Positions 1 to 64,000 of a DNA stretch of 64,000 nucleotides are shown here, piece after piece. Position 1 is the stretch's first letter. Every line of letters starts with the position of its first letter. The translations under genes were made by a program, and so were the position numbers. Under the pieces are notes generated by a model. It was not told the origin of the DNA. It was given only the letters and a program-made list of their open reading frames with translations, and ran no database searches. Source of the DNA: an uncultured virus (IMG/VR IMGVR_UViG_3300010158_000057) (lineage: Duplodnaviria > Heunggongvirae > Uroviricota > Caudoviricetes); IMG/VR virus record IMGVR_UViG_3300010158_000057; one strand, given 5' to 3'.

Positions 1-276
1 CCGCCTCCACCGCCGCCTCCACCGCCGCCTCCACCGCCGCCTCCACCGCCGCCTCCACCGCCGCCTCCACCACCACCTCCGGGACCACCGCCTTTGCCTC
101 CACCACCTCCTTTGCCTCCGGGACCACCGCCCTTGCCTCCACCACCAGAACCGCTACCAGAGCCACTACCAGAACCGCTACCAGAGCCACTACCAGAACC
201 GCTACCAGAGCCACTACCAGAACCGCTACCAGAACCGCTACCAGAGCCACTACCAGAACCGCTACCAGAGCCACTA
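1..276. repeat. Coding tandem repeats: 9-bp CCGCCTCCA units (poly-Gly on minus) and 12-bp CCAGA(A/G)CC(G/A)CTA units (Gly-Ser)
   Basis: Directly visible at about 1-72 and 145-276. Confidence 0.95.
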
Positions 277-965
277 TTTCCCCCTACTGACTTGAAATTA
301 TTTGTATTACCATTAAACTGTGCATTTCTAGCATTAGGATTCTGTATATTTCCATTAGTTGTTTTAGGAGTAGAAGTAAAATTAGTTCCTGATTTGGTAA
401 CCTCAAAATTAGTGATTTTACCATTTTGGTCTACTGAAGTAACTCTTATCTGACCATTAAATCCTCCATTATCATCATAAACATTAAACGTATCTCCAAC
501 CTTATATCCACTACCACCATCTGTAAGAGTAAAAGATTCTTTAGTTATTCCATAAACAGTAGGAGGAGTAACGCTGGGAGTGGGGGTGGGAGTAGGTGTT
601 GGCATAGCCGTTGTTCTGGGATAGCCATTTGGCGAACACAAATCTCCAGCAACTACATGGTAATGCTGTACATATACTTCTTGATTAGTGCTTAAATCTG
701 TTAGTACAAGTTTAACTATTGTATCAGAAGAATTATCTATATTGTATGCTGTTCTGATTCTAACATAAGTATTTATGTCTAAACTATTAGATTGTGGCTT
801 AATCTGGAATTGTCTTGGATTAATAGAAACGATACTTCTTTTGGGCAAAACAGAGATATCATTAATATCTATTTGATAAGATTTGGCTCTGCTCACTGGA
901 ATATTGGGAAAAGTGAGAGTAAATCCTTTATATGCGATAGCTGGATCTATAGTTTTCTTTAGCAT
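1..965 (-). CDS. Partial gene (3' end runs off the window): putative virion protein with an N-terminal domain, a Thr-Pro linker, a GGSGY-type beta repeat and a (Gly-Ser)n/poly-Gly tract
   Basis: ATG at 965 reads MLKKTIDPAIAYKGFTLTFPNIP...PTPTPTPSVTPP...FTLTDGGSGYKVGDTF...GNSGSGSGS...GGGG with no stop before base 1. Not in the ORF track because it is open-ended. Same strand as its neighbours. Confidence 0.8.
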   Translation of the reverse strand, partial: MLKKTIDPAIAYKGFTLTFPNIPVSRAKSYQIDINDISVLPKRSIVSINPRQFQIKPQSNSLDINTYVRIRTAYNIDNSSDTIVKLVLTDLSTNQEVYVQHYHVVAGDLCSPNGYPRTTAMPTPTPTPTPSVTPPTVYGITKESFTLTDGGSGYKVGDTFNVYDDNGGFNGQIRVTSVDQNGKITNFEVTKSGTNFTSTPKTTNGNIQNPNARNAQFNGNTNNFKSVGGNSGSGSGSGSGSGSGSGSGSGSGSGSGSGSGSGSGSGSGSGSGSGGGGKGGGPGGKGGGGGKGGGPGGGGGGGGGGGGGGGGGGGGGGGGGG

Positions 966-1006
966 GTATATTCTTTTTTCCTTATTATTCTAGATCCAGC
1001 CTAGAT

Positions 1007-1780
1007 TTATATGCTACTTGGTGGTGTTTCCGATGGTGTGGGTGTTGGTGTTAGAGTCGGAGTTAACGTGGGCGTTTCAGACAGTGTTGGTGTTGGCGTT
1101 AGCGTAGGAGTTTCAGATAGGGTTGGTGTTAGTGTTAGCGTGGGCGTAGGAGTTAATGTAGAGGTTGTTGTTGGCGTGGGTGTAGAAGTAGGTGTTTCCG
1201 TAATAGTTGGAGTTGTTGTTCTTGTAAGGGTGGGTGTATTTGTAAGAGTTGGTGTTGGTGTAGGGGTTGCTGTGGATGTAGATGTAATGGTTGGTGTAAC
1301 ACTAATTGTTGGTGTTATTGTTTTTGTTGGAGTTCTAGTCTGAGTCATTGTTGGAGTTTGACTAGGAACCCTATAGGCTGCAACCGTACTAAAATCAGGA
1401 ATACCACTGGTACCACATAAATTACCACACTTAATATGTCCTCTTTCCCTATAAACTGCAGAAGGAGGAAGAGTAAATTTAGTTCTACTATTAGCTTCAA
1501 AAATAGATAGCTCTATAATGCTTCTAGAAGAATTGTCTAAATTAAAATTGCTATAAATTTTAGCTACTGTATAGACAGAAACTCCATGCTGATACTCGTC
1601 CATAGGCTTGATATAATAATAATCTGGATAAAACCATATTACTCCAGAAGGTATACTATCTATTTGGTTAAAATATACAAGATAGTCCTGATTGGGTTTA
1701 AGGGTTTTAATTCCTGTAAAGGATATAATCACCCCGCTTTGACAAGCTACGCCCGAAGAAAAATTAAAGTTAGCTGTCAT
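1007..1780 (-). CDS. Hypothetical, probably virion-associated protein with a long C-terminal Thr-Pro repeat
   Basis: 257 aa; roughly the last 115 aa are (TP/TPT)n. N-terminal domain resembles that of the 1..965 gene. Confidence 0.8.
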   Translation of the reverse strand: MTANFNFSSGVACQSGVIISFTGIKTLKPNQDYLVYFNQIDSIPSGVIWFYPDYYYIKPMDEYQHGVSVYTVAKIYSNFNLDNSSRSIIELSIFEANSRTKFTLPPSAVYRERGHIKCGNLCGTSGIPDFSTVAAYRVPSQTPTMTQTRTPTKTITPTISVTPTITSTSTATPTPTPTLTNTPTLTRTTTPTITETPTSTPTPTTTSTLTPTPTLTLTPTLSETPTLTPTPTLSETPTLTPTLTPTPTPSETPPSSI

Positions 1781-1789
1781 AATTTAGTC

Positions 1790-2290
1790 CTATGAGCAAT
1801 TGGAACAACAAATAGCTACAATGTTTTCTGCTAATATAACACCATTTTTAAGAACACCAAATTTAATTAGGGCATTATTTTGTATGGTAGTCACTCCAAT
1901 ATTCAAAGAGACCTCTCTTCTAGAAGAAGTGGTTGGGGATAAATTGCCTGCTGTACTGCTAATATAGGTTGTGGTATTTGCAACAACATCAACTACATAA
2001 TAAGTATAAGCATTACCAACTAATAGATTATCAACTGTAACAGTAACAGTATCTCCATTACAACAGAATCCAGCAACATCAGAAAATCTTATGACCGGAA
2101 CAAACTTTAGCAGATCATTACCTGGAGACGTATCATCAATAGGTATTGATAAAAAACGAATAATTTTTCCATCTGTTCTTTTGCTATACATGATTCCTGT
2201 ATTAGCATTAATAACTAATTCTCCAACGCCAACTTGAGTGTCAAGTGGGGCATTTGTGGTAGAAATATCTCTTGTTAAAAAATAGCTCAT
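1790..2290 (-). CDS. Hypothetical protein, possibly structural, with Cys pairs
   Basis: 166 aa, tightly packed in the operon. N-terminal GELVIN motif resembles fibre N-termini; also FCC and CCSNC. Confidence 0.75.
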   Translation of the reverse strand: MSYFLTRDISTTNAPLDTQVGVGELVINANTGIMYSKRTDGKIIRFLSIPIDDTSPGNDLLKFVPVIRFSDVAGFCCNGDTVTVTVDNLLVGNAYTYYVVDVVANTTTYISSTAGNLSPTTSSRREVSLNIGVTTIQNNALIKFGVLKNGVILAENIVAICCSNCS

Positions 2291-2302
2291 TTTAATATGT
2301 CC

Positions 2303-3799
2303 TTATACTCTTCTAGTGGGTGTCGGGGTTGGAGTTGTGGTAGGTGTTGGAGTCATTGTTACAGGGGTAGCTGTCATAGTTGGTGTGGGCGTTGGACTTG
2401 TACTAGGGCTATTATCGGAGGATAAGCCCCTAAATACTATTACTCCACCATCAATATCAAAATTCCTAAGACTAACCTTACCTGTAATATCTAAACCAGA
2501 CGGACTGAGATCAAAGGTGTTGGAGCCTACAGCTACTCTGAAGCGATTATTTGTTATGCTCAGCATATCTACTAAACTTCCCGAATTATCAACAGAGACA
2601 ACAAATTCTCCAGAAGTTGATCCTGCTATAGGATTCAAAATTTTAGATCTTAATTGAACATAATTAACTTGCTGAGATACAGAATTCTTACCGCTAAAAT
2701 TAATAGAAGCTGCTATTGTTCCTGTTGCTGGAACCGTGCTGGGCTTATGGTACAGAGTGAGGTTTGCTGGGTGGCACTGATTTCTATTCTCTAATCTGAT
2801 ACCTTCTATGCAACTATTATTAACAATATGTAGAGCTGTTAAAGGTCTGGCATTGGGAGGCATATTTATACCCAATTTACCATCATAACCAAAATAAAGA
2901 TTTTTATCACCACTACCCTTAACTATAAAATCAGACTGATAGTTTTTGTTATTCAATACTATATTGCCACTAGTTGATAATGGAATTATAGTATTAGCTT
3001 GATTTATACCACTACCACCATATAGAAGATTATTATCTACATAATAAACTGGGAGTCCATCAAAAGATCCAGAAGAATTAAACTGTAAAGAATAAGGGGA
3101 TCCCCCAGGCAATCCTGAGCCTGCAATAGCCTGTAGATATGTTTGGGGCAAATTAACTTCTTGTTGAAGTGTGGGGACTTCGCTAACTATTTGTTCTGAT
3201 AATTCTACCCAATCAAATCCACCAGACACTAATCTGCAATTGATTTTATTGGAATCTAATTCTAGCCAAATGCTATTATTTTTCTTAATGTAAGCCTTGT
3301 GAGAAGAATTGGTGTGTAAAAGTTTAAATTCTAGAAGAAGATTAACATTGTCTGAAGAATCAATTAGATCTATGGTAATATCTTGATTATTGTTATTTAA
3401 CAGATATATGGATTGAACATTGTCTACTGTAAAGTTTTCATTCTTAATAAGAACATTTTGAAAACCAGTATTAAAATTAAATTCATTAGCTAGTACATAT
3501 AGTTTAGAGCTAACAACGCCATCAAAAGAAACTGATTCATTATTGTTAGATGATGATAGTACTTTCACTCTGCTAACAGAAAATACATTATCTACATACT
3601 CTAATTGACCAAGCCCTATCTCCCAAACTCCATTTGATTTTTCAGTATCTTTTGCTAGGTATGGAATAATTTTATTACTATCTTTAGGGCTTAGTTCTTT
3701 TAATCCTCCATAAGACTGCAATAGAACCATCTTGTTTTCGCTATTAATTGAAAACGAATAACATACTCCGTCTAAAATACTAATTGGATAGTTTAACAT
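2303..3799 (-). CDS. Putative tail/fibre-associated structural protein with a C-terminal Thr-Pro tail
   Basis: 498 aa directly downstream of the TMP. Has fibre-like motifs PGGSPYSLQFNSSGSF and GKLGIN...ALHI. Confidence 0.7.
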   Translation of the reverse strand: MLNYPISILDGVCYSFSINSENKMVLLQSYGGLKELSPKDSNKIIPYLAKDTEKSNGVWEIGLGQLEYVDNVFSVSRVKVLSSSNNNESVSFDGVVSSKLYVLANEFNFNTGFQNVLIKNENFTVDNVQSIYLLNNNNQDITIDLIDSSDNVNLLLEFKLLHTNSSHKAYIKKNNSIWLELDSNKINCRLVSGGFDWVELSEQIVSEVPTLQQEVNLPQTYLQAIAGSGLPGGSPYSLQFNSSGSFDGLPVYYVDNNLLYGGSGINQANTIIPLSTSGNIVLNNKNYQSDFIVKGSGDKNLYFGYDGKLGINMPPNARPLTALHIVNNSCIEGIRLENRNQCHPANLTLYHKPSTVPATGTIAASINFSGKNSVSQQVNYVQLRSKILNPIAGSTSGEFVVSVDNSGSLVDMLSITNNRFRVAVGSNTFDLSPSGLDITGKVSLRNFDIDGGVIVFRGLSSDNSPSTSPTPTPTMTATPVTMTPTPTTTPTPTPTRRV

Positions 3800-3824
3800 A
3801 ATTATTCTCTATGATTAAGGTTTA

Positions 3825-6800
3825 TTAAGCGGTTTGTCTTCCTATTGCTCCTTCAGTGCTTTTCATCAAATTTTTGTTCACGCCAGCTATTGAGTTGTTT
3901 ATATTATCATTGCTAATAGCTACCGACGTATCAATACTTCTTTTTACAATATCATTAACTCGTTCTGGTAGCATATCTGTGATAATATGACCGCTATGTG
4001 TTAGTACGATCTCGTCTGGGAACTTGGTCTCGGATATTGCCTTAGAAGTATTGGCTAGTTTTTGTGCGCTTTCTGTCATGGTGGATCCTACACTATTTAG
4101 CTTTGATGTTACGTCCGTTAATGCGTTGCCTATGGCTTTTGAAATCTCCTGTGCCTGACCAATAAACTCATCAACCCAAGCTGGTTTAGCCATAACCATA
4201 TTTTGGCCAACACTATTATTTAATACACCGCTACTGTTAGATATCTGGCTCATAGCCCCAATAGGATTCTCATTACCGCGAGACAGGTAGTGAGGCTGCA
4301 CAAAGCCACCATTAGCCAAGTAATTAACAATCCCACCCGCAGAATATGCTCCTCCATTAATAGCATTCAGAACTGGCATGAACTTCTGAGCAGAGTTGCG
4401 ATTGACCACAAATTCTCCGGGTGTTAACATGGCCGGAACAGTATCAGTACCAGAAGCTTGGGCATCAATTAATGCTCCATTATTAGCATATACTATACCT
4501 CCAGAAGCATAGTGATTACTGCTATTTTGCAGAGCCTGATTATTGCTGTAAACTAATCCTCCTGTAGCAAGATTTTTTGGTTCTCTCCAACTACTACCAT
4601 CTACACCGATATTACTACCATTATTAGCCGCTACATCATATTCTCTTTCTAAGCTATCTAAAAATGTGCGTGATTCGCCATAGTCACTTGAGGAGTATTT
4701 GCTTTGATTTGCTCTAAAGGAATTCTTAAATTCTTGAAATTGCCCACTGACATTTTGATAGGTGTCATAATCTACATCTTCGCCACCCCCACTATTTACC
4801 ATATCTTCAAAAGCTTTTTGTATAGCGCTTCTGTTTCGAGCATATTCAGAATCTGTTAGAGCCATTGTCCATTGGATCTCTCCGGTCCCTGGGTTGAGCA
4901 CAGTGTCGTTGGTCCTTGGTGACTGTCCCATCTCTGAGACTCTATCATTTTTCTCTTTCTTTTCTCTTCTTGCTTTTTGTTCTTGTGTTTCTCCTGCTGG
5001 GGGTTTATCTGGTGTTGTTTTTGATCTTCTCCAATCTGGTTTTTTATCACCTCCAACATTTCCTCCATTCTTAGCTGCTATAATAAATTCTTGTTCTAGG
5101 CTATCTAAGAAAGATCTAGATTCTCCATAATTAGAACTATCAACAACATGAACATTCTCTTTCAATAAATCTTTTAAATCTTTGAATTCGGATAATCCTG
5201 TTTGATAAATACTATGATCGACAACTGGTCTATCTCCGGTATCTTCTGCATCCTTTCTAATTTTTACCATTTTCTTAAATAGATCTTGGATATTTCCTGT
5301 GTGCTGACTATATTTTTGTCTTCCTAGCTCCAATGGCCACCTGATACTTCCTGTGTCAGTATCTATTGAGACAGGCATATTTGTATCTGTGGTGATTCTT
5401 GGAAGAGCAAACGTTTGGGCCATTCTGTTATTTTTTTCTACTCTCTGTGCATTTGCTTGCTCTCTACGATTAAAAGGATTTGCTAGTGGAGCATTAGGAT
5501 CTGGTACCTGAGCAGGATCTGGGGCGGCCTGTGCGGGATCTGCTGGTTTTTCTTTTGGTTTTCTCCAATCTGGTTTCTTTTTTCCTCCTAGATCCCAAGT
5601 GCCACTCTTTATCATCATGTCATATTCTCTTTGCAAACTATCTAAGAACGTTCTAGATCTACCATAATCTCCAGCGTCATATTCTCCTACTCTGGATTTT
5701 AATCTGCTCTTAAATTCATTAAAGGCTTGAATAGAATCATCATACCCAACATGGCGAGTCATTGCTTTTTCTATAGCAGTTCTATCGCTGGAGAAGACAC
5801 CGTCCCTAAGAACTACAGGCCAATTAATTTTAGCTGTTCGCTCGAACTGTTTGGAACCATCCTTCTTTTCTGTCCAATCTAGTTTAATGTCTTTTTCATC
5901 TAGTCTGGGAGCCATTCCAGATGCTGCTATTCTATTATTTTTTTCTGCTAGTTCTTGTGCTGCTTTTTCTCTGGGATCTTGAGAGAGTGGTGCTGGAGCG
6001 CCAGCTGGAGCACCGGCTGGAGCGCCAGCTGGAGCACCGGCCGGAGCACCAGCGACTGGTATCGGGTTTTTCTTTTTTCTCCAGTCTCTTTGATCTCCTG
6101 TTGGTCCATCGCCTGCAGCTATTCTGTATTCTCTTTCTAGGCTTTGTAAGTAAGATACAGACTTTCCATAATTCCCTGCATCTTTCCCTCGATATTTATC
6201 AACATTTTCTTTTAACTGATATCGTAATTCTTTAAAGTCAGTTAGGGTATTATTATAGTCTTCATAAGAGTCTGTTGTTCCACTCTCTGCTAGTCTCTTA
6301 AATGATTTTTGTAGACTATCTCTAAGGATAGTATAAGGACGATCTCTGAGGACCACAGGCCATCTAATCTCTCCAGTGTCTGGATCAAGATTTGCACTAT
6401 TGATACGAGATGGTGTTCCTATGTCGTTAACTCTATTGACTCTTTGTTGTCTTGTTAATGGTACAGGTATTGCTTGTTTGCCAGCTGGGGTTGCTCCTGA
6501 AGGGGCTCTTCCTCCTCCAACCAAATATACCACACCTCCTTTATTCATAGTATCGGGTGAAGAAACATCAGCTCCACTATTAATAGCTTTCAATAGTGGT
6601 AGGTGTTGAGCAGTCGATCTGGCATTAATTACAAATTCACCAGGGGTAAGCATGGCTGGTACAGTATCTGTTCCCTTGGGTTGGAAATTAATATACTTTC
6701 CAGTAGAAGCATAGATTAATCCTCCGTTATAGTGACCAGCGGCTTTATGTTCGTCACCATGAGTATCTCCATGTTCGGCACCATGTCCACCACCATGTTC

Positions 6801-9800
6801 GGCACCATGTCCACCACCATGTTCGGCACCATGTGCCTCACCATGTTCATCACCATGATCATGGTCATGCTTGTGTGGCACAAGATAGTGGTGCATCTGT
6901 TTTTCCATAAAACTTATTAAGCCTTCTTCTTTCCACTTTTCTCCTATTGTGTGAATAGCTCTTGCCAGGGTCATACGAAGACTACCTAATTCAGACGTTT
7001 TTTTAACTACAGCATCCTTCAGATACTCTTGTCTTACTAATCCTAAAGTCTGACCGGGTAAGTTGGGTAATTCAAAATTACTAACAGAAGCGCCAGCAGA
7101 TCGAGGAGAACTGATTCCTGCCTGAGTAAGTATTTCTTGAAAACTAGTTTCTGCAGATCTGGCCGCTTCTTCCGGCGGTAATATTCCTTTTAGTTTAATT
7201 TTTTCCTCTAGAGCCTCTCTTATCTTCGTCAAAGCTTCTGACCATTGAGTATTAGGTTTATTAGATAATGCATTATCTAATTGAGAAGAGAATCCACTTA
7301 TTGGGCTATTATTTATTGCTTCTTTTAAGCTAGCATAAAGCTCGGGCTTGGATGTCAATGCTTCTTGTAAAAACTTTGCACTATTATCGTCGAATACCGA
7401 TAAAGGAGCCTTAGAAAAGACCATACCAAAATCATCTAACATTTTTTGAGCTGTTACGGATTGAAAAGTTTGCTGTCCATTTTCAAATATCTCCACTTTT
7501 CCTCTATTATCAACATACTTTTTAATTGCGGTTTTTAGATTCTCTTTAAAAAGGGCAAGTTGCTCTGGTATGCTGCTTCCCCCCGAAGTAACTGGGCGAT
7601 ATCTTGTTGTTCCCTTGGCTCCCGGCACCAGAGGACTTTCCAAAGCCAAAGATCCATTTGTCGTTGGTGGTGCTATCTTTTCAGAACGAACAACAGCTGC
7701 ATAAGGTCCTTCTTTGGTAGATGCTTCATAGGCTTTTTTCCCTAATTGTTTTGTCATATTTTCTTGTACAGCGTGCATATCTACACTATGCGTCAAGTGA
7801 TGCTCTGCGCCAGCCATACCTCTTTTGGCCATAAATTGACCAACACCTCTATGTACCAATCTTTCTATAGGTTCCGCATATAATGTTCCACCAAGCAATT
7901 CACCACCAAAACCGACCCATCTTCCAGCTTCATAGTTTTCTGGATGTTTCTTTATTTTTTCTTTTATAGACTCCATCATATCTTCGGGCAATATCGCAGA
8001 TATTCCTTGTGCAATGGCCCAATTAAGTCCTTCTCCTGCCAATGTTCCACCCAATCCACCAACAGCAGCAGTACCAAAACCTATAGGGGTGGGGCCGCCT
8101 CCTAAAACAAAGCCTAGTCCAGCCCCAGCTACTCCTAAAACTCCAGGTAAAATTTTAGTCATCAATCCAATAGCGCCAACTAGAGCTTCATCTCTATTCT
8201 CTGGAATACCTAAATAGTCTACCCACTTTCTGCCTTCAGTGTAAGTCCAGTCTCTTGACTGTTGTGGTAAAATTCTAGCAGTATACCAATCATCAATATC
8301 TGCTTCTGTAGAAGCTGCTTCTTTATAAATATTAGAATATGTGGGCGCGGTTGATTGGAGAGCATCAGCCCTATATTTAAAGAATGACTCAGCATCATTT
8401 CTTTCAGCTTTACCCCTAGTATTAAAGTCTATTGGATTAATATCAGATAATAATAAGGTTTTTATTTCAGTATCTAGATGTTCTATCTGTTTTTCGCTAT
8501 TTTTAGAACCTATTCCAAGCATGTTATAGTGTAGATCCATCCCCCTAACATTTCCTGCCTCATAATTTCTTAGTTTTCCAGTATTGGCTTCTTCTACAAC
8601 CCTAACATAATCTTCGTGTTTTTTCTTTTCTGCTTTTTTCTGTTTAACCATCGATAATTGTTTAGCTGCTGCTATAACATAATCCAAAAATTCTGTATAA
8701 GTACCACTCTCTCTGCTAAAATACGAGCTAGCCACATAATTAAGATCTGAATCAACAAGTGTTGATAATTTTTCTGTAATATTTGTTCCTGGTGCATTAT
8801 TTAAAATATCTTCCCACTTTTTGTGCCTTGGATATCCAAGCTCTCTAACATACTGCCCAGCATTAGGGTATTTCTTTCTTTCACTAAGACTAAAAACAAA
8901 GCTGTTGGAGCCCTGGGGATTAAAAAGAGAAGTGCTTCCAACTTCTCTAGCCTCTTTTTGTGTTCGTCTATATTCTCGATTTTTGAGGACACCACTATAG
9001 TCTACTATTTTAGATTTGGGTGCCTCACCACCTCCAAAATACTTTGAAATATTATTCAATGTAGCTTCTTCTAAATGTCCGGACTGTTCTAATTCATCAA
9101 TAGCTTGAAGGATTGGCTTATTAGGACCAAATTTTATACCACCTTCGGGATTTTTTGATCCTGTGGATCTATAAATAGTACTATTCCCACTATTCATTGC
9201 CTGTAGTAATGGTAAATTATTTTGTGTTGCTTGGCTATTTACTACAAATTCTCCGGGACTTAGCATAGCAGGAATAGTGTCTGTACCCTTGGGAGAAAAT
9301 AATGCTCCCATACTAGCATAAACAACTCCACCAATAGCTTTGTGTTTCGCAGCAATAAGACTCGTTTGTGGCTCAACCTCTAGAGGAGGTAATGATTCTG
9401 GTTTAATATTATCAGATAAACTAGATCCTAGTTCTTCTATGGCTCTGCCCACCAAAGACTGATATTTATCTAATTTCTCTTTGACAATTGGACTATCTGG
9501 TCCAAGTCTAAAAAAGGTTGTATTTTCATCATTAGTTTTTTGTGTTGCAAGCTCCTTTAATCCAGATCTTTGAGCATATAGTGTTTGTTCTTTTTCTGCA
9601 ATAGCATCGCGTATTGGTTTTTCTTCAACCTGCATTTGTCCTTTCTCTTCTAGCTGTCTAAGAGAAGAAATTTGAGCAGTGAGGGTGGCTATGGATCTGA
9701 CCAGACTTGATTCTTGAGCATCTAAACCAAAATTAAAGCTGTCTGGATTTTTTGATTGTTTTGTGACAGTACCGTCTGATCCAGTCACATACTCTTGTGT

Positions 9801-12800
9801 TTTGCTGGACTTAACCATCTGGTCAGTTCTAACTTGTAGCTGTTGGGCTTGTGCAGATTCTCTGGCGTATGCGGAACCAGATTTGTATAGCTCTGCTCCT
9901 GCGCCCACAACTGCCCCACCAGCTCCACCAATAGCTGTTCCGGGACCCGGCGCAACAAAAGTACCCAAAGTTGCTCCGATACCCGCTAAGCGTAGCGATG
10001 ATTCTCCTGCCGCTAATTGAGTATCTACCATACCTCCCTGCTGAATATTTGCCCCAAAAGCATTAGCAGCACCAGCTAAACTAGAACCTCCTGTTGTAGC
10101 ATCTCCTGTTGCTGCTCCTATAATAATGTTTTCTACTGCTGTTCTTAATTTTGCTTCGTTACTAGTATCATAAGCACCAGCAACAGCGCCTCTGCCAAGT
10201 TCTGCCACGCCTCCTACGGCTCCTAGAGGGGCTGCTATTTGACTAGCCAAGCTTCCTGCTGGAGCCATAAGAGAGGTTGTTTGAGCAGCTCTTAGAGTTA
10301 ATGAAGTTGCATCGTTAGCAATACCTAAACCGCTTTGTAAACGAGTCTCAGGATTATTATAGAAATCTAAACTATTACGAGTTAAACCAGCAGCGTCACC
10401 AGCAGCAGCTAATGGGGGAGCAGAAGCGCCTGCTAAGTCTCCTATTCCATCGACTACACTTAATCCACCCCTAAAAGCATCATAGGAAGTTCCTGCTTCT
10501 TTAATTTCTTGAGCACCTTTAATTGCAGTAATAGCTCCATTAGCTCGACTAATACCAGAAGATAGAACATTTCCTGCGCGGGCAGATTGAGCTGTTTGTG
10601 TTTCTCTATTATAAGCCCTGCGAGCTTCTGATTCTTTAATAATGTCTTCTGATTTTGAAGTATCGAGATCTGTTTTTTCTCTGCCTGTGATCGCTTCTTG
10701 GCGAGTAATATCTGCTTCTTTCGCAACTTTGCTGATAGTGAGGGGTTTTTTTCTATCGGGTAAAGAATTTGGATCAAAAAATGGACTATCGATTCCTGTT
10801 GGTCCGTTCTCATAGGTTGGGGCTGTTGGGTTTTTGGGAAAACCTGGAAGTAAACTAGGTGAAAAATTCTCAACAGGAAATGGTTCTGTGTAAGCTGGTT
10901 TCTTTGGTAATACAACCTCTGGCTGAGGCATAACTGGCATTTGTGGCATAGTTTTTGGTCGTATGTCTTCCGGAGTTGAGATTGGTTCTCTAACATCAGG
11001 AAGAGGCATTTCCGGCATTGTGGGCATTTCTGGCACAATAGGCTCAACTTCTGGAAACGGAATTGGCTCAAAATCTGGCTTATTTGGTATTGGAAGATCC
11101 GGGAGTGGAATAGGAGGTATTGGTGGAGAGAATCCTTCAGTAATGCCCTCCTCAGCTGTAACAGGCGGTTTTATATCTAAAGGAGCAACTGGCCTTACCT
11201 GTGATGGTAAAGTTGTGGCTATATCAAGAGGCTTGCCAATATCTTTGCCTGTGCAACAAGTTAGTGTAGAGTCTTTAATATCTTCTAGAGTTTTTAATAT
11301 GCTTTGTAATATGCCAATAGAGATAATTTCATTATCATTAGATATTCTGAGTAATGGAGATGCTAAGTCTGATGAACTACTATCAGAAATACTTTTTTGA
11401 GAAGAAGATAGTTTTTCAGTAATTTTCATTTGTGTCATTAATAGTGACAATGATTCATTATCTACAACACCCCCATCTTTATAGTATCCTATTTTTCCTC
11501 CCTTGTTTTTATTAATAGAATTTAGCAGGGGAAGGTTTCGTGCTGTTGCTCCGCTATTAACAACAAATTCTCCAGGACTTAACATTGCAGGAATCGTATC
11601 AGTGCCCTTTGGTTCAAAATTAATAAGCTGACCTTGGCTAGCGTATATTAATCCTCCTTGATTTTTATATTCTACTTTTCTTTTTTCATAGTTGCTTAAA
11701 TCTGGTAGTTCTCCGAACATGCCTGTGCCACCAACAAAATCAAACGCATACTTGTTTGCATCATAAAAATTAGGAGCTAAAGAATTATCGAGACTTGTTA
11801 GTCTGTCGCCAAAAGAAACTGTTTTGTTGGCTGTTTGATCATACAGATAGTCTATTCCTTCCCAGTCTTTATTGGCTTTTACTGGTATCATAGCATCATC
11901 ATTACCCTTACCTCCGAACCAAGACTTTAGAGATTTAAGAGCACCACCATATCTGGCACCTTCAGTTACACTAAATAATGGGGCCCCGTTACTTCTTGTT
12001 GCTGTTGGAATCCTGGTAATAAATTCATCAAAAAACTTAGCTCGAATATCTCTATTTGTATATTGATTATACGGATTTAAAGCATATGTAAATATATTTC
12101 TATATGATGCATTATCTAGATCGAGAGGATTGAATTCTTGTAGATCAATTGTGTCCTTATTATTGCTACTCTTATCTATTTTAGATCCTTTTAGGTCCTC
12201 AGATACTCTGTTTCTTTTATCTGGAGTTAAAGCTGCTTTATCCATGGCGGCAAAATATGGATTACTCCCAGCACTCTTATCATTAATACTAAAAGATGAT
12301 GACTTATTATTAGTTTCTAATGATTGAAACATGTCTATGGCTTGTTTAATAGCTGCCGGATTTCCATTTGGTGTTGGAGGTCCTTTAAATAGGTCCGGAT
12401 CAAAAAATCTTTTGACCTCACCCGTAGCTTCTTTCTCAAAACTTGAAAAAGCAGACAGAGCGCCTCTCATGTATGTTTGTGCTCTTATTATCTTATCGTA
12501 CTGTCGTGGGTCTCTTTGGGCCATTTCTGGAGTTATATATTTTTCTACTCTACCAGAAGCATCACTTAACCAAGAACCTAATCTGCCCATACCCTCTCTA
12601 ATTAAACCTTGTGGCATATCATATATGCTGTTAAATTGAGTTGGTAGCATTGGCTTAAACCAATTTTGTGGTAATATTCCTGGAAGCTCAAACTCACCAC
12701 CTGAACCGAATAGTTCTTCTGCTCCCAGAACTAATGCTAGTGAAGCACCAGCGAACTCTTGGCCTTCATCAAATCCTACTAATTTACTAGTATCTCTACT

Positions 12801-15800
12801 ATTACCAAATTTTTTCTTGCTATCTGTTAATTGTGTTGCTTTTTTATCAGAACTAAGTTTTTTAGCAGTTTCTACGATATAGTCTCTTAAGAAAAATTGA
12901 ATATCTCCACTAAAAATATCCCCAGTTTCTTTAAATTGATCTCCAAATCCTCCTGGGGCATCTGCTTTTGTTAATAATCCTAATAGGTTTTTATTTAATT
13001 TTAGTTTGAATAGACCATCTAAATTAGATCTCTCTAATGTTTGTGTTTCTTTACTATCATATCCATTAGCCATAGCAGATTTTAAATATGCTAGTAACTT
13101 GGGATCATTATTTATCTGTTCAGATAGCTGATCTGGGATATATTTTTCTAATCCATTTGATGTAGCAAATAGTCTTTTGTCTCCAGTATTTAATAATTGT
13201 AATATATTATCTGTTGACCCCTTAGCGCCTGCTGTTTCTCCTCCTGCATTCAATAGATATAAGGAATCAAATCCGTCTACAATAGGTTTGCCAGATTTGC
13301 TATTTGTTTTGGTATCCCACCATGTTGGTTTATTATTCTGAGAATAATTTAATCTATAAGGTAATTCTAATTGGGGATCATTAAGTTTTATCTTGCCAGT
13401 AATACTATTCTCTATAATATCTGGGTTAGCTTGTTTAGCTCTATCTTCTACCTTTCTTGTTACTTGGGCAGCGGTTGCTTTGTCAAATTCCAGTCCACTG
13501 TCCATCCATCCAAACTGTTGGAGTTTGGTAAAATCTCCTTCTGGCCATACATCGAATGGTAGTTTAGTTGGATCTTTACCATAATAAGATAGTTTTTCTA
13601 AAGTTTCTTTATTTTTGGAATTATTTATTGATTGTTGTAGCATTTTAACATATGGAGGCCATTCTCCAGTAGATATGCTAAAAACATTAACACTATCACT
13701 ATCAGAACCAAGTTTTTTCAAATCAAAATAATCATTATTTATATCTACAGAACTTTCTGTCTTATCTGATATTCTCTTGAGTTTTTTTGCAATGACTGCT
13801 TCGTATTCTGCCTCCTTGGCTGTTAGTTTTTTATTTTTAAGATCATTTATGTATTTTTCTCCTGTAATTTTTTGTCTTAGAGATACTAAGCTAGACATAT
13901 CAGATCCTGGTAACTTTATGGTTTGGGGCTTTTTACCTAAACCACTAATCCATCCATCCATGAAACTTTTTGAAAGTCCATAATCTACTATTTTGGGTGG
14001 AGTTACAGAATAATCATATTCAGACTTTTTCCCTGCTCCAGTAAATCCATTCGTATTTGAAGTTCCTCGGGTCTGTGGTGAAATACCCATAATATCTTTA
14101 CCGAGTCTTTGCAATACTATATCAGGAAGATTTTCTTCACTGTGTCCAGCGCCTAAATTCCCCAAAAGACCATCTACGGTTGGTAGACCAGAAGAGCGAT
14201 CTGAATATAGTCCAACATATCCGCTGACTGGTTTAGACATACCTTTTATTGAAAATTCGCCAGGTTTTCCTGTTGTACTCACTGAAGGAAATTCTTTTAT
14301 TGCATTATTAATACTATCTGGAGATGGAATATTAAAATTAGCAGCACCTACAGAAATATCATATGCATCATTTTTTTGTTCAATCTTTGTTGGCAATAAT
14401 CTATTAACTTCTGTCAATTTTTCAATATATTGTTCAAATTTCTTTTTTGCTTCTAATTCTGGACCATCAAATATCAAAGGTTTTTCATCTAGTATGCTTT
14501 TAGTAGTAGTTCCTGGCGATAAAAATACACCAAGAGGAACAATAGAAGGGGTCCCTGCTCCTGCTGGTTCTGTATATTTATATGCTCCTCTATTCTTCTC
14601 TTCTTTCTGGCTAAAAAACCATGCTAGATATGTAGCACTAGGTGGAACTCCATATCCTAAGTTGGGCTGATCAGAATAACCAATTGTATGGGTTTCATTT
14701 TTTTTGCCTGAACTATCTATCTGTCCTGAAGCTGTACCAGCTCCAAAACTAGGTAATATTTGTAAATTTTTAAAGGTATTCAAGCTGCCTGTTGTAAACT
14801 CTTCAGATAAGTTGGGATAATTTTGAGTTCCATTATCAATACTAAATGTTCCTGTTTTTCTTATTAGAGGCTCCCCGGTTGATCTGTCCACATATTTATT
14901 TTGTAATAGCGAACTAACATATCCACCATCAGCATAGTATGATACTTGTCCTCCATTACTATATCCTTTATTCATTCTGCTTAAAGTTCCAGAACCAATC
15001 CTATCCACAGCAGGTTTGCTCATAACAAACTCGCCAGGAGTTAGCATCGCTGGTACAGTATCAGTGCCCTGTGGCTGAAAATCCACATAAGAACCAGCAG
15101 CAGAATATATAATACCGCCAGAGGCTCTAGCAACAGGGGCTCCAGGAGCCACAACCGTTGTTGCACTTCTGATCCCAGCTACTATATCTTTAATTTGTCC
15201 TTCATCAAACTTAACTCTAGTATTTGTTATAGAGTCTTTGAGAGCCTTGGACATATCTTCTACTAATTTAGTTGAAATATTTGTATTAAGTTCTGCTATT
15301 GCTCTATTGGCTTCTGATTGAACCTGTACAGCATTCTTATACTCTTCTGTGGCTTGCTTAACCGCTGGATCTGCTTCTGGATTTCTGATAGAGTTAATAA
15401 TAGATTGAAATTGTGGATTTAAACCTATTCCACTAGTTTGAAGTAAATTCTCTAAGGTATTAGCTTTAAAATTATGTGCTTCTTGGTTACTTCCCATCAA
15501 AGGAGTAATATCATTCAATACAGATAATATTTCTTTTCTCTGATCTGCTGTTTGATAAAGTCTTTCTCCTCCTGCTGTTCTTTGTAACCTAACAAGTGCT
15601 CTATTAAAAGTATCCAATTCATCAGGAGCACTACCAACTAATTTTTCAATTAATGAAACTTTGCCTGCCTGTTTTTGTTGAGCAGCTTGAATAGCGCTAA
15701 GAGCATTAGATGCTGCATCGCCACTATCTGCCAAGTTCTTTAGTGCTGTATATGTTTGATTTAATTGATAGTTTGTTCTAGATAGTGCTTTTTCATTATC

Positions 15801-18800
15801 TATAATCGCATTAATGGCTCCTGGCTGCCCGATTGATCTGTTTTTAAGTTCATTAAGATTATCTCTTTGATTAGTAGAACGAGATTGAAGTTGATTAATT
15901 TGAACTAAAAGATCATTAGGATCCGTAACTCCTCCGGTCATGCGAGATGTTCTTTGGTTTCTTAGAACATTGCCAAGAGCTGGATTTATATCAGAGCCAA
16001 AAGTTTTTGCTAATTGTATAGAGCTATCAATAACAATATCGTCTGCCTTAAATCTTCTCTCAGCAGCTTCTCTTAATTTTTCACTACTCATTTCTAATTT
16101 TTGGGTGAATTTATCTAATACTGTCTGATAATTTTCTAGAGAAGCTATAACACTATTATTTGTTGTTTTTAAAGCATCTACTGTGTCTTTTAATCCAGGA
16201 ATAGCTCTAAGTAGTTCTGCAAAATCAATTTTCCTATCTTTGGTCCCTTCTCCTTCTTTGCGTCTTATTTCTGTGATCCCGATACCAATGCTCTTAGATA
16301 ATTGAGCTGTTAAATCAGGAGGCAGATTAGATTTACCTAATAAATTATTAATGCTATTTTCTATGTCTGAAGAAATTTTGGTATCTGAAGCTCTGGGATT
16401 AGTCTGTATTGTCTTATTAATTGTGCTCATTAATGAAGATTCTAAATCTCTACCAAGAACCAGTATGGATTCAACCAGCTTATTCTCTGTTCCAAATAAA
16501 GAAGAACCAGTTGATGCAGCAGAAGCAAAACTGGCTGATGATGAGATATTTGGGGTTTTTAGGGTATTAATAGTATCTAGGTTGGTTTTACCTATGGAGG
16601 CTTGACCACCGAAAGCATTAATAGAAGAGTCTAGTCTATCACTAAAAATATCTAAAGAATTATTTGTTGACATGATAGATTGGTTCATATTAGCAAACAT
16701 TCTATCAAAACTCATAGAAAACTGTCTACCAGCTCTTTCTGAGAGTTCCATTGCTCTCTCTTGCTGTGCTTGTCTGGTGATTTTTATAAGTTGCTCTTCT
16801 GCATATTGTCTAATAATGGAAGTTTTAGCGGCTTCTTTATTTACAAGATTGGACCTCTCTATTGCCAATATTTGTTCTTGTACTGCATTATTAGCTAAAG
16901 CAATATTTCTTGCCAATACTTCATAATCTGGCTCCTTAGAAATTTCTGTAGCAGTCTTGCCAGACTTGGCTTTGTTAAGAATGAATGCTTGAGAAGATTC
17001 AGAGAGTGCTGAAGATCTCTTTGCTCTTTCTTGGGCTTCTTCTGGAGCCATCATTTCTAAATACATTTTACGATTTTTATCCGCTCTAGCATCTGCCCCA
17101 ATAGCATTAAGTCCAAAATTTGCCTGACCAAAACCGGTAGATCGGTAATAGGCAGCTGTTCCGAATTTCTCTAGGATTTTAGATCTGTCCGAAGAGGCCT
17201 GAGTTCCATTAGCGGTACCTTTATCTCTTGAGTCCCTACTGGCGAATAGAGCATCCAAGCCATTAGCGAAAAAAGCTTTAGGGAAACTTGAATCTATCTG
17301 TTCTAATCTGCTGACATTACCTGCTCCTTTTTGTATTTCTGAAGAAATTTGATTTTGAATCCTTATATCTTTCGTATCTTTAGCTAGCTCTGCAAATAAT
17401 TGTTGTAAATTACTTAATGATACTTCTAGTTGTCTATTTGCTAAATTCTTTTCAAATTCGATAAACGCATTTCTTGCTTTTATGGCAGCACTAGCAAGTG
17501 TAGCAATAGCTGTAGCAGCGAGGATGGGGCCAGCGGCTCCTGGTAACTGTCCAGCTAATGTTAGTCCTGCAGAGGCTGTCTCTCCAGCACCTCTTAATCC
17601 TCCCATAAAAGAAGCACTACTAGAAGTTTTTGCTGATGGTCCAAAGGCTTCGATTAACCCAGGCGCTGTTGCCAAAAGTCCTAATCCTGCAAGTCCTGCT
17701 TTACTAGAAAAAATGCCTGATAGTGATTGAGGTATACTTCCTTCTTTAAGTCCTGGCAGTCCTTTTTCTTTAGCAATTGGATCAAGGACCTCTCTTCTTT
17801 GTGAGGTTTCTTGTTTTGCTTGTGCTCTGATCTGATCAAGCATTTTCTTTTGTTCTTCAAAGCTTGCTTGCTTAAATGCTTTTGTTCTTTGTAATTCGTC
17901 CATTTTGTCCGCTAGTACTTGACGATCCATTTGTGTCAAAGTTTTACGATCAAGCATTGATTGAGCAATATATTGCTGTATGTCCGAAGCTTCCAGATGT
18001 TGTTTAGTAAATTCTTTACGATCAACTCCTGTTACCTCTTCTGTAGCAGCAATTATGGATTTAGATTTAATTTTTTCTCTTGATTCTGGAGTATCGGTCA
18101 TAGACTTGGCTGTTGCTGCTATCTGCTGTGAACTTAAACCCGAACCCATAAGACTTAATCTATTAGAGTACTCTGTATTTTCTCTAATTTTTGGTTCTAG
18201 TTCTGATGCCTTGGTCAAAATGGCCTGTTGAGCTGCTCCTGATCCTAGCTTTTTCCCCGTATCAGAATTGCTAAAAGATTTTTCTAAAAATTGTTTATTT
18301 GCAACAGCCTGAGTTGATTTTTCTCTAGTTAATTTGATAACGTCTTCCAGAGCTATGATTTGCTTAGAAGATAATCCCGCAATTTTCGCTCTTTCAAGAT
18401 CTGCTTCCATAGCATCTATGGTTGCTTTGTAACTAATATCTCCACCACGCTTAACTAGGGCCGCAGTTTCTGATGTTTTTACTCCCACATTCTCAAGTGC
18501 TTTACCTAATAAGCTTAAAGCATCTATAGTACTACTATCGTTTATTTTCGTAGTTGAGCTATCAATAGTATTCGGTCTGATACTCATAGCTCTAGTTGGA
18601 ATACTATTCAGCATCGAAGATACAACAGATAAAAACTTACCAAGATCCTGAATTGCTCCACCATCAGCATAACCTACTCGTAAACCAACAGCTCCACCAC
18701 TTGCAAATTTACCTACCTTATTCATTGAGTGTAATTTAGGATATCCTATTTTTTGAGCAGCAGTCTTGGAGAAGACAAATTCTCCGGGAGTCAAGAGGGC

Positions 18801-21800
18801 TGGTACCTTGTCGGATACCGAGCCTCCGGCAGCATATCCCGCCATAGATGCTAGTTTATCTGGACCAATAGAGTTTACGCTACTCTTTCTTATAACGAAA
18901 TCTCCAACATTAAGCATAGCTGGTACAGTATCACCATTTCCAACACCAGGAACCATTCCTCCAGCAGCAAATTTGGGTAGCGTATCCATAAAATCTGGTT
19001 TTAATCCAGCATTTTCAAAAACTTTTGATAAAATTTCAGCAGCCTGTTTATTTCCTTCTGATGCTGCACCTAATAAAACCGGAACAGTTTCATTTGCTCC
19101 TAATTGTTTTTGATTGTCTATTAATAAAGAAAGGAGATGATCGCTCGATATCGTCTTATCTCCTTTGAACCTTTTTGCTTTAGTTACAGCTGATCTGGCT
19201 GAGTCTCCCAGATCCGTACCATAAGGACTATTACTAGACGAGTCTGGAAATAGTTGCTTAAACTGATAATTCCCTTTTTCTGTGAATTTTTTATTTGTTG
19301 GATCTTTATACCATCTCTCAATATTATCCTTTTCAGAGCCTACTGATGATATTAGTTTATCCATAATTTTTGGATGATTGTCATATAAAAATCCTTGAAT
19401 ATCATGGAATGTTTCGTGAGCTAGTACTCCTTTGTGCTTGGCTCCTCTTAAAGATATCTCGTCTTCATTGCCTATAAATGCAAGATTTTGGGAAATGAAT
19501 TTATCTAAACCTTCTGCCTCTATTGGGGGAAGCTCTGATCTTCTTTTGTTTAATAAATGTCTTAATGATTTATAGTCTAATCCACCAGAGTAATAAGCCT
19601 TACCCGAGTCATAAGATGCCAAACCCAATTTTTGAAAAAGAGTTTTCTGGACAGGGGGTGTGATATGGATACTTTTTCCTTCTCCCGACGGCATTTTCAA
19701 CATACCATCTTCGGTAAGCATCTCGGGAGGTAGTATGCTACTCAAAACTTGTCTGTATTGTTCGAGGTGCTTGTTTACTTTTCCTCCGGTAGCCATAGTG
19801 ATACTAATTTTACCGTATTCTTTTTCTTTTTGGGGAGTTTCAGCAAGTCCACCATCAGCAAATGCTTGAGCAAGAATACCTTTATTTCCATTCTCTTTAT
19901 AGTATCTTGTAAATTCTTTTTTAGCATCAGAAATGGCATTAGAGTCTAGTGTTCTCTTAACTTCTGTTGGCCAATCAGAACCTATTCCAGGAAAATATTG
20001 AGCAGCAGGGCCTAGGCCGTTCTCGTAATCTACTGCTCCATTCTGGATCAATCCTCCAGTAGCTCCCATCACAGTCATAACAGATTGTGTGATTGCCCCT
20101 TCTATATTGGGAAATCCACTAGCGGATTTTTCTTCTTGGGTCAAATCCTTTAGTTCTGTATAGTGAAATGCTTTTTTCCCAGCTTTTCTGGTTTCGGTAA
20201 CATTTTGTAAATTATCGTCAATTAGGGCTTCTAGTTGTTTAACGTCTTGAGCTTTAGCTTTTGCTATAGTAGTATTATTAATACGTTTAGTTGTTTCATC
20301 AGCTATATCTAATTTGCTTTCTCCTATTGGCTTGGATACTCCAGTAATATCAGATACTTGGAATGGTAGTTCCAGTCTTTGTAAAGTTTCAGCTAGTATT
20401 CCAGCTGTTTCTTGTGGTCTTGCAGTTAAAATTCTAGATTTTTTAAGGAAAGAAGGATCTTGAGCTATTAATTTTTTGAGTTTTTTGCCTAATTGAGTTA
20501 GTTCTGCATTTTTCATAGATTCTCTAACGGCTTCAAAATCACTATATTTTGGAATGTCTGGATTGCCATTAGCATCTACAATATCAGCGCCAGTAACTAA
20601 AGTTTCATCAAAATCAAAAGCATATTTTTCACTAGAGCCGAAAATTTTTGTGTCTTGAATATCAGAACCAAATTGATTAACTACTCCCTCAACTCCACGT
20701 CTCATATTCTTTACTGCTGTATCATATTCAGAAGATAATCCAGCAATAAACAATGTAACATTTTTATCGCCAAGTTTCATCGGTCCCTGGATTTCTTTTT
20801 TATCTGTTGGCTGTAATCCTACTATTCCTAATTTAGTAGACTTATTAACATCTCTAATTGTTAATTTTGTTTGTTCTGTAGTATCATCTTTTAGCTCTTG
20901 AGCTAAGTAATTTTTAGCTGCGGTATAGTTTGCTGTTTTTTCTGGAGTCATTGATGAGGCAAACGATTTTCTCCATACGGCATTAACATTATCTATGCTA
21001 ATGGGTTTGCCAGCAAACATACCCAAAGATGGATCTGTAGGAAAATTTTTTCCAGAATATAATTGGGCTATGGTTTTTGCAGGGACATCGGTTGTTACAC
21101 TATCTGGGAGTCCAAACTCTTTTAGCCATTCTGGCTTATCTTTCATAGAATCATATATTGACTGAAGTAATGGACTCAGTGTTCTTCCTCCCTCAGAAAA
21201 TCTTTGAGCTTTACCTCCTAATGAGAGCATTTGGGCCTGAATATTTATTCTGCTTTTTTCATTTAAAATTTCAGATATTCCAGCTTCAAAGTCTGGTTCA
21301 TAAACTGTAAATTCTTCTCCGGTATCTGATTTAGCAGCGAAGGACTTTTGCTCTTTCTTCTTTTTAATTCCTGATAATTTTTCTTTAAGATCTTCTGATA
21401 TATTCCCACTAGCTTTTAAGATTTTAAATTGACTATTGGGTTGTAATACAAATTCTTTTTCTTGGTCATAACCAGCAATTTTATGCTGTTTGATTTTATC
21501 TAATCCTGGTAATCTACGAGATGTTGGAGATGCATCTGTAGGAGATGTTCCTTTGGCTTTCAATATATCTATTCCCAAAGACTTAGACTTACTAGAATCT
21601 ATAGAAAATAATGATCCGGGATCTCCAACGAATCCTTCTGCCATGTTTGGGTTTACAGAAGCAGATAAGAAAGTTGGAAAGTCAACTGTTTTGCCAATCA
21701 TACTCTCAATAGATTTGGAGGTTTGACCAATTAAATCGTCTGGAGAAATATTTGTATCTTTTAGTATTTCATTAAATTGACCTCTTCCCAAACCACTATA

Positions 21801-24800
21801 TAGTTTTTTGGGCAATTTATATTGGCTAGCTGCGCTTAGTCTTCCTACTAAATCTTCAGTATCGTAAGCTTCATTTCTGTCTGTGAAAATAAAGTCATTA
21901 TTAACCATAGCTCTTGTGAGTGGTCCAGAACCAGCCTGATAATAGGTAACAGCATCTAATAATTCTTGAGAATTATATCCTCCTGTTGGTTTTAGAGCAG
22001 ATTTAGCCGAACGGGGGCCTGTGATAAACTGAGACATCGCATTATATCGTTCCAACATTTCTTTAGCATCAACAACTTCTTTTTCATTTTCTTTAGCATA
22101 AGTTGGGACATACGAGCCTGTTTCGTCAGAAAATACCATCGCAGACTGTAAAAATTTAAGATCTTCTTTGAGGGTGGATTTCTTTTGAGACTGCATTCGT
22201 TGTACCCAACCACCATCCAAAAATCTTTGAACTGCACCGAAAGACATCGTACGCATAGGAGCGGAAACATCATCCAATGTTGTGCTCAAATCCAAACCAT
22301 ATTTTTCTGGTTGTTTGACAGCTAGTGCGGCTAATAGTTTGTGTGGTTCAAATGATGCTGATGATTTGATATTATCTCTTTTTTCTCTTAACTCCTTGAG
22401 GGCCTCAACTTTTGCAGCATATTCTGGATCGGTTTCTGCTTTTTTATTATCTATTCTGGAAATACCTACAGTTTTAATTTGTTGTTCTATATCAGCTAAT
22501 TTAACGCCTTGTGTTTGTTTGACTTCTTCTATGATTGAAGGAAGTATTTTACTTCTGTTCTGAATTCTCCCTATATTTCTCGAAATTAGATCATAAACTC
22601 CAGGACTCAATACCTTTTGTAATTCTCCAAGATTGCCTTCTTTTATAAGGTCACGAACCATCGTTCCACTAATACCACCAGTTCTCTCTATATTCTTAAC
22701 TTTATATCCAGCTGTTTTATATTTTTCTGTTTCTTTTGGATCTTTATCAGCCACAAATGTTGTGCTACCTTTAGCTGGTACTAATACTTTGCGGCGTTCT
22801 CCTGGTTCAGAGAGGTCGAAAGCTTGAGGAACTTCAAAGTCTCTTGGTTTTGGAAGCACAGTGGCTCCACGAGCACCAGCACCAGCTTTTGCCAATAAAA
22901 CTCTAGTATCTTGATCAAATATTGCTGTTCTATAGGATTGCTCTTTTCCAGGGACTATTCCTTCGTTGGATCCAACCATATAAATGAAATCTTCTGGGGG
23001 TATGCCCATTGCGGCTGCCGCATCCAGAATACTTTCATGACCAGCGGTCATTGGAGAATAACCTCCCCATGTAAATCCTATTTTCTTTTTAACCACATCA
23101 ACCAGTTCATCTCCCTGTTTTCTGCGTAATCTGCCACTCTCAGAGCGACCTAAAACAGTAGATCTATTACCAAGTCTGTCTGATAATAAAGCTTCACTGA
23201 CAGCGGTATCTGTTGCAACATTGGTTGTGGATCCAGGTTTACGATTTTCTAAACCTATACCACTAATGTCTCTTCCAACTCTACGAGATCTAACTCCTTC
23301 TCTTTCCTCTTTAGTAGTAGAGCTTAAAGTATATGTTCTGTCTGTCTCTCCAAAAACGTTATCTAATTTATCTTTTGAAACACTACTACTTAAAACTAAA
23401 ACCTCAGTAGCTCTTTGAATATCTTCTGGAGATAATATTGGGAATCTTTCAGTTTGTCTTAAAGTTCCACTATCTGTTCCTTGGCCTCTTGCTAGTGTTG
23501 TTTTACCACTACCAGCAACACCATATATTGCTCTTAATTTATCTAGACTACTTTCTTTTCTTGCTTGTATTGCTAGCTGTGTTAAATGATCAGTATACAG
23601 TCTAGGACCGGTCATTCCGGTGGCTTCCATACCCTTCTTGACAACGGCTTCATTATCAGGATTAGCAATAACGTCATAATCAATATATCCAACTTTTCGT
23701 TGAGCTACTCCACCGTCTGCAAATTTTTGTGCTTTCCCTCCACGGCTTAACATTTTTACAGCCCAATCCATATTGAGCGATTCAAGAAGATTTCCACCTT
23801 CTGTACTATTATCGTTAGCCTCTATATTTTTTACTTTAAATTGAGAATTTCTTGGTAGAATATATTCTGATTCAATATCATAATCGTCAGCATAATTTTC
23901 ATCGGCTTTGCCCTTACCGTAAGAATCAGAGATAAGTCTCTGGTCTATTTTTCTTGTTTTTGATTTGTCTCTGTTAATTGTTTCTGTCTTAGCTCTTTCT
24001 GGACTTAATCCTTTGCTTTTTTTGTTTGTTTCTATTGTCATCATGCCTGTTCTTGCAAAGCTTTCTGCTGTGGCTGGCACTTCTGAAGTAGATAAGAAAG
24101 AAGGTATACTGACAGTTTTTCCAACTAGTTTTTTGGTATCTTCTAGTTTATTAATTTTTACGCCAGCTGATTCTATAAATAGTTTTTGCTTACTAGCTCC
24201 TATACCACTATATAATTTTTCTGGTAATGAAAATTGCATAGCAGCATCTAATGATCCAGCAAAATAAGACAATGGCTGATCTACTGCTGGTCCAAGTTTT
24301 TTTCTTTTTGTCTTATTCAAACCTGCTACATCAGCTAATGACTGACTTAAATCTTCTTTTCTACCCAAAGCGGGATTAAGAGCTCCGTCTAAGCCTATTG
24401 CCTGATATGCTCTAATAGTATCTAGCATATCACTAACGCTATAGCCTTTATTAGCAGTTAGATTTTCAACATCTCTACCTTCTAAACTTTTAACTTTATC
24501 AATATATTTGACATCATTTTCTAACACGCTCAAAGGAACATCAACGTATTCTCTGTCTGGATTGTATCTAACTATACTTTTTGGTCCAACCTTATCTATA
24601 TTTTCTTGTTTATTACCAGGACCCAAATTTCCCCTATATGCTTCATTTAATGCTTGTTTAACAACACCCCCATAAACTCCTCTTGTTATTTCATATGTTT
24701 TATTTTCTGCAATTAACGATTTAAGATGATCTGAAATGTTAGATGGAGCTTTTGGTAAAGTTATTTCTTTCTCAACTTCTTTTCCCTTTTGTGGTTCTTT

Positions 24801-27407
24801 AGCAGCTAGGAACTTTTGGATCGCGTCTATTCTTTCTTTAACTTCTTTTTTCCCAGCATCTTCCATGAAAGGGGCCGATTTACTGAATGTGCTAATTGGA
24901 ACCTTTCTTTGAAAACCAAATAACTCCAATGTAGAATCAAGTAATCCTAGTTCGTCTTTAAGTTTATTAATGGGTTGCTGCTGCATTCTTTTAACCCAGC
25001 CACCATCTGCAAATTTCTGATAAGCATCAGGATGATCAAATAAATACTCATAAAATTTATGTTTAGATTCTGCTGCACGATAATAATCAATATTTCCTAC
25101 TTGAATATCATCTATTTTATCTTTTCTTGCTTCTGTAAATTGAGATAGTAATTTTTGTTCTGATGATTTGATCTTATATCTAAATAATTTACTAATTAAA
25201 GTCTCTGGTTCTTCTTCAACAGATCTAAATTTAACTTCTGCGGGGGCTTTGCCTCTTTTTCTTCTAACATCAATAGGGAAATTGCCTCCTGCAACAGATT
25301 CTAACTGATCGTCTGAATGAGCTACAATATAGTCTTCAAAAGCTGATCCCCACCTCTTTTCTGCGCTTTTCCATAGGCTTGCTTGTGGATTCCATTTTCT
25401 TTTATTAGAACCCTTACCAAAATAAACATCTAGATAATTTTGTTTATTTTCTTGGGTTAGTTCTAAATCTCTATATGAGCTTTTTCCTCCAGCAGACTCA
25501 TTAGCAATAGCTTCAGATCTACTAATAATTTCTTTAAAATCTTTTGGCCCAAGATTTGGTTCTATTTTATTAATTTTACCAGTAACTTTATCATCTAGTT
25601 CTATGTCTTTTTTCTTTTTAGCAAATTCAAAAATAGTCTCGGGACCACCTGCTTTTGCCAACTGCTCCACTGTAAAGGTTTCTATTTTCCCACCACTACC
25701 ATATTTATTCATGCTATGTAATTTATTAACGCCCATAGCTTTTACGGCTGCTTTACGAACAACAAACTCTCCGGGAGTAAGCATTGCCGGAACACTATCA
25801 CTATCTCCTACTCCAGGAACCAAACCTCCGGTAGCAAATCCTTTCTTTGAAGAATCTTTACCTCCACCAGATAGTCCTTCATATAATCCTCCGGCAAATC
25901 GGGATATTGCTTTGGCTCCTTGTACAGCAGCAATGGCAGTAAACATTGGTAGCAAGCCTTTAGCAGCCCCGACAACCTTGATTAAGGCGCTTGTTAGCTG
26001 CAAAGCTCCAGTAACCATTGTTTGAAAAGTATTAGACGATCCTATATCTCTGAATAGTGCTAAAAATTCTTCTCTTGTTTTGGCAATTTGATTAGCTAAT
26101 GATAGTTGTGCTTTGGCAGCATCTGTGGCTAGCGAGCCTTGTCCCTGTTGAGCAACCGACAATGCTTGTTGTGCAGTAGAGAATTCTTGGATCAAAGGGA
26201 TAACTTTGCCAATCTGTCGGAAACCACCAAGTTCTTCAATGATTTTGGAAAATTTAACATCTCTAGGGTCTAATCTTGATAGTCCTTGAGAAAGTAATTC
26301 TACCGATTTATAAGCTCCAACAAATTTACCGTCAAGATTTTGTAGATTAACTCCATATTCCTTAAGAGCATCAATAGTACTTTCTCTTTGAATTCTAGTA
26401 AATATTGTTCTTAAACCTGTTGCAATAGTTTCTGCGCTTTCACGAGTTGTGGCTCGTACGCTAGTAAATACTGCAATAAATTCATTTAGAGCGTCTGTTC
26501 CTTCACTAACTCCTTTGCTTGCTGTAGCAAACACACCACCGGTTCTTTGAATGGCAGTAATAATGTCGCTGGCTTCTACAGCAAACTTAGCAGCTACTGA
26601 GTTGACCGCGCCGAGTGCTTTTTCCAGGTCGCTAGCACTAATATCAAACTGTCTCATCAAAGCAATAGATCCTTCGACCGTTTCATTCATGCTATCAAAA
26701 GATGGAGCTAGCGAACTTAATGCTAATGCTTTAAGGGCTTTTTCTGTATCTCTAGCACTCAAGCCTGCCTGTGCTAATGTAGAAGCAATATCCACCAACT
26801 CTGCTGATGATGTTCCAAGACCAGCAGATAAACTAGTAATTACTCTGCCCAAAGATTTTAATCCTTCAGCACTTTCTCCAGTAACTTGCTGTAGTTTAAC
26901 AAACTCTTTATCAAAAGAGATAAATTCTGATGTTCCTTTACCAACAGCACTAACTAGTCCATAAATAACACTTGTAACACTGCTAAATGCAGCAAATCTT
27001 CTTACCGCCAAACCAGCTTGCTTGCCGAACTCTTGCATACTAGAAGAAGATTCTTGTATTGCTTGAGATGTCGCTGCTTGAGTACTAGATAGATTTTTAG
27101 CAGCTTGGTTGGCTTGGTTTAATTGATTACTATATTGACTAACAGAATTACCCTGGCTCATGGCTGAAGTAAATTTGGATACGGCCGTTGCTGCCGCTGT
27201 TGCTGATACTTGGGTGTCTTTAAATGTTTGATTAAGAGATTTTAAAGAGGCATCCAACTGTGATACATTCTTGGCCGCATTAGGATCAAGAGTAAACTTA
27301 ACTGTAGTATTGATATTCCCAAGTTGATTTTTAATACTGGATACTATTGATCCAATATTAGATGGTCCCTTGAGATTTAGTTGTGCTGTTAAATTAAATG
27401 CTGCCAT
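3825..27407 (-). CDS. Giant tail tape measure protein with multiple embedded enzyme-like domains (polyvalent/polyprotein-like)
   Basis: Uninterrupted 7,860-aa ORF directly after the tail tube and chaperone genes. N-terminus has typical TMP core motifs (TLAQAG, VAAKFAVEASDI, TTRESAETIATGLRTIFTRI, GGFRQIGKVIPLI). Confidence 0.92.
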   Translation of the reverse strand: MAAFNLTAQLNLKGPSNIGSIVSSIKNQLGNINTTVKFTLDPNAAKNVSQLDASLKSLNQTFKDTQVSATAAATAVSKFTSAMSQGNSVSQYSNQLNQANQAAKNLSSTQAATSQAIQESSSSMQEFGKQAGLAVRRFAAFSSVTSVIYGLVSAVGKGTSEFISFDKEFVKLQQVTGESAEGLKSLGRVITSLSAGLGTSSAELVDIASTLAQAGLSARDTEKALKALALSSLAPSFDSMNETVEGSIALMRQFDISASDLEKALGAVNSVAAKFAVEASDIITAIQRTGGVFATASKGVSEGTDALNEFIAVFTSVRATTRESAETIATGLRTIFTRIQRESTIDALKEYGVNLQNLDGKFVGAYKSVELLSQGLSRLDPRDVKFSKIIEELGGFRQIGKVIPLIQEFSTAQQALSVAQQGQGSLATDAAKAQLSLANQIAKTREEFLALFRDIGSSNTFQTMVTGALQLTSALIKVVGAAKGLLPMFTAIAAVQGAKAISRFAGGLYEGLSGGGKDSSKKGFATGGLVPGVGDSDSVPAMLTPGEFVVRKAAVKAMGVNKLHSMNKYGSGGKIETFTVEQLAKAGGPETIFEFAKKKKDIELDDKVTGKINKIEPNLGPKDFKEIISRSEAIANESAGGKSSYRDLELTQENKQNYLDVYFGKGSNKRKWNPQASLWKSAEKRWGSAFEDYIVAHSDDQLESVAGGNFPIDVRRKRGKAPAEVKFRSVEEEPETLISKLFRYKIKSSEQKLLSQFTEARKDKIDDIQVGNIDYYRAAESKHKFYEYLFDHPDAYQKFADGGWVKRMQQQPINKLKDELGLLDSTLELFGFQRKVPISTFSKSAPFMEDAGKKEVKERIDAIQKFLAAKEPQKGKEVEKEITLPKAPSNISDHLKSLIAENKTYEITRGVYGGVVKQALNEAYRGNLGPGNKQENIDKVGPKSIVRYNPDREYVDVPLSVLENDVKYIDKVKSLEGRDVENLTANKGYSVSDMLDTIRAYQAIGLDGALNPALGRKEDLSQSLADVAGLNKTKRKKLGPAVDQPLSYFAGSLDAAMQFSLPEKLYSGIGASKQKLFIESAGVKINKLEDTKKLVGKTVSIPSFLSTSEVPATAESFARTGMMTIETNKKSKGLSPERAKTETINRDKSKTRKIDQRLISDSYGKGKADENYADDYDIESEYILPRNSQFKVKNIEANDNSTEGGNLLESLNMDWAVKMLSRGGKAQKFADGGVAQRKVGYIDYDVIANPDNEAVVKKGMEATGMTGPRLYTDHLTQLAIQARKESSLDKLRAIYGVAGSGKTTLARGQGTDSGTLRQTERFPILSPEDIQRATEVLVLSSSVSKDKLDNVFGETDRTYTLSSTTKEEREGVRSRRVGRDISGIGLENRKPGSTTNVATDTAVSEALLSDRLGNRSTVLGRSESGRLRRKQGDELVDVVKKKIGFTWGGYSPMTAGHESILDAAAAMGIPPEDFIYMVGSNEGIVPGKEQSYRTAIFDQDTRVLLAKAGAGARGATVLPKPRDFEVPQAFDLSEPGERRKVLVPAKGSTTFVADKDPKETEKYKTAGYKVKNIERTGGISGTMVRDLIKEGNLGELQKVLSPGVYDLISRNIGRIQNRSKILPSIIEEVKQTQGVKLADIEQQIKTVGISRIDNKKAETDPEYAAKVEALKELREKRDNIKSSASFEPHKLLAALAVKQPEKYGLDLSTTLDDVSAPMRTMSFGAVQRFLDGGWVQRMQSQKKSTLKEDLKFLQSAMVFSDETGSYVPTYAKENEKEVVDAKEMLERYNAMSQFITGPRSAKSALKPTGGYNSQELLDAVTYYQAGSGPLTRAMVNNDFIFTDRNEAYDTEDLVGRLSAASQYKLPKKLYSGLGRGQFNEILKDTNISPDDLIGQTSKSIESMIGKTVDFPTFLSASVNPNMAEGFVGDPGSLFSIDSSKSKSLGIDILKAKGTSPTDASPTSRRLPGLDKIKQHKIAGYDQEKEFVLQPNSQFKILKASGNISEDLKEKLSGIKKKKEQKSFAAKSDTGEEFTVYEPDFEAGISEILNEKSRINIQAQMLSLGGKAQRFSEGGRTLSPLLQSIYDSMKDKPEWLKEFGLPDSVTTDVPAKTIAQLYSGKNFPTDPSLGMFAGKPISIDNVNAVWRKSFASSMTPEKTANYTAAKNYLAQELKDDTTEQTKLTIRDVNKSTKLGIVGLQPTDKKEIQGPMKLGDKNVTLFIAGLSSEYDTAVKNMRRGVEGVVNQFGSDIQDTKIFGSSEKYAFDFDETLVTGADIVDANGNPDIPKYSDFEAVRESMKNAELTQLGKKLKKLIAQDPSFLKKSRILTARPQETAGILAETLQRLELPFQVSDITGVSKPIGESKLDIADETTKRINNTTIAKAKAQDVKQLEALIDDNLQNVTETRKAGKKAFHYTELKDLTQEEKSASGFPNIEGAITQSVMTVMGATGGLIQNGAVDYENGLGPAAQYFPGIGSDWPTEVKRTLDSNAISDAKKEFTRYYKENGNKGILAQAFADGGLAETPQKEKEYGKISITMATGGKVNKHLEQYRQVLSSILPPEMLTEDGMLKMPSGEGKSIHITPPVQKTLFQKLGLASYDSGKAYYSGGLDYKSLRHLLNKRRSELPPIEAEGLDKFISQNLAFIGNEDEISLRGAKHKGVLAHETFHDIQGFLYDNHPKIMDKLISSVGSEKDNIERWYKDPTNKKFTEKGNYQFKQLFPDSSSNSPYGTDLGDSARSAVTKAKRFKGDKTISSDHLLSLLIDNQKQLGANETVPVLLGAASEGNKQAAEILSKVFENAGLKPDFMDTLPKFAAGGMVPGVGNGDTVPAMLNVGDFVIRKSSVNSIGPDKLASMAGYAAGGSVSDKVPALLTPGEFVFSKTAAQKIGYPKLHSMNKVGKFASGGAVGLRVGYADGGAIQDLGKFLSVVSSMLNSIPTRAMSIRPNTIDSSTTKINDSSTIDALSLLGKALENVGVKTSETAALVKRGGDISYKATIDAMEADLERAKIAGLSSKQIIALEDVIKLTREKSTQAVANKQFLEKSFSNSDTGKKLGSGAAQQAILTKASELEPKIRENTEYSNRLSLMGSGLSSQQIAATAKSMTDTPESREKIKSKSIIAATEEVTGVDRKEFTKQHLEASDIQQYIAQSMLDRKTLTQMDRQVLADKMDELQRTKAFKQASFEEQKKMLDQIRAQAKQETSQRREVLDPIAKEKGLPGLKEGSIPQSLSGIFSSKAGLAGLGLLATAPGLIEAFGPSAKTSSSASFMGGLRGAGETASAGLTLAGQLPGAAGPILAATAIATLASAAIKARNAFIEFEKNLANRQLEVSLSNLQQLFAELAKDTKDIRIQNQISSEIQKGAGNVSRLEQIDSSFPKAFFANGLDALFASRDSRDKGTANGTQASSDRSKILEKFGTAAYYRSTGFGQANFGLNAIGADARADKNRKMYLEMMAPEEAQERAKRSSALSESSQAFILNKAKSGKTATEISKEPDYEVLARNIALANNAVQEQILAIERSNLVNKEAAKTSIIRQYAEEQLIKITRQAQQERAMELSERAGRQFSMSFDRMFANMNQSIMSTNNSLDIFSDRLDSSINAFGGQASIGKTNLDTINTLKTPNISSSASFASAASTGSSLFGTENKLVESILVLGRDLESSLMSTINKTIQTNPRASDTKISSDIENSINNLLGKSNLPPDLTAQLSKSIGIGITEIRRKEGEGTKDRKIDFAELLRAIPGLKDTVDALKTTNNSVIASLENYQTVLDKFTQKLEMSSEKLREAAERRFKADDIVIDSSIQLAKTFGSDINPALGNVLRNQRTSRMTGGVTDPNDLLVQINQLQSRSTNQRDNLNELKNRSIGQPGAINAIIDNEKALSRTNYQLNQTYTALKNLADSGDAASNALSAIQAAQQKQAGKVSLIEKLVGSAPDELDTFNRALVRLQRTAGGERLYQTADQRKEILSVLNDITPLMGSNQEAHNFKANTLENLLQTSGIGLNPQFQSIINSIRNPEADPAVKQATEEYKNAVQVQSEANRAIAELNTNISTKLVEDMSKALKDSITNTRVKFDEGQIKDIVAGIRSATTVVAPGAPVARASGGIIYSAAGSYVDFQPQGTDTVPAMLTPGEFVMSKPAVDRIGSGTLSRMNKGYSNGGQVSYYADGGYVSSLLQNKYVDRSTGEPLIRKTGTFSIDNGTQNYPNLSEEFTTGSLNTFKNLQILPSFGAGTASGQIDSSGKKNETHTIGYSDQPNLGYGVPPSATYLAWFFSQKEEKNRGAYKYTEPAGAGTPSIVPLGVFLSPGTTTKSILDEKPLIFDGPELEAKKKFEQYIEKLTEVNRLLPTKIEQKNDAYDISVGAANFNIPSPDSINNAIKEFPSVSTTGKPGEFSIKGMSKPVSGYVGLYSDRSSGLPTVDGLLGNLGAGHSEENLPDIVLQRLGKDIMGISPQTRGTSNTNGFTGAGKKSEYDYSVTPPKIVDYGLSKSFMDGWISGLGKKPQTIKLPGSDMSSLVSLRQKITGEKYINDLKNKKLTAKEAEYEAVIAKKLKRISDKTESSVDINNDYFDLKKLGSDSDSVNVFSISTGEWPPYVKMLQQSINNSKNKETLEKLSYYGKDPTKLPFDVWPEGDFTKLQQFGWMDSGLEFDKATAAQVTRKVEDRAKQANPDIIENSITGKIKLNDPQLELPYRLNYSQNNKPTWWDTKTNSKSGKPIVDGFDSLYLLNAGGETAGAKGSTDNILQLLNTGDKRLFATSNGLEKYIPDQLSEQINNDPKLLAYLKSAMANGYDSKETQTLERSNLDGLFKLKLNKNLLGLLTKADAPGGFGDQFKETGDIFSGDIQFFLRDYIVETAKKLSSDKKATQLTDSKKKFGNSRDTSKLVGFDEGQEFAGASLALVLGAEELFGSGGEFELPGILPQNWFKPMLPTQFNSIYDMPQGLIREGMGRLGSWLSDASGRVEKYITPEMAQRDPRQYDKIIRAQTYMRGALSAFSSFEKEATGEVKRFFDPDLFKGPPTPNGNPAAIKQAIDMFQSLETNNKSSSFSINDKSAGSNPYFAAMDKAALTPDKRNRVSEDLKGSKIDKSSNNKDTIDLQEFNPLDLDNASYRNIFTYALNPYNQYTNRDIRAKFFDEFITRIPTATRSNGAPLFSVTEGARYGGALKSLKSWFGGKGNDDAMIPVKANKDWEGIDYLYDQTANKTVSFGDRLTSLDNSLAPNFYDANKYAFDFVGGTGMFGELPDLSNYEKRKVEYKNQGGLIYASQGQLINFEPKGTDTIPAMLSPGEFVVNSGATARNLPLLNSINKNKGGKIGYYKDGGVVDNESLSLLMTQMKITEKLSSSQKSISDSSSSDLASPLLRISNDNEIISIGILQSILKTLEDIKDSTLTCCTGKDIGKPLDIATTLPSQVRPVAPLDIKPPVTAEEGITEGFSPPIPPIPLPDLPIPNKPDFEPIPFPEVEPIVPEMPTMPEMPLPDVREPISTPEDIRPKTMPQMPVMPQPEVVLPKKPAYTEPFPVENFSPSLLPGFPKNPTAPTYENGPTGIDSPFFDPNSLPDRKKPLTISKVAKEADITRQEAITGREKTDLDTSKSEDIIKESEARRAYNRETQTAQSARAGNVLSSGISRANGAITAIKGAQEIKEAGTSYDAFRGGLSVVDGIGDLAGASAPPLAAAGDAAGLTRNSLDFYNNPETRLQSGLGIANDATSLTLRAAQTTSLMAPAGSLASQIAAPLGAVGGVAELGRGAVAGAYDTSNEAKLRTAVENIIIGAATGDATTGGSSLAGAANAFGANIQQGGMVDTQLAAGESSLRLAGIGATLGTFVAPGPGTAIGGAGGAVVGAGAELYKSGSAYARESAQAQQLQVRTDQMVKSSKTQEYVTGSDGTVTKQSKNPDSFNFGLDAQESSLVRSIATLTAQISSLRQLEEKGQMQVEEKPIRDAIAEKEQTLYAQRSGLKELATQKTNDENTTFFRLGPDSPIVKEKLDKYQSLVGRAIEELGSSLSDNIKPESLPPLEVEPQTSLIAAKHKAIGGVVYASMGALFSPKGTDTIPAMLSPGEFVVNSQATQNNLPLLQAMNSGNSTIYRSTGSKNPEGGIKFGPNKPILQAIDELEQSGHLEEATLNNISKYFGGGEAPKSKIVDYSGVLKNREYRRTQKEAREVGSTSLFNPQGSNSFVFSLSERKKYPNAGQYVRELGYPRHKKWEDILNNAPGTNITEKLSTLVDSDLNYVASSYFSRESGTYTEFLDYVIAAAKQLSMVKQKKAEKKKHEDYVRVVEEANTGKLRNYEAGNVRGMDLHYNMLGIGSKNSEKQIEHLDTEIKTLLLSDINPIDFNTRGKAERNDAESFFKYRADALQSTAPTYSNIYKEAASTEADIDDWYTARILPQQSRDWTYTEGRKWVDYLGIPENRDEALVGAIGLMTKILPGVLGVAGAGLGFVLGGGPTPIGFGTAAVGGLGGTLAGEGLNWAIAQGISAILPEDMMESIKEKIKKHPENYEAGRWVGFGGELLGGTLYAEPIERLVHRGVGQFMAKRGMAGAEHHLTHSVDMHAVQENMTKQLGKKAYEASTKEGPYAAVVRSEKIAPPTTNGSLALESPLVPGAKGTTRYRPVTSGGSSIPEQLALFKENLKTAIKKYVDNRGKVEIFENGQQTFQSVTAQKMLDDFGMVFSKAPLSVFDDNSAKFLQEALTSKPELYASLKEAINNSPISGFSSQLDNALSNKPNTQWSEALTKIREALEEKIKLKGILPPEEAARSAETSFQEILTQAGISSPRSAGASVSNFELPNLPGQTLGLVRQEYLKDAVVKKTSELGSLRMTLARAIHTIGEKWKEEGLISFMEKQMHHYLVPHKHDHDHGDEHGEAHGAEHGGGHGAEHGGGHGAEHGDTHGDEHKAAGHYNGGLIYASTGKYINFQPKGTDTVPAMLTPGEFVINARSTAQHLPLLKAINSGADVSSPDTMNKGGVVYLVGGGRAPSGATPAGKQAIPVPLTRQQRVNRVNDIGTPSRINSANLDPDTGEIRWPVVLRDRPYTILRDSLQKSFKRLAESGTTDSYEDYNNTLTDFKELRYQLKENVDKYRGKDAGNYGKSVSYLQSLEREYRIAAGDGPTGDQRDWRKKKNPIPVAGAPAGAPAGAPAGAPAGAPAPLSQDPREKAAQELAEKNNRIAASGMAPRLDEKDIKLDWTEKKDGSKQFERTAKINWPVVLRDGVFSSDRTAIEKAMTRHVGYDDSIQAFNEFKSRLKSRVGEYDAGDYGRSRTFLDSLQREYDMMIKSGTWDLGGKKKPDWRKPKEKPADPAQAAPDPAQVPDPNAPLANPFNRREQANAQRVEKNNRMAQTFALPRITTDTNMPVSIDTDTGSIRWPLELGRQKYSQHTGNIQDLFKKMVKIRKDAEDTGDRPVVDHSIYQTGLSEFKDLKDLLKENVHVVDSSNYGESRSFLDSLEQEFIIAAKNGGNVGGDKKPDWRRSKTTPDKPPAGETQEQKARREKKEKNDRVSEMGQSPRTNDTVLNPGTGEIQWTMALTDSEYARNRSAIQKAFEDMVNSGGGEDVDYDTYQNVSGQFQEFKNSFRANQSKYSSSDYGESRTFLDSLEREYDVAANNGSNIGVDGSSWREPKNLATGGLVYSNNQALQNSSNHYASGGIVYANNGALIDAQASGTDTVPAMLTPGEFVVNRNSAQKFMPVLNAINGGAYSAGGIVNYLANGGFVQPHYLSRGNENPIGAMSQISNSSGVLNNSVGQNMVMAKPAWVDEFIGQAQEISKAIGNALTDVTSKLNSVGSTMTESAQKLANTSKAISETKFPDEIVLTHSGHIITDMLPERVNDIVKRSIDTSVAISNDNINNSIAGVNKNLMKSTEGAIGRQTA
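4575..6460 (-). repeat. Four tandem ~130-aa domains near the TMP C-terminus
   Basis: Each has approximately R...TGxIxWP..L...YGxSRxFLDSLE(R/Q)EY...DWR. Copies at about 6063-6460, 5545-5943, 5010-5435 and 4575-4952. An (APAG)n linker lies at about 5992-6055. Confidence 0.9.
6730..6895 (-). repeat. His/Gly-rich tract within the TMP
   Basis: HHYLVPHKHDHDHGDEHGEAHGAEHGGGHGAEHGGGHGAEHGDTHGDEH, with a 24-bp direct repeat at DNA level. Confidence 0.9.
18972..19781 (-). other. TMP domain: HExxH zincin-like metallopeptidase
   Basis: VLAHETFHDIQ at about 19404-19418, with a downstream NE (GANETV) as a possible third ligand. Confidence 0.6.
19865..20120 (-). other. TMP domain: second PD-(D/E)xK-like segment (degenerate)
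   Basis: NIEGAITQ...AVDY...PTEVKRT parallels the first copy (GSAFE...PIDV...AEVKFR). Confidence 0.4.
20150..20640 (-). other. TMP domain: HAD-superfamily phosphatase
   Basis: Motif I YAFDFDETL (about 20601-20615), motif II ILTAR, motif IV LIDDNLQN. Confidence 0.75.
21230..22208 (-). other. TMP domain: ADP-ribosyltransferase-fold module 2 (VIP2/C3/Alt-like)
   Basis: YYQAGS...KLYSGLG...GKTVDFPTFLSAS...AEGF...QEKEFVLQPNSQFKI. Confidence 0.75.
22540..23090 (-). other. TMP domain: HIGH-class (cytidylyltransferase/NMNAT-like) nucleotidyltransferase
   Basis: IGFTWGGYSPMTAGHE ((T/H)xGH motif) and C-terminal RTGGISGTMVR (ISxT.xR motif). Confidence 0.75.
23130..23700 (-). other. TMP domain: P-loop (nucleotide/polynucleotide kinase-like) domain
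   Basis: Walker A RAIYGVAGSGKTTLAR at about 23496-23522, plus an Arg-rich lid-like segment (REGVRSRR). Confidence 0.65.
23760..24998 (-). other. TMP domain: ADP-ribosyltransferase-fold module 1 (VIP2/C3/Alt-like)
   Basis: IRAYQ...LNPAL...KLYSGIG...GKTVSIPSFLSTS...AESFA...IESEYILPRNSQFKV. Confidence 0.8.
25015..25690 (-). other. TMP domain: PD-(D/E)xK (restriction-endonuclease fold)-like nuclease
   Basis: WGSAFEDYI...FPIDV...AEVKFR gives the E...D...ExK catalytic pattern. Confidence 0.55.
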
Positions 27408-27424
27408 TTATTTTGTCCCTATAG

Positions 27425-27465
27425 AAAGCAAAATCCCCAAACAGTTGCCTGAGAGGGGATAATGC
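27425..27465 (-). terminator. Hairpin (ATCCCC/GGGGAT outer stem, CAG-GCAA-CTG inner loop) followed by TTTTGCTTT, just upstream of the TMP
   Basis: Minus strand reads ATCCCCTCTCAGGCAACTGTTTGGGGATTTTGCTTT. Confidence 0.55.
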
Positions 27466-27491
27466 CAGAGAAGATAATTAACCAAAAACTA

Positions 27492-28367
27492 TTACGCTGC
27501 GGGTGGTGTGACACTATCTGTTGTTGTAGGTGGAGCATCGCTGGACACAACAGTGTCAGGCTTAACATCCTCGTCAAGAACGATGGGGTTCCCACTATCA
27601 TCCAGGAATGGTTTCGCTTCAACAACATAGTCTCCTTGTGCGTCTACTTTATTGCCAAACTTGTCAACAAAACTACCCTGATCATCAATATATCGTCCAG
27701 TCTCATCGATTAGTCTTCCTTCACTATCGATTAGTCGTCCTTTCTTATCCACCAATCTTAGTTTGTCGTCAACAAACCTGTACTTTTTCAAAAACTTATT
27801 TTCTGGCAATGTTGACTCATAATCATTATCAAGACCATATAACATATTAGCCAAATTTTGAGCAGCTAATACTGAAATTGATTCTCCTGCACGATTAAGG
27901 TAGTCTTCCATGTTCGAAAAATATGTTTGCTTAGTATCATTATACACCAAACATGCTGATACAAGATAGTTAAACCTAGCATTATCTGCTTGACCTTCAG
28001 CACTATGATTATCCAGAGAAGTTCTAACACTAATAAGATCTCGAATCTCTTCTCGTGTTCGGCGCATCTTAACTGCTAGGTCTTTAGCCTCATTTAAACT
28101 GAAGCCACCCTTTGCTAGTTTCTTTTCTCCGTCTAGGAGTTCTCTTTGAAGTGCCGTGAACTTGGCCTGTTTCTCGTCATTCCATAGTCCTTGGTCCTGT
28201 AGCAGATCGTCTAGCTTCGCCCTAACCACACTCTTCGACTTTACAGCATCGGTAAAGGCTTGATTATATACCTTTTGTCCTTCTCTCTGGTCTGTTAGGG
28301 AGGGGCTACGAACTAAAAATTCCTTCTCAACACCATCTACGGTCGCAGTAAAAGTTTTTGTCTTCAT
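27492..28367 (-). CDS. Putative tail assembly chaperone
   Basis: 291 aa, helical, immediately upstream of the TMP. C-terminal D-x-x-G-R-L-I repeats. Confidence 0.6.
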   Translation of the reverse strand: MKTKTFTATVDGVEKEFLVRSPSLTDQREGQKVYNQAFTDAVKSKSVVRAKLDDLLQDQGLWNDEKQAKFTALQRELLDGEKKLAKGGFSLNEAKDLAVKMRRTREEIRDLISVRTSLDNHSAEGQADNARFNYLVSACLVYNDTKQTYFSNMEDYLNRAGESISVLAAQNLANMLYGLDNDYESTLPENKFLKKYRFVDDKLRLVDKKGRLIDSEGRLIDETGRYIDDQGSFVDKFGNKVDAQGDYVVEAKPFLDDSGNPIVLDEDVKPDTVVSSDAPPTTTDSVTPPAA

Positions 28368-28678
28368 TGATCTTCTCCGTTTTTAAAATAAAACTTATAT
28401 CGATATTTCTGTTTAAAAGCACTAGTCTTAGGTCCTGGTTTTGAGTTCCTATCCAAAAAATCTTCTAGCTCATCTAGAGCTAGTCGAATCTGATTATTGC
28501 CATTATTTAATATAGAAGTACGAGTCTGTTCCCACAAGTTCTCATATTCTAATCTATTTTTATTATCTTCTTCCCATAAATGACCAAAATATTCTTCAAA
28601 TTTAGCTAAAGATCCTATCATAGTAGTCTTTAGTCTGGTCTCTATGTTCTTAAAGATTTCTTGTTCTTCGTTGTGCAT
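28364..28678 (-). CDS. Hypothetical protein (tail assembly region)
   Basis: 104 aa, ATGA overlap with the next gene. Confidence 0.75.
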   Translation of the reverse strand: MHNEEQEIFKNIETRLKTTMIGSLAKFEEYFGHLWEEDNKNRLEYENLWEQTRTSILNNGNNQIRLALDELEDFLDRNSKPGPKTSAFKQKYRYKFYFKNGEDQ

Positions 28679-28679
28679 A

Positions 28680-29726
28680 TTATGATTTCCTTTGTTTTAG
28701 CATAGAATTCAGTTGATTTACAGCTTCTCTTTTAACATCTGGCAAATCTAAATCGTCTACTTCCTTAGCTTCTCGAATCATGGCAAATTTTTCTTTCATT
28801 CTATGCATACCTTCTCCACTATTCAAGCCAAACACATTTTCAGCATCTTCTTCATTATTTGATAGTACAAATACTTCTTGAGCATTTCTTAATCTTGGAT
28901 TAGCCATGTCAATAGACTGTTCGGTTTTTTGTTTTTCTATTTTTCGCTTTTGATGAATCATCCAACCATCTAAGAAATCGTCATCATTAATCACGGTCTG
29001 ATCAGGACATTCTGGGTGAGCATATACGCTATCATACATTTTACTAATATTGACTAAACTTTTTTGTTCATCAGTCCAGTCAGCCACCTGAGAGCTAAAA
29101 ACATTATCCTTATTAGCGTTCCAGTAAGATCTCCAAGCATTACTTCGGGCTATGTTTCTAAAATCTGCCATACTAATGGTATGTTCATTAATAGCATGAA
29201 TTAAATTATTAAAATACTGATAAGATTTAGAGTTATTATTGGCTGTATCTTTAAAAACAAGTTTATTATTTTTGTACAACGTATTACAGATAAGGAATTC
29301 ATTTTTGATTGATGATGCGTAACCTTCCAAAGTATTAGAATGGAAATCATTCTTGGTCTTTAAAACTCTACCCAGCTGACCTTCCATAGATCTTATTTTG
29401 GGTCTTATATTATTAACCATATCTTTATTCATGTAGTTTTTAAATATATCCACTTTCAAATTATCTATTGTTTTTTCCAGTTGAGAGATTACTTTTTCCG
29501 TATTTTTTTCCCATAATCCTAAATTAATCATAATCCTAATTAAATATTCTTCTCTGATCCATTCATTATATTTTTCATCGTTCAGTATATTATCATACAA
29601 TATGGACGCTTCGTATTTTAGAACATTAGAAGCATATCTGAGTTCGTATCTTTCGTTATCATAAGAAAAGATAAGATAGCCACAAAGGATTCTATAAAGA
29701 TAGAGTTCAATGTCAGCATCATTCAT
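28680..29726 (-). CDS. Hypothetical protein, possibly a tail assembly chaperone
   Basis: 348 aa between tail tube and TMP; YDSVYAHPECP...DDDFLDGW motif. Confidence 0.7.
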   Translation of the reverse strand: MNDADIELYLYRILCGYLIFSYDNERYELRYASNVLKYEASILYDNILNDEKYNEWIREEYLIRIMINLGLWEKNTEKVISQLEKTIDNLKVDIFKNYMNKDMVNNIRPKIRSMEGQLGRVLKTKNDFHSNTLEGYASSIKNEFLICNTLYKNNKLVFKDTANNNSKSYQYFNNLIHAINEHTISMADFRNIARSNAWRSYWNANKDNVFSSQVADWTDEQKSLVNISKMYDSVYAHPECPDQTVINDDDFLDGWMIHQKRKIEKQKTEQSIDMANPRLRNAQEVFVLSNNEEDAENVFGLNSGEGMHRMKEKFAMIREAKEVDDLDLPDVKREAVNQLNSMLKQRKS

Positions 29727-29871
29727 CTGATTCCTTGGGCTGTTTGAGTTCCCTTATTTCTTGATCCTTGGATTTTAGTTGCTGTTGTAGAATGTCTATA
29801 ACTTTGTGAGAATTATAAACATCCACATACAGCCGTCCTACCATATTAAAAAGTTCGTCATTATTATCCAT
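29719..29871 (-). CDS. Small coiled-coil protein (50 aa), not in the ORF track
   Basis: MDNNDELFNMVGRLYVDVYNSHKVIDILQQQLKSKDQEIRELKQPKESDE*, with an AGGA SD and an overlap with the next start. Confidence 0.7.
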   Translation of the reverse strand: MDNNDELFNMVGRLYVDVYNSHKVIDILQQQLKSKDQEIRELKQPKESDE

Positions 29872-29911
29872 TTTAGTCCTCGAACCATATCCCTATAATT
29901 ATAATTGTCTA

Positions 29912-30934
29912 TCAGACAGAGGCAAAACTACCAGCAACAGTAACAGTAAGGGAGTTAAATGTCTGGTAGCTATATGTTACCTGAGCATTTCCGCCACCAG
30001 TATCTCCACCAGTATAGTTAACGCTTGTTAGCTTGTTCTTGGGTCCAAGATTAATGCTCATGGTATCTCCAGTACCACTACCACAAACAGCAATAGTAAT
30101 CTGACGGTCTGTTAGATTCTTGAAAGCTGAACAAGCACCGTAACTGATCATGTCGTCAGCTGTTACTTTATCTCCGTCTGTTGCTGTGATAACAAACTCT
30201 GATGTGATCTCTAGTGGAAACTTGACATAACGGCAGTATGGAGCCATCTTGCCAAGTTCATTGATGGCTTCTCTTCCAAGATTAGCTTTTACATTGATAC
30301 TCTGAAAGTGAGGGCTTCCACCACCGGCTGGATTTGGAATATCTCCTGGAATTGTTGAACCAGCAATATTGACATTCAATCTGCGAATAGCAGTCTTGGC
30401 AGTTTGTGGAGTACTTTCATTGAATCCACCCGTCATACTAGCAGTCCATTTCTTGCTGTTGCCAACAAGGGTGACGTCTTCTGTGGAAAAACCATCTAAT
30501 GGGAATGTATAGCCAATACTGGACAAATACATGCCTGTGCATTCAACGGCAGTGCTTGTGGCACCTTCGGCGGCAGTTTTGGTATCGTCAAAAATACCTA
30601 ATTTAAAGTTAACACGATTATTGGCTAGTGAACCAATACTTCCGCCAGAGCCACCACCGTTTGTTCCACCCATGCATAGCAGATAAAGAGGCATAGTTCC
30701 ATCAAGAGTTTTTTGTAGTGTAACTTCTACTTCAGGAACGCCCTCAACGTTATCATAAAGGTCTTGCTGACCAAGCTCGAATAGCTGGGTTAGATTAAAG
30801 TTTGTGGTCATTCCAACACTTTGGAGACCCTTGGGAGAAACGTAAGTACCTAGAGTAAAAGTGCCACCTGTTTCAGCCTTAACCGGCTGTAGTTGAACTG
30901 ATTGTGTTGCGTAATAAATTCTTTTATTTGCCAT
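29912..30934 (-). CDS. Major tail (tube) protein
   Basis: 340 aa, beta/Gly/Thr-rich, with GLQSVGMTTNFNLTQLFELGQ...PEVEVTL and a second related half (REAINELG). GGAG SD; position upstream of chaperones and TMP. Confidence 0.75.
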   Translation of the reverse strand: MANKRIYYATQSVQLQPVKAETGGTFTLGTYVSPKGLQSVGMTTNFNLTQLFELGQQDLYDNVEGVPEVEVTLQKTLDGTMPLYLLCMGGTNGGGSGGSIGSLANNRVNFKLGIFDDTKTAAEGATSTAVECTGMYLSSIGYTFPLDGFSTEDVTLVGNSKKWTASMTGGFNESTPQTAKTAIRRLNVNIAGSTIPGDIPNPAGGGSPHFQSINVKANLGREAINELGKMAPYCRYVKFPLEITSEFVITATDGDKVTADDMISYGACSAFKNLTDRQITIAVCGSGTGDTMSINLGPKNKLTSVNYTGGDTGGGNAQVTYSYQTFNSLTVTVAGSFASV

Positions 30935-31018
30935 TTTAGAATCTCCGATATCGTGTTGGTTGAAAAGGACTCTTTTAATTCTTTAGTCTGGTGACGACGC
31001 TAATTGACTATTCTGTTT

Positions 31019-31024
31019 TACACC
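31019..31024 (-). promoter_or_regulatory. Candidate late-promoter motif GGTGTA
   Basis: Intergenic, about 85 bp upstream of the tail tube start; one of 8 similarly placed copies. Confidence 0.55.
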
Positions 31025-31036
31025 AAAAAAAAGGAA

Positions 31037-31990
31037 TCAAGGAAAAATTTTTAAGTTCCAACGAACAATTCCATTGTACAATGATGACGTAAAATTGTTG
31101 AGTTCTGCCAAGTCAGCCGATTTAATATATGACGTTTGGTGCTGATAATCAGGGTTTGTTACTAGTTGAGAATAAGTAAGACCATTAATATTCTTTTCTC
31201 CCCTATAATTTAAGGGATAAACTGCATTTTTGACCACTTTATTAACATCATATAAAATTAAAGATTTGTCTTTTTGTGATAATAAAATGTCAGTTATGAT
31301 GGATCTTTGAGTGGTGTTTTCTGTAAAAACATGTAATAAAATATCTTGAGATATCATATTTTTAGCATTCCCAAGCTCATAAGCTTCTTGGTTAATTCTA
31401 GCGACAGGTTCTATAATTAAAAATGGAAGTTGAACTTTATGACCAGATAATAGAGTACTATACGAATTATTATCTTTAGTCGTATAAATAATATCAGATA
31501 ATTCTTTCCACCACATTGCCTCATTAGATTTATATACTTGGATATATCTATATGCATAATCAAGTTTAATATTACTATTAGAGTTAATGGCATTATTAAA
31601 AACTATTCTTCCCAAAGGATAATCAATATAATATCCATAATTACCACTACCTGTTGGCGCTGGCAAAAAGGTATTATTTAAAGATACTCCAGAAATATGA
31701 TTAATATTTTTAGCAGGATCGAGGATTGATGTATCTTCGTAAATCCAATCTTTTACAGGGCCTTCCCAAGTTTTTGCCTGAGATCCAACAGAGGTTCCTG
31801 TTACTTGGGGTTGTGGTCTGAGAGTATATAAACCAGACTGTGAAGCTGATGATTGATTAACATTAACATAACCATCTATCTGTAAAAAAGACCAATCTAA
31901 AAAATGCTTTAGATTATCTTCTACTTGAGAGATAGAATTTTTATTACGAATACTAGTGATATAATTAAATTTTGTATAATCTTCAGTCAT
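31037..31990 (-). CDS. Putative tail completion/terminator (neck) protein
   Basis: Immediately upstream of the tail tube; QLPFLIIE...YELG...QDILLHVF motif. Start at MTEDY preferred. Confidence 0.55.
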   Translation of the reverse strand: MTEDYTKFNYITSIRNKNSISQVEDNLKHFLDWSFLQIDGYVNVNQSSASQSGLYTLRPQPQVTGTSVGSQAKTWEGPVKDWIYEDTSILDPAKNINHISGVSLNNTFLPAPTGSGNYGYYIDYPLGRIVFNNAINSNSNIKLDYAYRYIQVYKSNEAMWWKELSDIIYTTKDNNSYSTLLSGHKVQLPFLIIEPVARINQEAYELGNAKNMISQDILLHVFTENTTQRSIITDILLSQKDKSLILYDVNKVVKNAVYPLNYRGEKNINGLTYSQLVTNPDYQHQTSYIKSADLAELNNFTSSLYNGIVRWNLKIFP

Positions 31991-31991
31991 A

Positions 31992-32636
31992 TTAAATGTT
32001 CTTTTCAATACTGGTTTGCATGATTTTTAAAATATCTTTTTCCATATTCTCTATGGCTCTTGTTGTCCAGTTGTTTGTTATCGAACCGGCAAACTGAGGA
32101 GGAACTCTCCAGTTTTTATTAGAATCAACCATAATAGCCATTCCTGTACGCGAATTATTATTAGGTCCCAATCTAACCTCAAAGTCTTTAACTATGGGCT
32201 TATTGGATTGAAACAATAACCAATCTAACCAAGGTAAAACATATCCCCTAGCATCATCCTGTACCGTAGCTGCTTCATCCTTAATAATTCCATTAATGTC
32301 ATCTGATTTAATCATGGTCATTTTATATCCACCAGTAAGACCAAAATTAGAAGCAGTAATTGGAACTTTATTTATTTCTAGTGTATCTGCCATAAGAACG
32401 ATAACTCTGTCTATAGCAGTAGAGTCTGGGATGCCAAACTCAAACTTTAGTGAACCGGACATTAAGGACTCATATTCTGGTTCTTTTTTAAGTCCTTCTA
32501 TAAATATTTTCTTGATTTCTTCTCTAATCTCTGAAATAGACTTATTAAAAGCAATATCTAAATGACTTCTCATCGCTTCTAAAATGAGCGATCTAATTTC
32601 ACTATCAGATTCCATGATGATAATATCAAAGTTCAT
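31992..32636 (-). CDS. Putative neck/tail component
   Basis: Head-tail joining position; LPWLDWLL, SRTG and WRVPPQFAG motifs. ATGA overlap supports a start at 32636. Confidence 0.55.
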   Translation of the reverse strand: MNFDIIIMESDSEIRSLILEAMRSHLDIAFNKSISEIREEIKKIFIEGLKKEPEYESLMSGSLKFEFGIPDSTAIDRVIVLMADTLEINKVPITASNFGLTGGYKMTMIKSDDINGIIKDEAATVQDDARGYVLPWLDWLLFQSNKPIVKDFEVRLGPNNNSRTGMAIMVDSNKNWRVPPQFAGSITNNWTTRAIENMEKDILKIMQTSIEKNI

Positions 32637-33154
32637 TTGCTGGTCCACATTGTTATGCAATAGTTTGTATTACCGAAACCACAAAGGTTGGGGTCTCCTG
32701 CTCTGTCGTATGACTTGCTTCCTACTCCGTGAGATTCTACTATCTCTAAATATTTTGCATTTCTTAATTTGTTGAGATAGGAGCTTGAACATATTGTTTG
32801 TATAGATCCATTAGCTATTTCTATTCCATTTTGAGGTATATTTAACCAGTACTTGCTATCAAAAATAACTCCCAAATGTAAAATTTCACTAACATCTCCA
32901 CTATTATTATATCCATCGCCCATACATACTGGACATGTTTGGCCATCAGAGAAAGGTAGTGGTCCAGATCCGTTGTATATGTTTGCTGAAAGATGAGAGA
33001 TAGGATCAAATTGACAATTGTTGCACATAACAGGACTATTCATTTTGTCAAAAATCAACCTACAAGGAACAGACAAAGATCCCTCTGCTAAAATAGTATT
33101 AATAGCATCATCAAATATTTGTTTAAATTGTGGGGTAATTAGATTATCAAACAT
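32633..33154 (-). CDS. Putative head-closure/head-tail joining protein with two CxxC motifs
   Basis: 173 aa with CNNC and CPVC; lies between adaptor-like and neck genes. Confidence 0.5.
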   Translation of the reverse strand: MFDNLITPQFKQIFDDAINTILAEGSLSVPCRLIFDKMNSPVMCNNCQFDPISHLSANIYNGSGPLPFSDGQTCPVCMGDGYNNSGDVSEILHLGVIFDSKYWLNIPQNGIEIANGSIQTICSSSYLNKLRNAKYLEIVESHGVGSKSYDRAGDPNLCGFGNTNYCITMWTSK

Positions 33155-33156
33155 AT

Positions 33157-33378
33157 TTAGTACTTAATAGATATAGTCTGGTTCGTGGCGTTTAAAGATA
33201 CTACTTCTTTTTGAAATAATACTGAAGGTTGCTGAAAAGGAATTCTTTGTATGGTAACGAATTGTTCTAGAAGAGATATGCCTTGAGCAGATGAGGATGA
33301 TATATTTTGAAAATCATTAGGAATATCCACCTGAGTTCGATTACTTTTTATATTGTAGTTAGTTTGAACAAAAATCAT
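33157..33378 (-). CDS. Small hypothetical protein
   Basis: 73 aa, fills the operon gap with tight spacing. Confidence 0.6.
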   Translation of the reverse strand: MIFVQTNYNIKSNRTQVDIPNDFQNISSSSAQGISLLEQFVTIQRIPFQQPSVLFQKEVVSLNATNQTISIKY

Positions 33379-33385
33379 ATAAAGC

Positions 33386-34402
33386 TCACTCTTGATAAGT
33401 AATAATTAATTTCCAATTATCTATCAGACCTGATACAGAAGCATCATTGTCACAGACGTGCAAAGACCATATTCCAGAGGATGGGACATAACCTTTGAGG
33501 TGGCCAAAAGAACTTAATAGATTTTCATTATTAAGAGCCCCCAATGTTATGGAGCCATTTGATATGGATATTGGGATTCTTGCTTCTGAACATCCTGAAT
33601 TATCGCAGATTGTCATTGGAATACTATTGTCAAATCTTGTGCTGTTTGTTTTATCTATAATCTTACACAATCCACCATTTTTTGTATTAGATACATTAGT
33701 CTGAGGTAAAGCCCTATCGGACAACATAAAACTAAAACCAGGAACATAATTAGATATTTTGTGGTGGGCAAATAGTAGTATTTTATCTCCAGAAGGAGGA
33801 GCTAGAAACATGGTTAGGTCTTGTGGAGAATTATGGTTTAATCCATTTATTCCTATTTCTACATTTTCTATTGGTCTACTATCCATAATAGTGATAGAGC
33901 TTGTGCTGGTCGCATTATCTACTATATAAATTCTAGGACCATTATATATTGACGAATCAAAAGCAGAACAATTTATTGTGCAGGCATCTAGGATTTGACC
34001 TTCTATAGGCTCTCTAATATCAAATGCTGGTATTGTGGTATTTCTTTTGACTATGGTAATGGTTCCTTGGGCTAGTCTATATCTTTTAAGTCCACTACCA
34101 GAATATTGTTCATTAGGTTCCTGTAAATCAAGATCATAGACTGCGGTCTCAAAAGAGTAATTATTTGTAATGTGAGCTGGGATATTTAAAACAATATCTC
34201 CATTACTATAAGCGATCAAAGAATAGTCTGATGTTTTAGTAATATTATCAAAAGTATATATTTGACCAGTATTACTAACAAATTTAAATAATACATACCA
34301 GTTGGTCATATTAACACTAGTGTTATTTTCATCCAGATATCTAAATGTAATCTGAAAATCAGAACCTTGCTCTAGGAGAAAATTGTGTGTTGCGGCAGGC
34401 AT
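33386..34402 (-). CDS. Virion protein: BppU-like N-terminal domain plus proprotein-convertase P-domain-like C-terminus
   Basis: EQGSDF...AVYDLDL...RLAQGTITI; then IENVEIGI..LNH..PQDLTMFLAPPSG...GIWSLHVCD...GLIDNWKL. Confidence 0.65.
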   Translation of the reverse strand: MPAATHNFLLEQGSDFQITFRYLDENNTSVNMTNWYVLFKFVSNTGQIYTFDNITKTSDYSLIAYSNGDIVLNIPAHITNNYSFETAVYDLDLQEPNEQYSGSGLKRYRLAQGTITIVKRNTTIPAFDIREPIEGQILDACTINCSAFDSSIYNGPRIYIVDNATSTSSITIMDSRPIENVEIGINGLNHNSPQDLTMFLAPPSGDKILLFAHHKISNYVPGFSFMLSDRALPQTNVSNTKNGGLCKIIDKTNSTRFDNSIPMTICDNSGCSEARIPISISNGSITLGALNNENLLSSFGHLKGYVPSSGIWSLHVCDNDASVSGLIDNWKLIITYQE

Positions 34403-34416
34403 TGTCTATGGTTCCT

Positions 34417-34938
34417 TTAAGAGTAAAAATCTCGTGATCTATCAGAACTATATCGAATAGCACTTGGGTCAAATTTATTACCAACGAATGGAGAAAGAAT
34501 AGACTTGATACCATTAGCATTACCAATCTCATATTGTAGTCTAAGATCTTGATACATTGCACAGGGGCCCATCTCCAATATGGTTTGATATCCTTTAAGA
34601 TTTCCCCCCACACTTAAACTAGCAGGTCCTAGAGCAGCTCTGATGCCCTCTGAAGCAGCTTTGGTTCTGAAAGTACTTTGATCTAATAAGCAGGCGGCTT
34701 TTAGGGCCACAAATCCTATAAAATCTTGATCTGGGGATTCTAATTGGGTTGGGTCAGGAGTGATGGTTAACTTGACCGTATCTATCGTATAGGTATTGGA
34801 AAAATTAATCTCTCTTTTAACATACTGAGCTGCTACAGCAATTAGTTGTTCTAATCTATCATCACTATATGTTGGGGTTTCAGATAGATCGTTTATCCAA
34901 ACTCTAACAATAATGGGTATTTCATTTTTCCAGCTCAT
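34417..34938 (-). CDS. Putative head-tail adaptor (connector) protein
   Basis: 173 aa with IVRVWINDL...YSDDRL, a gp15/gp6-like start; position fits. Confidence 0.55.
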   Translation of the reverse strand: MSWKNEIPIIVRVWINDLSETPTYSDDRLEQLIAVAAQYVKREINFSNTYTIDTVKLTITPDPTQLESPDQDFIGFVALKAACLLDQSTFRTKAASEGIRAALGPASLSVGGNLKGYQTILEMGPCAMYQDLRLQYEIGNANGIKSILSPFVGNKFDPSAIRYSSDRSRDFYS

Positions 34939-34978
34939 TTTTTGACCCTTTTATAAGGATAGAATGTCTAGTCTTTAA

Positions 34979-34984
34979 TACACC
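34979..34984 (-). promoter_or_regulatory. Candidate late-promoter motif GGTGTA
   Basis: About 40 bp upstream of the 34938 start. Confidence 0.55.
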
Positions 34985-35105
34985 TTATGTTGATTGGTGT
35001 AATGTTTTAAATTAAGTGGCTAAATTGGAATAACTTATAATCCAATAGTCTCATCTAAAATATATTCCTCAGAATTGGGTGCAATAGCTAAATGTTTATT
35101 GTTCA

Positions 35106-35945
35106 TTAAAAATTAATTCTTCTATAAGAGCCAAGGTCTGTTCCTGCTCCAAAAGAAGAGACATATGTTGTTCCAGTATTAGTTGCTAATGTGAATGTTT
35201 TATTTGCGGTTACTACTTCTGAGTATGTTGTGATCCTATAGCTATAAACTCCTGCTATATATATTCTGATGTCTATAAACGATAATGGATTATTAATAGG
35301 AAGGATTTGATTAAATCTTATCTTAGATCCAGAAGTTCCAGAAAGTGTGACTCCATTACCAGAAGAAGAATTGGTTCCGGAAGCTATTGTTAGAGTCGTA
35401 TCAAATACCGATGTGGGTGTTGGGGTTGGGGTTACGGTGGGCGTAACTGTTATTGTTGGTGTTATTGTTGGTGTTATAGTTACTGTTGGAGTAGGGGATG
35501 AGACTATCCAAGTTGATAGGGCTGATCTTTTCCAAGTATTGTTGTCTGTAGCAACATAGAAATAATCGCTATCATAAGCAACGTTACCAGCAACTCCGGA
35601 TGCTGTTGGTGAACTGGGAACAGTAGACCATGCAAAGCTTGCTGAAGCTCCTCCGTTGCTTGAATTAATAGTATAGGCCCCATTGACAGAACTTATAGTG
35701 ATATTATTTCCGGCGGATATGCTCTTTACTGGTAAAACACCACTAATAGCACTATTAAAATCAGTAATATTTGATGAGCTTAAATTAATACTACCTAAAC
35801 TAGCCCAATTTGATACTCCATCACCAATTTTAAAAATCTTATCGGTCAGATCATATCCCGGCTCACCACTAGCTAATACTGGATTGGCCAAAGTCCATGC
35901 AGCAGAAGTTCCTTTGCGTATTTGTATAAGATCATTTACGGCCAT
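35106..35945 (-). CDS. Short fibre protein with an Mtd-N-like N-terminus and a Thr-Pro linker
   Basis: IQIRKGTSAAWTLANPVLASGEPGYD...FKIGDG; also YDSDYFYVATDNNTWKR and TP repeats. Confidence 0.75.
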   Translation of the reverse strand: MAVNDLIQIRKGTSAAWTLANPVLASGEPGYDLTDKIFKIGDGVSNWASLGSINLSSSNITDFNSAISGVLPVKSISAGNNITISSVNGAYTINSSNGGASASFAWSTVPSSPTASGVAGNVAYDSDYFYVATDNNTWKRSALSTWIVSSPTPTVTITPTITPTITVTPTVTPTPTPTSVFDTTLTIASGTNSSSGNGVTLSGTSGSKIRFNQILPINNPLSFIDIRIYIAGVYSYRITTYSEVVTANKTFTLATNTGTTYVSSFGAGTDLGSYRRINF

Positions 35946-35982
35946 TTAATAAAGTCCTATAAGACAGGTATATTAGTTATAA

Positions 35983-35988
35983 TACACC
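35983..35988 (-). promoter_or_regulatory. Candidate late-promoter motif GGTGTA
   Basis: About 38 bp upstream of the 35945 start. Confidence 0.55.
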
Positions 35989-36025
35989 TATTACCTATTT
36001 AAAGAAAGTTGTCAATTTTTAAAGT

Positions 36026-36604
36026 TTACTGGTTTACCCAGGTGTCTTTATCAACAACAAATCCAAACATAAATAGTGTTCGTGGATTATCTCCATGACA
36101 AACATCAACACTATGATAAAGTTCTGTTACTAAATAGCACATCATATCGCCTTCATTTAAATCATAGGCTTTATCTTCAACATGAACAGTACCGCCGCTC
36201 TGTGCTTTGCTAGCAAGAATATTACATCTTAATCCAACTACTCCTTCGCCAACACTAGGATCTTTATGCTTGTAAACATCACCGTCGTTATAGGTTACAC
36301 TCACAACAACTCCGTCTTTACCATGATTCTCAATAACCGGAGCTTGTGCTGTTAGCGGAATTGTTTGACGAATTCGGTCTTGCAAAGTCTTGACCAAGTC
36401 TGGGTAATCAATCTTTGGACTCATGCGATTTGTGAGTCTCAGTTTTGTTGTACTAAATTCTTTTTTATCCCAATCCCCAGTAATCCCATCAACAAACTGT
36501 CCATCAATTACAGCTTGATTAGCCCAATCTTTAAGAGCTTGAATTTCTTCTGCTGTTATAAAATTAGGAACTAACAACACCTGACCATCAAAATTATTTG
36601 CCAT
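36026..36604 (-). CDS. 2OG-Fe(II) oxygenase (prolyl-4-hydroxylase-like)
   Basis: PNFITAEE start; HxD (YKHKD), GG, distal H (YHSV) and R (NPRT). Confidence 0.8.
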   Translation of the reverse strand: MANNFDGQVLLVPNFITAEEIQALKDWANQAVIDGQFVDGITGDWDKKEFSTTKLRLTNRMSPKIDYPDLVKTLQDRIRQTIPLTAQAPVIENHGKDGVVVSVTYNDGDVYKHKDPSVGEGVVGLRCNILASKAQSGGTVHVEDKAYDLNEGDMMCYLVTELYHSVDVCHGDNPRTLFMFGFVVDKDTWVNQ

Positions 36605-37127
36605 AGTAATTCTCCTTTAATCTTTGGTATAGTTCATTATCATTATAATACTGTTTGGTTACTAATTCAAGCTGTTCTTCAGTTAAAACTGGCTTTTTCT
36701 CATCTTTTTCTTCGTTTACTCTTGGTACTGGAGTTGGTAATCCTAGCCAATCTGCACATTCATCTATTTGTTCTGGAAATAAGAAGTATTTAATACTATC
36801 ATTTATAAGTCCCATACTTTCTATGCTCCAAAAGTGAACCTCGTCTTCTAACAATCCTTCTTCCACCGTCTTATTCCTTCTTGCACAAGCACTTTTAAAT
36901 CTTTCAATCGGATCTCGAACCATGCAATAAACTTCGCATTCTGGCAAACCTAATTTTAGATCATGGCCGGTAAGATTCATTATAGGGTGCCATTTTTCAT
37001 TTTTAAAAGGTTCTGGTTGAGTTTTTATATGATCTTTTGGAAGCATCAAATTCATTAATGCATGACTTCCGCTTCTTGTAACAAGAGCAAGAGCCTTCCC
37101 ATTGAATAAAGCACAGACACCTTTCAT
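36594..37127 (-). CDS. Sulfotransferase-family-like protein
   Basis: VTRSGSHAL (5'-PSB-like), VRDPIERFKS (3'-PB) and C-terminal YYNDNELY. Confidence 0.65.
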   Translation of the reverse strand: MKGVCALFNGKALALVTRSGSHALMNLMLPKDHIKTQPEPFKNEKWHPIMNLTGHDLKLGLPECEVYCMVRDPIERFKSACARRNKTVEEGLLEDEVHFWSIESMGLINDSIKYFLFPEQIDECADWLGLPTPVPRVNEEKDEKKPVLTEEQLELVTKQYYNDNELYQRLKENYYGK

Positions 37128-38443
37128 GATATGATTCCTACAAGTTGAAGGTCATTTAGTGCTATATTATACCAACATCCTCCTTTGTCACAATTACTAG
37201 TTCGTGAACCTCCTCCTCCTTTAACTTCTAGCTTGTAATATCTATATGACGAAGGAGAGCCTATGCTATAATTTGAATAAGCTGTATACGTCAAACTGGC
37301 ATTTGTCCTTGAGTCAATAGTTGTCCATGTTGAGTTATTATTTGACCCATAGAGTGTCCAATTTTTAGGAGAACCATCTGTTTTTACACTCCAACCATCC
37401 GCAACATATCCTCCCAGCATATTATAAGATGTAATGGTTAATGCTTGACCCATATCAATAGATGCTGAAATTATAACAGCATTTGAATTGCCACTATAGT
37501 AATTTGCTCTAAATGTTCTAGTTTGACCAAGTATAGAATAATAAATATTTTCATAAGTCCAATCTCCCCTATATGCCCAAAGAGTAGATAGATATCTATA
37601 ACTACTATCTGACACAGATCCTTCATTAATACCAACTTCTTTACAGGCATTTTTTAATCCAAATAGTTTGCTCATAGATCCGTTTGTTCCGGGGAGTAGA
37701 GTATCGTATCCATGCAAACTACAAGAAGACGTTGGACTTTCATATCCCAGCAACTGCAATTCTCCTATTTGCCATCCATAAAAATAAGTACAACCACTTT
37801 TATTACAATCTATGGCAAGAGCAGAATTAGACGCTCCAGTAGTAACTGATAGCTTATATGTTTTATAAGCTGATGGAGACGCTATTGAATATTCTGAATA
37901 AGGACTATTTTTACAAAGTTTACTAGTCGCATATGACAATGGAGACTGATTGGATCTTGAGTCTATCGCCGTCCAGTTAATGTAATCATTGCTTCCGTAT
38001 AATACCCATGATCTTGGGGTATCTAGTCCCATATTACTACTTGTTTGTCCACTTGTTCCGTTTGCAAAACCGTTCCATATTCTGTATTTTGTCAAAGTAA
38101 TGGGAAGTCCAAATGTAAAAAATATTTCATTTGCATTGGATAATCCAGGAAGATAACCAGGTATTACAGGGGGCAAACTTAATGTTTGACAATAGTAGTT
38201 TTTATCATATGGATCAGCATATGGTAGAACTCCAGTAAAAAGTCTATTGGTTACTATGGTATATTGATTACTAATATATACTCGACCGTTGGTAGAAGAA
38301 GATACAGCATTTATTCCACCACCATAGCCTACAATCTCATAAATATCATAGGTCCTAAAATTGTAGTATGGTTGATATTTGGCATCAACGTTGGTTTTGT
38401 CATACCCCGTTCCTCCTCCAATCAATATTCTTTCACTTGGCAT
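37124..38443 (-). CDS. Protein with two discoidin/F5-8-type-C (CBM32-like) domains
   Basis: PRSWVLYGSND..NWTAIDSR...YKTYKL...IGELQLLG, and a second copy PKNWTLYGSNN...YRYYKL. Confidence 0.75.
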   Translation of the reverse strand: MPSERILIGGGTGYDKTNVDAKYQPYYNFRTYDIYEIVGYGGGINAVSSSTNGRVYISNQYTIVTNRLFTGVLPYADPYDKNYYCQTLSLPPVIPGYLPGLSNANEIFFTFGLPITLTKYRIWNGFANGTSGQTSSNMGLDTPRSWVLYGSNDYINWTAIDSRSNQSPLSYATSKLCKNSPYSEYSIASPSAYKTYKLSVTTGASNSALAIDCNKSGCTYFYGWQIGELQLLGYESPTSSCSLHGYDTLLPGTNGSMSKLFGLKNACKEVGINEGSVSDSSYRYLSTLWAYRGDWTYENIYYSILGQTRTFRANYYSGNSNAVIISASIDMGQALTITSYNMLGGYVADGWSVKTDGSPKNWTLYGSNNNSTWTTIDSRTNASLTYTAYSNYSIGSPSSYRYYKLEVKGGGGSRTSNCDKGGCWYNIALNDLQLVGIIS

Positions 38444-38453
38444 AATTTATCCT

Positions 38454-40715
38454 TTATGTTATATAGCCTTTGAGTTGTATATCAGAAATTCTTACATTTC
38501 CCCAAATGCATCCATTTTTACTGCAACTTCTGGTACTGTCCTTAGCTATTAATTTGTAATATTTGTAACTAGTAGAATTATTAAAACTATAATTTGTTGA
38601 TATGTCATTTGAACCAACACCAGATCTACTATCCAACAAGCTCCAAGAAGAAAAATTATTTGATCCATATAATTCCCAAGAAGAGATAGAGTATAGACCT
38701 CCGTTTTGGTTAGTTATAGATTTTATGCTATAAGAATTTATTACTACCCCATAATCAAAACCAAAATACCCTGTCTCAGTTGCTCCGATAGCTTTGTATG
38801 GGATATCCCAATAATAATCATACCAAGTTCTATTCGGCGTTCCGTGTTGATATACTGACCACTTATTTCTATTATCTCCTCCCAGACCACCAGATTGGAA
38901 AAATACTTTCTTAAATGAAGAGGTATCAAATCCTTGAGACGCATTCAAGTATTTTATTGTCGGTAAACATGAATAGTATCCGTGAATAGCACTTGTAGAC
39001 GACGGACTTTCATATCCCCATAATTGTATCTCTCCTAATACCCAGTCATAAGAACATCCACTCTTATTGCAAGAGTGCGCATCTCTTCCTGTTCCAGTAA
39101 CAATAAATTTATATGACTTATATGCAGTTGGTGAACCTACAGAAAATTCTGAATATGCACTGTCAGCTGTTATGCTACTAGTTGCATATGGTAATCTTGC
39201 TTGACTTGTTCTAACATCAATGTCTACCCAATTAACATCATCATTAGTTCCTTGTATTTTCCATGATTGAGGAGTTTGGTTGCCAAAATCTAAATATTTA
39301 TTGTATCCATTTTGACTACTCCAAGAACCTCCTTCTCCAGGACATGGAACATTGACTTTAAATGGATTCCATAATCTATACTTTGTAAGTACTGTTGGAA
39401 TCATAAAATTAAAATAATATGTTCCACCACCATTAAACAAATAACAGTTATTCCAAATATTATCATAAGGTAATCTTCCATTACTTATTGTATAGTTCCA
39501 ACGATCTACTATTTGACCATAATATTGTCTATAGTCACTATTAATGAATGTTGGATTATAAGTTACTCCACCACCAACTAATGCTCTTGGAGTACTAGAT
39601 ACGCTAGACTGAACAATAATACCACTACTAGCTGCTACTGGACTAGCTGATGGGGTTTTCGTTACTGTTGGAGTAGGAGTAGCTGGTATGGAGCTAGAAG
39701 TAGGAGTGTTGGTTATTGTAGTTGTTGGAGTAGTAGTGGGGGTTTGTGTTAGTGTGGCTGTTGGTGTGGCTGTTGGTGTGGCTGTTGGTGTGGCTGTTGG
39801 TGTGGCTGTTGGTGTGGCTGTTGGTGTGGCTGTTGGTGTGGCTGTTGGTGTAGGTGTAGGGTCACCAATTTCTATATTAACAGCGCCCACTAGCCCAGTA
39901 TTATCAGATAAAACAGGTAACACCTCAGCATGAGTAGGATCCCAATCCTCAATAGCAGCATTATTACCCTCTCCATTTTCTCCAAGATTTTGTAAATTAT
40001 CAAAAATACTACCATTTTGGGTAAAGTTTTCTGTTGCAACCGATAGGAAGTTGGCTTCTTTTTCTGATAATATTAGTTCTTCTGATAAGCTTTGAACCCC
40101 AATACCTGTCTCAAAACTACTTCTATTCAGACCATAAGGAGCTAATGCTTTTCCAAAACCATCCCAGGTTGCTCCGTCTCCACCATTCCATAAAACTCCA
40201 TTATTATCAGCTACTCTTTTAAGAATAGGAACTAGAGCGCCACCCAATTTAACTATATTATTAATGTTAGACCAACTCATCTCAAAAGTCAAATAAGCAG
40301 AGGCTCCTGATCCAACTTTTAGAATATTCAGAGTTACTGGACCAAGAGTTAGTCTTGTGGTAGAGTTATACGTTGTAGAGACAGTGTTGTATACCACTCT
40401 AATATTACTTATAACTTTAGCACTACCATAAGCCTTATTAGTATAATAAATTTTTATACTATCTGTTGACGTTTGTAAATCTAATAACTGCAATTCATTA
40501 TTTCCTGCAGTTCCTGGTTTATTATCTCCCCACTGAGCTATAGTTTTAGTGCTGACTCTATTTTTAGAATCTGTAGAACTAGTAGTAATGTAAAGATGAG
40601 GATCACCCCAACCTCCTATTGTCATGGCTGATAAGGAGGACAGCGGAGGAGACGGGGGTTGTGGAGGATTTACTTTGGCTCTTCCATTAACTATAAATAT
40701 TTTACCATTTTTCAT
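38454..40715 (-). CDS. Protein with a GDPH-containing N-terminal domain, (PTAT)n linker and two discoidin-like domains
   Basis: GWGDPHL; perfect 12-bp tandem repeat at about 39752-39851; PQSWKIQGTND and SSWELYGSNN domains paralogous to 37124..38443. Confidence 0.75.
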   Translation of the reverse strand: MKNGKIFIVNGRAKVNPPQPPSPPLSSLSAMTIGGWGDPHLYITTSSTDSKNRVSTKTIAQWGDNKPGTAGNNELQLLDLQTSTDSIKIYYTNKAYGSAKVISNIRVVYNTVSTTYNSTTRLTLGPVTLNILKVGSGASAYLTFEMSWSNINNIVKLGGALVPILKRVADNNGVLWNGGDGATWDGFGKALAPYGLNRSSFETGIGVQSLSEELILSEKEANFLSVATENFTQNGSIFDNLQNLGENGEGNNAAIEDWDPTHAEVLPVLSDNTGLVGAVNIEIGDPTPTPTATPTATPTATPTATPTATPTATPTATPTATLTQTPTTTPTTTITNTPTSSSIPATPTPTVTKTPSASPVAASSGIIVQSSVSSTPRALVGGGVTYNPTFINSDYRQYYGQIVDRWNYTISNGRLPYDNIWNNCYLFNGGGTYYFNFMIPTVLTKYRLWNPFKVNVPCPGEGGSWSSQNGYNKYLDFGNQTPQSWKIQGTNDDVNWVDIDVRTSQARLPYATSSITADSAYSEFSVGSPTAYKSYKFIVTGTGRDAHSCNKSGCSYDWVLGEIQLWGYESPSSTSAIHGYYSCLPTIKYLNASQGFDTSSFKKVFFQSGGLGGDNRNKWSVYQHGTPNRTWYDYYWDIPYKAIGATETGYFGFDYGVVINSYSIKSITNQNGGLYSISSWELYGSNNFSSWSLLDSRSGVGSNDISTNYSFNNSTSYKYYKLIAKDSTRSCSKNGCIWGNVRISDIQLKGYIT

Positions 40716-40788
40716 ATTATATGTATTCCAACATAAAGGATTAGATTATTAGTTGTGTAAAAAATATAAAACTTAAAAACAGTCTTAA

Positions 40789-43617
40789 TTATGGTGTTCC
40801 ACCATCTATAATAAAGTATTTCAATGTTGTTGCTGGTGTGGTATTTGATGAACCCAAAAGCTCATTGGCAGATGCATTAAATCGGAGATTATTATTGACG
40901 CTTGGTTTAAGATTACCATCTGTACCATTAACAAAAACTAAATTATTAGTATTAGAACTACTAAGATCAACTTCAATATTATTGGCATTAGTAGCTGTAC
41001 CACTAAGATCACCAACAAATGACGTGCTACTAACACTACTTAGTCCTGATACAGAAGTGATGCTTCCTCCAAGACTAACTGATGTTGAACCAATAGTTAC
41101 AGAGCTGTTAGCTAATTGAGAATTATCGACACCACTAGCTTTGATACTTACGACGCCAGAAGAAACACTAAAATCTCCACTATCAAAACTAGCAAGACCT
41201 TTATCCTGTGTTGAAGCGTTAAGTATATAGCTGTCAATAATTCCTGTTACTCGACCATAAGAATCTGTAGTTACACTAGAAACTACTGCTTGAGCAGAGG
41301 TCGCTCCGGCTGGGAGACTGCTAACAGCGCGAGCAAGCGTTACAGTATCAAGATCAATATTATCAGCATTAACAACTATACGACCAGCTGTACCAACAGC
41401 ATCTATAGTATTTCCATTCTTTGTTAAACCAGCACCGGCGGTTATCTGACCTGCCCCGGAGAATTGAGCAAATGCTAGGCTGGTTGTGCCGAGAGTGATG
41501 GTGTCGTTTGTTGTCAATACCCACCCACTATCAGCATTAACAGTACCTTCAGACACGAAAGTAAATAGTCCAGTAGTAACTTCAGCATCAGAATCAGCGT
41601 CGGATGCTCTACTCCAAGAACCAGCAGCTACCGTATAGATACCATTTTGACTACCAGTATTCTGATTCTTTACTAATACTCTATCGCCAGCTATAACGGT
41701 AACCCCGTCAACAGTTTGGGTTCCAGATAGTGTTATATTGGCTGTTGTAGCAACTCTAACACTTGCTTTAACATCAAGACCCATTCGGGCAGCATCTACG
41801 TATGCTTTTGTGGCAGCATCTTGAGCACTAACCGGATCTGCTAAACTAGTAATCTTAACACTATTGAAGGATACGTCACTTGTAGGAACACTCATTTGAT
41901 CCAAACGATTGGTTCTTACAGCAGTATTGAAGTCATTAATATTACTAGCAACTAAACCACTACCACCAACAGTAAGATTACCATTAATGGTCACTCCACT
42001 CAGTGTGGGATTATTTGCAAATACTAATGATCCTGTTCCTGTTTCATCACTAATAACTCCAGCTAGTTGTGAAGATGTTGTCGAAGCAAACTGAGCTAAG
42101 GTTCCTGCTACAGCAGCGCGACTGGTGTCTGTTGGATGAACGTGGTCAGCACGAGCTGCTGTTGTTGCAGTACCCACTGCTGCGATACTGTCCATCAACG
42201 GAGTTGAGCTACTTAGACCGGTGATACTATTAAAAGACGTACCTGTTGCTACTCCGATGTTTGGAGAAACAAGCGTGGGACTATTAGAAAATACTAAATT
42301 GCCTGATCCAGTTTCATCGCTAACAAGAGTTGAGAGATTGTTACTACTTGGTGTTAGTAAAAAGGTTCTAGCGTTAGCTGAAAGATCTGTAATCTCTGCT
42401 AGTTGAATAGTAGGATCACTTAAACTAATAACATAATTACCGCTATTATGTGTTAAAGATATACCACTACCAGCTGTTAAAGAGCTACTAATTGTAAGAG
42501 TATTAGTTCCACTACTATATACGATATCAACACCGCTACCACCAACAATACTTGCGCTAACAGCATTATCAATAAGAGCATTAACGCCACTAGCAAAGTT
42601 AGTAATTAAAGATGTTGGAATACCAGTCACACTAACAGTATGATTACCAGAAACACTAACAATACCAATTCCAGAGCCTTGAACTAGACTCTTCACGCCT
42701 AATAGTCCACTTACTGCTGTGTTAAAATCAGTAATATTAGAGCTTGTATGAGTATGTCCATTCAAACTAACTGCCGTATTACCAACAGTTAAAGTATTAA
42801 AATTACCAGTTCCACTTGGAATACTAACTGATCCTGTAAAAGCTGCTCCAGCCAATGCTGCTCTTGTTGTATCTGTTGGATGAACGTGATCTTCTCTCGA
42901 ATATTTTTTGGAAGTTCCGACAGCAGCAGTTCCGTTCATTAAAGGATTGCTTGAAGAAGCTTGTCCAATAACAAATGCTGTACTAGCAATTTGTGTTGTG
43001 TTCGTATCAGCAGCAGCAGTTGGAGCTGTTGGAGTTCCAGTCAATGCTGGACTATTTAGTGGAGCATATACTCCGCTTACCAATCCACTAACACTAGTAT
43101 TAAAATCTCCAATATAAGAACTAGTTAGTCCAGTAACCGAGATTGTTTCTACCTTACCAGTATTGTCGTAGCTGGCTTTAATTCCACTTACTCCAGTAAT
43201 TGTAGATCCAATTAGATCTTTAACAGTATCAGAATTAACAGGCGAACTAATAACAAAACCTTTATCTCCTGTTGGAGTTATAGTAATATTATTTCCGGCA
43301 ATAATGCTCTTTACTGGAAGTAGTCCGCTAACTGCGCTATTAAAATCGCTAAGATAGCTAGAACTTAATCCAGTAACTGATACTGTTATTGTTCCTGAAG
43401 TTGAAGCATAAGATACATTTATACCACTAGTTCCTACAAAATCAGCTCCGGTAATATTTGCCCAAGATAAACTTCCCCAGAGACTAGTGCCATCGCCTAT
43501 CTTAAATTTTTTAATTGTTGTATCGTAGCCAAGCTCTCCTTGAGCTAGTGGGCTATTAGAAGCTGCCCATAGGCTTGATGATCCTCTTCTGAGCTGAATA
43601 GTAGTTAAAGCTGGCAT
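40789..43617 (-). CDS. Long fibre protein with an Mtd-N-like N-terminus
   Basis: IQLRRGSS..W...LAQGELGYD...KIGDG; SPALTGTPTAPT...TQIASTAFV; two DHVHPTDT repeats; DAATKAYVD; GDRVLVKNQ...NGIY; C-terminal IDGGTP. Confidence 0.85.
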   Translation of the reverse strand: MPALTTIQLRRGSSSLWAASNSPLAQGELGYDTTIKKFKIGDGTSLWGSLSWANITGADFVGTSGINVSYASTSGTITVSVTGLSSSYLSDFNSAVSGLLPVKSIIAGNNITITPTGDKGFVISSPVNSDTVKDLIGSTITGVSGIKASYDNTGKVETISVTGLTSSYIGDFNTSVSGLVSGVYAPLNSPALTGTPTAPTAAADTNTTQIASTAFVIGQASSSNPLMNGTAAVGTSKKYSREDHVHPTDTTRAALAGAAFTGSVSIPSGTGNFNTLTVGNTAVSLNGHTHTSSNITDFNTAVSGLLGVKSLVQGSGIGIVSVSGNHTVSVTGIPTSLITNFASGVNALIDNAVSASIVGGSGVDIVYSSGTNTLTISSSLTAGSGISLTHNSGNYVISLSDPTIQLAEITDLSANARTFLLTPSSNNLSTLVSDETGSGNLVFSNSPTLVSPNIGVATGTSFNSITGLSSSTPLMDSIAAVGTATTAARADHVHPTDTSRAAVAGTLAQFASTTSSQLAGVISDETGTGSLVFANNPTLSGVTINGNLTVGGSGLVASNINDFNTAVRTNRLDQMSVPTSDVSFNSVKITSLADPVSAQDAATKAYVDAARMGLDVKASVRVATTANITLSGTQTVDGVTVIAGDRVLVKNQNTGSQNGIYTVAAGSWSRASDADSDAEVTTGLFTFVSEGTVNADSGWVLTTNDTITLGTTSLAFAQFSGAGQITAGAGLTKNGNTIDAVGTAGRIVVNADNIDLDTVTLARAVSSLPAGATSAQAVVSSVTTDSYGRVTGIIDSYILNASTQDKGLASFDSGDFSVSSGVVSIKASGVDNSQLANSSVTIGSTSVSLGGSITSVSGLSSVSSTSFVGDLSGTATNANNIEVDLSSSNTNNLVFVNGTDGNLKPSVNNNLRFNASANELLGSSNTTPATTLKYFIIDGGTP

Positions 43618-43651
43618 TTTAATAGTCTCCGATATTTTTAAAAAAATTTTT

Positions 43652-43915
43652 TTATGGGGTACCGCAGTCGAAGTTGTAATGGTCTAAATAATGGTCTAGT
43701 CCACTGATCCTAGATACGTCTAAATTTCCAATAATTTTACTAAAAGGAATATCTGGTAAATCACCAACTCCAATAATAGCTGATCTACTTAGTATACTTA
43801 CACCAGCAGACGAGAATCTTTCTATTTCCACTACTCCAACAGTATCTAAAAAACTAGTTTCTATAGAAATAATATTGGGTTGAGTATTTTCAACTATTAC
43901 AGTAAAGTCGTTCAT
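43652..43915 (-). CDS. Small hypothetical structural protein
   Basis: ATGA overlap at 43912-43915; ends FDCGTP, similar to the adjacent fibre's IDGGTP. Confidence 0.65.
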   Translation of the reverse strand: MNDFTVIVENTQPNIISIETSFLDTVGVVEIERFSSAGVSILSRSAIIGVGDLPDIPFSKIIGNLDVSRISGLDHYLDHYNFDCGTP

Positions 43916-44316
43916 GTTTGACAATCCAAAAGAGTTTCATTTTCACTAAATCTATGAGTAATTTTAACTGTTCCAAATATTAGTCTGATAATCTCTTTTC
44001 CTCCTCCAACATACATATCTTGGGGACTTTCTAATTCAAGATCGTATTTTGCTTTGCTAAAAATGAATCCGTTTGTAGTATTAGCCGGAATCTGTAGCAA
44101 TAATTTTCCATCAACTCCGATAATATCAAACTTATAAATACTATGGTCTGTATTTGCTGTAGAAAAAATCTGCATAGCTCCATCGTCTGTTGTCCAAACG
44201 AGTCTAGCGCACCAATTAGTGATATTAAAAGGAATATTATTAGGATCTTTGTAGATTAATGCTAGTTTAAAGGATGTTCCCTGCTCAATAGAAAAATCGT
44301 ATTTACTTGCAGGCAT
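43912..44316 (-). CDS. BppU-N-like virion protein, paralogue of the 33386..34402 N-terminus
   Basis: MPASKYDFSIEQGTSF...AKYDLEL...RLIFGTV versus MPAATHNFLLEQGSDF...AVYDLDL...RLAQGTI. Confidence 0.7.
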   Translation of the reverse strand: MPASKYDFSIEQGTSFKLALIYKDPNNIPFNITNWCARLVWTTDDGAMQIFSTANTDHSIYKFDIIGVDGKLLLQIPANTTNGFIFSKAKYDLELESPQDMYVGGGKEIIRLIFGTVKITHRFSENETLLDCQT

Positions 44317-44365
44317 AGTGTTGTTATCCTATTTAAAACAGATAATTAGATAGATATAGTTATAG

Positions 44366-44371
44366 TACACC
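44366..44371 (-). promoter_or_regulatory. Candidate late-promoter motif GGTGTA
   Basis: Directly after the MCP terminator, about 50 bp upstream of the 44316 start. Confidence 0.6.
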
Positions 44372-44378
44372 TATAGAC

Positions 44379-44413
44379 AAAAATCAGGGCCGGGTTTTTA
44401 GGCCCAGCCCTGA
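44379..44413 (-). terminator. Rho-independent terminator after the major capsid gene
   Basis: Minus strand reads TCAGGGCTGGGCC-TAAA-AACCCGGCCCTGA-TTTTT. Confidence 0.85.
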
Positions 44414-44449
44414 CTTTTATAGCTGATTAGGTTAAGTTAACTAACTTGA

Positions 44450-45460
44450 TTAGAGAGCACCAAGTAGAACTCTACGGTTATCTAGAACAGCAAAGCCTTG
44501 CTCGGCCCATCCATAGAAACCGGCTCTCTTCTGACGATGTAGTGTCTCGTCTTCGAAGATCTGGACTTCTTGGCGAACTGGCATGATGAAACTGTCTCTC
44601 TTGCGTAGATCAAGACCAACTACAACTTCACCCTTACCACTTGGTAGTGTGCCGCTGAGAGTATTGGTATAGAATAGTTGATATTCTTGTCCAACACCTA
44701 GTTCGTCTCTGTCGTGCAAGTTGATTCCGAAGATTCTGTTAAGAGTACCGTCGGCAGCGGTATAGATCTCACGACGAGTAATCTCGTCAACGATATCGAT
44801 ACCCCAGTTACGGATGTCTTCCATAGCTTCTGGAGAAACATAAAGATCAGTTAGAATACCACGGTTGGTACTAGCAGAGTTACCACCACCGTTTCTACGC
44901 ATAACTGTCTTCATGAGACTGACTAGTCTCTTGGTAAACTGATTAGCATTGGCGTCACTATCGTATACTACGATGTTACGATCAACAGCAGCGGCCATTA
45001 GTGTGTGCCAGCCATCGTCGTTCATCTTCTTAACGAATGAAGCCTCTAGGACTTCCATAGCACGACCAACAACGTCCCAGCGAGCATCACGAGCATACTT
45101 CAAGAGATAGTCAATTGAAGCGCCGATGTCATAGGTTGGAACCATGACGTAATCGCTTTCAACGTGACGCTCTGGAATATATCCATGATTTGGTACAGTG
45201 TAGGCTACGAAGTCCTTTTCTGTGCCAGGAGCGATGAAGTCCAATGGAAACTCAGGAGTTGCACTCTGAGCCAATTGGATGGGTTCAAAAATATTGTCGA
45301 GGATGTTACCGCTTAACAGTCCTTGACGAAGGGGCAATTCGAGAGCTTTTGCAAACTCTCTGTTAGCTGCTAGAGCTACTTCTCGGTCTGGTGAACCAGA
45401 ACGAACTAGTAGTTCAGTAACTTCTGCAGTTGGTTGGAACTTATTTGTATTAGATGCCAT
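44450..45460 (-). CDS. Major capsid protein (HK97 fold)
   Basis: About 336 aa following portal, protease and decoration genes; strong SD (GAGGAG), a terminator downstream, and a C-terminal GFYGWAEQGFAVLD motif. Confidence 0.85.
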   Translation of the reverse strand: MASNTNKFQPTAEVTELLVRSGSPDREVALAANREFAKALELPLRQGLLSGNILDNIFEPIQLAQSATPEFPLDFIAPGTEKDFVAYTVPNHGYIPERHVESDYVMVPTYDIGASIDYLLKYARDARWDVVGRAMEVLEASFVKKMNDDGWHTLMAAAVDRNIVVYDSDANANQFTKRLVSLMKTVMRRNGGGNSASTNRGILTDLYVSPEAMEDIRNWGIDIVDEITRREIYTAADGTLNRIFGINLHDRDELGVGQEYQLFYTNTLSGTLPSGKGEVVVGLDLRKRDSFIMPVRQEVQIFEDETLHRQKRAGFYGWAEQGFAVLDNRRVLLGAL

Positions 45461-45480
45461 TTTTTTTCTCTCCTCTAAAA

Positions 45481-45936
45481 TCAAGTAATGTTGATGTCTA
45501 CTTTAACGTAACCGTCAGCGTCTTTACTACCAAGGAATGTACCTACTTTCACAGCGTTTGTGGATGAAGTACTAAGTAAGCCGTTAGCGCCTACGTAAGC
45601 ACCGACACCTGCTGTTGGAGTATTTCCAGATACAACCATGTTAGTAGTGACTTGTCCCTGACGGAGAAGAGTTACCTTGCCCCCGACTTGGACTTCGTCT
45701 TTGTACCAGTTGATGTGCTGTCTGGTTAAATCAATATTTACAACGTCGTTCATAAGAACGCCAACGGGTAGAGCACCCGAGACGGCTGAGGCGTAGCCAA
45801 CGACAGCATTAGCGTCGTCCATAGCTACTCCGGCACCACCAGTTACAACAGAAGCTACGCCGCCTCTTTCTGCAACTGTGTTCATGAAAAAAGAAATATC
45901 TGTGCGAGCTTCGATACGATCTGGTTTTAGAGCCAT
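45481..45936 (-). CDS. Putative capsid decoration/cement protein
   Basis: 151 aa, small and beta-rich, between scaffold and MCP. Confidence 0.65.
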   Translation of the reverse strand: MALKPDRIEARTDISFFMNTVAERGGVASVVTGGAGVAMDDANAVVGYASAVSGALPVGVLMNDVVNIDLTRQHINWYKDEVQVGGKVTLLRQGQVTTNMVVSGNTPTAGVGAYVGANGLLSTSSTNAVKVGTFLGSKDADGYVKVDINIT

Positions 45937-45958
45937 TTCAGTTTCTCCCTATTAATAG

Positions 45959-47569
45959 TTATTTTTTACCTAATCTGCTACTTACAAAATCGATTAATGC
46001 GGCTCTGGTGGTGTCTACCGAAGATTCGGTTTCTCCTCCAACGCCAAGATTAACTTCTTCTACTACCTCAACTGTGTCTAATACTTCTGGATCAGCAGAA
46101 GTTTCTGATGCTTTCTTCTTGTCTTTGGCTTTTTTATCATCTTCTTTATCGTCGCCCTTCTTGATCTTTTCCAACCATGGTGGCATCTTACCAGCAAACA
46201 AGCTGGTCATAGCCTCAAAAGCATCATCAGCCATAGTTTCAAATTTTTCTACAACGGTTTCTGCTGACTCAGCATCAACACCATTGTCGATTAGAGAAGC
46301 TTTTCTTTTCATCTTCTTTTCTTTCTTAGCCATTTCTACTTCTTTCATCTTATATCCAGCAATGGCTTCTAGAGCAGCATCTAGTTCAGATTTGACCTTT
46401 TTCATTTCTTCATCTTTTTTGGCCATTTCTTGTTTTGTTTTCTTGGCTGCTTCTGTTTCTTCTTCTTTATCTTCTTCTTTTTTACTTTCCTTTTTATCTT
46501 CTACTTCATTCTTTTCTTCTTCTTCCTTCATTTTCTTAGCAGCTTCAATTATCTCTAATTGGGAAGCGACTTGAGATTCAAGTTCAACTATTCTTGTTTG
46601 TAGGCTGTCTACAAAAGCCGTATCTGTTGCAACAGTTTCTGTTGTGGTGGTTGTTTCTGTAACAACGTCTGTTGTTTGTGTGCCAACATCTGGTGTTGCT
46701 ACAATGGTCTGTTCTGTTGAAGCTACTGTCTCTGTCTGAGTTGAATTCATAGTCGTGTTCTCCACATTTAAGGTTGACTGATTATCAAATACACCTAGAT
46801 TTGATAAATTAGCAAAAATTTCTGTTGAATTATTTAAAAAAGAATCTTTTGTAAAAATTATACTATCGGGATTTGCTGGTTTGTCAACAAAACCCTTGCC
46901 TGAAAAGGTTATGTTTCTCAATACTCTACCAATTTTATAATTATCATGTTCTCCTAATCCACCGTATGATCTAAGGTGTTTAGTTAAAAATGCTGTTTCT
47001 GCATTTCTATTTAAAACTTTAAATTCACCTGTTGATTTATTTAATAGTCCGTAATCAAATCCTTTAAAAAAGCATTCCATACTAACATATTTAGTTCCGG
47101 ACTCTATTTCTGATATTAGAGTATTCGCCCTACTCATTAATTCTTCAGAAGAAAATCCTTTATAAATAACTGATCCTGTTAAAATATGAAATTTATTTGG
47201 TAGATTTTCTACTGGAGTATTTTCGTCAATTAAAACTCCATCATCAGTAATAGGCCAGTTTGATGTAATATGGCCAACTATAACATTTTCGTCATGATTA
47301 AGATTAGTGGGTTTATCCTCTGGGGTATGTTTAGCTGCCCAAACTTCATCTTTATCAAAAATATCATCGTTTTTATTCCAGCTAGAAGTTACTAAAATAG
47401 ACTGGACATAATAAAGATCACTATCTTGTAGTGAAGCTAAACTCTTTATGTGCTTAACACTATGATTGGTTTTATTCGAAGGCTCAACAACGCAAGCATA
47501 TGAGATAGAAGCTTGTGATTTAAGCTTTTCTTCGAGACCATCGCTAATCTCTTGTTCAAAAATATGCAT
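45959..47569 (-). CDS. Prohead protease fused to a scaffold-like coiled coil
   Basis: NKNDD.F...NLNHD...VGHI (His), VSMEC (Ser), GFVDKPANP; Glu/Lys-rich C-terminal half. Confidence 0.75.
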   Translation of the reverse strand: MHIFEQEISDGLEEKLKSQASISYACVVEPSNKTNHSVKHIKSLASLQDSDLYYVQSILVTSSWNKNDDIFDKDEVWAAKHTPEDKPTNLNHDENVIVGHITSNWPITDDGVLIDENTPVENLPNKFHILTGSVIYKGFSSEELMSRANTLISEIESGTKYVSMECFFKGFDYGLLNKSTGEFKVLNRNAETAFLTKHLRSYGGLGEHDNYKIGRVLRNITFSGKGFVDKPANPDSIIFTKDSFLNNSTEIFANLSNLGVFDNQSTLNVENTTMNSTQTETVASTEQTIVATPDVGTQTTDVVTETTTTTETVATDTAFVDSLQTRIVELESQVASQLEIIEAAKKMKEEEEKNEVEDKKESKKEEDKEEETEAAKKTKQEMAKKDEEMKKVKSELDAALEAIAGYKMKEVEMAKKEKKMKRKASLIDNGVDAESAETVVEKFETMADDAFEAMTSLFAGKMPPWLEKIKKGDDKEDDKKAKDKKKASETSADPEVLDTVEVVEEVNLGVGGETESSVDTTRAALIDFVSSRLGKK

Positions 47570-47570
47570 T

Positions 47571-49790
47571 TTAAGCCTCAGTATAAGATTTTTCGATCAA
47601 AGAATTATACACCAGAGAATAAAAAGAAGACTTAAGTTGTTTAATCTCGTCAACTGTTAGATCTCTATTGATTTCTGTTTTAATGGGTTTTAGCCAATTA
47701 TTATAAGCCCCAATAACCGTGGCGTGTTCTTTGGCATGAATGTTGGCTAATGCTTTGGTCATTAGGTCGGGGTCAATTGTGCAGGTTGGTGTGAGACTGA
47801 ATAAGATTTTGGTTTTAACCGAATCCATTTCCTTACTCTCTGCTTTAGATAAACTCCTCAAATTTTTCTTGTTATAAAAGTCTAATAAGATTGGATTAAG
47901 CATATCATTAATTTTATCTTGTGCTTCATTAGCCCATAGCATTAGGCTAGCTCCAGTCTGGGGCGAGAACTTTTTGGTTTTTCGGGGTGCAGAATCCTTA
48001 CTTAATTTAGGTCTGCCTTGTCCGGGGATACCTGGCAATGATTCTGGCGAATCATTTGCCAACTTCGTTGAAGGACCAGACTGAGGAGGGATTTTTTGTT
48101 CTAAAGCTGTTTTTTCTCCGCTTTTCTTTTTCTCTAGTTCTAGACCAACTTGGCTAGGAGTTACGGTACCTGTTTGTAAAGCAATCTTCTTGAGAGCATT
48201 TTCAACTTGAGGATCATTCCACGGTCCAGCTTTTGGAACCATTCTTTCTGAGTTTCTTTCTCTGGTTTCTCTATTGAGTCTACTCTTTTCCATGTCTGGA
48301 TCTATGCCGAACTTGGTTTGTAATAGCTCATCACTAATTACATTCCTATCTGCTAGTTGAATTAATAATGCTTTCTCAGCATCTTCATTACTTAAGTCCA
48401 TTCTATCAAATTCTATTTTAGCTCCATATTTAAAGCCCATAGCTTTTTGTACTAGCTCGATCTCTTTCTCCCAAAAAGAAATAAGCATATCTCTACCGTA
48501 CTGAAGTCTTTGTGTGAGAGTTTTGAGGGATATAAAATTGTTGGTTGTTCCGGCTGCTCCGAATGTTCCTGTTAATGTAGGAGGAATTCCCAAACCAGCA
48601 TATACGCTATTCATGTGGGGAACATATTTGCCTTCTCCTAAAAATTGATGAACACTTGTTTTAGATTCTATGAGTTCAATATCTGGTCCCCATACTAAAT
48701 CCATTGTGCCTCCACCAACATTATTACCCAAAATCTGAGCTAGCTTTGCTGTGGCTGCTTTTGTAGGAGCAATCTTGTGTTCTAGACTTCCTAATTTAAA
48801 AATACGAATATTAGAGATAGCCCCGTCAAGAGCTGCCATATCTGCTAGTTTAAGTTTTTCTATAACTGTAATATCATCCATTATAGAATAGACCATAGGA
48901 TATGCCCATGTTTGCCAATCGTCTTTTTTGTAGTGAAATACTAAAATCTTTTGTGGATCTAGAGGATATGGTTTTTTTGCTTTTGCTGCTTGAACTATCT
49001 GAGGAGGTAGATTATTAATGATTTCTTTTTCAGCATCGGACTGAGGAGAGTTGATCATTTTTCTCAAAATAGCAGGTAGTGTTAATTCATATCTTTTTTG
49101 AGAAACAAAAGAAGAAAGTGGACCAGCAGCAACATCTACAAATGACGGATCTATAAAAGTATACTTCCACGGAATTTCTCTTTTTTCTACTTGCACACTA
49201 TCCATATCAGCTATTTGAAGATCTGGGGAGCTTACTGCTCTATATAACTTATCTGTAACTTTAAGACTAAGTTTGCCCGTTTGTCTATTTATGACAACGT
49301 TACCCGTTTTATAAAGATTGTTAAGGAATCTTTCGCTGCGTTCCTTTCCTCCTATTTTCTTAAACCACTGTCTGTAAAATCGTTCTATCCTTTTATTTTT
49401 ATGACAGATATTAATCCCCTGTACAGCAAAATCTCCCATGAGATCTATAACATTTTTTACTAATCCAACCTTTTGGTAAATCTCATCAGATCTGCGCATA
49501 ATATCTTTGATGCGCTTGGGTACTGCTTCGTCTGGTCTAAAGAAGTCATAGTCACTTCTTGTTAGTCCTGGCCTACCTCCTGTGCTACCATCAAGATTAC
49601 TATAATCTACCCTGTAAAATCTACCAGCCTTGGATCGTTGTACCATTGTAAATTCGTCTAAAGATTCAGACGAAGTTTTTAGAGCTTCCTGTTTGCTGGC
49701 TAGGTCATCTCCCCAAGCAATATAGGCTTGATCTGGGATATGTGGTGCTGCATCTTGAATGATGGGATTTGTGGGCTGTTTATTGGCCAT
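47571..49790 (-). CDS. Portal protein
   Basis: 739 aa between TerL and protease; GLVKNVIDLMGDF, HYKKDDW, GLGIP motifs. Confidence 0.8.
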   Translation of the reverse strand: MANKQPTNPIIQDAAPHIPDQAYIAWGDDLASKQEALKTSSESLDEFTMVQRSKAGRFYRVDYSNLDGSTGGRPGLTRSDYDFFRPDEAVPKRIKDIMRRSDEIYQKVGLVKNVIDLMGDFAVQGINICHKNKRIERFYRQWFKKIGGKERSERFLNNLYKTGNVVINRQTGKLSLKVTDKLYRAVSSPDLQIADMDSVQVEKREIPWKYTFIDPSFVDVAAGPLSSFVSQKRYELTLPAILRKMINSPQSDAEKEIINNLPPQIVQAAKAKKPYPLDPQKILVFHYKKDDWQTWAYPMVYSIMDDITVIEKLKLADMAALDGAISNIRIFKLGSLEHKIAPTKAATAKLAQILGNNVGGGTMDLVWGPDIELIESKTSVHQFLGEGKYVPHMNSVYAGLGIPPTLTGTFGAAGTTNNFISLKTLTQRLQYGRDMLISFWEKEIELVQKAMGFKYGAKIEFDRMDLSNEDAEKALLIQLADRNVISDELLQTKFGIDPDMEKSRLNRETRERNSERMVPKAGPWNDPQVENALKKIALQTGTVTPSQVGLELEKKKSGEKTALEQKIPPQSGPSTKLANDSPESLPGIPGQGRPKLSKDSAPRKTKKFSPQTGASLMLWANEAQDKINDMLNPILLDFYNKKNLRSLSKAESKEMDSVKTKILFSLTPTCTIDPDLMTKALANIHAKEHATVIGAYNNWLKPIKTEINRDLTVDEIKQLKSSFYSLVYNSLIEKSYTEA
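47608..47613 (-). promoter_or_regulatory. Candidate late-promoter motif GGTGTA (inside the portal 3' end)
   Basis: About 39 bp upstream of the protease start. Confidence 0.45.
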
Positions 49791-49842
49791 AATATTCCAC
49801 GTTATGATTGTGATGGGATTACAATAGTATTATAAGAGATCA

Positions 49843-49848
49843 TACACT
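49843..49848 (-). promoter_or_regulatory. Candidate late-promoter motif AGTGTA
   Basis: Overlaps the TerL stop, about 53 bp upstream of the portal start. Confidence 0.45.
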
Positions 49849-51940
49849 ATTGTCTATAAATTCCAGTATATATATCTTCATTTACTGCTGAAGTAAACCA
49901 TTCTGGTCCTCTATATAATTGACCCTTATTTTCTGCAACATCTTTTAAATTACCACCAATAATATCATACTGAACTGGGGGAAGGGCTCTTTGTTGTTGT
50001 CTGGCCGCCATATTTGCCATTACTAAAGAACTATATCTATCTTTACGTAATCGTCCTTTTTTACCATTAGGAAGTTTAACTTCTGGAGTATCCCATCGAT
50101 CTCTAGCATTAGGTCCGTTGCTAGTTTGACTCATAACTATAGTGGTTAATTCATTTTTTAATTCTTCTATTTCCAGAATACATTCGCTAAGACTATCATA
50201 AATTGGGTTAAGCTCAGTATTGATAATATCTTTACCTTCAGCGTCTAGGGCTAAGCCCAATGTTAAATTATCAAATGCTGGGAATAACAATACTTTATCT
50301 TCAAGATCTTTTCTTAATCCGTGATTAGCTTGAGCTGTCCAGTCTGCTCTGGCAAACTGTATCAATTCTATTAAGTGTAAACCGGCTTGATCGTCTGTGT
50401 CTTTGTTTTTTTCTGGATTAATAACTGGCCAAATCAAATGCTCTCCTTCTTCTAGCTTTGAAGGATCATGCAAAGCCTCTTCAATAGAAACGCCACCACC
50501 TTGAGCATCAAGAACTATTCGTTCGCAAGGAAAGATTTTCATAAGATTGCGTATCTTTCTGCAACAAAATCCATAAAAATCATGTTCTGTTACTAGTCCT
50601 GTTTTTTGTCTATCTTTAAAGTTGCTTCTATTTGTTGTCCAACAATATACAATACGAGAATGGTCTGGATGAATTTCTAGTATAATGATACTAAAATTGT
50701 CTTGTTCACTAGCTGGGTCGATACCATATACATAACGTAAATTAGGATTGCCTTTTATTGTTGCTTCAAATAAAATGTGTTTATTATTTACTATGATTTG
50801 TTTGGAGCTAGATGTGACGCATCCTTCTATTAAGCTTCTTTTAAAGAAACCTTCACTATCATTAACAAAGCAAGCGGCATATTCCATATTGTAAATACCG
50901 GTATGGATAGTTGCTTTGGCTCGTGATACCTGTTTGTCATCCATGAATCCTTTGGGAATCAATTCATAAGGAATACGAATGATACTGTAATCTTTCCAAT
51001 TAAAATTACTAGGAATTTCCCCATTAAATAGTTCTTCTAGTTTGCGTTTATCTCCACCGCTTTCTATAATTCCCTTATATCGTCTCCAGTAAGAAGCAAA
51101 ATGCTTAAAACCATAATCTGCTGTTCCGGATACGATTGCTTGATTACCCATTTTTGTATTAAGAGTTTCTAATTCTTCATTCCATAGGCCAGCTTCTGTC
51201 ATGGCTGCTCTTTTGGCTTGTTCTTTAACGTTTTGAATCGGAGTAGCTGAAACTGCTGCGAAGCCTGAAACCACCGTCTCGTAAATATCTGGAGATATAG
51301 AAGCAAATTCGTCAGCAATAATAATGTGGGCTCTTAAACCTCTAATCTTACTACCATCACCCATGGGGATAGCTATTGTCCAACTATCTCCTAATCTTAA
51401 AGTACATCGATCAACGTCTCTTCTTGGTCCATCATCATTTCCCGTAAAGATACTGCGTAATATTGCGCTATTCCTCCAGATAGTTTCCATGTATTCGAAA
51501 ATAATCTTACTCTGTCGAAAAGCAGCACCAACTACTACTATCTTGGTGCCAGGGAAAAAAGCACATCGTAAAATACAGTATAAAGCCAATAAGAATGACT
51601 TACCCCAACCACGACTAGCTATATACATAGGAAAAGAGCGTATCCAAAATTCTTGCAAAATAGCAACTTGAATAGGATGTAACTCTATATCAAAGAGTAA
51701 TTTGCATGTTGATCCTAGATAATGAGGATTGCGTAATATTCTCATAAGATGCAAATCAGGATTTTCTATATCTTCTTTGACCCTATTTATCATGGGGTTA
51801 GAAGGAACTATAATCTCAGAAAGATCTCCAAGCCCTAACCATGCATCTTCAAATATCTTTTTGCTGTTTGACTTTTTCAATATAGTGAACTTTCTTAAGA
51901 ATATATTCTGCCATTTGTTCTGCATCAGACGATGAACCAC
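49847..51940 (-). CDS. terL: Terminase large subunit
   Basis: Walker A ASRGWGKS, Walker B IIIADEF, RNase-H-like YGIDPA...DAQGGG...KDRYSS. True start uncertain (possibly TTG at about 51880). Confidence 0.93.
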   Translation of the reverse strand: MVHRLMQNKWQNIFLRKFTILKKSNSKKIFEDAWLGLGDLSEIIVPSNPMINRVKEDIENPDLHLMRILRNPHYLGSTCKLLFDIELHPIQVAILQEFWIRSFPMYIASRGWGKSFLLALYCILRCAFFPGTKIVVVGAAFRQSKIIFEYMETIWRNSAILRSIFTGNDDGPRRDVDRCTLRLGDSWTIAIPMGDGSKIRGLRAHIIIADEFASISPDIYETVVSGFAAVSATPIQNVKEQAKRAAMTEAGLWNEELETLNTKMGNQAIVSGTADYGFKHFASYWRRYKGIIESGGDKRKLEELFNGEIPSNFNWKDYSIIRIPYELIPKGFMDDKQVSRAKATIHTGIYNMEYAACFVNDSEGFFKRSLIEGCVTSSSKQIIVNNKHILFEATIKGNPNLRYVYGIDPASEQDNFSIIILEIHPDHSRIVYCWTTNRSNFKDRQKTGLVTEHDFYGFCCRKIRNLMKIFPCERIVLDAQGGGVSIEEALHDPSKLEEGEHLIWPVINPEKNKDTDDQAGLHLIELIQFARADWTAQANHGLRKDLEDKVLLFPAFDNLTLGLALDAEGKDIINTELNPIYDSLSECILEIEELKNELTTIVMSQTSNGPNARDRWDTPEVKLPNGKKGRLRKDRYSSLVMANMAARQQQRALPPVQYDIIGGNLKDVAENKGQLYRGPEWFTSAVNEDIYTGIYRQ

Positions 51941-52331
51941 AGAATAATACTTTAATATTATGATTTAGTTGTAGTTCTAAAATGTGTTTGACTATAAATG
52001 CTGGAGATATTTTTATTTTATCCCAAAGTCTACGAGGAAGATTAGATCCTATTGGATAACTTAAAACTTGTGCAAGATCGAACTCAAGAAGCAAGAAAGC
52101 GTACTTGAACTTGCTCATTCGATCTACAACATCAATAAATCTAGACTCTGTGAGATTGTTGGCAACTTCACTGACGCTTTTTTTACGCTCTATACATACA
52201 ACGTCTTCTAGTCCTTCAATACTATAATCTCCAGTGTCTAGTTTTCTACTAGCTGTAGTATAGTGCTCAAAAGCCCAGGGTTGCTGTTCTCTGGTATCTA
52301 TAATTATAGTAAAATCATCATGCTTGCTCAT
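51849..52331 (-). CDS. ERCC4/XPF-family nuclease
   Basis: IIIDTREQ...LDTGDYS...CIERK. Confidence 0.85.
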   Translation of the reverse strand: MSKHDDFTIIIDTREQQPWAFEHYTTASRKLDTGDYSIEGLEDVVCIERKKSVSEVANNLTESRFIDVVDRMSKFKYAFLLLEFDLAQVLSYPIGSNLPRRLWDKIKISPAFIVKHILELQLNHNIKVLFCGSSSDAEQMAEYILKKVHYIEKVKQQKDI

Positions 52332-52911
52332 TACTTTGCTCTTTGGCCATTAGTCGTCGAGACTTATTAATAGCTCTTTGTACCATAGCTTTGGCTACCA
52401 TCTCGATAAACGGAAGATTGCGTTTGGAACTCTCTTCCTTGAGCCAACTTAAAATGGTGGGCATGTTTTGATCGCACCAGTCTGGTCCCTTTTCATTCAT
52501 TTCTAGGGCGTGGCGGCGACAAGAACAGTTGGATGTGCTTTTAATTCCGAGTGAGCTAATCATACCTGTTAGAATTGATCCTGGACCATTAGGATTTTGT
52601 TCTAATGTTTTTGGAAATAAGCTTTGTAAGGTTTCTTTTATTTCTTCTGCTGTATTTCCAAGCTGTGATCTAAGGGCTCGGTCTGCTTGTTCTTGAGTCC
52701 AGTTTCCAATAATGTCATACTGTTGACCTGAGAATAATGTGAAAGATCCTGGTAATCCGTTAATGTAAGCGACCAAATTTTTACTAGATGGAGTATCTAC
52801 ATAAGAAACATTTAAAACATCAAAAGTCATAGACCCTGGACTAACTACTTGATTATTTTCGTTAGTGAAAGGAGGAGGGGTTATTGTTATTTGAGACTCT
52901 AATTTGATCAT
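52318..52911 (-). CDS. Hypothetical protein with a C-terminal Cys motif
   Basis: 197 aa; GPGS...NCSC...MN..GPDWC. Confidence 0.75.
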   Translation of the reverse strand: MIKLESQITITPPPFTNENNQVVSPGSMTFDVLNVSYVDTPSSKNLVAYINGLPGSFTLFSGQQYDIIGNWTQEQADRALRSQLGNTAEEIKETLQSLFPKTLEQNPNGPGSILTGMISSLGIKSTSNCSCRRHALEMNEKGPDWCDQNMPTILSWLKEESSKRNLPFIEMVAKAMVQRAINKSRRLMAKEQSNEQA

Positions 52912-53186
52912 GGTTCTTTCCTTTGGTTTTTAGCTAGAATTATTTTTAAAAAACTGAGACTATAATCTTCTTCCATACCTTTAATAAGGTCATGATGATA
53001 TTTGCACAATGTTATTCCATTATTAACCTCAAATCGTAAGCCAGGAAAACCAGCCCACGTTTTAATATGATGAGCATTTATTCTTTTCTTCATGGTACAA
53101 TTTGGCCATTGGCACTTATAGTTATCCCTTTTATAAACAGCTTTACGCCATTTCTTATATTGAGGATCTCCAAAATTTCTAAACAT
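52908..53186 (-). CDS. HNH endonuclease
   Basis: WRKAVYKRDNYKCQWPNC...AHHIK...NGITLCKYHH. Confidence 0.88.
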   Translation of the reverse strand: MFRNFGDPQYKKWRKAVYKRDNYKCQWPNCTMKKRINAHHIKTWAGFPGLRFEVNNGITLCKYHHDLIKGMEEDYSLSFLKIILAKNQRKEP

Positions 53187-54249
53187 GGACTATTCCTGGG
53201 GGTGGACCACAAGTAGCATTATTATTTCTGGCTATTTGATTGGCCAATTCAAAATCTGAATACACCATATCGGCCACTAATTCTTGAAAAGATATTTCTG
53301 GCTTCCAGTCCAGTGACCTTTGGGCTTTAGAAGAATCCCCCTTTAGATATTCTACTTCTGATGGTCTGTATAAAGAAGGGTCTATTTCGAGATGTTCTTC
53401 ATAATTTAAGTTGAATAATTTAAAGCTATGATATAGAAAGTCTTTTACGCTATTGGTTTGTCCTGTGGCTATAACATAGTCCTGTGGTTTGTCTTGTTGT
53501 AGCATAAGATGCATAGCTCGTACAAAATCTTTGGCATGACCCCAATCTCGATAAGCATTAATATTTCCTAATTTTAAAGAAACATATTTATCTCCACTTA
53601 AAAAACCATTAGTTAATTCCCCCAGATATTTGGTAATTTTGCGAGTGACAAAATTCTCACCCCTTCGTGGGCTTTCATGATTAAATAAGATGCCACAACA
53701 AGCAAATAGTCCATAGGATTCTCTATAAATATGAACCATCCTGTGACTAGCCAATTTGGCTACTGCATAAGGACTTTGAGGAGCAAAAGGAGTCTCTTCA
53801 TTCTGATACTGCTCCATTCTGTTATATGCCTCCGACCATTGCTGTGTTGAATTCGCCCCAAACATTTCGCTAGTACTAGCCTGATAAAATTTGGAGTGTG
53901 GAGATATTATTCTTAAGGCTTCTAGTAGATTAACTACTCCTATAGTATTAATCTCTAAGGTTGTCGAAGGTTGTTTGAAGCTGGTCCCAACGTGACTCTG
54001 AGCAGCTAAGTTATAGAATTCTTCTGGGTGGTATTTTTCGCACACCCTAACACATCCACTAGGATCTGTAATATCAAACTCTTCCAAAGAAAAATTTGAA
54101 TTATCAAGCAAGTGTTTTATTCTTTCAAAATTATTTACGCTACTTCTGCGATGTAGTCCAACTACTTTATAGTCTTTATCTAGAAGATAGTCTGCTAAAT
54201 AGCTTCCGTCCTGTCCGGTAATTCCTGTGATCAAAGCTGTTTTATTCAT
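53179..54249 (-). CDS. gmd: GDP-mannose 4,6-dehydratase
   Basis: ALITGITGQDGSYLA, YNLAAQSHV, QASTSE, SPYAVAK, GILFNHESPRRGENFVTRKIT, RDWGHA. Confidence 0.97.
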   Translation of the reverse strand: MNKTALITGITGQDGSYLADYLLDKDYKVVGLHRRSSVNNFERIKHLLDNSNFSLEEFDITDPSGCVRVCEKYHPEEFYNLAAQSHVGTSFKQPSTTLEINTIGVVNLLEALRIISPHSKFYQASTSEMFGANSTQQWSEAYNRMEQYQNEETPFAPQSPYAVAKLASHRMVHIYRESYGLFACCGILFNHESPRRGENFVTRKITKYLGELTNGFLSGDKYVSLKLGNINAYRDWGHAKDFVRAMHLMLQQDKPQDYVIATGQTNSVKDFLYHSFKLFNLNYEEHLEIDPSLYRPSEVEYLKGDSSKAQRSLDWKPEISFQELVADMVYSDFELANQIARNNNATCGPPPGIVHV

Positions 54250-55072
54250 CGTTTTTCTCTATAGTGTCTGCTGTTAGAAAGGGTTTATCCAAAACTTTAT
54301 CCTCATAGGCATGATATTGACTAAGCATGGTCTTGTACTTTTCAGTTGCCATACTAAGAATTTCCATTTCACGACCTTCTTTTTCTCTTACGTCTTCGTC
54401 TTCTAACATTCGGATAAGACCTACCCAAGAGCTTTTTCCGTCTTCTATTCTTTTGATTCTTTGTTCTCTGGTAGCCTTGAGATCCTTGCTGATCTTTTGT
54501 TGCTCGTTTAAGAGCTTGGTATATTCATTAGTATAATTCGCAATACTATTGCGAGCAAAGCTCAGTTGTGTTTCTAGGTTGGCCAGTTTTGGAATGTCTC
54601 TGTCTGTCTCGGATTTTTCATATTCTTTATCTACTTGTTTTTGTAGTTTCTCTGTTTCTGATATGTGTCTTTTTCTTTCTTTCATGCTTCGATTAATAAG
54701 AATGTCAATAGTAATAAATTGTTTAATCTGTAGTTCTTCTGCTGCTAAAACATCTTCTCTAAACTGTTTAATTAATCCTATCCATGTATCTTCAAAATAT
54801 TTTAGTTCACCAGTATCTTCGTCAAACTGTCTGAGTATCTCTGACCAAAACGTTTTGGCGTGCAGTTTTTGTCTTAGGATTTCTTGTTCATTTCTATCTT
54901 CTGACGAAACGACTAATTTATTCTCTGACACATACCTTTGTATGGGTGGAAGATTTCTGTTCAGAGCTTCGGCTATATCCTCTAAAGACAAAGAACCAAA
55001 GTTGTCTGTTATGAACTTTTCCTCTTCGAGACTTAATTGTCCTCGTTTTCTTGGAGATTTTCTGGTGTCCAC
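54242..55072 (-). CDS. Hypothetical protein with an N-terminal HTH and coiled coil; candidate terminase small subunit
   Basis: LSLEDIAEALNR HTH followed by long helices; lies in the operon upstream of terL. TerS call is positional inference. Confidence 0.5.
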   Translation of the reverse strand: MDTRKSPRKRGQLSLEEEKFITDNFGSLSLEDIAEALNRNLPPIQRYVSENKLVVSSEDRNEQEILRQKLHAKTFWSEILRQFDEDTGELKYFEDTWIGLIKQFREDVLAAEELQIKQFITIDILINRSMKERKRHISETEKLQKQVDKEYEKSETDRDIPKLANLETQLSFARNSIANYTNEYTKLLNEQQKISKDLKATREQRIKRIEDGKSSWVGLIRMLEDEDVREKEGREMEILSMATEKYKTMLSQYHAYEDKVLDKPFLTADTIEKNDE

Positions 55073-55734
55073 TTGTTGTTCCTGAGTATTTCGTTAATGT
55101 GACTTTTTAGTTTATCAAGTTGCTGTCTGGGAATTTTAAGTCCATGTTTAAGCTTTAAATAAGTTTCTCTATATTCTGATTGAACATGTTGATCCAAAAA
55201 TTTAATAATCTCATTGTTTTGTATGTTATTGAAAAGCTCATCTTTAGCTAGGGTATTATGTAAATTTTCATGATCACTAATATAAGATGGCTGCATAATG
55301 TTCTTTTTAGAGTCATTTCGACTTGCCCATGCTGAATATAATTCGCACTCTGTTTTGTCGGTATACTTGGAACATTGATTTGTTGAACATTGATATGCTT
55401 TGTCAAAAAGAGGACAAGTTAAACATGGCTTGTCGGGTCTCTGGTAATTATTCCTTTTATAATTGAATAGACGATTACGAACATGGGTCCATAAGAAATT
55501 TTCTAATGGGCGTGAGTGATCGTACTTTTCTAATCCTTCAAGAGCAAAAATAGCCGCTTGTTGTTTCATATCATCAAAGTCATGATATCCAAATTTGAAT
55601 TTATTAGCTAGTCTTCTACTTATGTTATCTAAAACTATTAAAAATTCCTCTTCTGACACACCATATAAATTAGCGCTATTAATTTTTTTCTTTTTGCTTT
55701 TTAGTGTTATTTTCTTCTTCTTGTTGTTCGGCAT
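55033..55734 (-). CDS. Sigma-70-like factor (region 2) with a Cys-rich insertion
   Basis: DFDDMKQQAAIFALEGLEKYD...NFLWTHVRNRLFNYKR resembles sigma region 2; followed by CLTC...C...C...C. Confidence 0.65.
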   Translation of the reverse strand: MPNNKKKKITLKSKKKKINSANLYGVSEEEFLIVLDNISRRLANKFKFGYHDFDDMKQQAAIFALEGLEKYDHSRPLENFLWTHVRNRLFNYKRNNYQRPDKPCLTCPLFDKAYQCSTNQCSKYTDKTECELYSAWASRNDSKKNIMQPSYISDHENLHNTLAKDELFNNIQNNEIIKFLDQHVQSEYRETYLKLKHGLKIPRQQLDKLKSHINEILRNNKWTPENLQENEDN

Positions 55735-55855
55735 CTAGTAGTTCTGCTATAGTTTTGGTTTGTACACAATCAAAATCTGCTGACACGTCCATAATGCTGC
55801 CAACGGCTTTAACGTCCAAAACGGAGTCTGTTATCTTAATTTTGGGATTATTCAT
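55679..55855 (-). CDS. Small hypothetical protein
   Basis: AGGAG SD before MNNPKIK; first gene of the late operon. Confidence 0.55.
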   Translation of the reverse strand: MNNPKIKITDSVLDVKAVGSIMDVSADFDCVQTKTIAELLDAEQQEEENNTKKQKEKN

Positions 55856-55921
55856 CTTTTCTCCTTGCATCAAACTTGTCAATCTATAATATAATAGAGT
55901 ATTCTAGTCTGTAGTCAATAT

Positions 55922-55927
55922 TACACC
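55922..55927 (-). promoter_or_regulatory. Candidate late-promoter motif GGTGTA
   Basis: In the divergent intergenic gap upstream of the sigma-like/terminase operon. Confidence 0.5.
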
Positions 55928-55943
55928 AAAAGGAACATTTTTT

Positions 55944-56177
55944 ATGGCTAATTACAAGAAGTGGACAGAAGCCGAATTGAAGTTTATTAATGAGAATCAG
56001 AAGTTGTTGAGTGATGATGAGTTAGCCGCTAAGCTTAGCCAAATGACCACACAAAACATTACAACCAGCATGATTCGTAGGCAGCGAAGAAAGCTAGGAA
56101 TTAAAAAAGCTAAGGGTCGAAGGCCAAAGATTAGGATTGTGGAAAGTCCTGAGGAAAATAGTACTCAGAGCGTTTGA
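55944..56177 (+). CDS. Small Myb/HTH-like DNA-binding protein
   Basis: KKWTEAELKFI...DDELAAKL...IRRQRRKLGIKK; AAGGA SD; divergent from the late operon. Confidence 0.7.
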   Translation: MANYKKWTEAELKFINENQKLLSDDELAAKLSQMTTQNITTSMIRRQRRKLGIKKAKGRRPKIRIVESPEENSTQSV

Positions 56178-56202
56178 CTTACTAATAATAGTAAATAAAT
56201 AA

Positions 56203-56239
56203 TAAAATGGGGATAGTCGTAATTGGCTGTCCCTTTTTT
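56203..56239. terminator. Bidirectional-type intrinsic terminator between convergent genes
   Basis: GGGATAGTC-GTAATT-GGCTGTCCC stem (G-U pairs) with a T-run on + and an A-run on the other side. Confidence 0.75.
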
Positions 56240-56597
56240 ATTCAACGTTCTTTAAACCTCGTGTAAAAACCAATCTACGACTAGAACTAGAAGAAGACGC
56301 AGAAGAGAATCCGAGTCTTTCTTGTTTGGTGTGTTTGGTTGATGGAATATCTATTGCGATTTTATTTGGATTGTGAATATTTGGCCTAGATTTATTAATA
56401 AGATCTATTAAAGAAATATCTTCTCTAGATGGATATATAGGATCAATATGTTCTATATGTTGTTTAGGAGCATAGGTTATTGTGTCTAATATTTGTATCT
56501 CTAAGTGAAGATAATCAATAACTGGAATTTGATATAGTCCATTATTAAACTGGTAAAAAATACGATGGCCATAGTTGTAATAAGCTGAGTTGTTCAT
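56238..56597 (-). CDS. Hypothetical protein
   Basis: 119 aa; AGGA SD. Confidence 0.6.
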   Translation of the reverse strand: MNNSAYYNYGHRIFYQFNNGLYQIPVIDYLHLEIQILDTITYAPKQHIEHIDPIYPSREDISLIDLINKSRPNIHNPNKIAIDIPSTKHTKQERLGFSSASSSSSSRRLVFTRGLKNVE

Positions 56598-56614
56598 AAA
56601 TATTCCTATTTAAA

Positions 56615-58267
56615 TTAAAATGGGTAGTTTACTTGACCTGGAATAAATTTACCATCGTCTATAATGATTATATCTCTTGGTGTAGGTGGTTCTTTAGCTA
56701 CTTTAAGAACTGGAAAGTTTTGTATCGGCATACCATAGTTTGAATTTAGTGTTAAATTATTTCTAAGATCAGTAGGAGCATTAATATTGGATATGGCTCT
56801 CATATTAACGTTAGTTGTAGTATTGCCTCTTAAAAAGTTGGATCGTGATGGATTATTAGAGTCTGGTTTAGGAACAGGTGAGCTAATAGAACCATTATGG
56901 TTCTGAAATGAACCGTCTGGCAAAAACACCCCATCTGTATAATTTAATTGTCCATCATTATTAGATGCTTTCTTTGGACCTCTACCAGAATTTCCTTCAG
57001 AAGAACCACCTCCTCCTTCTGGATCACAAGTCCAAATTATATCTGAATCTGCTAATCCGCTAGAGCCAAAAGAAGGCTCGCTTAAAGCTGTAATAGCCGC
57101 TTCTGCTTCACTTGCAGCTAAAACCCCCAAAAAAGCAATCAAGGGTTTAAGTCTTGATAAACATGGCCCTAATCTTGCTAATGTTTGTGCGCTAATTTTC
57201 CCTCCGGCTTTTAAAAGCTCCAAAAATTTTTGTCCAACAACGCTGTTACTAGAAACTGTCTTTCCACTATTTATCAGTGTCTGTGTTTCTTTACATATTT
57301 TTTCGATAGTTCCAGTCAATATTCTTTCTGCTGTATCTTTTATCTTTTTTGGATCTTTATATATTACTTCGATCACTGTTTTTCCGTTTACTGTTGTTAT
57401 CTTATATTCTTTGACAAGACTTTTAGCTCTCTCGAAAGTCTGGATATCTCTTAATAATGGATTATTATTTTTTTGAGTTTCCAAACCAGCTTCAATAAAC
57501 TTTTTGAGTTCATCTGAAGAAAGGGTTCTGAGGTCTATCTGGGTAGGTGGAGGTGGTGTTGATCCAAAAAGACCGCCAAAAAGACCAGCTAAAACGCCAG
57601 CCTTAAGTGTTGGACTAGCATCTACATAGTTGGTGTCTGTAATAGTTGTACAATCTTCTGTTACTACATCTACGCATTTCCAAGATATCTTGTAGTCAGA
57701 ATACGCTGTTTTAGCATTATTGCAATCGTTTTCGTCTCTGCCACTAACGTCTTCAATAGGTCCTTGTGTTCCGCAAGGATTCATAACAGAAGAACTAATA
57801 GGATGACTACCTCCTGGATTACTTGTTGGATGTCCGTTAATGGTGGTCCAACTATCTAGAACATGAGAGCTTCCATCGGAACAATTTAGTATCAATCTCA
57901 TATATCCAGTATATCCATATGGATAAGGAGGATTCCAAGAAGAGGGAGCGCCATCTAAAGTAACGGTCTGGGTAGTTGGATCATATGATGTGGTTGTGGA
58001 ACTCCTCCATCCTCCTATATAGTCATATCCTCCATATCCGGAATCTCCTACTTCTGTAACTCTCCAAGAAGAAGGGGTTACTGGATTTTTAGGACCGTCG
58101 TTAACACAACTACAGCTTTGCACCGTTTTGGGTTCACATACTGTTCTATTGGTAACTATTGGGCATTGAGGAGGGGTAAAACCCCCACCACCACTACTGC
58201 TACAAGAGCCACTACCGCCGCCTGGTTTTGGGGACGGAACCAGAGGATCATCAAACATTATTGGCAT
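56615..58267 (-). CDS. Hypothetical protein with a Cys-rich N-terminal half and Gly/Ser linkers
   Basis: 550 aa; AGGAG SD. Confidence 0.8.
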   Translation of the reverse strand: MPIMFDDPLVPSPKPGGGSGSCSSSGGGGFTPPQCPIVTNRTVCEPKTVQSCSCVNDGPKNPVTPSSWRVTEVGDSGYGGYDYIGGWRSSTTTSYDPTTQTVTLDGAPSSWNPPYPYGYTGYMRLILNCSDGSSHVLDSWTTINGHPTSNPGGSHPISSSVMNPCGTQGPIEDVSGRDENDCNNAKTAYSDYKISWKCVDVVTEDCTTITDTNYVDASPTLKAGVLAGLFGGLFGSTPPPPTQIDLRTLSSDELKKFIEAGLETQKNNNPLLRDIQTFERAKSLVKEYKITTVNGKTVIEVIYKDPKKIKDTAERILTGTIEKICKETQTLINSGKTVSSNSVVGQKFLELLKAGGKISAQTLARLGPCLSRLKPLIAFLGVLAASEAEAAITALSEPSFGSSGLADSDIIWTCDPEGGGGSSEGNSGRGPKKASNNDGQLNYTDGVFLPDGSFQNHNGSISSPVPKPDSNNPSRSNFLRGNTTTNVNMRAISNINAPTDLRNNLTLNSNYGMPIQNFPVLKVAKEPPTPRDIIIIDDGKFIPGQVNYPF

Positions 58268-58280
58268 AATTGTCTCCTAA

Positions 58281-59075
58281 TTATTGAAAATCTCCAAGAG
58301 AAAAATTTTTAATTAACATATAGTGGGTTTTATATTCATTATTTGCAGAAGAGACATTAAACTTATTTGGTACTGATGGTCTTTTTCTAGGATCAACAAT
58401 TTGATTATCTATAACAAAAGGATCCATAGATATTGCTAATTGTAAACCACTAGGAATTGGATTAGAGATTCCTTGATTAGAAATTATAGGTGTGCGATTG
58501 ATGCTATTTCCTGTTATTCTATTAAAGGTTTGATATCCAAGACCAAAGCCTGTCATGTCTATCTCAAAAATGCCAAATTTATCATTTGCTATAATAGTTG
58601 CGGAATTATTGTTTGATAAATCAATATTTGGCAATGGTGAGCTAGGACCTAAATCAAGCGGTTTGGAAAAAATCTCATAATCAGAAATTGAGCCTAAATT
58701 TCCTGTTGCTATGACTCTCATAAAACCAACAGCTTCTCCTTGCTGAAGAATTGAAAATGCGTCGTTTATGCTGTATGCTGTACCAGGATTTGTTATTGTA
58801 AAAGTTGTTTTAATTGGAGAAAAGAAAGGTTTGGCGGTAGCAACTATACCATCTGGATGTTCTGGTTGTGGAAAACTAATGGTTGTAGACTTGCTATAGT
58901 TATAACCATTACTTGTAACTTTAGTTTGCAATATAGATACAAACTGTGGTGGAATATTTAATTTTGTATACTCAAAGTATTTTGTGGTATTCTCTGGCCT
59001 ATGTGCATGTAGCCCACTTAAGGTTCTATTGCGAATTAAACCACTTATTGAATATCTATTACTACTATCAGCCAT
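58281..59075 (-). CDS. Hypothetical, probably structural protein with G-x-G/A-Y beta repeats
   Basis: VTSNGYNYS, ITNPGTAYS, TGFGLGY; similar to the GGSGY segment in the 1..965 gene. Confidence 0.7.
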   Translation of the reverse strand: MADSSNRYSISGLIRNRTLSGLHAHRPENTTKYFEYTKLNIPPQFVSILQTKVTSNGYNYSKSTTISFPQPEHPDGIVATAKPFFSPIKTTFTITNPGTAYSINDAFSILQQGEAVGFMRVIATGNLGSISDYEIFSKPLDLGPSSPLPNIDLSNNNSATIIANDKFGIFEIDMTGFGLGYQTFNRITGNSINRTPIISNQGISNPIPSGLQLAISMDPFVIDNQIVDPRKRPSVPNKFNVSSANNEYKTHYMLIKNFSLGDFQ

Positions 59076-59784
59076 TATAAACCTCCTCTACCAATTCTCG
59101 TGATTCATAACTATCTTGATCTAGTTTAAGAGTATAAACTAGTTCATTATTTAGTAAAGAACATTTATAAATTGATTTATTATTATTGTTTTTGAGCTCT
59201 TTAATGATATTGAATGAACTATCAACTAATAAGGAAAGGTATGACTTCTCAGTTGTTTGTCCTGTTACTATAAATTTGTCTTCATTAAAAACTTTATTTA
59301 ATTTGTAGATATAAACTAATCCCAAGTCAAACTCCTGGGGATTTGTGATTCCTTTTAATACTTTTCCGTTCTTGTTAGGATTGGCGTAGATTGGAATATC
59401 ATCAACGACTGTTCCTGTGAAAGTTTGCTGGATAACTGTAAAATTAGAAGTTTGAGAAGGATCTAGAGGCGAAATGTCCAAAGAACATAAATAATAAACT
59501 ATGGGAGTATTTGGCCCCTTATTAAATCCTGCTGTATAATATAGTTTATTGGAATATAGATGAGGATTACATTCTAGAATTACCTCTCCGTAATTCTCAA
59601 CGTTTGTTGGGGTAGTAATACTAACTTCTTCATTTGTAACATAATTTTTGTGGTAGATTTTCCATGGACGAATAGAATATTCTTTTCCAAAAACTAGTGT
59701 TCTTAATGAATCAGCATAACAATAAAGAAGGCATTTTTGGCCGCTATTGTTTGTATATAAGAATGGTTGACTACTATTGATCAT
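59068..59784 (-). CDS. Hypothetical protein
   Basis: 238 aa; AAGGAG SD; overlaps the next gene. Confidence 0.75.
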   Translation of the reverse strand: MINSSQPFLYTNNSGQKCLLYCYADSLRTLVFGKEYSIRPWKIYHKNYVTNEEVSITTPTNVENYGEVILECNPHLYSNKLYYTAGFNKGPNTPIVYYLCSLDISPLDPSQTSNFTVIQQTFTGTVVDDIPIYANPNKNGKVLKGITNPQEFDLGLVYIYKLNKVFNEDKFIVTGQTTEKSYLSLLVDSSFNIIKELKNNNNKSIYKCSLLNNELVYTLKLDQDSYESRELVEEVYNG

Positions 59785-59834
59785 AGACTCTCCTTATGAG
59801 AAGTTGTATCTTATTAAGATATACCCCAAAACTA

Positions 59835-60668
59835 TTAAGACGATAATGGAATTTCAGCAATTAGGGTATTTGATGAAGTTCCGTCGCTGTTATATAGTAT
59901 TATTCCATAACTTGCAACTTGTCCTCCTCCAACAGGATCTGGTCTTACTAAAATTGGTCCAAATATTACTCCTGTTGCTGCTCCTAATATTGCTTTTAAA
60001 GCTTTCAGAGCCCCGATTGCTGCTGAGGGTACTGGTCCAATAGGATTGAATGTTGGTGGAGGTCCTGGGGGAGGAACTCCAGGAGTAGTAAAATATCTAT
60101 ATACTGCCGTAGCTACTCCTCCTGAAATAACAGTTAATGGAATACCATAAGTCCACGGAGACGATGTATCTGTTGTTGTGGGAAAGGTCTCATTAATATT
60201 GGTATTTTCTACGGTTATTGGAGCATATTGATGTACTCTATTTAAACAAAGAGTTAGTTCGGGATGAAGAGCAGAAAAAGCTGTACATGAGTCTTGTAAA
60301 TCTTTCATAGAGTCATAGTGTACTGGAATAGCCCCAGGAGGATCAGAGTCACTAATATTACAAGCATTTACTCTTACCGTTCCTCCTCCTGCTCCAATTA
60401 GAGTTATCATGGGTTTTATAACTCTTATAGGAATTCCTGCAAATGACCTATTTGCAAAATAAGAATTACAGTTTGGCGCATTTAAAACTTGTCCACAAGG
60501 TCCAACAGTAGATTCTGGAGCGCCCTCTCCAACAGATGAGGTTCCTCCTGTACTATCACATTGTTGTTTAGTCACCCAATTAACAGTATTCCAACCGCCA
60601 ACTATACCATTACAGCTTATGCATTGCATTGGACTAAAAATAACACCAGGAGGTAATGGTTCTCTCAT
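59835..60668 (-). CDS. Hypothetical Cys/Pro-rich protein
   Basis: 277 aa; AGGAG SD. Confidence 0.75.
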   Translation of the reverse strand: MREPLPPGVIFSPMQCISCNGIVGGWNTVNWVTKQQCDSTGGTSSVGEGAPESTVGPCGQVLNAPNCNSYFANRSFAGIPIRVIKPMITLIGAGGGTVRVNACNISDSDPPGAIPVHYDSMKDLQDSCTAFSALHPELTLCLNRVHQYAPITVENTNINETFPTTTDTSSPWTYGIPLTVISGGVATAVYRYFTTPGVPPPGPPPTFNPIGPVPSAAIGALKALKAILGAATGVIFGPILVRPDPVGGGQVASYGIILYNSDGTSSNTLIAEIPLSS

Positions 60669-60712
60669 AATTATGGTTTCTCCTACTTATGGTAAATAAT
60701 AGCTAATAAAAT

Positions 60713-60718
60713 ATACAC
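60713..60718 (-). promoter_or_regulatory. Candidate late-promoter motif AGTGTA
   Basis: About 45 bp upstream of the 60668 start. Confidence 0.45.
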
Positions 60719-60758
60719 TATATCATAAGATAAAAACATGTGTTCTTAAAAAGAAGAT

Positions 60759-60787
60759 TTGACTATTGAGGCCTGACGCGTTAGAAT
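60759..60787 (+). promoter_or_regulatory. Sigma-70-type promoter for the 60822 gene and glmS
   Basis: TTGACT-N17-TAGAAT. Confidence 0.7.
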
Positions 60788-60821
60788 AAAAGTGTCTTAT
60801 GTCCCGAACCTGGAGAAAATT

Positions 60822-61133
60822 ATGAAAACTCTACTATGCTCTTTAACGTTGTTGCTTATGCTGGGAAACTTAGCCTCTGCTCAATATCCGGTAGTTACTC
60901 AAGCATGGGTTCCTATGGTGGTTAATACAACCCAATATGTTCCTTACAATTATGCTGTAACTAATTACTATACTACTATGGTTCCGGTAAATGTTCCAAA
61001 TGTTCAGTATTATCAAGCTCCGTTATATCGACCAATATCTGAGGTGACCCCGTATGCTCAAACCTACTTTCCGTCATGTTACTGGAATAGGCCGGTTTAT
61101 TATAACTATCGACAGTATCCTTATCGGTACTAA
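60822..61133 (+). CDS. Small exported Tyr/Pro/Val-rich protein
   Basis: GGAG SD before MKTLLCSLTLLLMLGNLASA-Q (signal peptide with an AxA site). Confidence 0.75.
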   Translation: MKTLLCSLTLLLMLGNLASAQYPVVTQAWVPMVVNTTQYVPYNYAVTNYYTTMVPVNVPNVQYYQAPLYRPISEVTPYAQTYFPSCYWNRPVYYNYRQYPYRY

Positions 61134-61139
61134 AAAACT

Positions 61140-62951
61140 ATGTGTGGTATAGTAGCTTACAAAGGCAAGCAGAAATGCTTGTCTTTTTTGCTTGATGGAC
61201 TTCAATCTCTGGAATATAGGGGTTATGATAGTGCTGGCATCTGCTATTTGGTCAACCAGACTTTAATAAATGTCAAACAGACTGGTAGCGTGGAAGATTT
61301 AAAAAAGGTTGTTAAAAACCCCCATATCGAAGCCTACAGCGGCATTGGCCACACCCGATGGGCCACCCACGGAAAGCCCTGTAAAAGGAATTCTCATCCT
61401 CATCTGACCAGCGACAATAAATTGGCCATAATCCACAATGGTATAATTGAGAATTACCAAGAATTAAAGGATAGTCTGGAGAAAAAGTATAAGTTCAAAA
61501 GCGACACTGATTCTGAAGTCCTTTTGTATCAAATATATGAATTTGTGCAGGAAGGAGAGGATATTTTAACGAGCGTCAAGTGCGCTCTTAGGAAAATTGT
61601 CGGGGCCTTTGCTATGGTGGTGTTGGGGGATAACGGTCAAATGATAGTGGCTCGAAAAGGAAGTCCTTTGGTAATAGGATTGGGGGTAAATGAGATAATG
61701 GTGGGGAGTGATAGTGGGGCTTTTGGTGATAGGGTAAGTTTGGGGCTGGTTTATTTAAAAGATAATAGTGTGGGGGAAATTACGGACAAATTGGCCGTAT
61801 ATGATCTTCATAACGATATAGAAATTGATTATGAGATTGAGCAGGTATATAATCATAATTTGAGGGTGGAAAAGGGAAGTTATGATAGTTTCATGCTTAA
61901 GGAGATTTTTGAGCAACCAAGGGTGATTGATGATTGCTTGAAGGGGCGACTTGATGGATACCGGATTAAATTGGGGGGATTGATTGGATATGAGAATTTA
62001 TTTAAAAAGGTAAAGCATATAACCATAGTGAGTTGTGGGTCAAGTTGGCATTCGTCTTTGATTGCAAAATATTATATTGAGGAATTTTGTAAAATTAAGG
62101 TGAGTGTGGAATATGCTAGTGAGTTCCGATATCGAAAGCCATGTATTGAGCAGGGGGATATTGTTGTTGGAGTTAGTCAAAGTGGGGAAACTGCAGATAC
62201 TATTAGTGCTTTAGAAATAGCAAAGATATATGGGGCGATTATTGTGGGGATTTGTAATGTTCCTAATTCTACCATATCAAGAATGACTGATTGTGGAATT
62301 TATTTGCGGGCTGGTGTGGAAGTGGGAGTTGCTAGTACTAAAGCTTTTACTAATCAGGTGGTTGTTTTATTGATGTTAAGTCTGTGGATTGAGCAGAACT
62401 TGGGGCTTATGGGTTTGGATCATAGAAAAACAATAATAGATGATTTGAGAGATTTGCCAGATTTGACTGAAAGATGTTTGAAGTGTTATGAGAATGTGGA
62501 ATTTTTAGCAGAGACGATGGTTGGAATGACTAATTGCTTGTTTTTGGGGCGCGGATATAATTTTCCAATAGCTCTTGAGGGGGCTCTTAAGTTAAAAGAG
62601 ATAAGTTATGTTCATGCTGAAGGATATCCGGCGGCGGAAATGAAACATGGACCTATTGCTTTGATAGATAAAAATATGCCAGTGATCGTTTTAGCTAATA
62701 ATGTGGGGCAGTATGGGAAGATGGTAAATAATGTTAGTGAGATAATGGCACGAGACGGTAAGGTGATAAGCATATTTTCTGAGAATGCTGGATTGGGGGA
62801 TTATAAGATAAGGGTGCCAATGGTGACTGATGCTTTGAGTCCACTGATGGGAATAGTTCCTTTGCAGCTATTTTCTTACTACTCGGCAGTTTTGAGGGGC
62901 AAAAACGTTGATAAGCCACGGAATTTAGCCAAAAGCGTGACTGTAGAATAA
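61140..62951 (+). CDS. glmS: Glutamine--fructose-6-phosphate aminotransferase (isomerizing)
   Basis: MCGI, LEYRGYDSAG, GIGHTRWATHG, SQSGETADT, VASTKAF, ALEGALKLKEISY, C-terminal PRNLAKSVTVE. Confidence 0.98.
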   Translation: MCGIVAYKGKQKCLSFLLDGLQSLEYRGYDSAGICYLVNQTLINVKQTGSVEDLKKVVKNPHIEAYSGIGHTRWATHGKPCKRNSHPHLTSDNKLAIIHNGIIENYQELKDSLEKKYKFKSDTDSEVLLYQIYEFVQEGEDILTSVKCALRKIVGAFAMVVLGDNGQMIVARKGSPLVIGLGVNEIMVGSDSGAFGDRVSLGLVYLKDNSVGEITDKLAVYDLHNDIEIDYEIEQVYNHNLRVEKGSYDSFMLKEIFEQPRVIDDCLKGRLDGYRIKLGGLIGYENLFKKVKHITIVSCGSSWHSSLIAKYYIEEFCKIKVSVEYASEFRYRKPCIEQGDIVVGVSQSGETADTISALEIAKIYGAIIVGICNVPNSTISRMTDCGIYLRAGVEVGVASTKAFTNQVVVLLMLSLWIEQNLGLMGLDHRKTIIDDLRDLPDLTERCLKCYENVEFLAETMVGMTNCLFLGRGYNFPIALEGALKLKEISYVHAEGYPAAEMKHGPIALIDKNMPVIVLANNVGQYGKMVNNVSEIMARDGKVISIFSENAGLGDYKIRVPMVTDALSPLMGIVPLQLFSYYSAVLRGKNVDKPRNLAKSVTVE

Positions 62952-63065
62952 TATAAAGTGGCTATTAAACCGGCCAATTATTATATGGGGGTCCTTATTG
63001 TTTATGTACCACCCCCGGATTGTCTCGCAATTTTCTGGGGTCCTTAATAAAACAGAAAAACCCCC

Positions 63066-63143
63066 CAAGTATATGGCAGATAAGGACTTATGTCTCATTT
63101 TGCGGGCCGCGTTTGATGTAAGTCTTTTGGTCCCAAGGGTTTA
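63066..63143. promoter_or_regulatory. Two imperfect copies of a TAAGTCCTT-N7-AAGGACTTA-like palindrome
   Basis: CAAGTATAT-GGCAGAT-AAGGACTTA (63066-63090) and TAAGTCTTT-TGGTCCC-AAGGGTTTA (63119-63143). Confidence 0.45.
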
Positions 63144-63188
63144 GAACGAAAACCGCGAACCTTACGGAAATGTAAGGAAACTTTCCAC

Positions 63189-63216
63189 TTGCAAACTACA
63201 GAATACTCTGTATAAT
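63189..63216 (+). promoter_or_regulatory. Sigma-70-type early promoter
   Basis: TTGCAA-N16-TATAAT. Confidence 0.6.
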
Positions 63217-63244
63217 GTCGATATAAGAACAAGAGGACAAGAAA

Positions 63245-63487
63245 ATGATCACCATCAACAATCGCGACGAACTGAACAACCTCCTCTATGGTGCTGATTC
63301 GACCAGCCCCGAAACCTTGGTTGGAATTGCTCGTATTGGCGGTGAGTTGCTCATCGAGGCTTTCCACTACTACGAACTGAGCGACGGGACCGCTTCCATC
63401 GGAGATTTCTTTCCCTGCGGCGATGAGGGCGAGGGAATTAATGTTGATCGTGACGGAAACATTCTTAGCGATTTTCTTTACTACTAA
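63245..63487 (+). CDS. Small acidic early-type hypothetical protein
   Basis: 80 aa; GAGG SD; own promoter. Confidence 0.75.
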   Translation: MITINNRDELNNLLYGADSTSPETLVGIARIGGELLIEAFHYYELSDGTASIGDFFPCGDEGEGINVDRDGNILSDFLYY

Positions 63488-63491
63488 GGTA

Positions 63492-63521
63492 TTGACAGCC
63501 GTCTAGCCGATAAGCTATAAT
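63492..63521 (+). promoter_or_regulatory. Sigma-70 consensus early promoter
   Basis: TTGACA-N18-TATAAT. Confidence 0.85.
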
Positions 63522-63558
63522 AGAGACACAAGAGAACGATAGGATAAAGGAAAAGAAA

Positions 63559-63726
63559 ATGACTTATTTCATTCAGGTTTTCGACGCTTGGGATTGTGAA
63601 ATCGACTTCATCGGCCCGTTCAATACTGAAAACGAAGCGTATGAAGCCGGTTGGAGCAAATGGGAGGGCGATGAAACTGCCTATGGTAGCCGAATCATCA
63701 AAAGGCTTCCGGCTTCCTCTCACTAA
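63559..63726 (+). CDS. Small acidic early-type protein (55 aa), not in the ORF track
   Basis: MTYFIQVFDAWDCEIDFIGPFNTENEAYEAGWSKWEGDETAYGSRIIKRLPASSH*; AAGG SD. Confidence 0.75.
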   Translation: MTYFIQVFDAWDCEIDFIGPFNTENEAYEAGWSKWEGDETAYGSRIIKRLPASSH

Positions 63727-63744
63727 AAAATATTTTCTAAGGTA

Positions 63745-63774
63745 TTGACAACCACCTAGTCTATACTGTATAAT
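63745..63774 (+). promoter_or_regulatory. Sigma-70 consensus early promoter
   Basis: TTGACA-N18-TATAAT. Confidence 0.85.
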
Positions 63775-63801
63775 AGAAAAACAAGAAAGAAAAGGAAAAA
63801 C

Positions 63802-64000
63802 ATGTTTGCAACAGCCTATAAGCCGGTAACGAATAACCTTGACAAGATTTTCTCTGCTATGCGAGCTGGCAAGTATCACTGCGTGCTCGACCCCAAGGGT
63901 AACGCTCATGTGGGCCTTATCAACGGTATCATGCGTGAGGATGGTAGCGGAAAAAACTGGATCGTAACTATCAATAGCAGACTGAGAAGTGAACAAGTGT
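63802..64000 (+). CDS. Partial early-type hypothetical protein (runs off the window)
   Basis: AAGGA SD; MFATAYKPVTNNLDKIFSAMRAGKYHCVLDPKG... with no stop before the end. Confidence 0.75.
   Translation, partial: MFATAYKPVTNNLDKIFSAMRAGKYHCVLDPKGNAHVGLINGIMREDGSGKNWIVTINSRLRSEQV

Follow-up and report, generated by a model that had tools for sequence, protein, structure and literature searches.

The window, by which we mean the whole 64,000-nucleotide stretch of DNA analysed here, encodes a giant tape measure protein in which a short motif built around a glycine pair marks cassette boundaries far beyond chance and is kept at the protein level. It is almost restricted to the tape measure, and cassettes are gained, lost and reordered at it. 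The motif itself is real, and cleavage at it is likely by analogy with the tape measures of phages T5 and lambda; we put the probability that it is a cutting site, broken at the bond x|[ASN]xGG, at roughly 0.55. The first-pass annotation had proposed a protease site that frees the cargo, on the model of adenovirus and ASFV precursors: a processing site is still the best reading, although cleavage is something we infer, and the adenovirus/ASFV analogy is unsupported.

A giant tape measure protein with a recurrent junction motif

All motifs lie in one open reading frame (ORF), the tape measure protein at 3825..27407 on the minus strand (7,860 residues). Its profile matches place this protein in the TP901 tape measure family: PF10145 scored 82.6 bits, above its curated cut-off of 33.2, TIGR01760 scored 94.8 bits against a cut-off of 28.8, and phrog_28 matched as well. 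Upstream of the gene, portal, terminase-like and cement matches mark a phage structural block, while the tube and chaperone candidate genes near the tape measure gave no convincing family match. One public contig spans 11400-27420 with 0 differences and may not be independent of the window. No relative turned up when viral contigs were scanned with the central region of the tape measure, so the C-terminal halves are known only from 5 relatives and 150 homologues; in the 150 homologues, the first motif falls at median residue 518 and the last piece has a median length of 155 residues.

The pattern first noticed, [FYML]xxGG, occurs 31 times in the tape measure against 9.4±3.1 expected (500 shuffles, maximum 18) or 11.1 under local 100-residue shuffles (maximum 22), and [FY]xxGG occurs 22 times against 3.6 (500 shuffles, maximum 10); plain GG is barely enriched, with 81 pairs against 57 under global (maximum 77) and 65 under local shuffling (maximum 87). 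All nine coordinates listed in the first-pass annotation were correct and the eight further motifs that it named are all present, both doublets starting one codon earlier than listed, at their Met. Real and enriched as it is, the pattern proved too narrow, the motif being the wider [FYLMKR]-[ASN]-x-GG-x-[VI]. Using a position-weight model trained on the doublets of the family, with sites defined by a score of at least 9, we found 26 sites in the tape measure, comprising 22 of the 31 regular-expression sites and four headed by K or R that fall outside [FYML]xxGG (RASGG 4094, KNQGG 5248, KNKGG 5300 and KAIGG 6023, numbered by residue). The other 9 of the 31 score below 9, and FTWGG 1445 sits within a cassette.

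Across 55 proteins, 688 sites define the family pattern [FYLKRM]-[ASN]-x-G-G-x-[VIA], in which residue +3 is strongly conserved (V or I in 535/688). Doublets have a period of 9 residues (145 cases at spacing 9); conservation within the motif is highest at the glycine pair (66/81 and 78/113 in the doublet halves), with the second pair degenerate in 35/113, where GS, AG, GT and GE are tolerated.

The motif is nearly confined to the tape measure protein. Scored with a position-weight model trained on the tape measures themselves, with which the plain regular expression agrees, its density is 3.2-3.9 per 1,000 residues in six full-length tape measures. The remaining ORFs of one complete relative (55,965 residues) have 7 hits and 36 other window ORFs (11,697 residues) have 2, near the shuffled value of 0.23 per 1,000. 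Similarly, [FY]xxGG occurs 543 times in 200,869 residues of tape measures and 45 times in 137,379 residues of neighbouring ORFs, and among the other ORFs of the relative and the window the motif was absent from head and other virion proteins. In the literature searched, which mostly excludes subscription journals, we found no account that treats the motif as a signal in tape measures.

Cargo cassettes between the motifs

Each of the six N-terminal cargo cassettes is bracketed by motifs, as had been claimed at the outset. The features are listed in the order of translation, with residue numbers (aa) of the tape measure protein:

27492..28367 (-), upstream gene of 291 aa, putative tail assembly chaperone (from its position), carrying LAKGG
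25836..27407 (-), N-terminal TP901-type ruler (PF10145, TIGR01760), predicted first piece, aa 1-524
25689..25838 (-), module 1, aa 524-573, edged by FATGG and YGSGG
25014..25688 (-), cassette C2, aa 574-798, with a conserved nuclease-like pattern E..D..EVK
24999..25013 (-), free-standing FADGG, aa 799-803
23751..24998 (-), cassette C4, predicted ADP-ribosyltransferase, aa 804-1219 (PF03496, E 2.7e-6, above cut-off)
23709..23750 (-), free-standing doublet LSRGG and FADGG with period 9, aa 1220-1233
22224..23708 (-), cassette C1, P-loop-like and HIGH-type nucleotidyltransferase-like parts, aa 1234-1728
23061-23075 (-), non-junction FTWGG inside cassette C1
22209..22223 (-), free-standing FLDGG, aa 1729-1733
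21228..22208 (-), second C4 cassette, ADP-ribosyltransferase-like, aa 1734-2060 (PF03496, E 0.0074, below cut-off)
21186..21227 (-), free-standing doublet LSLGG and FSEGG, aa 2061-2074
19863..21185 (-), cassette C0, HAD-like, with invariant DFDxTL and DD, aa 2075-2515
19782..19862 (-), FADGG 2516, a 17-aa stub of cassette C9, and MATGG 2538
18972..19781 (-), zincin-like cassette, aa 2543-2812, with HETFH at 19404-19418
18657..18971 (-), modules 2 and 3 in tandem, aa 2813-2917, with FAAGG, YAAGG, FASGG and YADGG
15129..18656 (-), conserved central region, motif-free, aa 2918-4093
14922..15128 (-), module 4, aa 4094-4162, headed by RASGG (T5-like R-A-x-GG)
11469..11666 (-), module 5, aa 5248-5313
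9138..9341 (-), module 6, from aa 6023 (KAIGG), end approximate
6510..6734 (-), module 7, aa 6892-6966, its motifs scoring below 9
4593..6410 (-), repeat of ~105 aa in four copies, of no known family, from chunked BLAST
4305..4571 (-), LATGG 7613 and module 8 (aa 7633-7701)
3828..4304 (-), C-terminal piece, aa 7702-7860, presumed counterpart in role of gpHC and pb2C

The content of the cassettes suggests putative enzymes with predicted activities. Cassette C2 matched no family, and its E..D..EVK pattern suggests a PD-(D/E)xK nuclease. Cassette C1 carries what we take to be P-loop and HIGH motifs and matches PF16581 (HIGH nucleotidyltransferase-associated) at E 1.3e-4, below the cut-off; the second C4 cassette resembles the first ADP-ribosyltransferase (ART) cassette, and C0 gave weak HAD matches alone against the PDB (E 0.5-0.9). 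The lost cassette C9 is ~180 residues long in two relatives and has a faint acetyltransferase match (E 0.046). Profile searches against the PDB gave no identity for C1, C2 and C9, and Pfam gave no match for the zincin-like cassette or for most of 101 cassette representatives; the cassettes of relatives add SNase and ART-PolyVal-like matches. BLAST of the whole tape measure protein against itself yielded nothing useful, the repeats having come from chunked BLAST. As a query, the C-terminal ~105-residue repeat matched a single protein and, weakly, one genome, and Atlas searches with this repeat and with C2 found no usable match.

Homology breakpoints and a module shared with lambda gpH

From 80 related loci we obtained 55 non-redundant proteins including the query, 37 of them with a bounded cargo region, and took as breakpoints the ends of unmasked BLAST homology, found without using the motif. 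Of these breakpoints, some of which are steps from conserved into diverged sequence rather than swaps, 118/203 lie within 15 residues of a motif (null mean 0.143, maximum 0.241), so that the enrichment check suggested in the first-pass annotation came out far above chance. Breakpoints near other GG pairs numbered 12/211. A masking artefact was considered for the 103/211 breakpoints within 10 residues and was rejected on the unmasked figure and on masked decoys (2/205). Cutting at the motifs gave 203 segments, which fall into 26 clusters and 53 singletons; 52 proteins display 47 architectures, and 9 cassette pairs are found in both orders.

In the window, 18/26 sites edge a module of ~55 residues, present in eight copies in the tape measure; of the 8/26 outside it, seven separate cargo cassettes and YFGGG 6123 follows module 6. 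Across the family, 469/688 sites edge the module and 219/688 lie outside it, and away from modules 89/133 breakpoints fall within 15 residues of out-of-module sites (null 0.08), indicating that the short motif persists on its own account. Homologues of the module stand at residues 733-782 of lambda gpH (E 3.3e-4 against all PDB sequences), a copy edged by FATGG and YATGG, at residues 1018-1069 of JBD30 gp46 and at two places in gp16 of PDB 8ZDO. The module has no Pfam entry of its own and lies inside the TIGR01541 profile (weak match, E 0.016). With two copies as queries, it matched 403 and 1,289 GenBank phage records (E 0.01 and 1), the annotated rows among these being nearly all tape measures, and in 7 complete relatives 47/47 module matches lie in the single giant frame. 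AlphaFold models of the module had mean pLDDT values of 63.9 and 61.3, with two helices alone confident and pLDDT of ~45-58 over the motifs in two models; searched against the PDB and BFVD, they gave no fold match at E ≤0.001.

These results could also be read as a structural or assembly joint that is uncut at most sites, serving as a flexible turn or as a binding site for the chaperone or the tube wall, with foreign domains threaded through the lumen and refolding after ejection while still linked; we think this possible but unlikely. The predominance of sites that edge a conserved module fits such a joint, as do the period-9 doublets, which resemble a repeated structural unit, and the range of residues accepted at the second glycine pair. 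Residues 1022-1066 of JBD30 gp46 form a predicted hook of two helices and a hairpin, and the JBD30 authors, for whom the module is a structural hook, themselves guessed that a cut follows it (PMC11445458). LAKGG-type residues recur in 54/54 of the upstream putative chaperones of relatives, but this upstream gene is conserved throughout (90/291 columns at ≥0.95), so its motif is not exceptional. Against a joint of this kind, the third of sites without a module keep the motif at swap points, the models are confident for the two helices and not over the motifs, and T5 is reported to be cut exactly at a matching motif.

Cassette exchange between close strains

Close strains allowed the joints to be located at the level of nucleotides. 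In one, 25014-25700 (C2) is replaced by 829 other bases, both ends lying within 1 nt of motifs; one has 549 more bases between FADGG 2516 and MATGG 2538, the site of the C9 stub of the window; and one has 897 more bases 6 nt from FLDGG 1729. All 3 cassette-sized length changes among the joints listed end within 6 nt of a motif and in frame; 4.2% of the compared stretch lies within 10 nt of a motif. Of the 13 close-strain joints listed, with two joints of unknown kind set aside, 8 have both ends more than 10 nt from any motif, and these involve diverged stretches whose length is unchanged, nearly unchanged or unsized.

Such joints would be expected if the motif were a recombination joint only, at which cassettes are exchanged via short DNA likeness with no protein function, and the DNA of the 166 FAxGG sites shows some bias in this direction, four spellings covering 86/166 and the Ala codon favouring GCT (0.70 vs 0.49). 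The same sites, however, have 43 spellings, and their Gly codons vary at the third position as elsewhere (entropy 1.60 and 1.45 vs 1.66), indicating that selection acts on the protein. The motif also stands in the cassette-free single-copy tails of lambda, T5 and hundreds of phages. As the whole explanation, recombination is thus improbable, while the joint may help recombination as a side effect.

The cuts of T5 and lambda and the register of a putative cut

Turning to the cutting site that we prefer, the tape measures known to be cut in particles are those of T5 and lambda only, as given in the accessible part of PMC12617516; the accessible part of PMC12724387 adds nothing on cleavage. T5 pb2 was reported to be cut after R1127 from an intact mass obtained without trypsin, 9702 Da (PMC11937500), and we computed 9702 Da for pb2 residues 1128-1219, which start with AEGG. 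The site is disputed: trypsin, too, cuts at R1127, and an older MALDI study located the cleavage after V1148 (PMC11937520). Only 5/1,218 bonds in pb2 have the register x|xxGG, 1 of them in the last 300 residues. A profile of 34 non-T5-like tails with F/Y-A-x-GG heads aligns to pb2 from A1128 (i-E 0.0023, in a comparison of 11 sequences in which 0/3 reversed decoys matched), bringing R1127|AEGG into line with the F|ADGG position of related tails. From the x|xxGG bond to the stop there are 84-93 residues in 77/80 tails measured against 92 in pb2C, the FADGG head of these 80 tails being partly built in because the search seeds include ADGG. In the modules of the window's type, K or R at position -3 (237/775) alternates with F, Y or L (416/775) before Ala at the head, which compares with the R|A of T5 and favours a cut. 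The T5 core behind the motif gave an hhalign probability of 0.2-2.0 and a local E of 0.024-0.03 against the window module; homology of the core is not demonstrable, so the link to T5 rests on the five-residue motif and its position.

Lambda gpH loses ~14 kDa from its glycine-rich module region, in a cleavage whose site and catalyst have been open since 1974, and gpHC has been placed from about residue 690 (PMC12617516), for which we computed 16.4 kDa. A cut at F733|A734 would release 120 residues of ~12.52 kDa (733-853 is 12,669 Da, less one Phe); the predicted 12.5 kDa is smaller than the quoted ~14 kDa, which counts against the lambda fit.

Adenain, ASFV pS273R and Ulp/JAB enzymes cut after GG, and cleavage in that register by an adenain/Ulp/JAB-like protease would suit the strong conservation of the glycine pair. 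It would suit lambda no worse, a cut after G737 giving 12.2 kDa by calculation, and a papain-like ORF, with weak PDB matches (E 0.5), is conserved in 6/6 complete genomes examined. In T5, though, a cut at R1127|AEGG precedes GG, favouring a bond two residues before the pair over an adenovirus-like cut after it, and both the conserved V/I at +3 and the degenerate second pair of the doublets speak in the same sense. Nor did searches find a protease of the di-glycine-directed type: Prok-JAB gave nothing over the cut-off in 5/5 complete relatives, and C5, C48 and C39 families gave nothing in 36 window ORFs or in 116/203 ORFs of relative G004, from which likely spurious ORFs, a glycosyltransferase block and some others were left out. 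Residues of N-degron type would come first in 49/688 sites for a cut before [ASN]xGG and in 236/688 for a cut after GG, a comparison that uses a residue set from general knowledge and is partly circular. We therefore hold cleavage after GG to be quite unlikely, and the analogy with adenovirus and ASFV is not supported.

Candidate proteases

The zincin embedded in the cargo had been named as one candidate protease, and it is probably not the general protease of the motif sites: HExxH is missing where the motifs persist, being absent from 3/6 full-length proteins, from 29/42 motif-keeping cargo regions and from 101/150 homologues (present in 49/150). Nothing points to a prohead protease either, the ORF at 45959..47569 being a putative one named from its position and sequence motifs, because head and other virion proteins lack the motif. 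Relative G004 encodes S8, trypsin-like and ClpP-like proteins, and S8, trypsin-like and papain-like ORFs recur in 5/5 further complete genomes. Least probable of all is a sorting or docking signal that would address the chain or its pieces to the head or to the tip of the tail, the cutting being done at other places or by the zincin, for although a 7,860-residue chain with folded domains would be hard to fit into the tail lumen and the zincins of polyvalent proteins have been proposed to autoproteolyse before packaging (PMC5512222), the motif is missing from other virion proteins and HExxH from so many of these chains.

A proposed model of multiplied maturation sites

If the motif is a cutting site, it would be the site of tape-measure maturation in many copies. 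Ordinary siphophages would have a single such site, close to the C-terminus, that parts the ruler from a tail-tip plug (pb2*/pb2C, gpH*/gpHC); in the present protein, enzyme cassettes would have been inserted between ruler and plug, each with a site of its own. The chain would be cut between a large and a small residue, [FYLMKR]|[ASN]-x-G-G, during or after tail assembly, and the pieces would remain in the particle, be ejected as separate proteins and act early in the host. The cut bond, its timing and the separate ejection of the pieces we infer, and delivery into the host with the genome would follow by analogy from the known ejection of the tape measure. The protease could be one of the free-standing S8, trypsin-like, papain-like or ClpP-like proteins of the family; it could also be supplied by the host, or the tail could have such an activity of its own.

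More broadly, and tentatively, x|[ASN]-x-G-G might be the general tape-measure maturation site across tailed phages, lambda and T5 included, which these lake phages would have multiplied. The tail could then, as tentatively, be a magazine of pre-cut exchangeable effectors, to which cassettes are added and from which they are dropped at the signal. For lambda, this reading predicts that gpHC starts at A734 and weighs ~12.52 kDa, with Y778|A779 as a possible second bond to be cut. The module profile matches 32,226 protein clusters (E ≤0.001), so that such a signal could be widespread. Cutting at the internal sites, if it occurs, would mean that tails deliver whole sets of enzymes directed against the host or its defences, and many uncatalogued effector domains could then be delimited from the motif by sequence alone.

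Comparison with known systems

The precursors cut by adenain, the ASFV protease and Ulp/JAB enzymes likewise have a small GG motif between their domains, in a register that differs from that of T5, and nothing here establishes the window protein as a di-glycine polyprotein system. The contractile-injection effectors Sle1 and Tme (PMC13277306) share a tape-measure-like coiled coil and variable domains in the tube lumen; they belong to bacterial nanomachines without a repeated junction, and 'cleav' occurs 0 times in the main text of that account. Polyvalent proteins (PMC5512222, 2017; PMC9503650, 2022; Iyer et al.) have shuffled ART and zincin domains and are thought to be injected early. The window protein resembles them in that a single chain holds numerous effector-like domains in shuffled order, including ART and zincin domains. 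They are described as packaged in the head, with autoproteolysis by the zincin proposed, whereas here the domains are carried by a tape measure whose junction motif is fixed, and an embedded zincin is not its evident processing enzyme, HExxH so often being absent; 'tape' occurs 0 times in the main texts of PMC5512222 and PMC9503650.

Enzyme motifs in tape measures, and the processing of these proteins, have long been known (PMC1796659). Lambda gpH, which matures to gpH* and gpHC (PMC12617516; TIGR01541), contains one copy of the module, in the region of the cut, and no cargo enzymes, against eight modules and eight further sites here. The closest counterpart of the putative cut is T5 pb2, which yields pb2* and pb2C (Linares et al., 10.1101/2022.09.20.507954; PMC11937500): its R|A-E-G-G is the motif that heads modules in the window protein (RASGG 4094), and pb2C is a freed C-terminal piece for which separate ejection has been proposed (PMC11937500). 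T5 has one site against about 26 here, with homology of its core to the window module not demonstrated, and the accessible parts of the T5 accounts (PMC11937500, PMC11937520) do not present the motif as a conserved signal. By analogy with these phages, the feature would work like the maturation of the T5 and lambda tape measures, multiplied along one chain and combined with a polyvalent-like cargo.

A conserved gene before the tape measure and repeats within it

The tape measure gene is preceded by a conserved gene, and the tape measure itself carries two kinds of repeat:

27492-28367 (-), 291-aa gene with a LAKGG-type site
4593-6410 (-), ~105-aa repeat, four copies
about 6725-6860 (-), His/Gly/Glu-rich, HGAEHGGG-like repeat, directly before module 7

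Across 55 proteins, 90 of the 291 columns of the preceding gene are at least 0.95 conserved, and its LAKGG-type site is present in all relatives (54/54); a search for a family match returned none that was convincing. The ~105-aa repeat has invariant W, YG and SL.E residues, and a single similar protein was found among 5.8 billion.

Protease-related and other genes

Protease-related genes occur in the window and in G004, the complete genome of a relative:

Window 33386-34402 (-), gene of the virion block that matches the proprotein convertase P-domain (PF01483, E 1.4e-5)
G004, L084:726-2407, 11723-12391, 17148-18068, adjacent trypsin-like and S8 genes, ClpP-like gene, papain-like gene

The papain-like gene recurs at 78-91% identity in five further genomes. 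Relatives conserve a separate S8 subtilase; the P-domain match in the window lies in the virion-block gene.

Other genes recorded were:

Window 3-965 (-), ORF that runs off the window end and has long stretches of Gly-Ser and of poly-Gly at its own end
Window 53179-54249 (-), GDP-mannose dehydratase gene (Pfam)
Window 61140-62951 (+), GlmS-like gene, recognised by eye
G004, L083:18399-19397, L084:4465-5384, L086:397-2442, volactin, two SET-domain proteins, RecA

The GDP-mannose dehydratase and GlmS-like genes flank the packaging genes. The volactin matches PF25216 (E 4e-60), and the RecA contains an inserted LAGLIDADG domain.

The module outside tape measures

The same module, together with GG motifs, was observed in a virion protein of the T4-like cyanophage S-SCSM1 (L097:4177-7029), which is annotated as a lysozyme and encoded in the baseplate-hub block.
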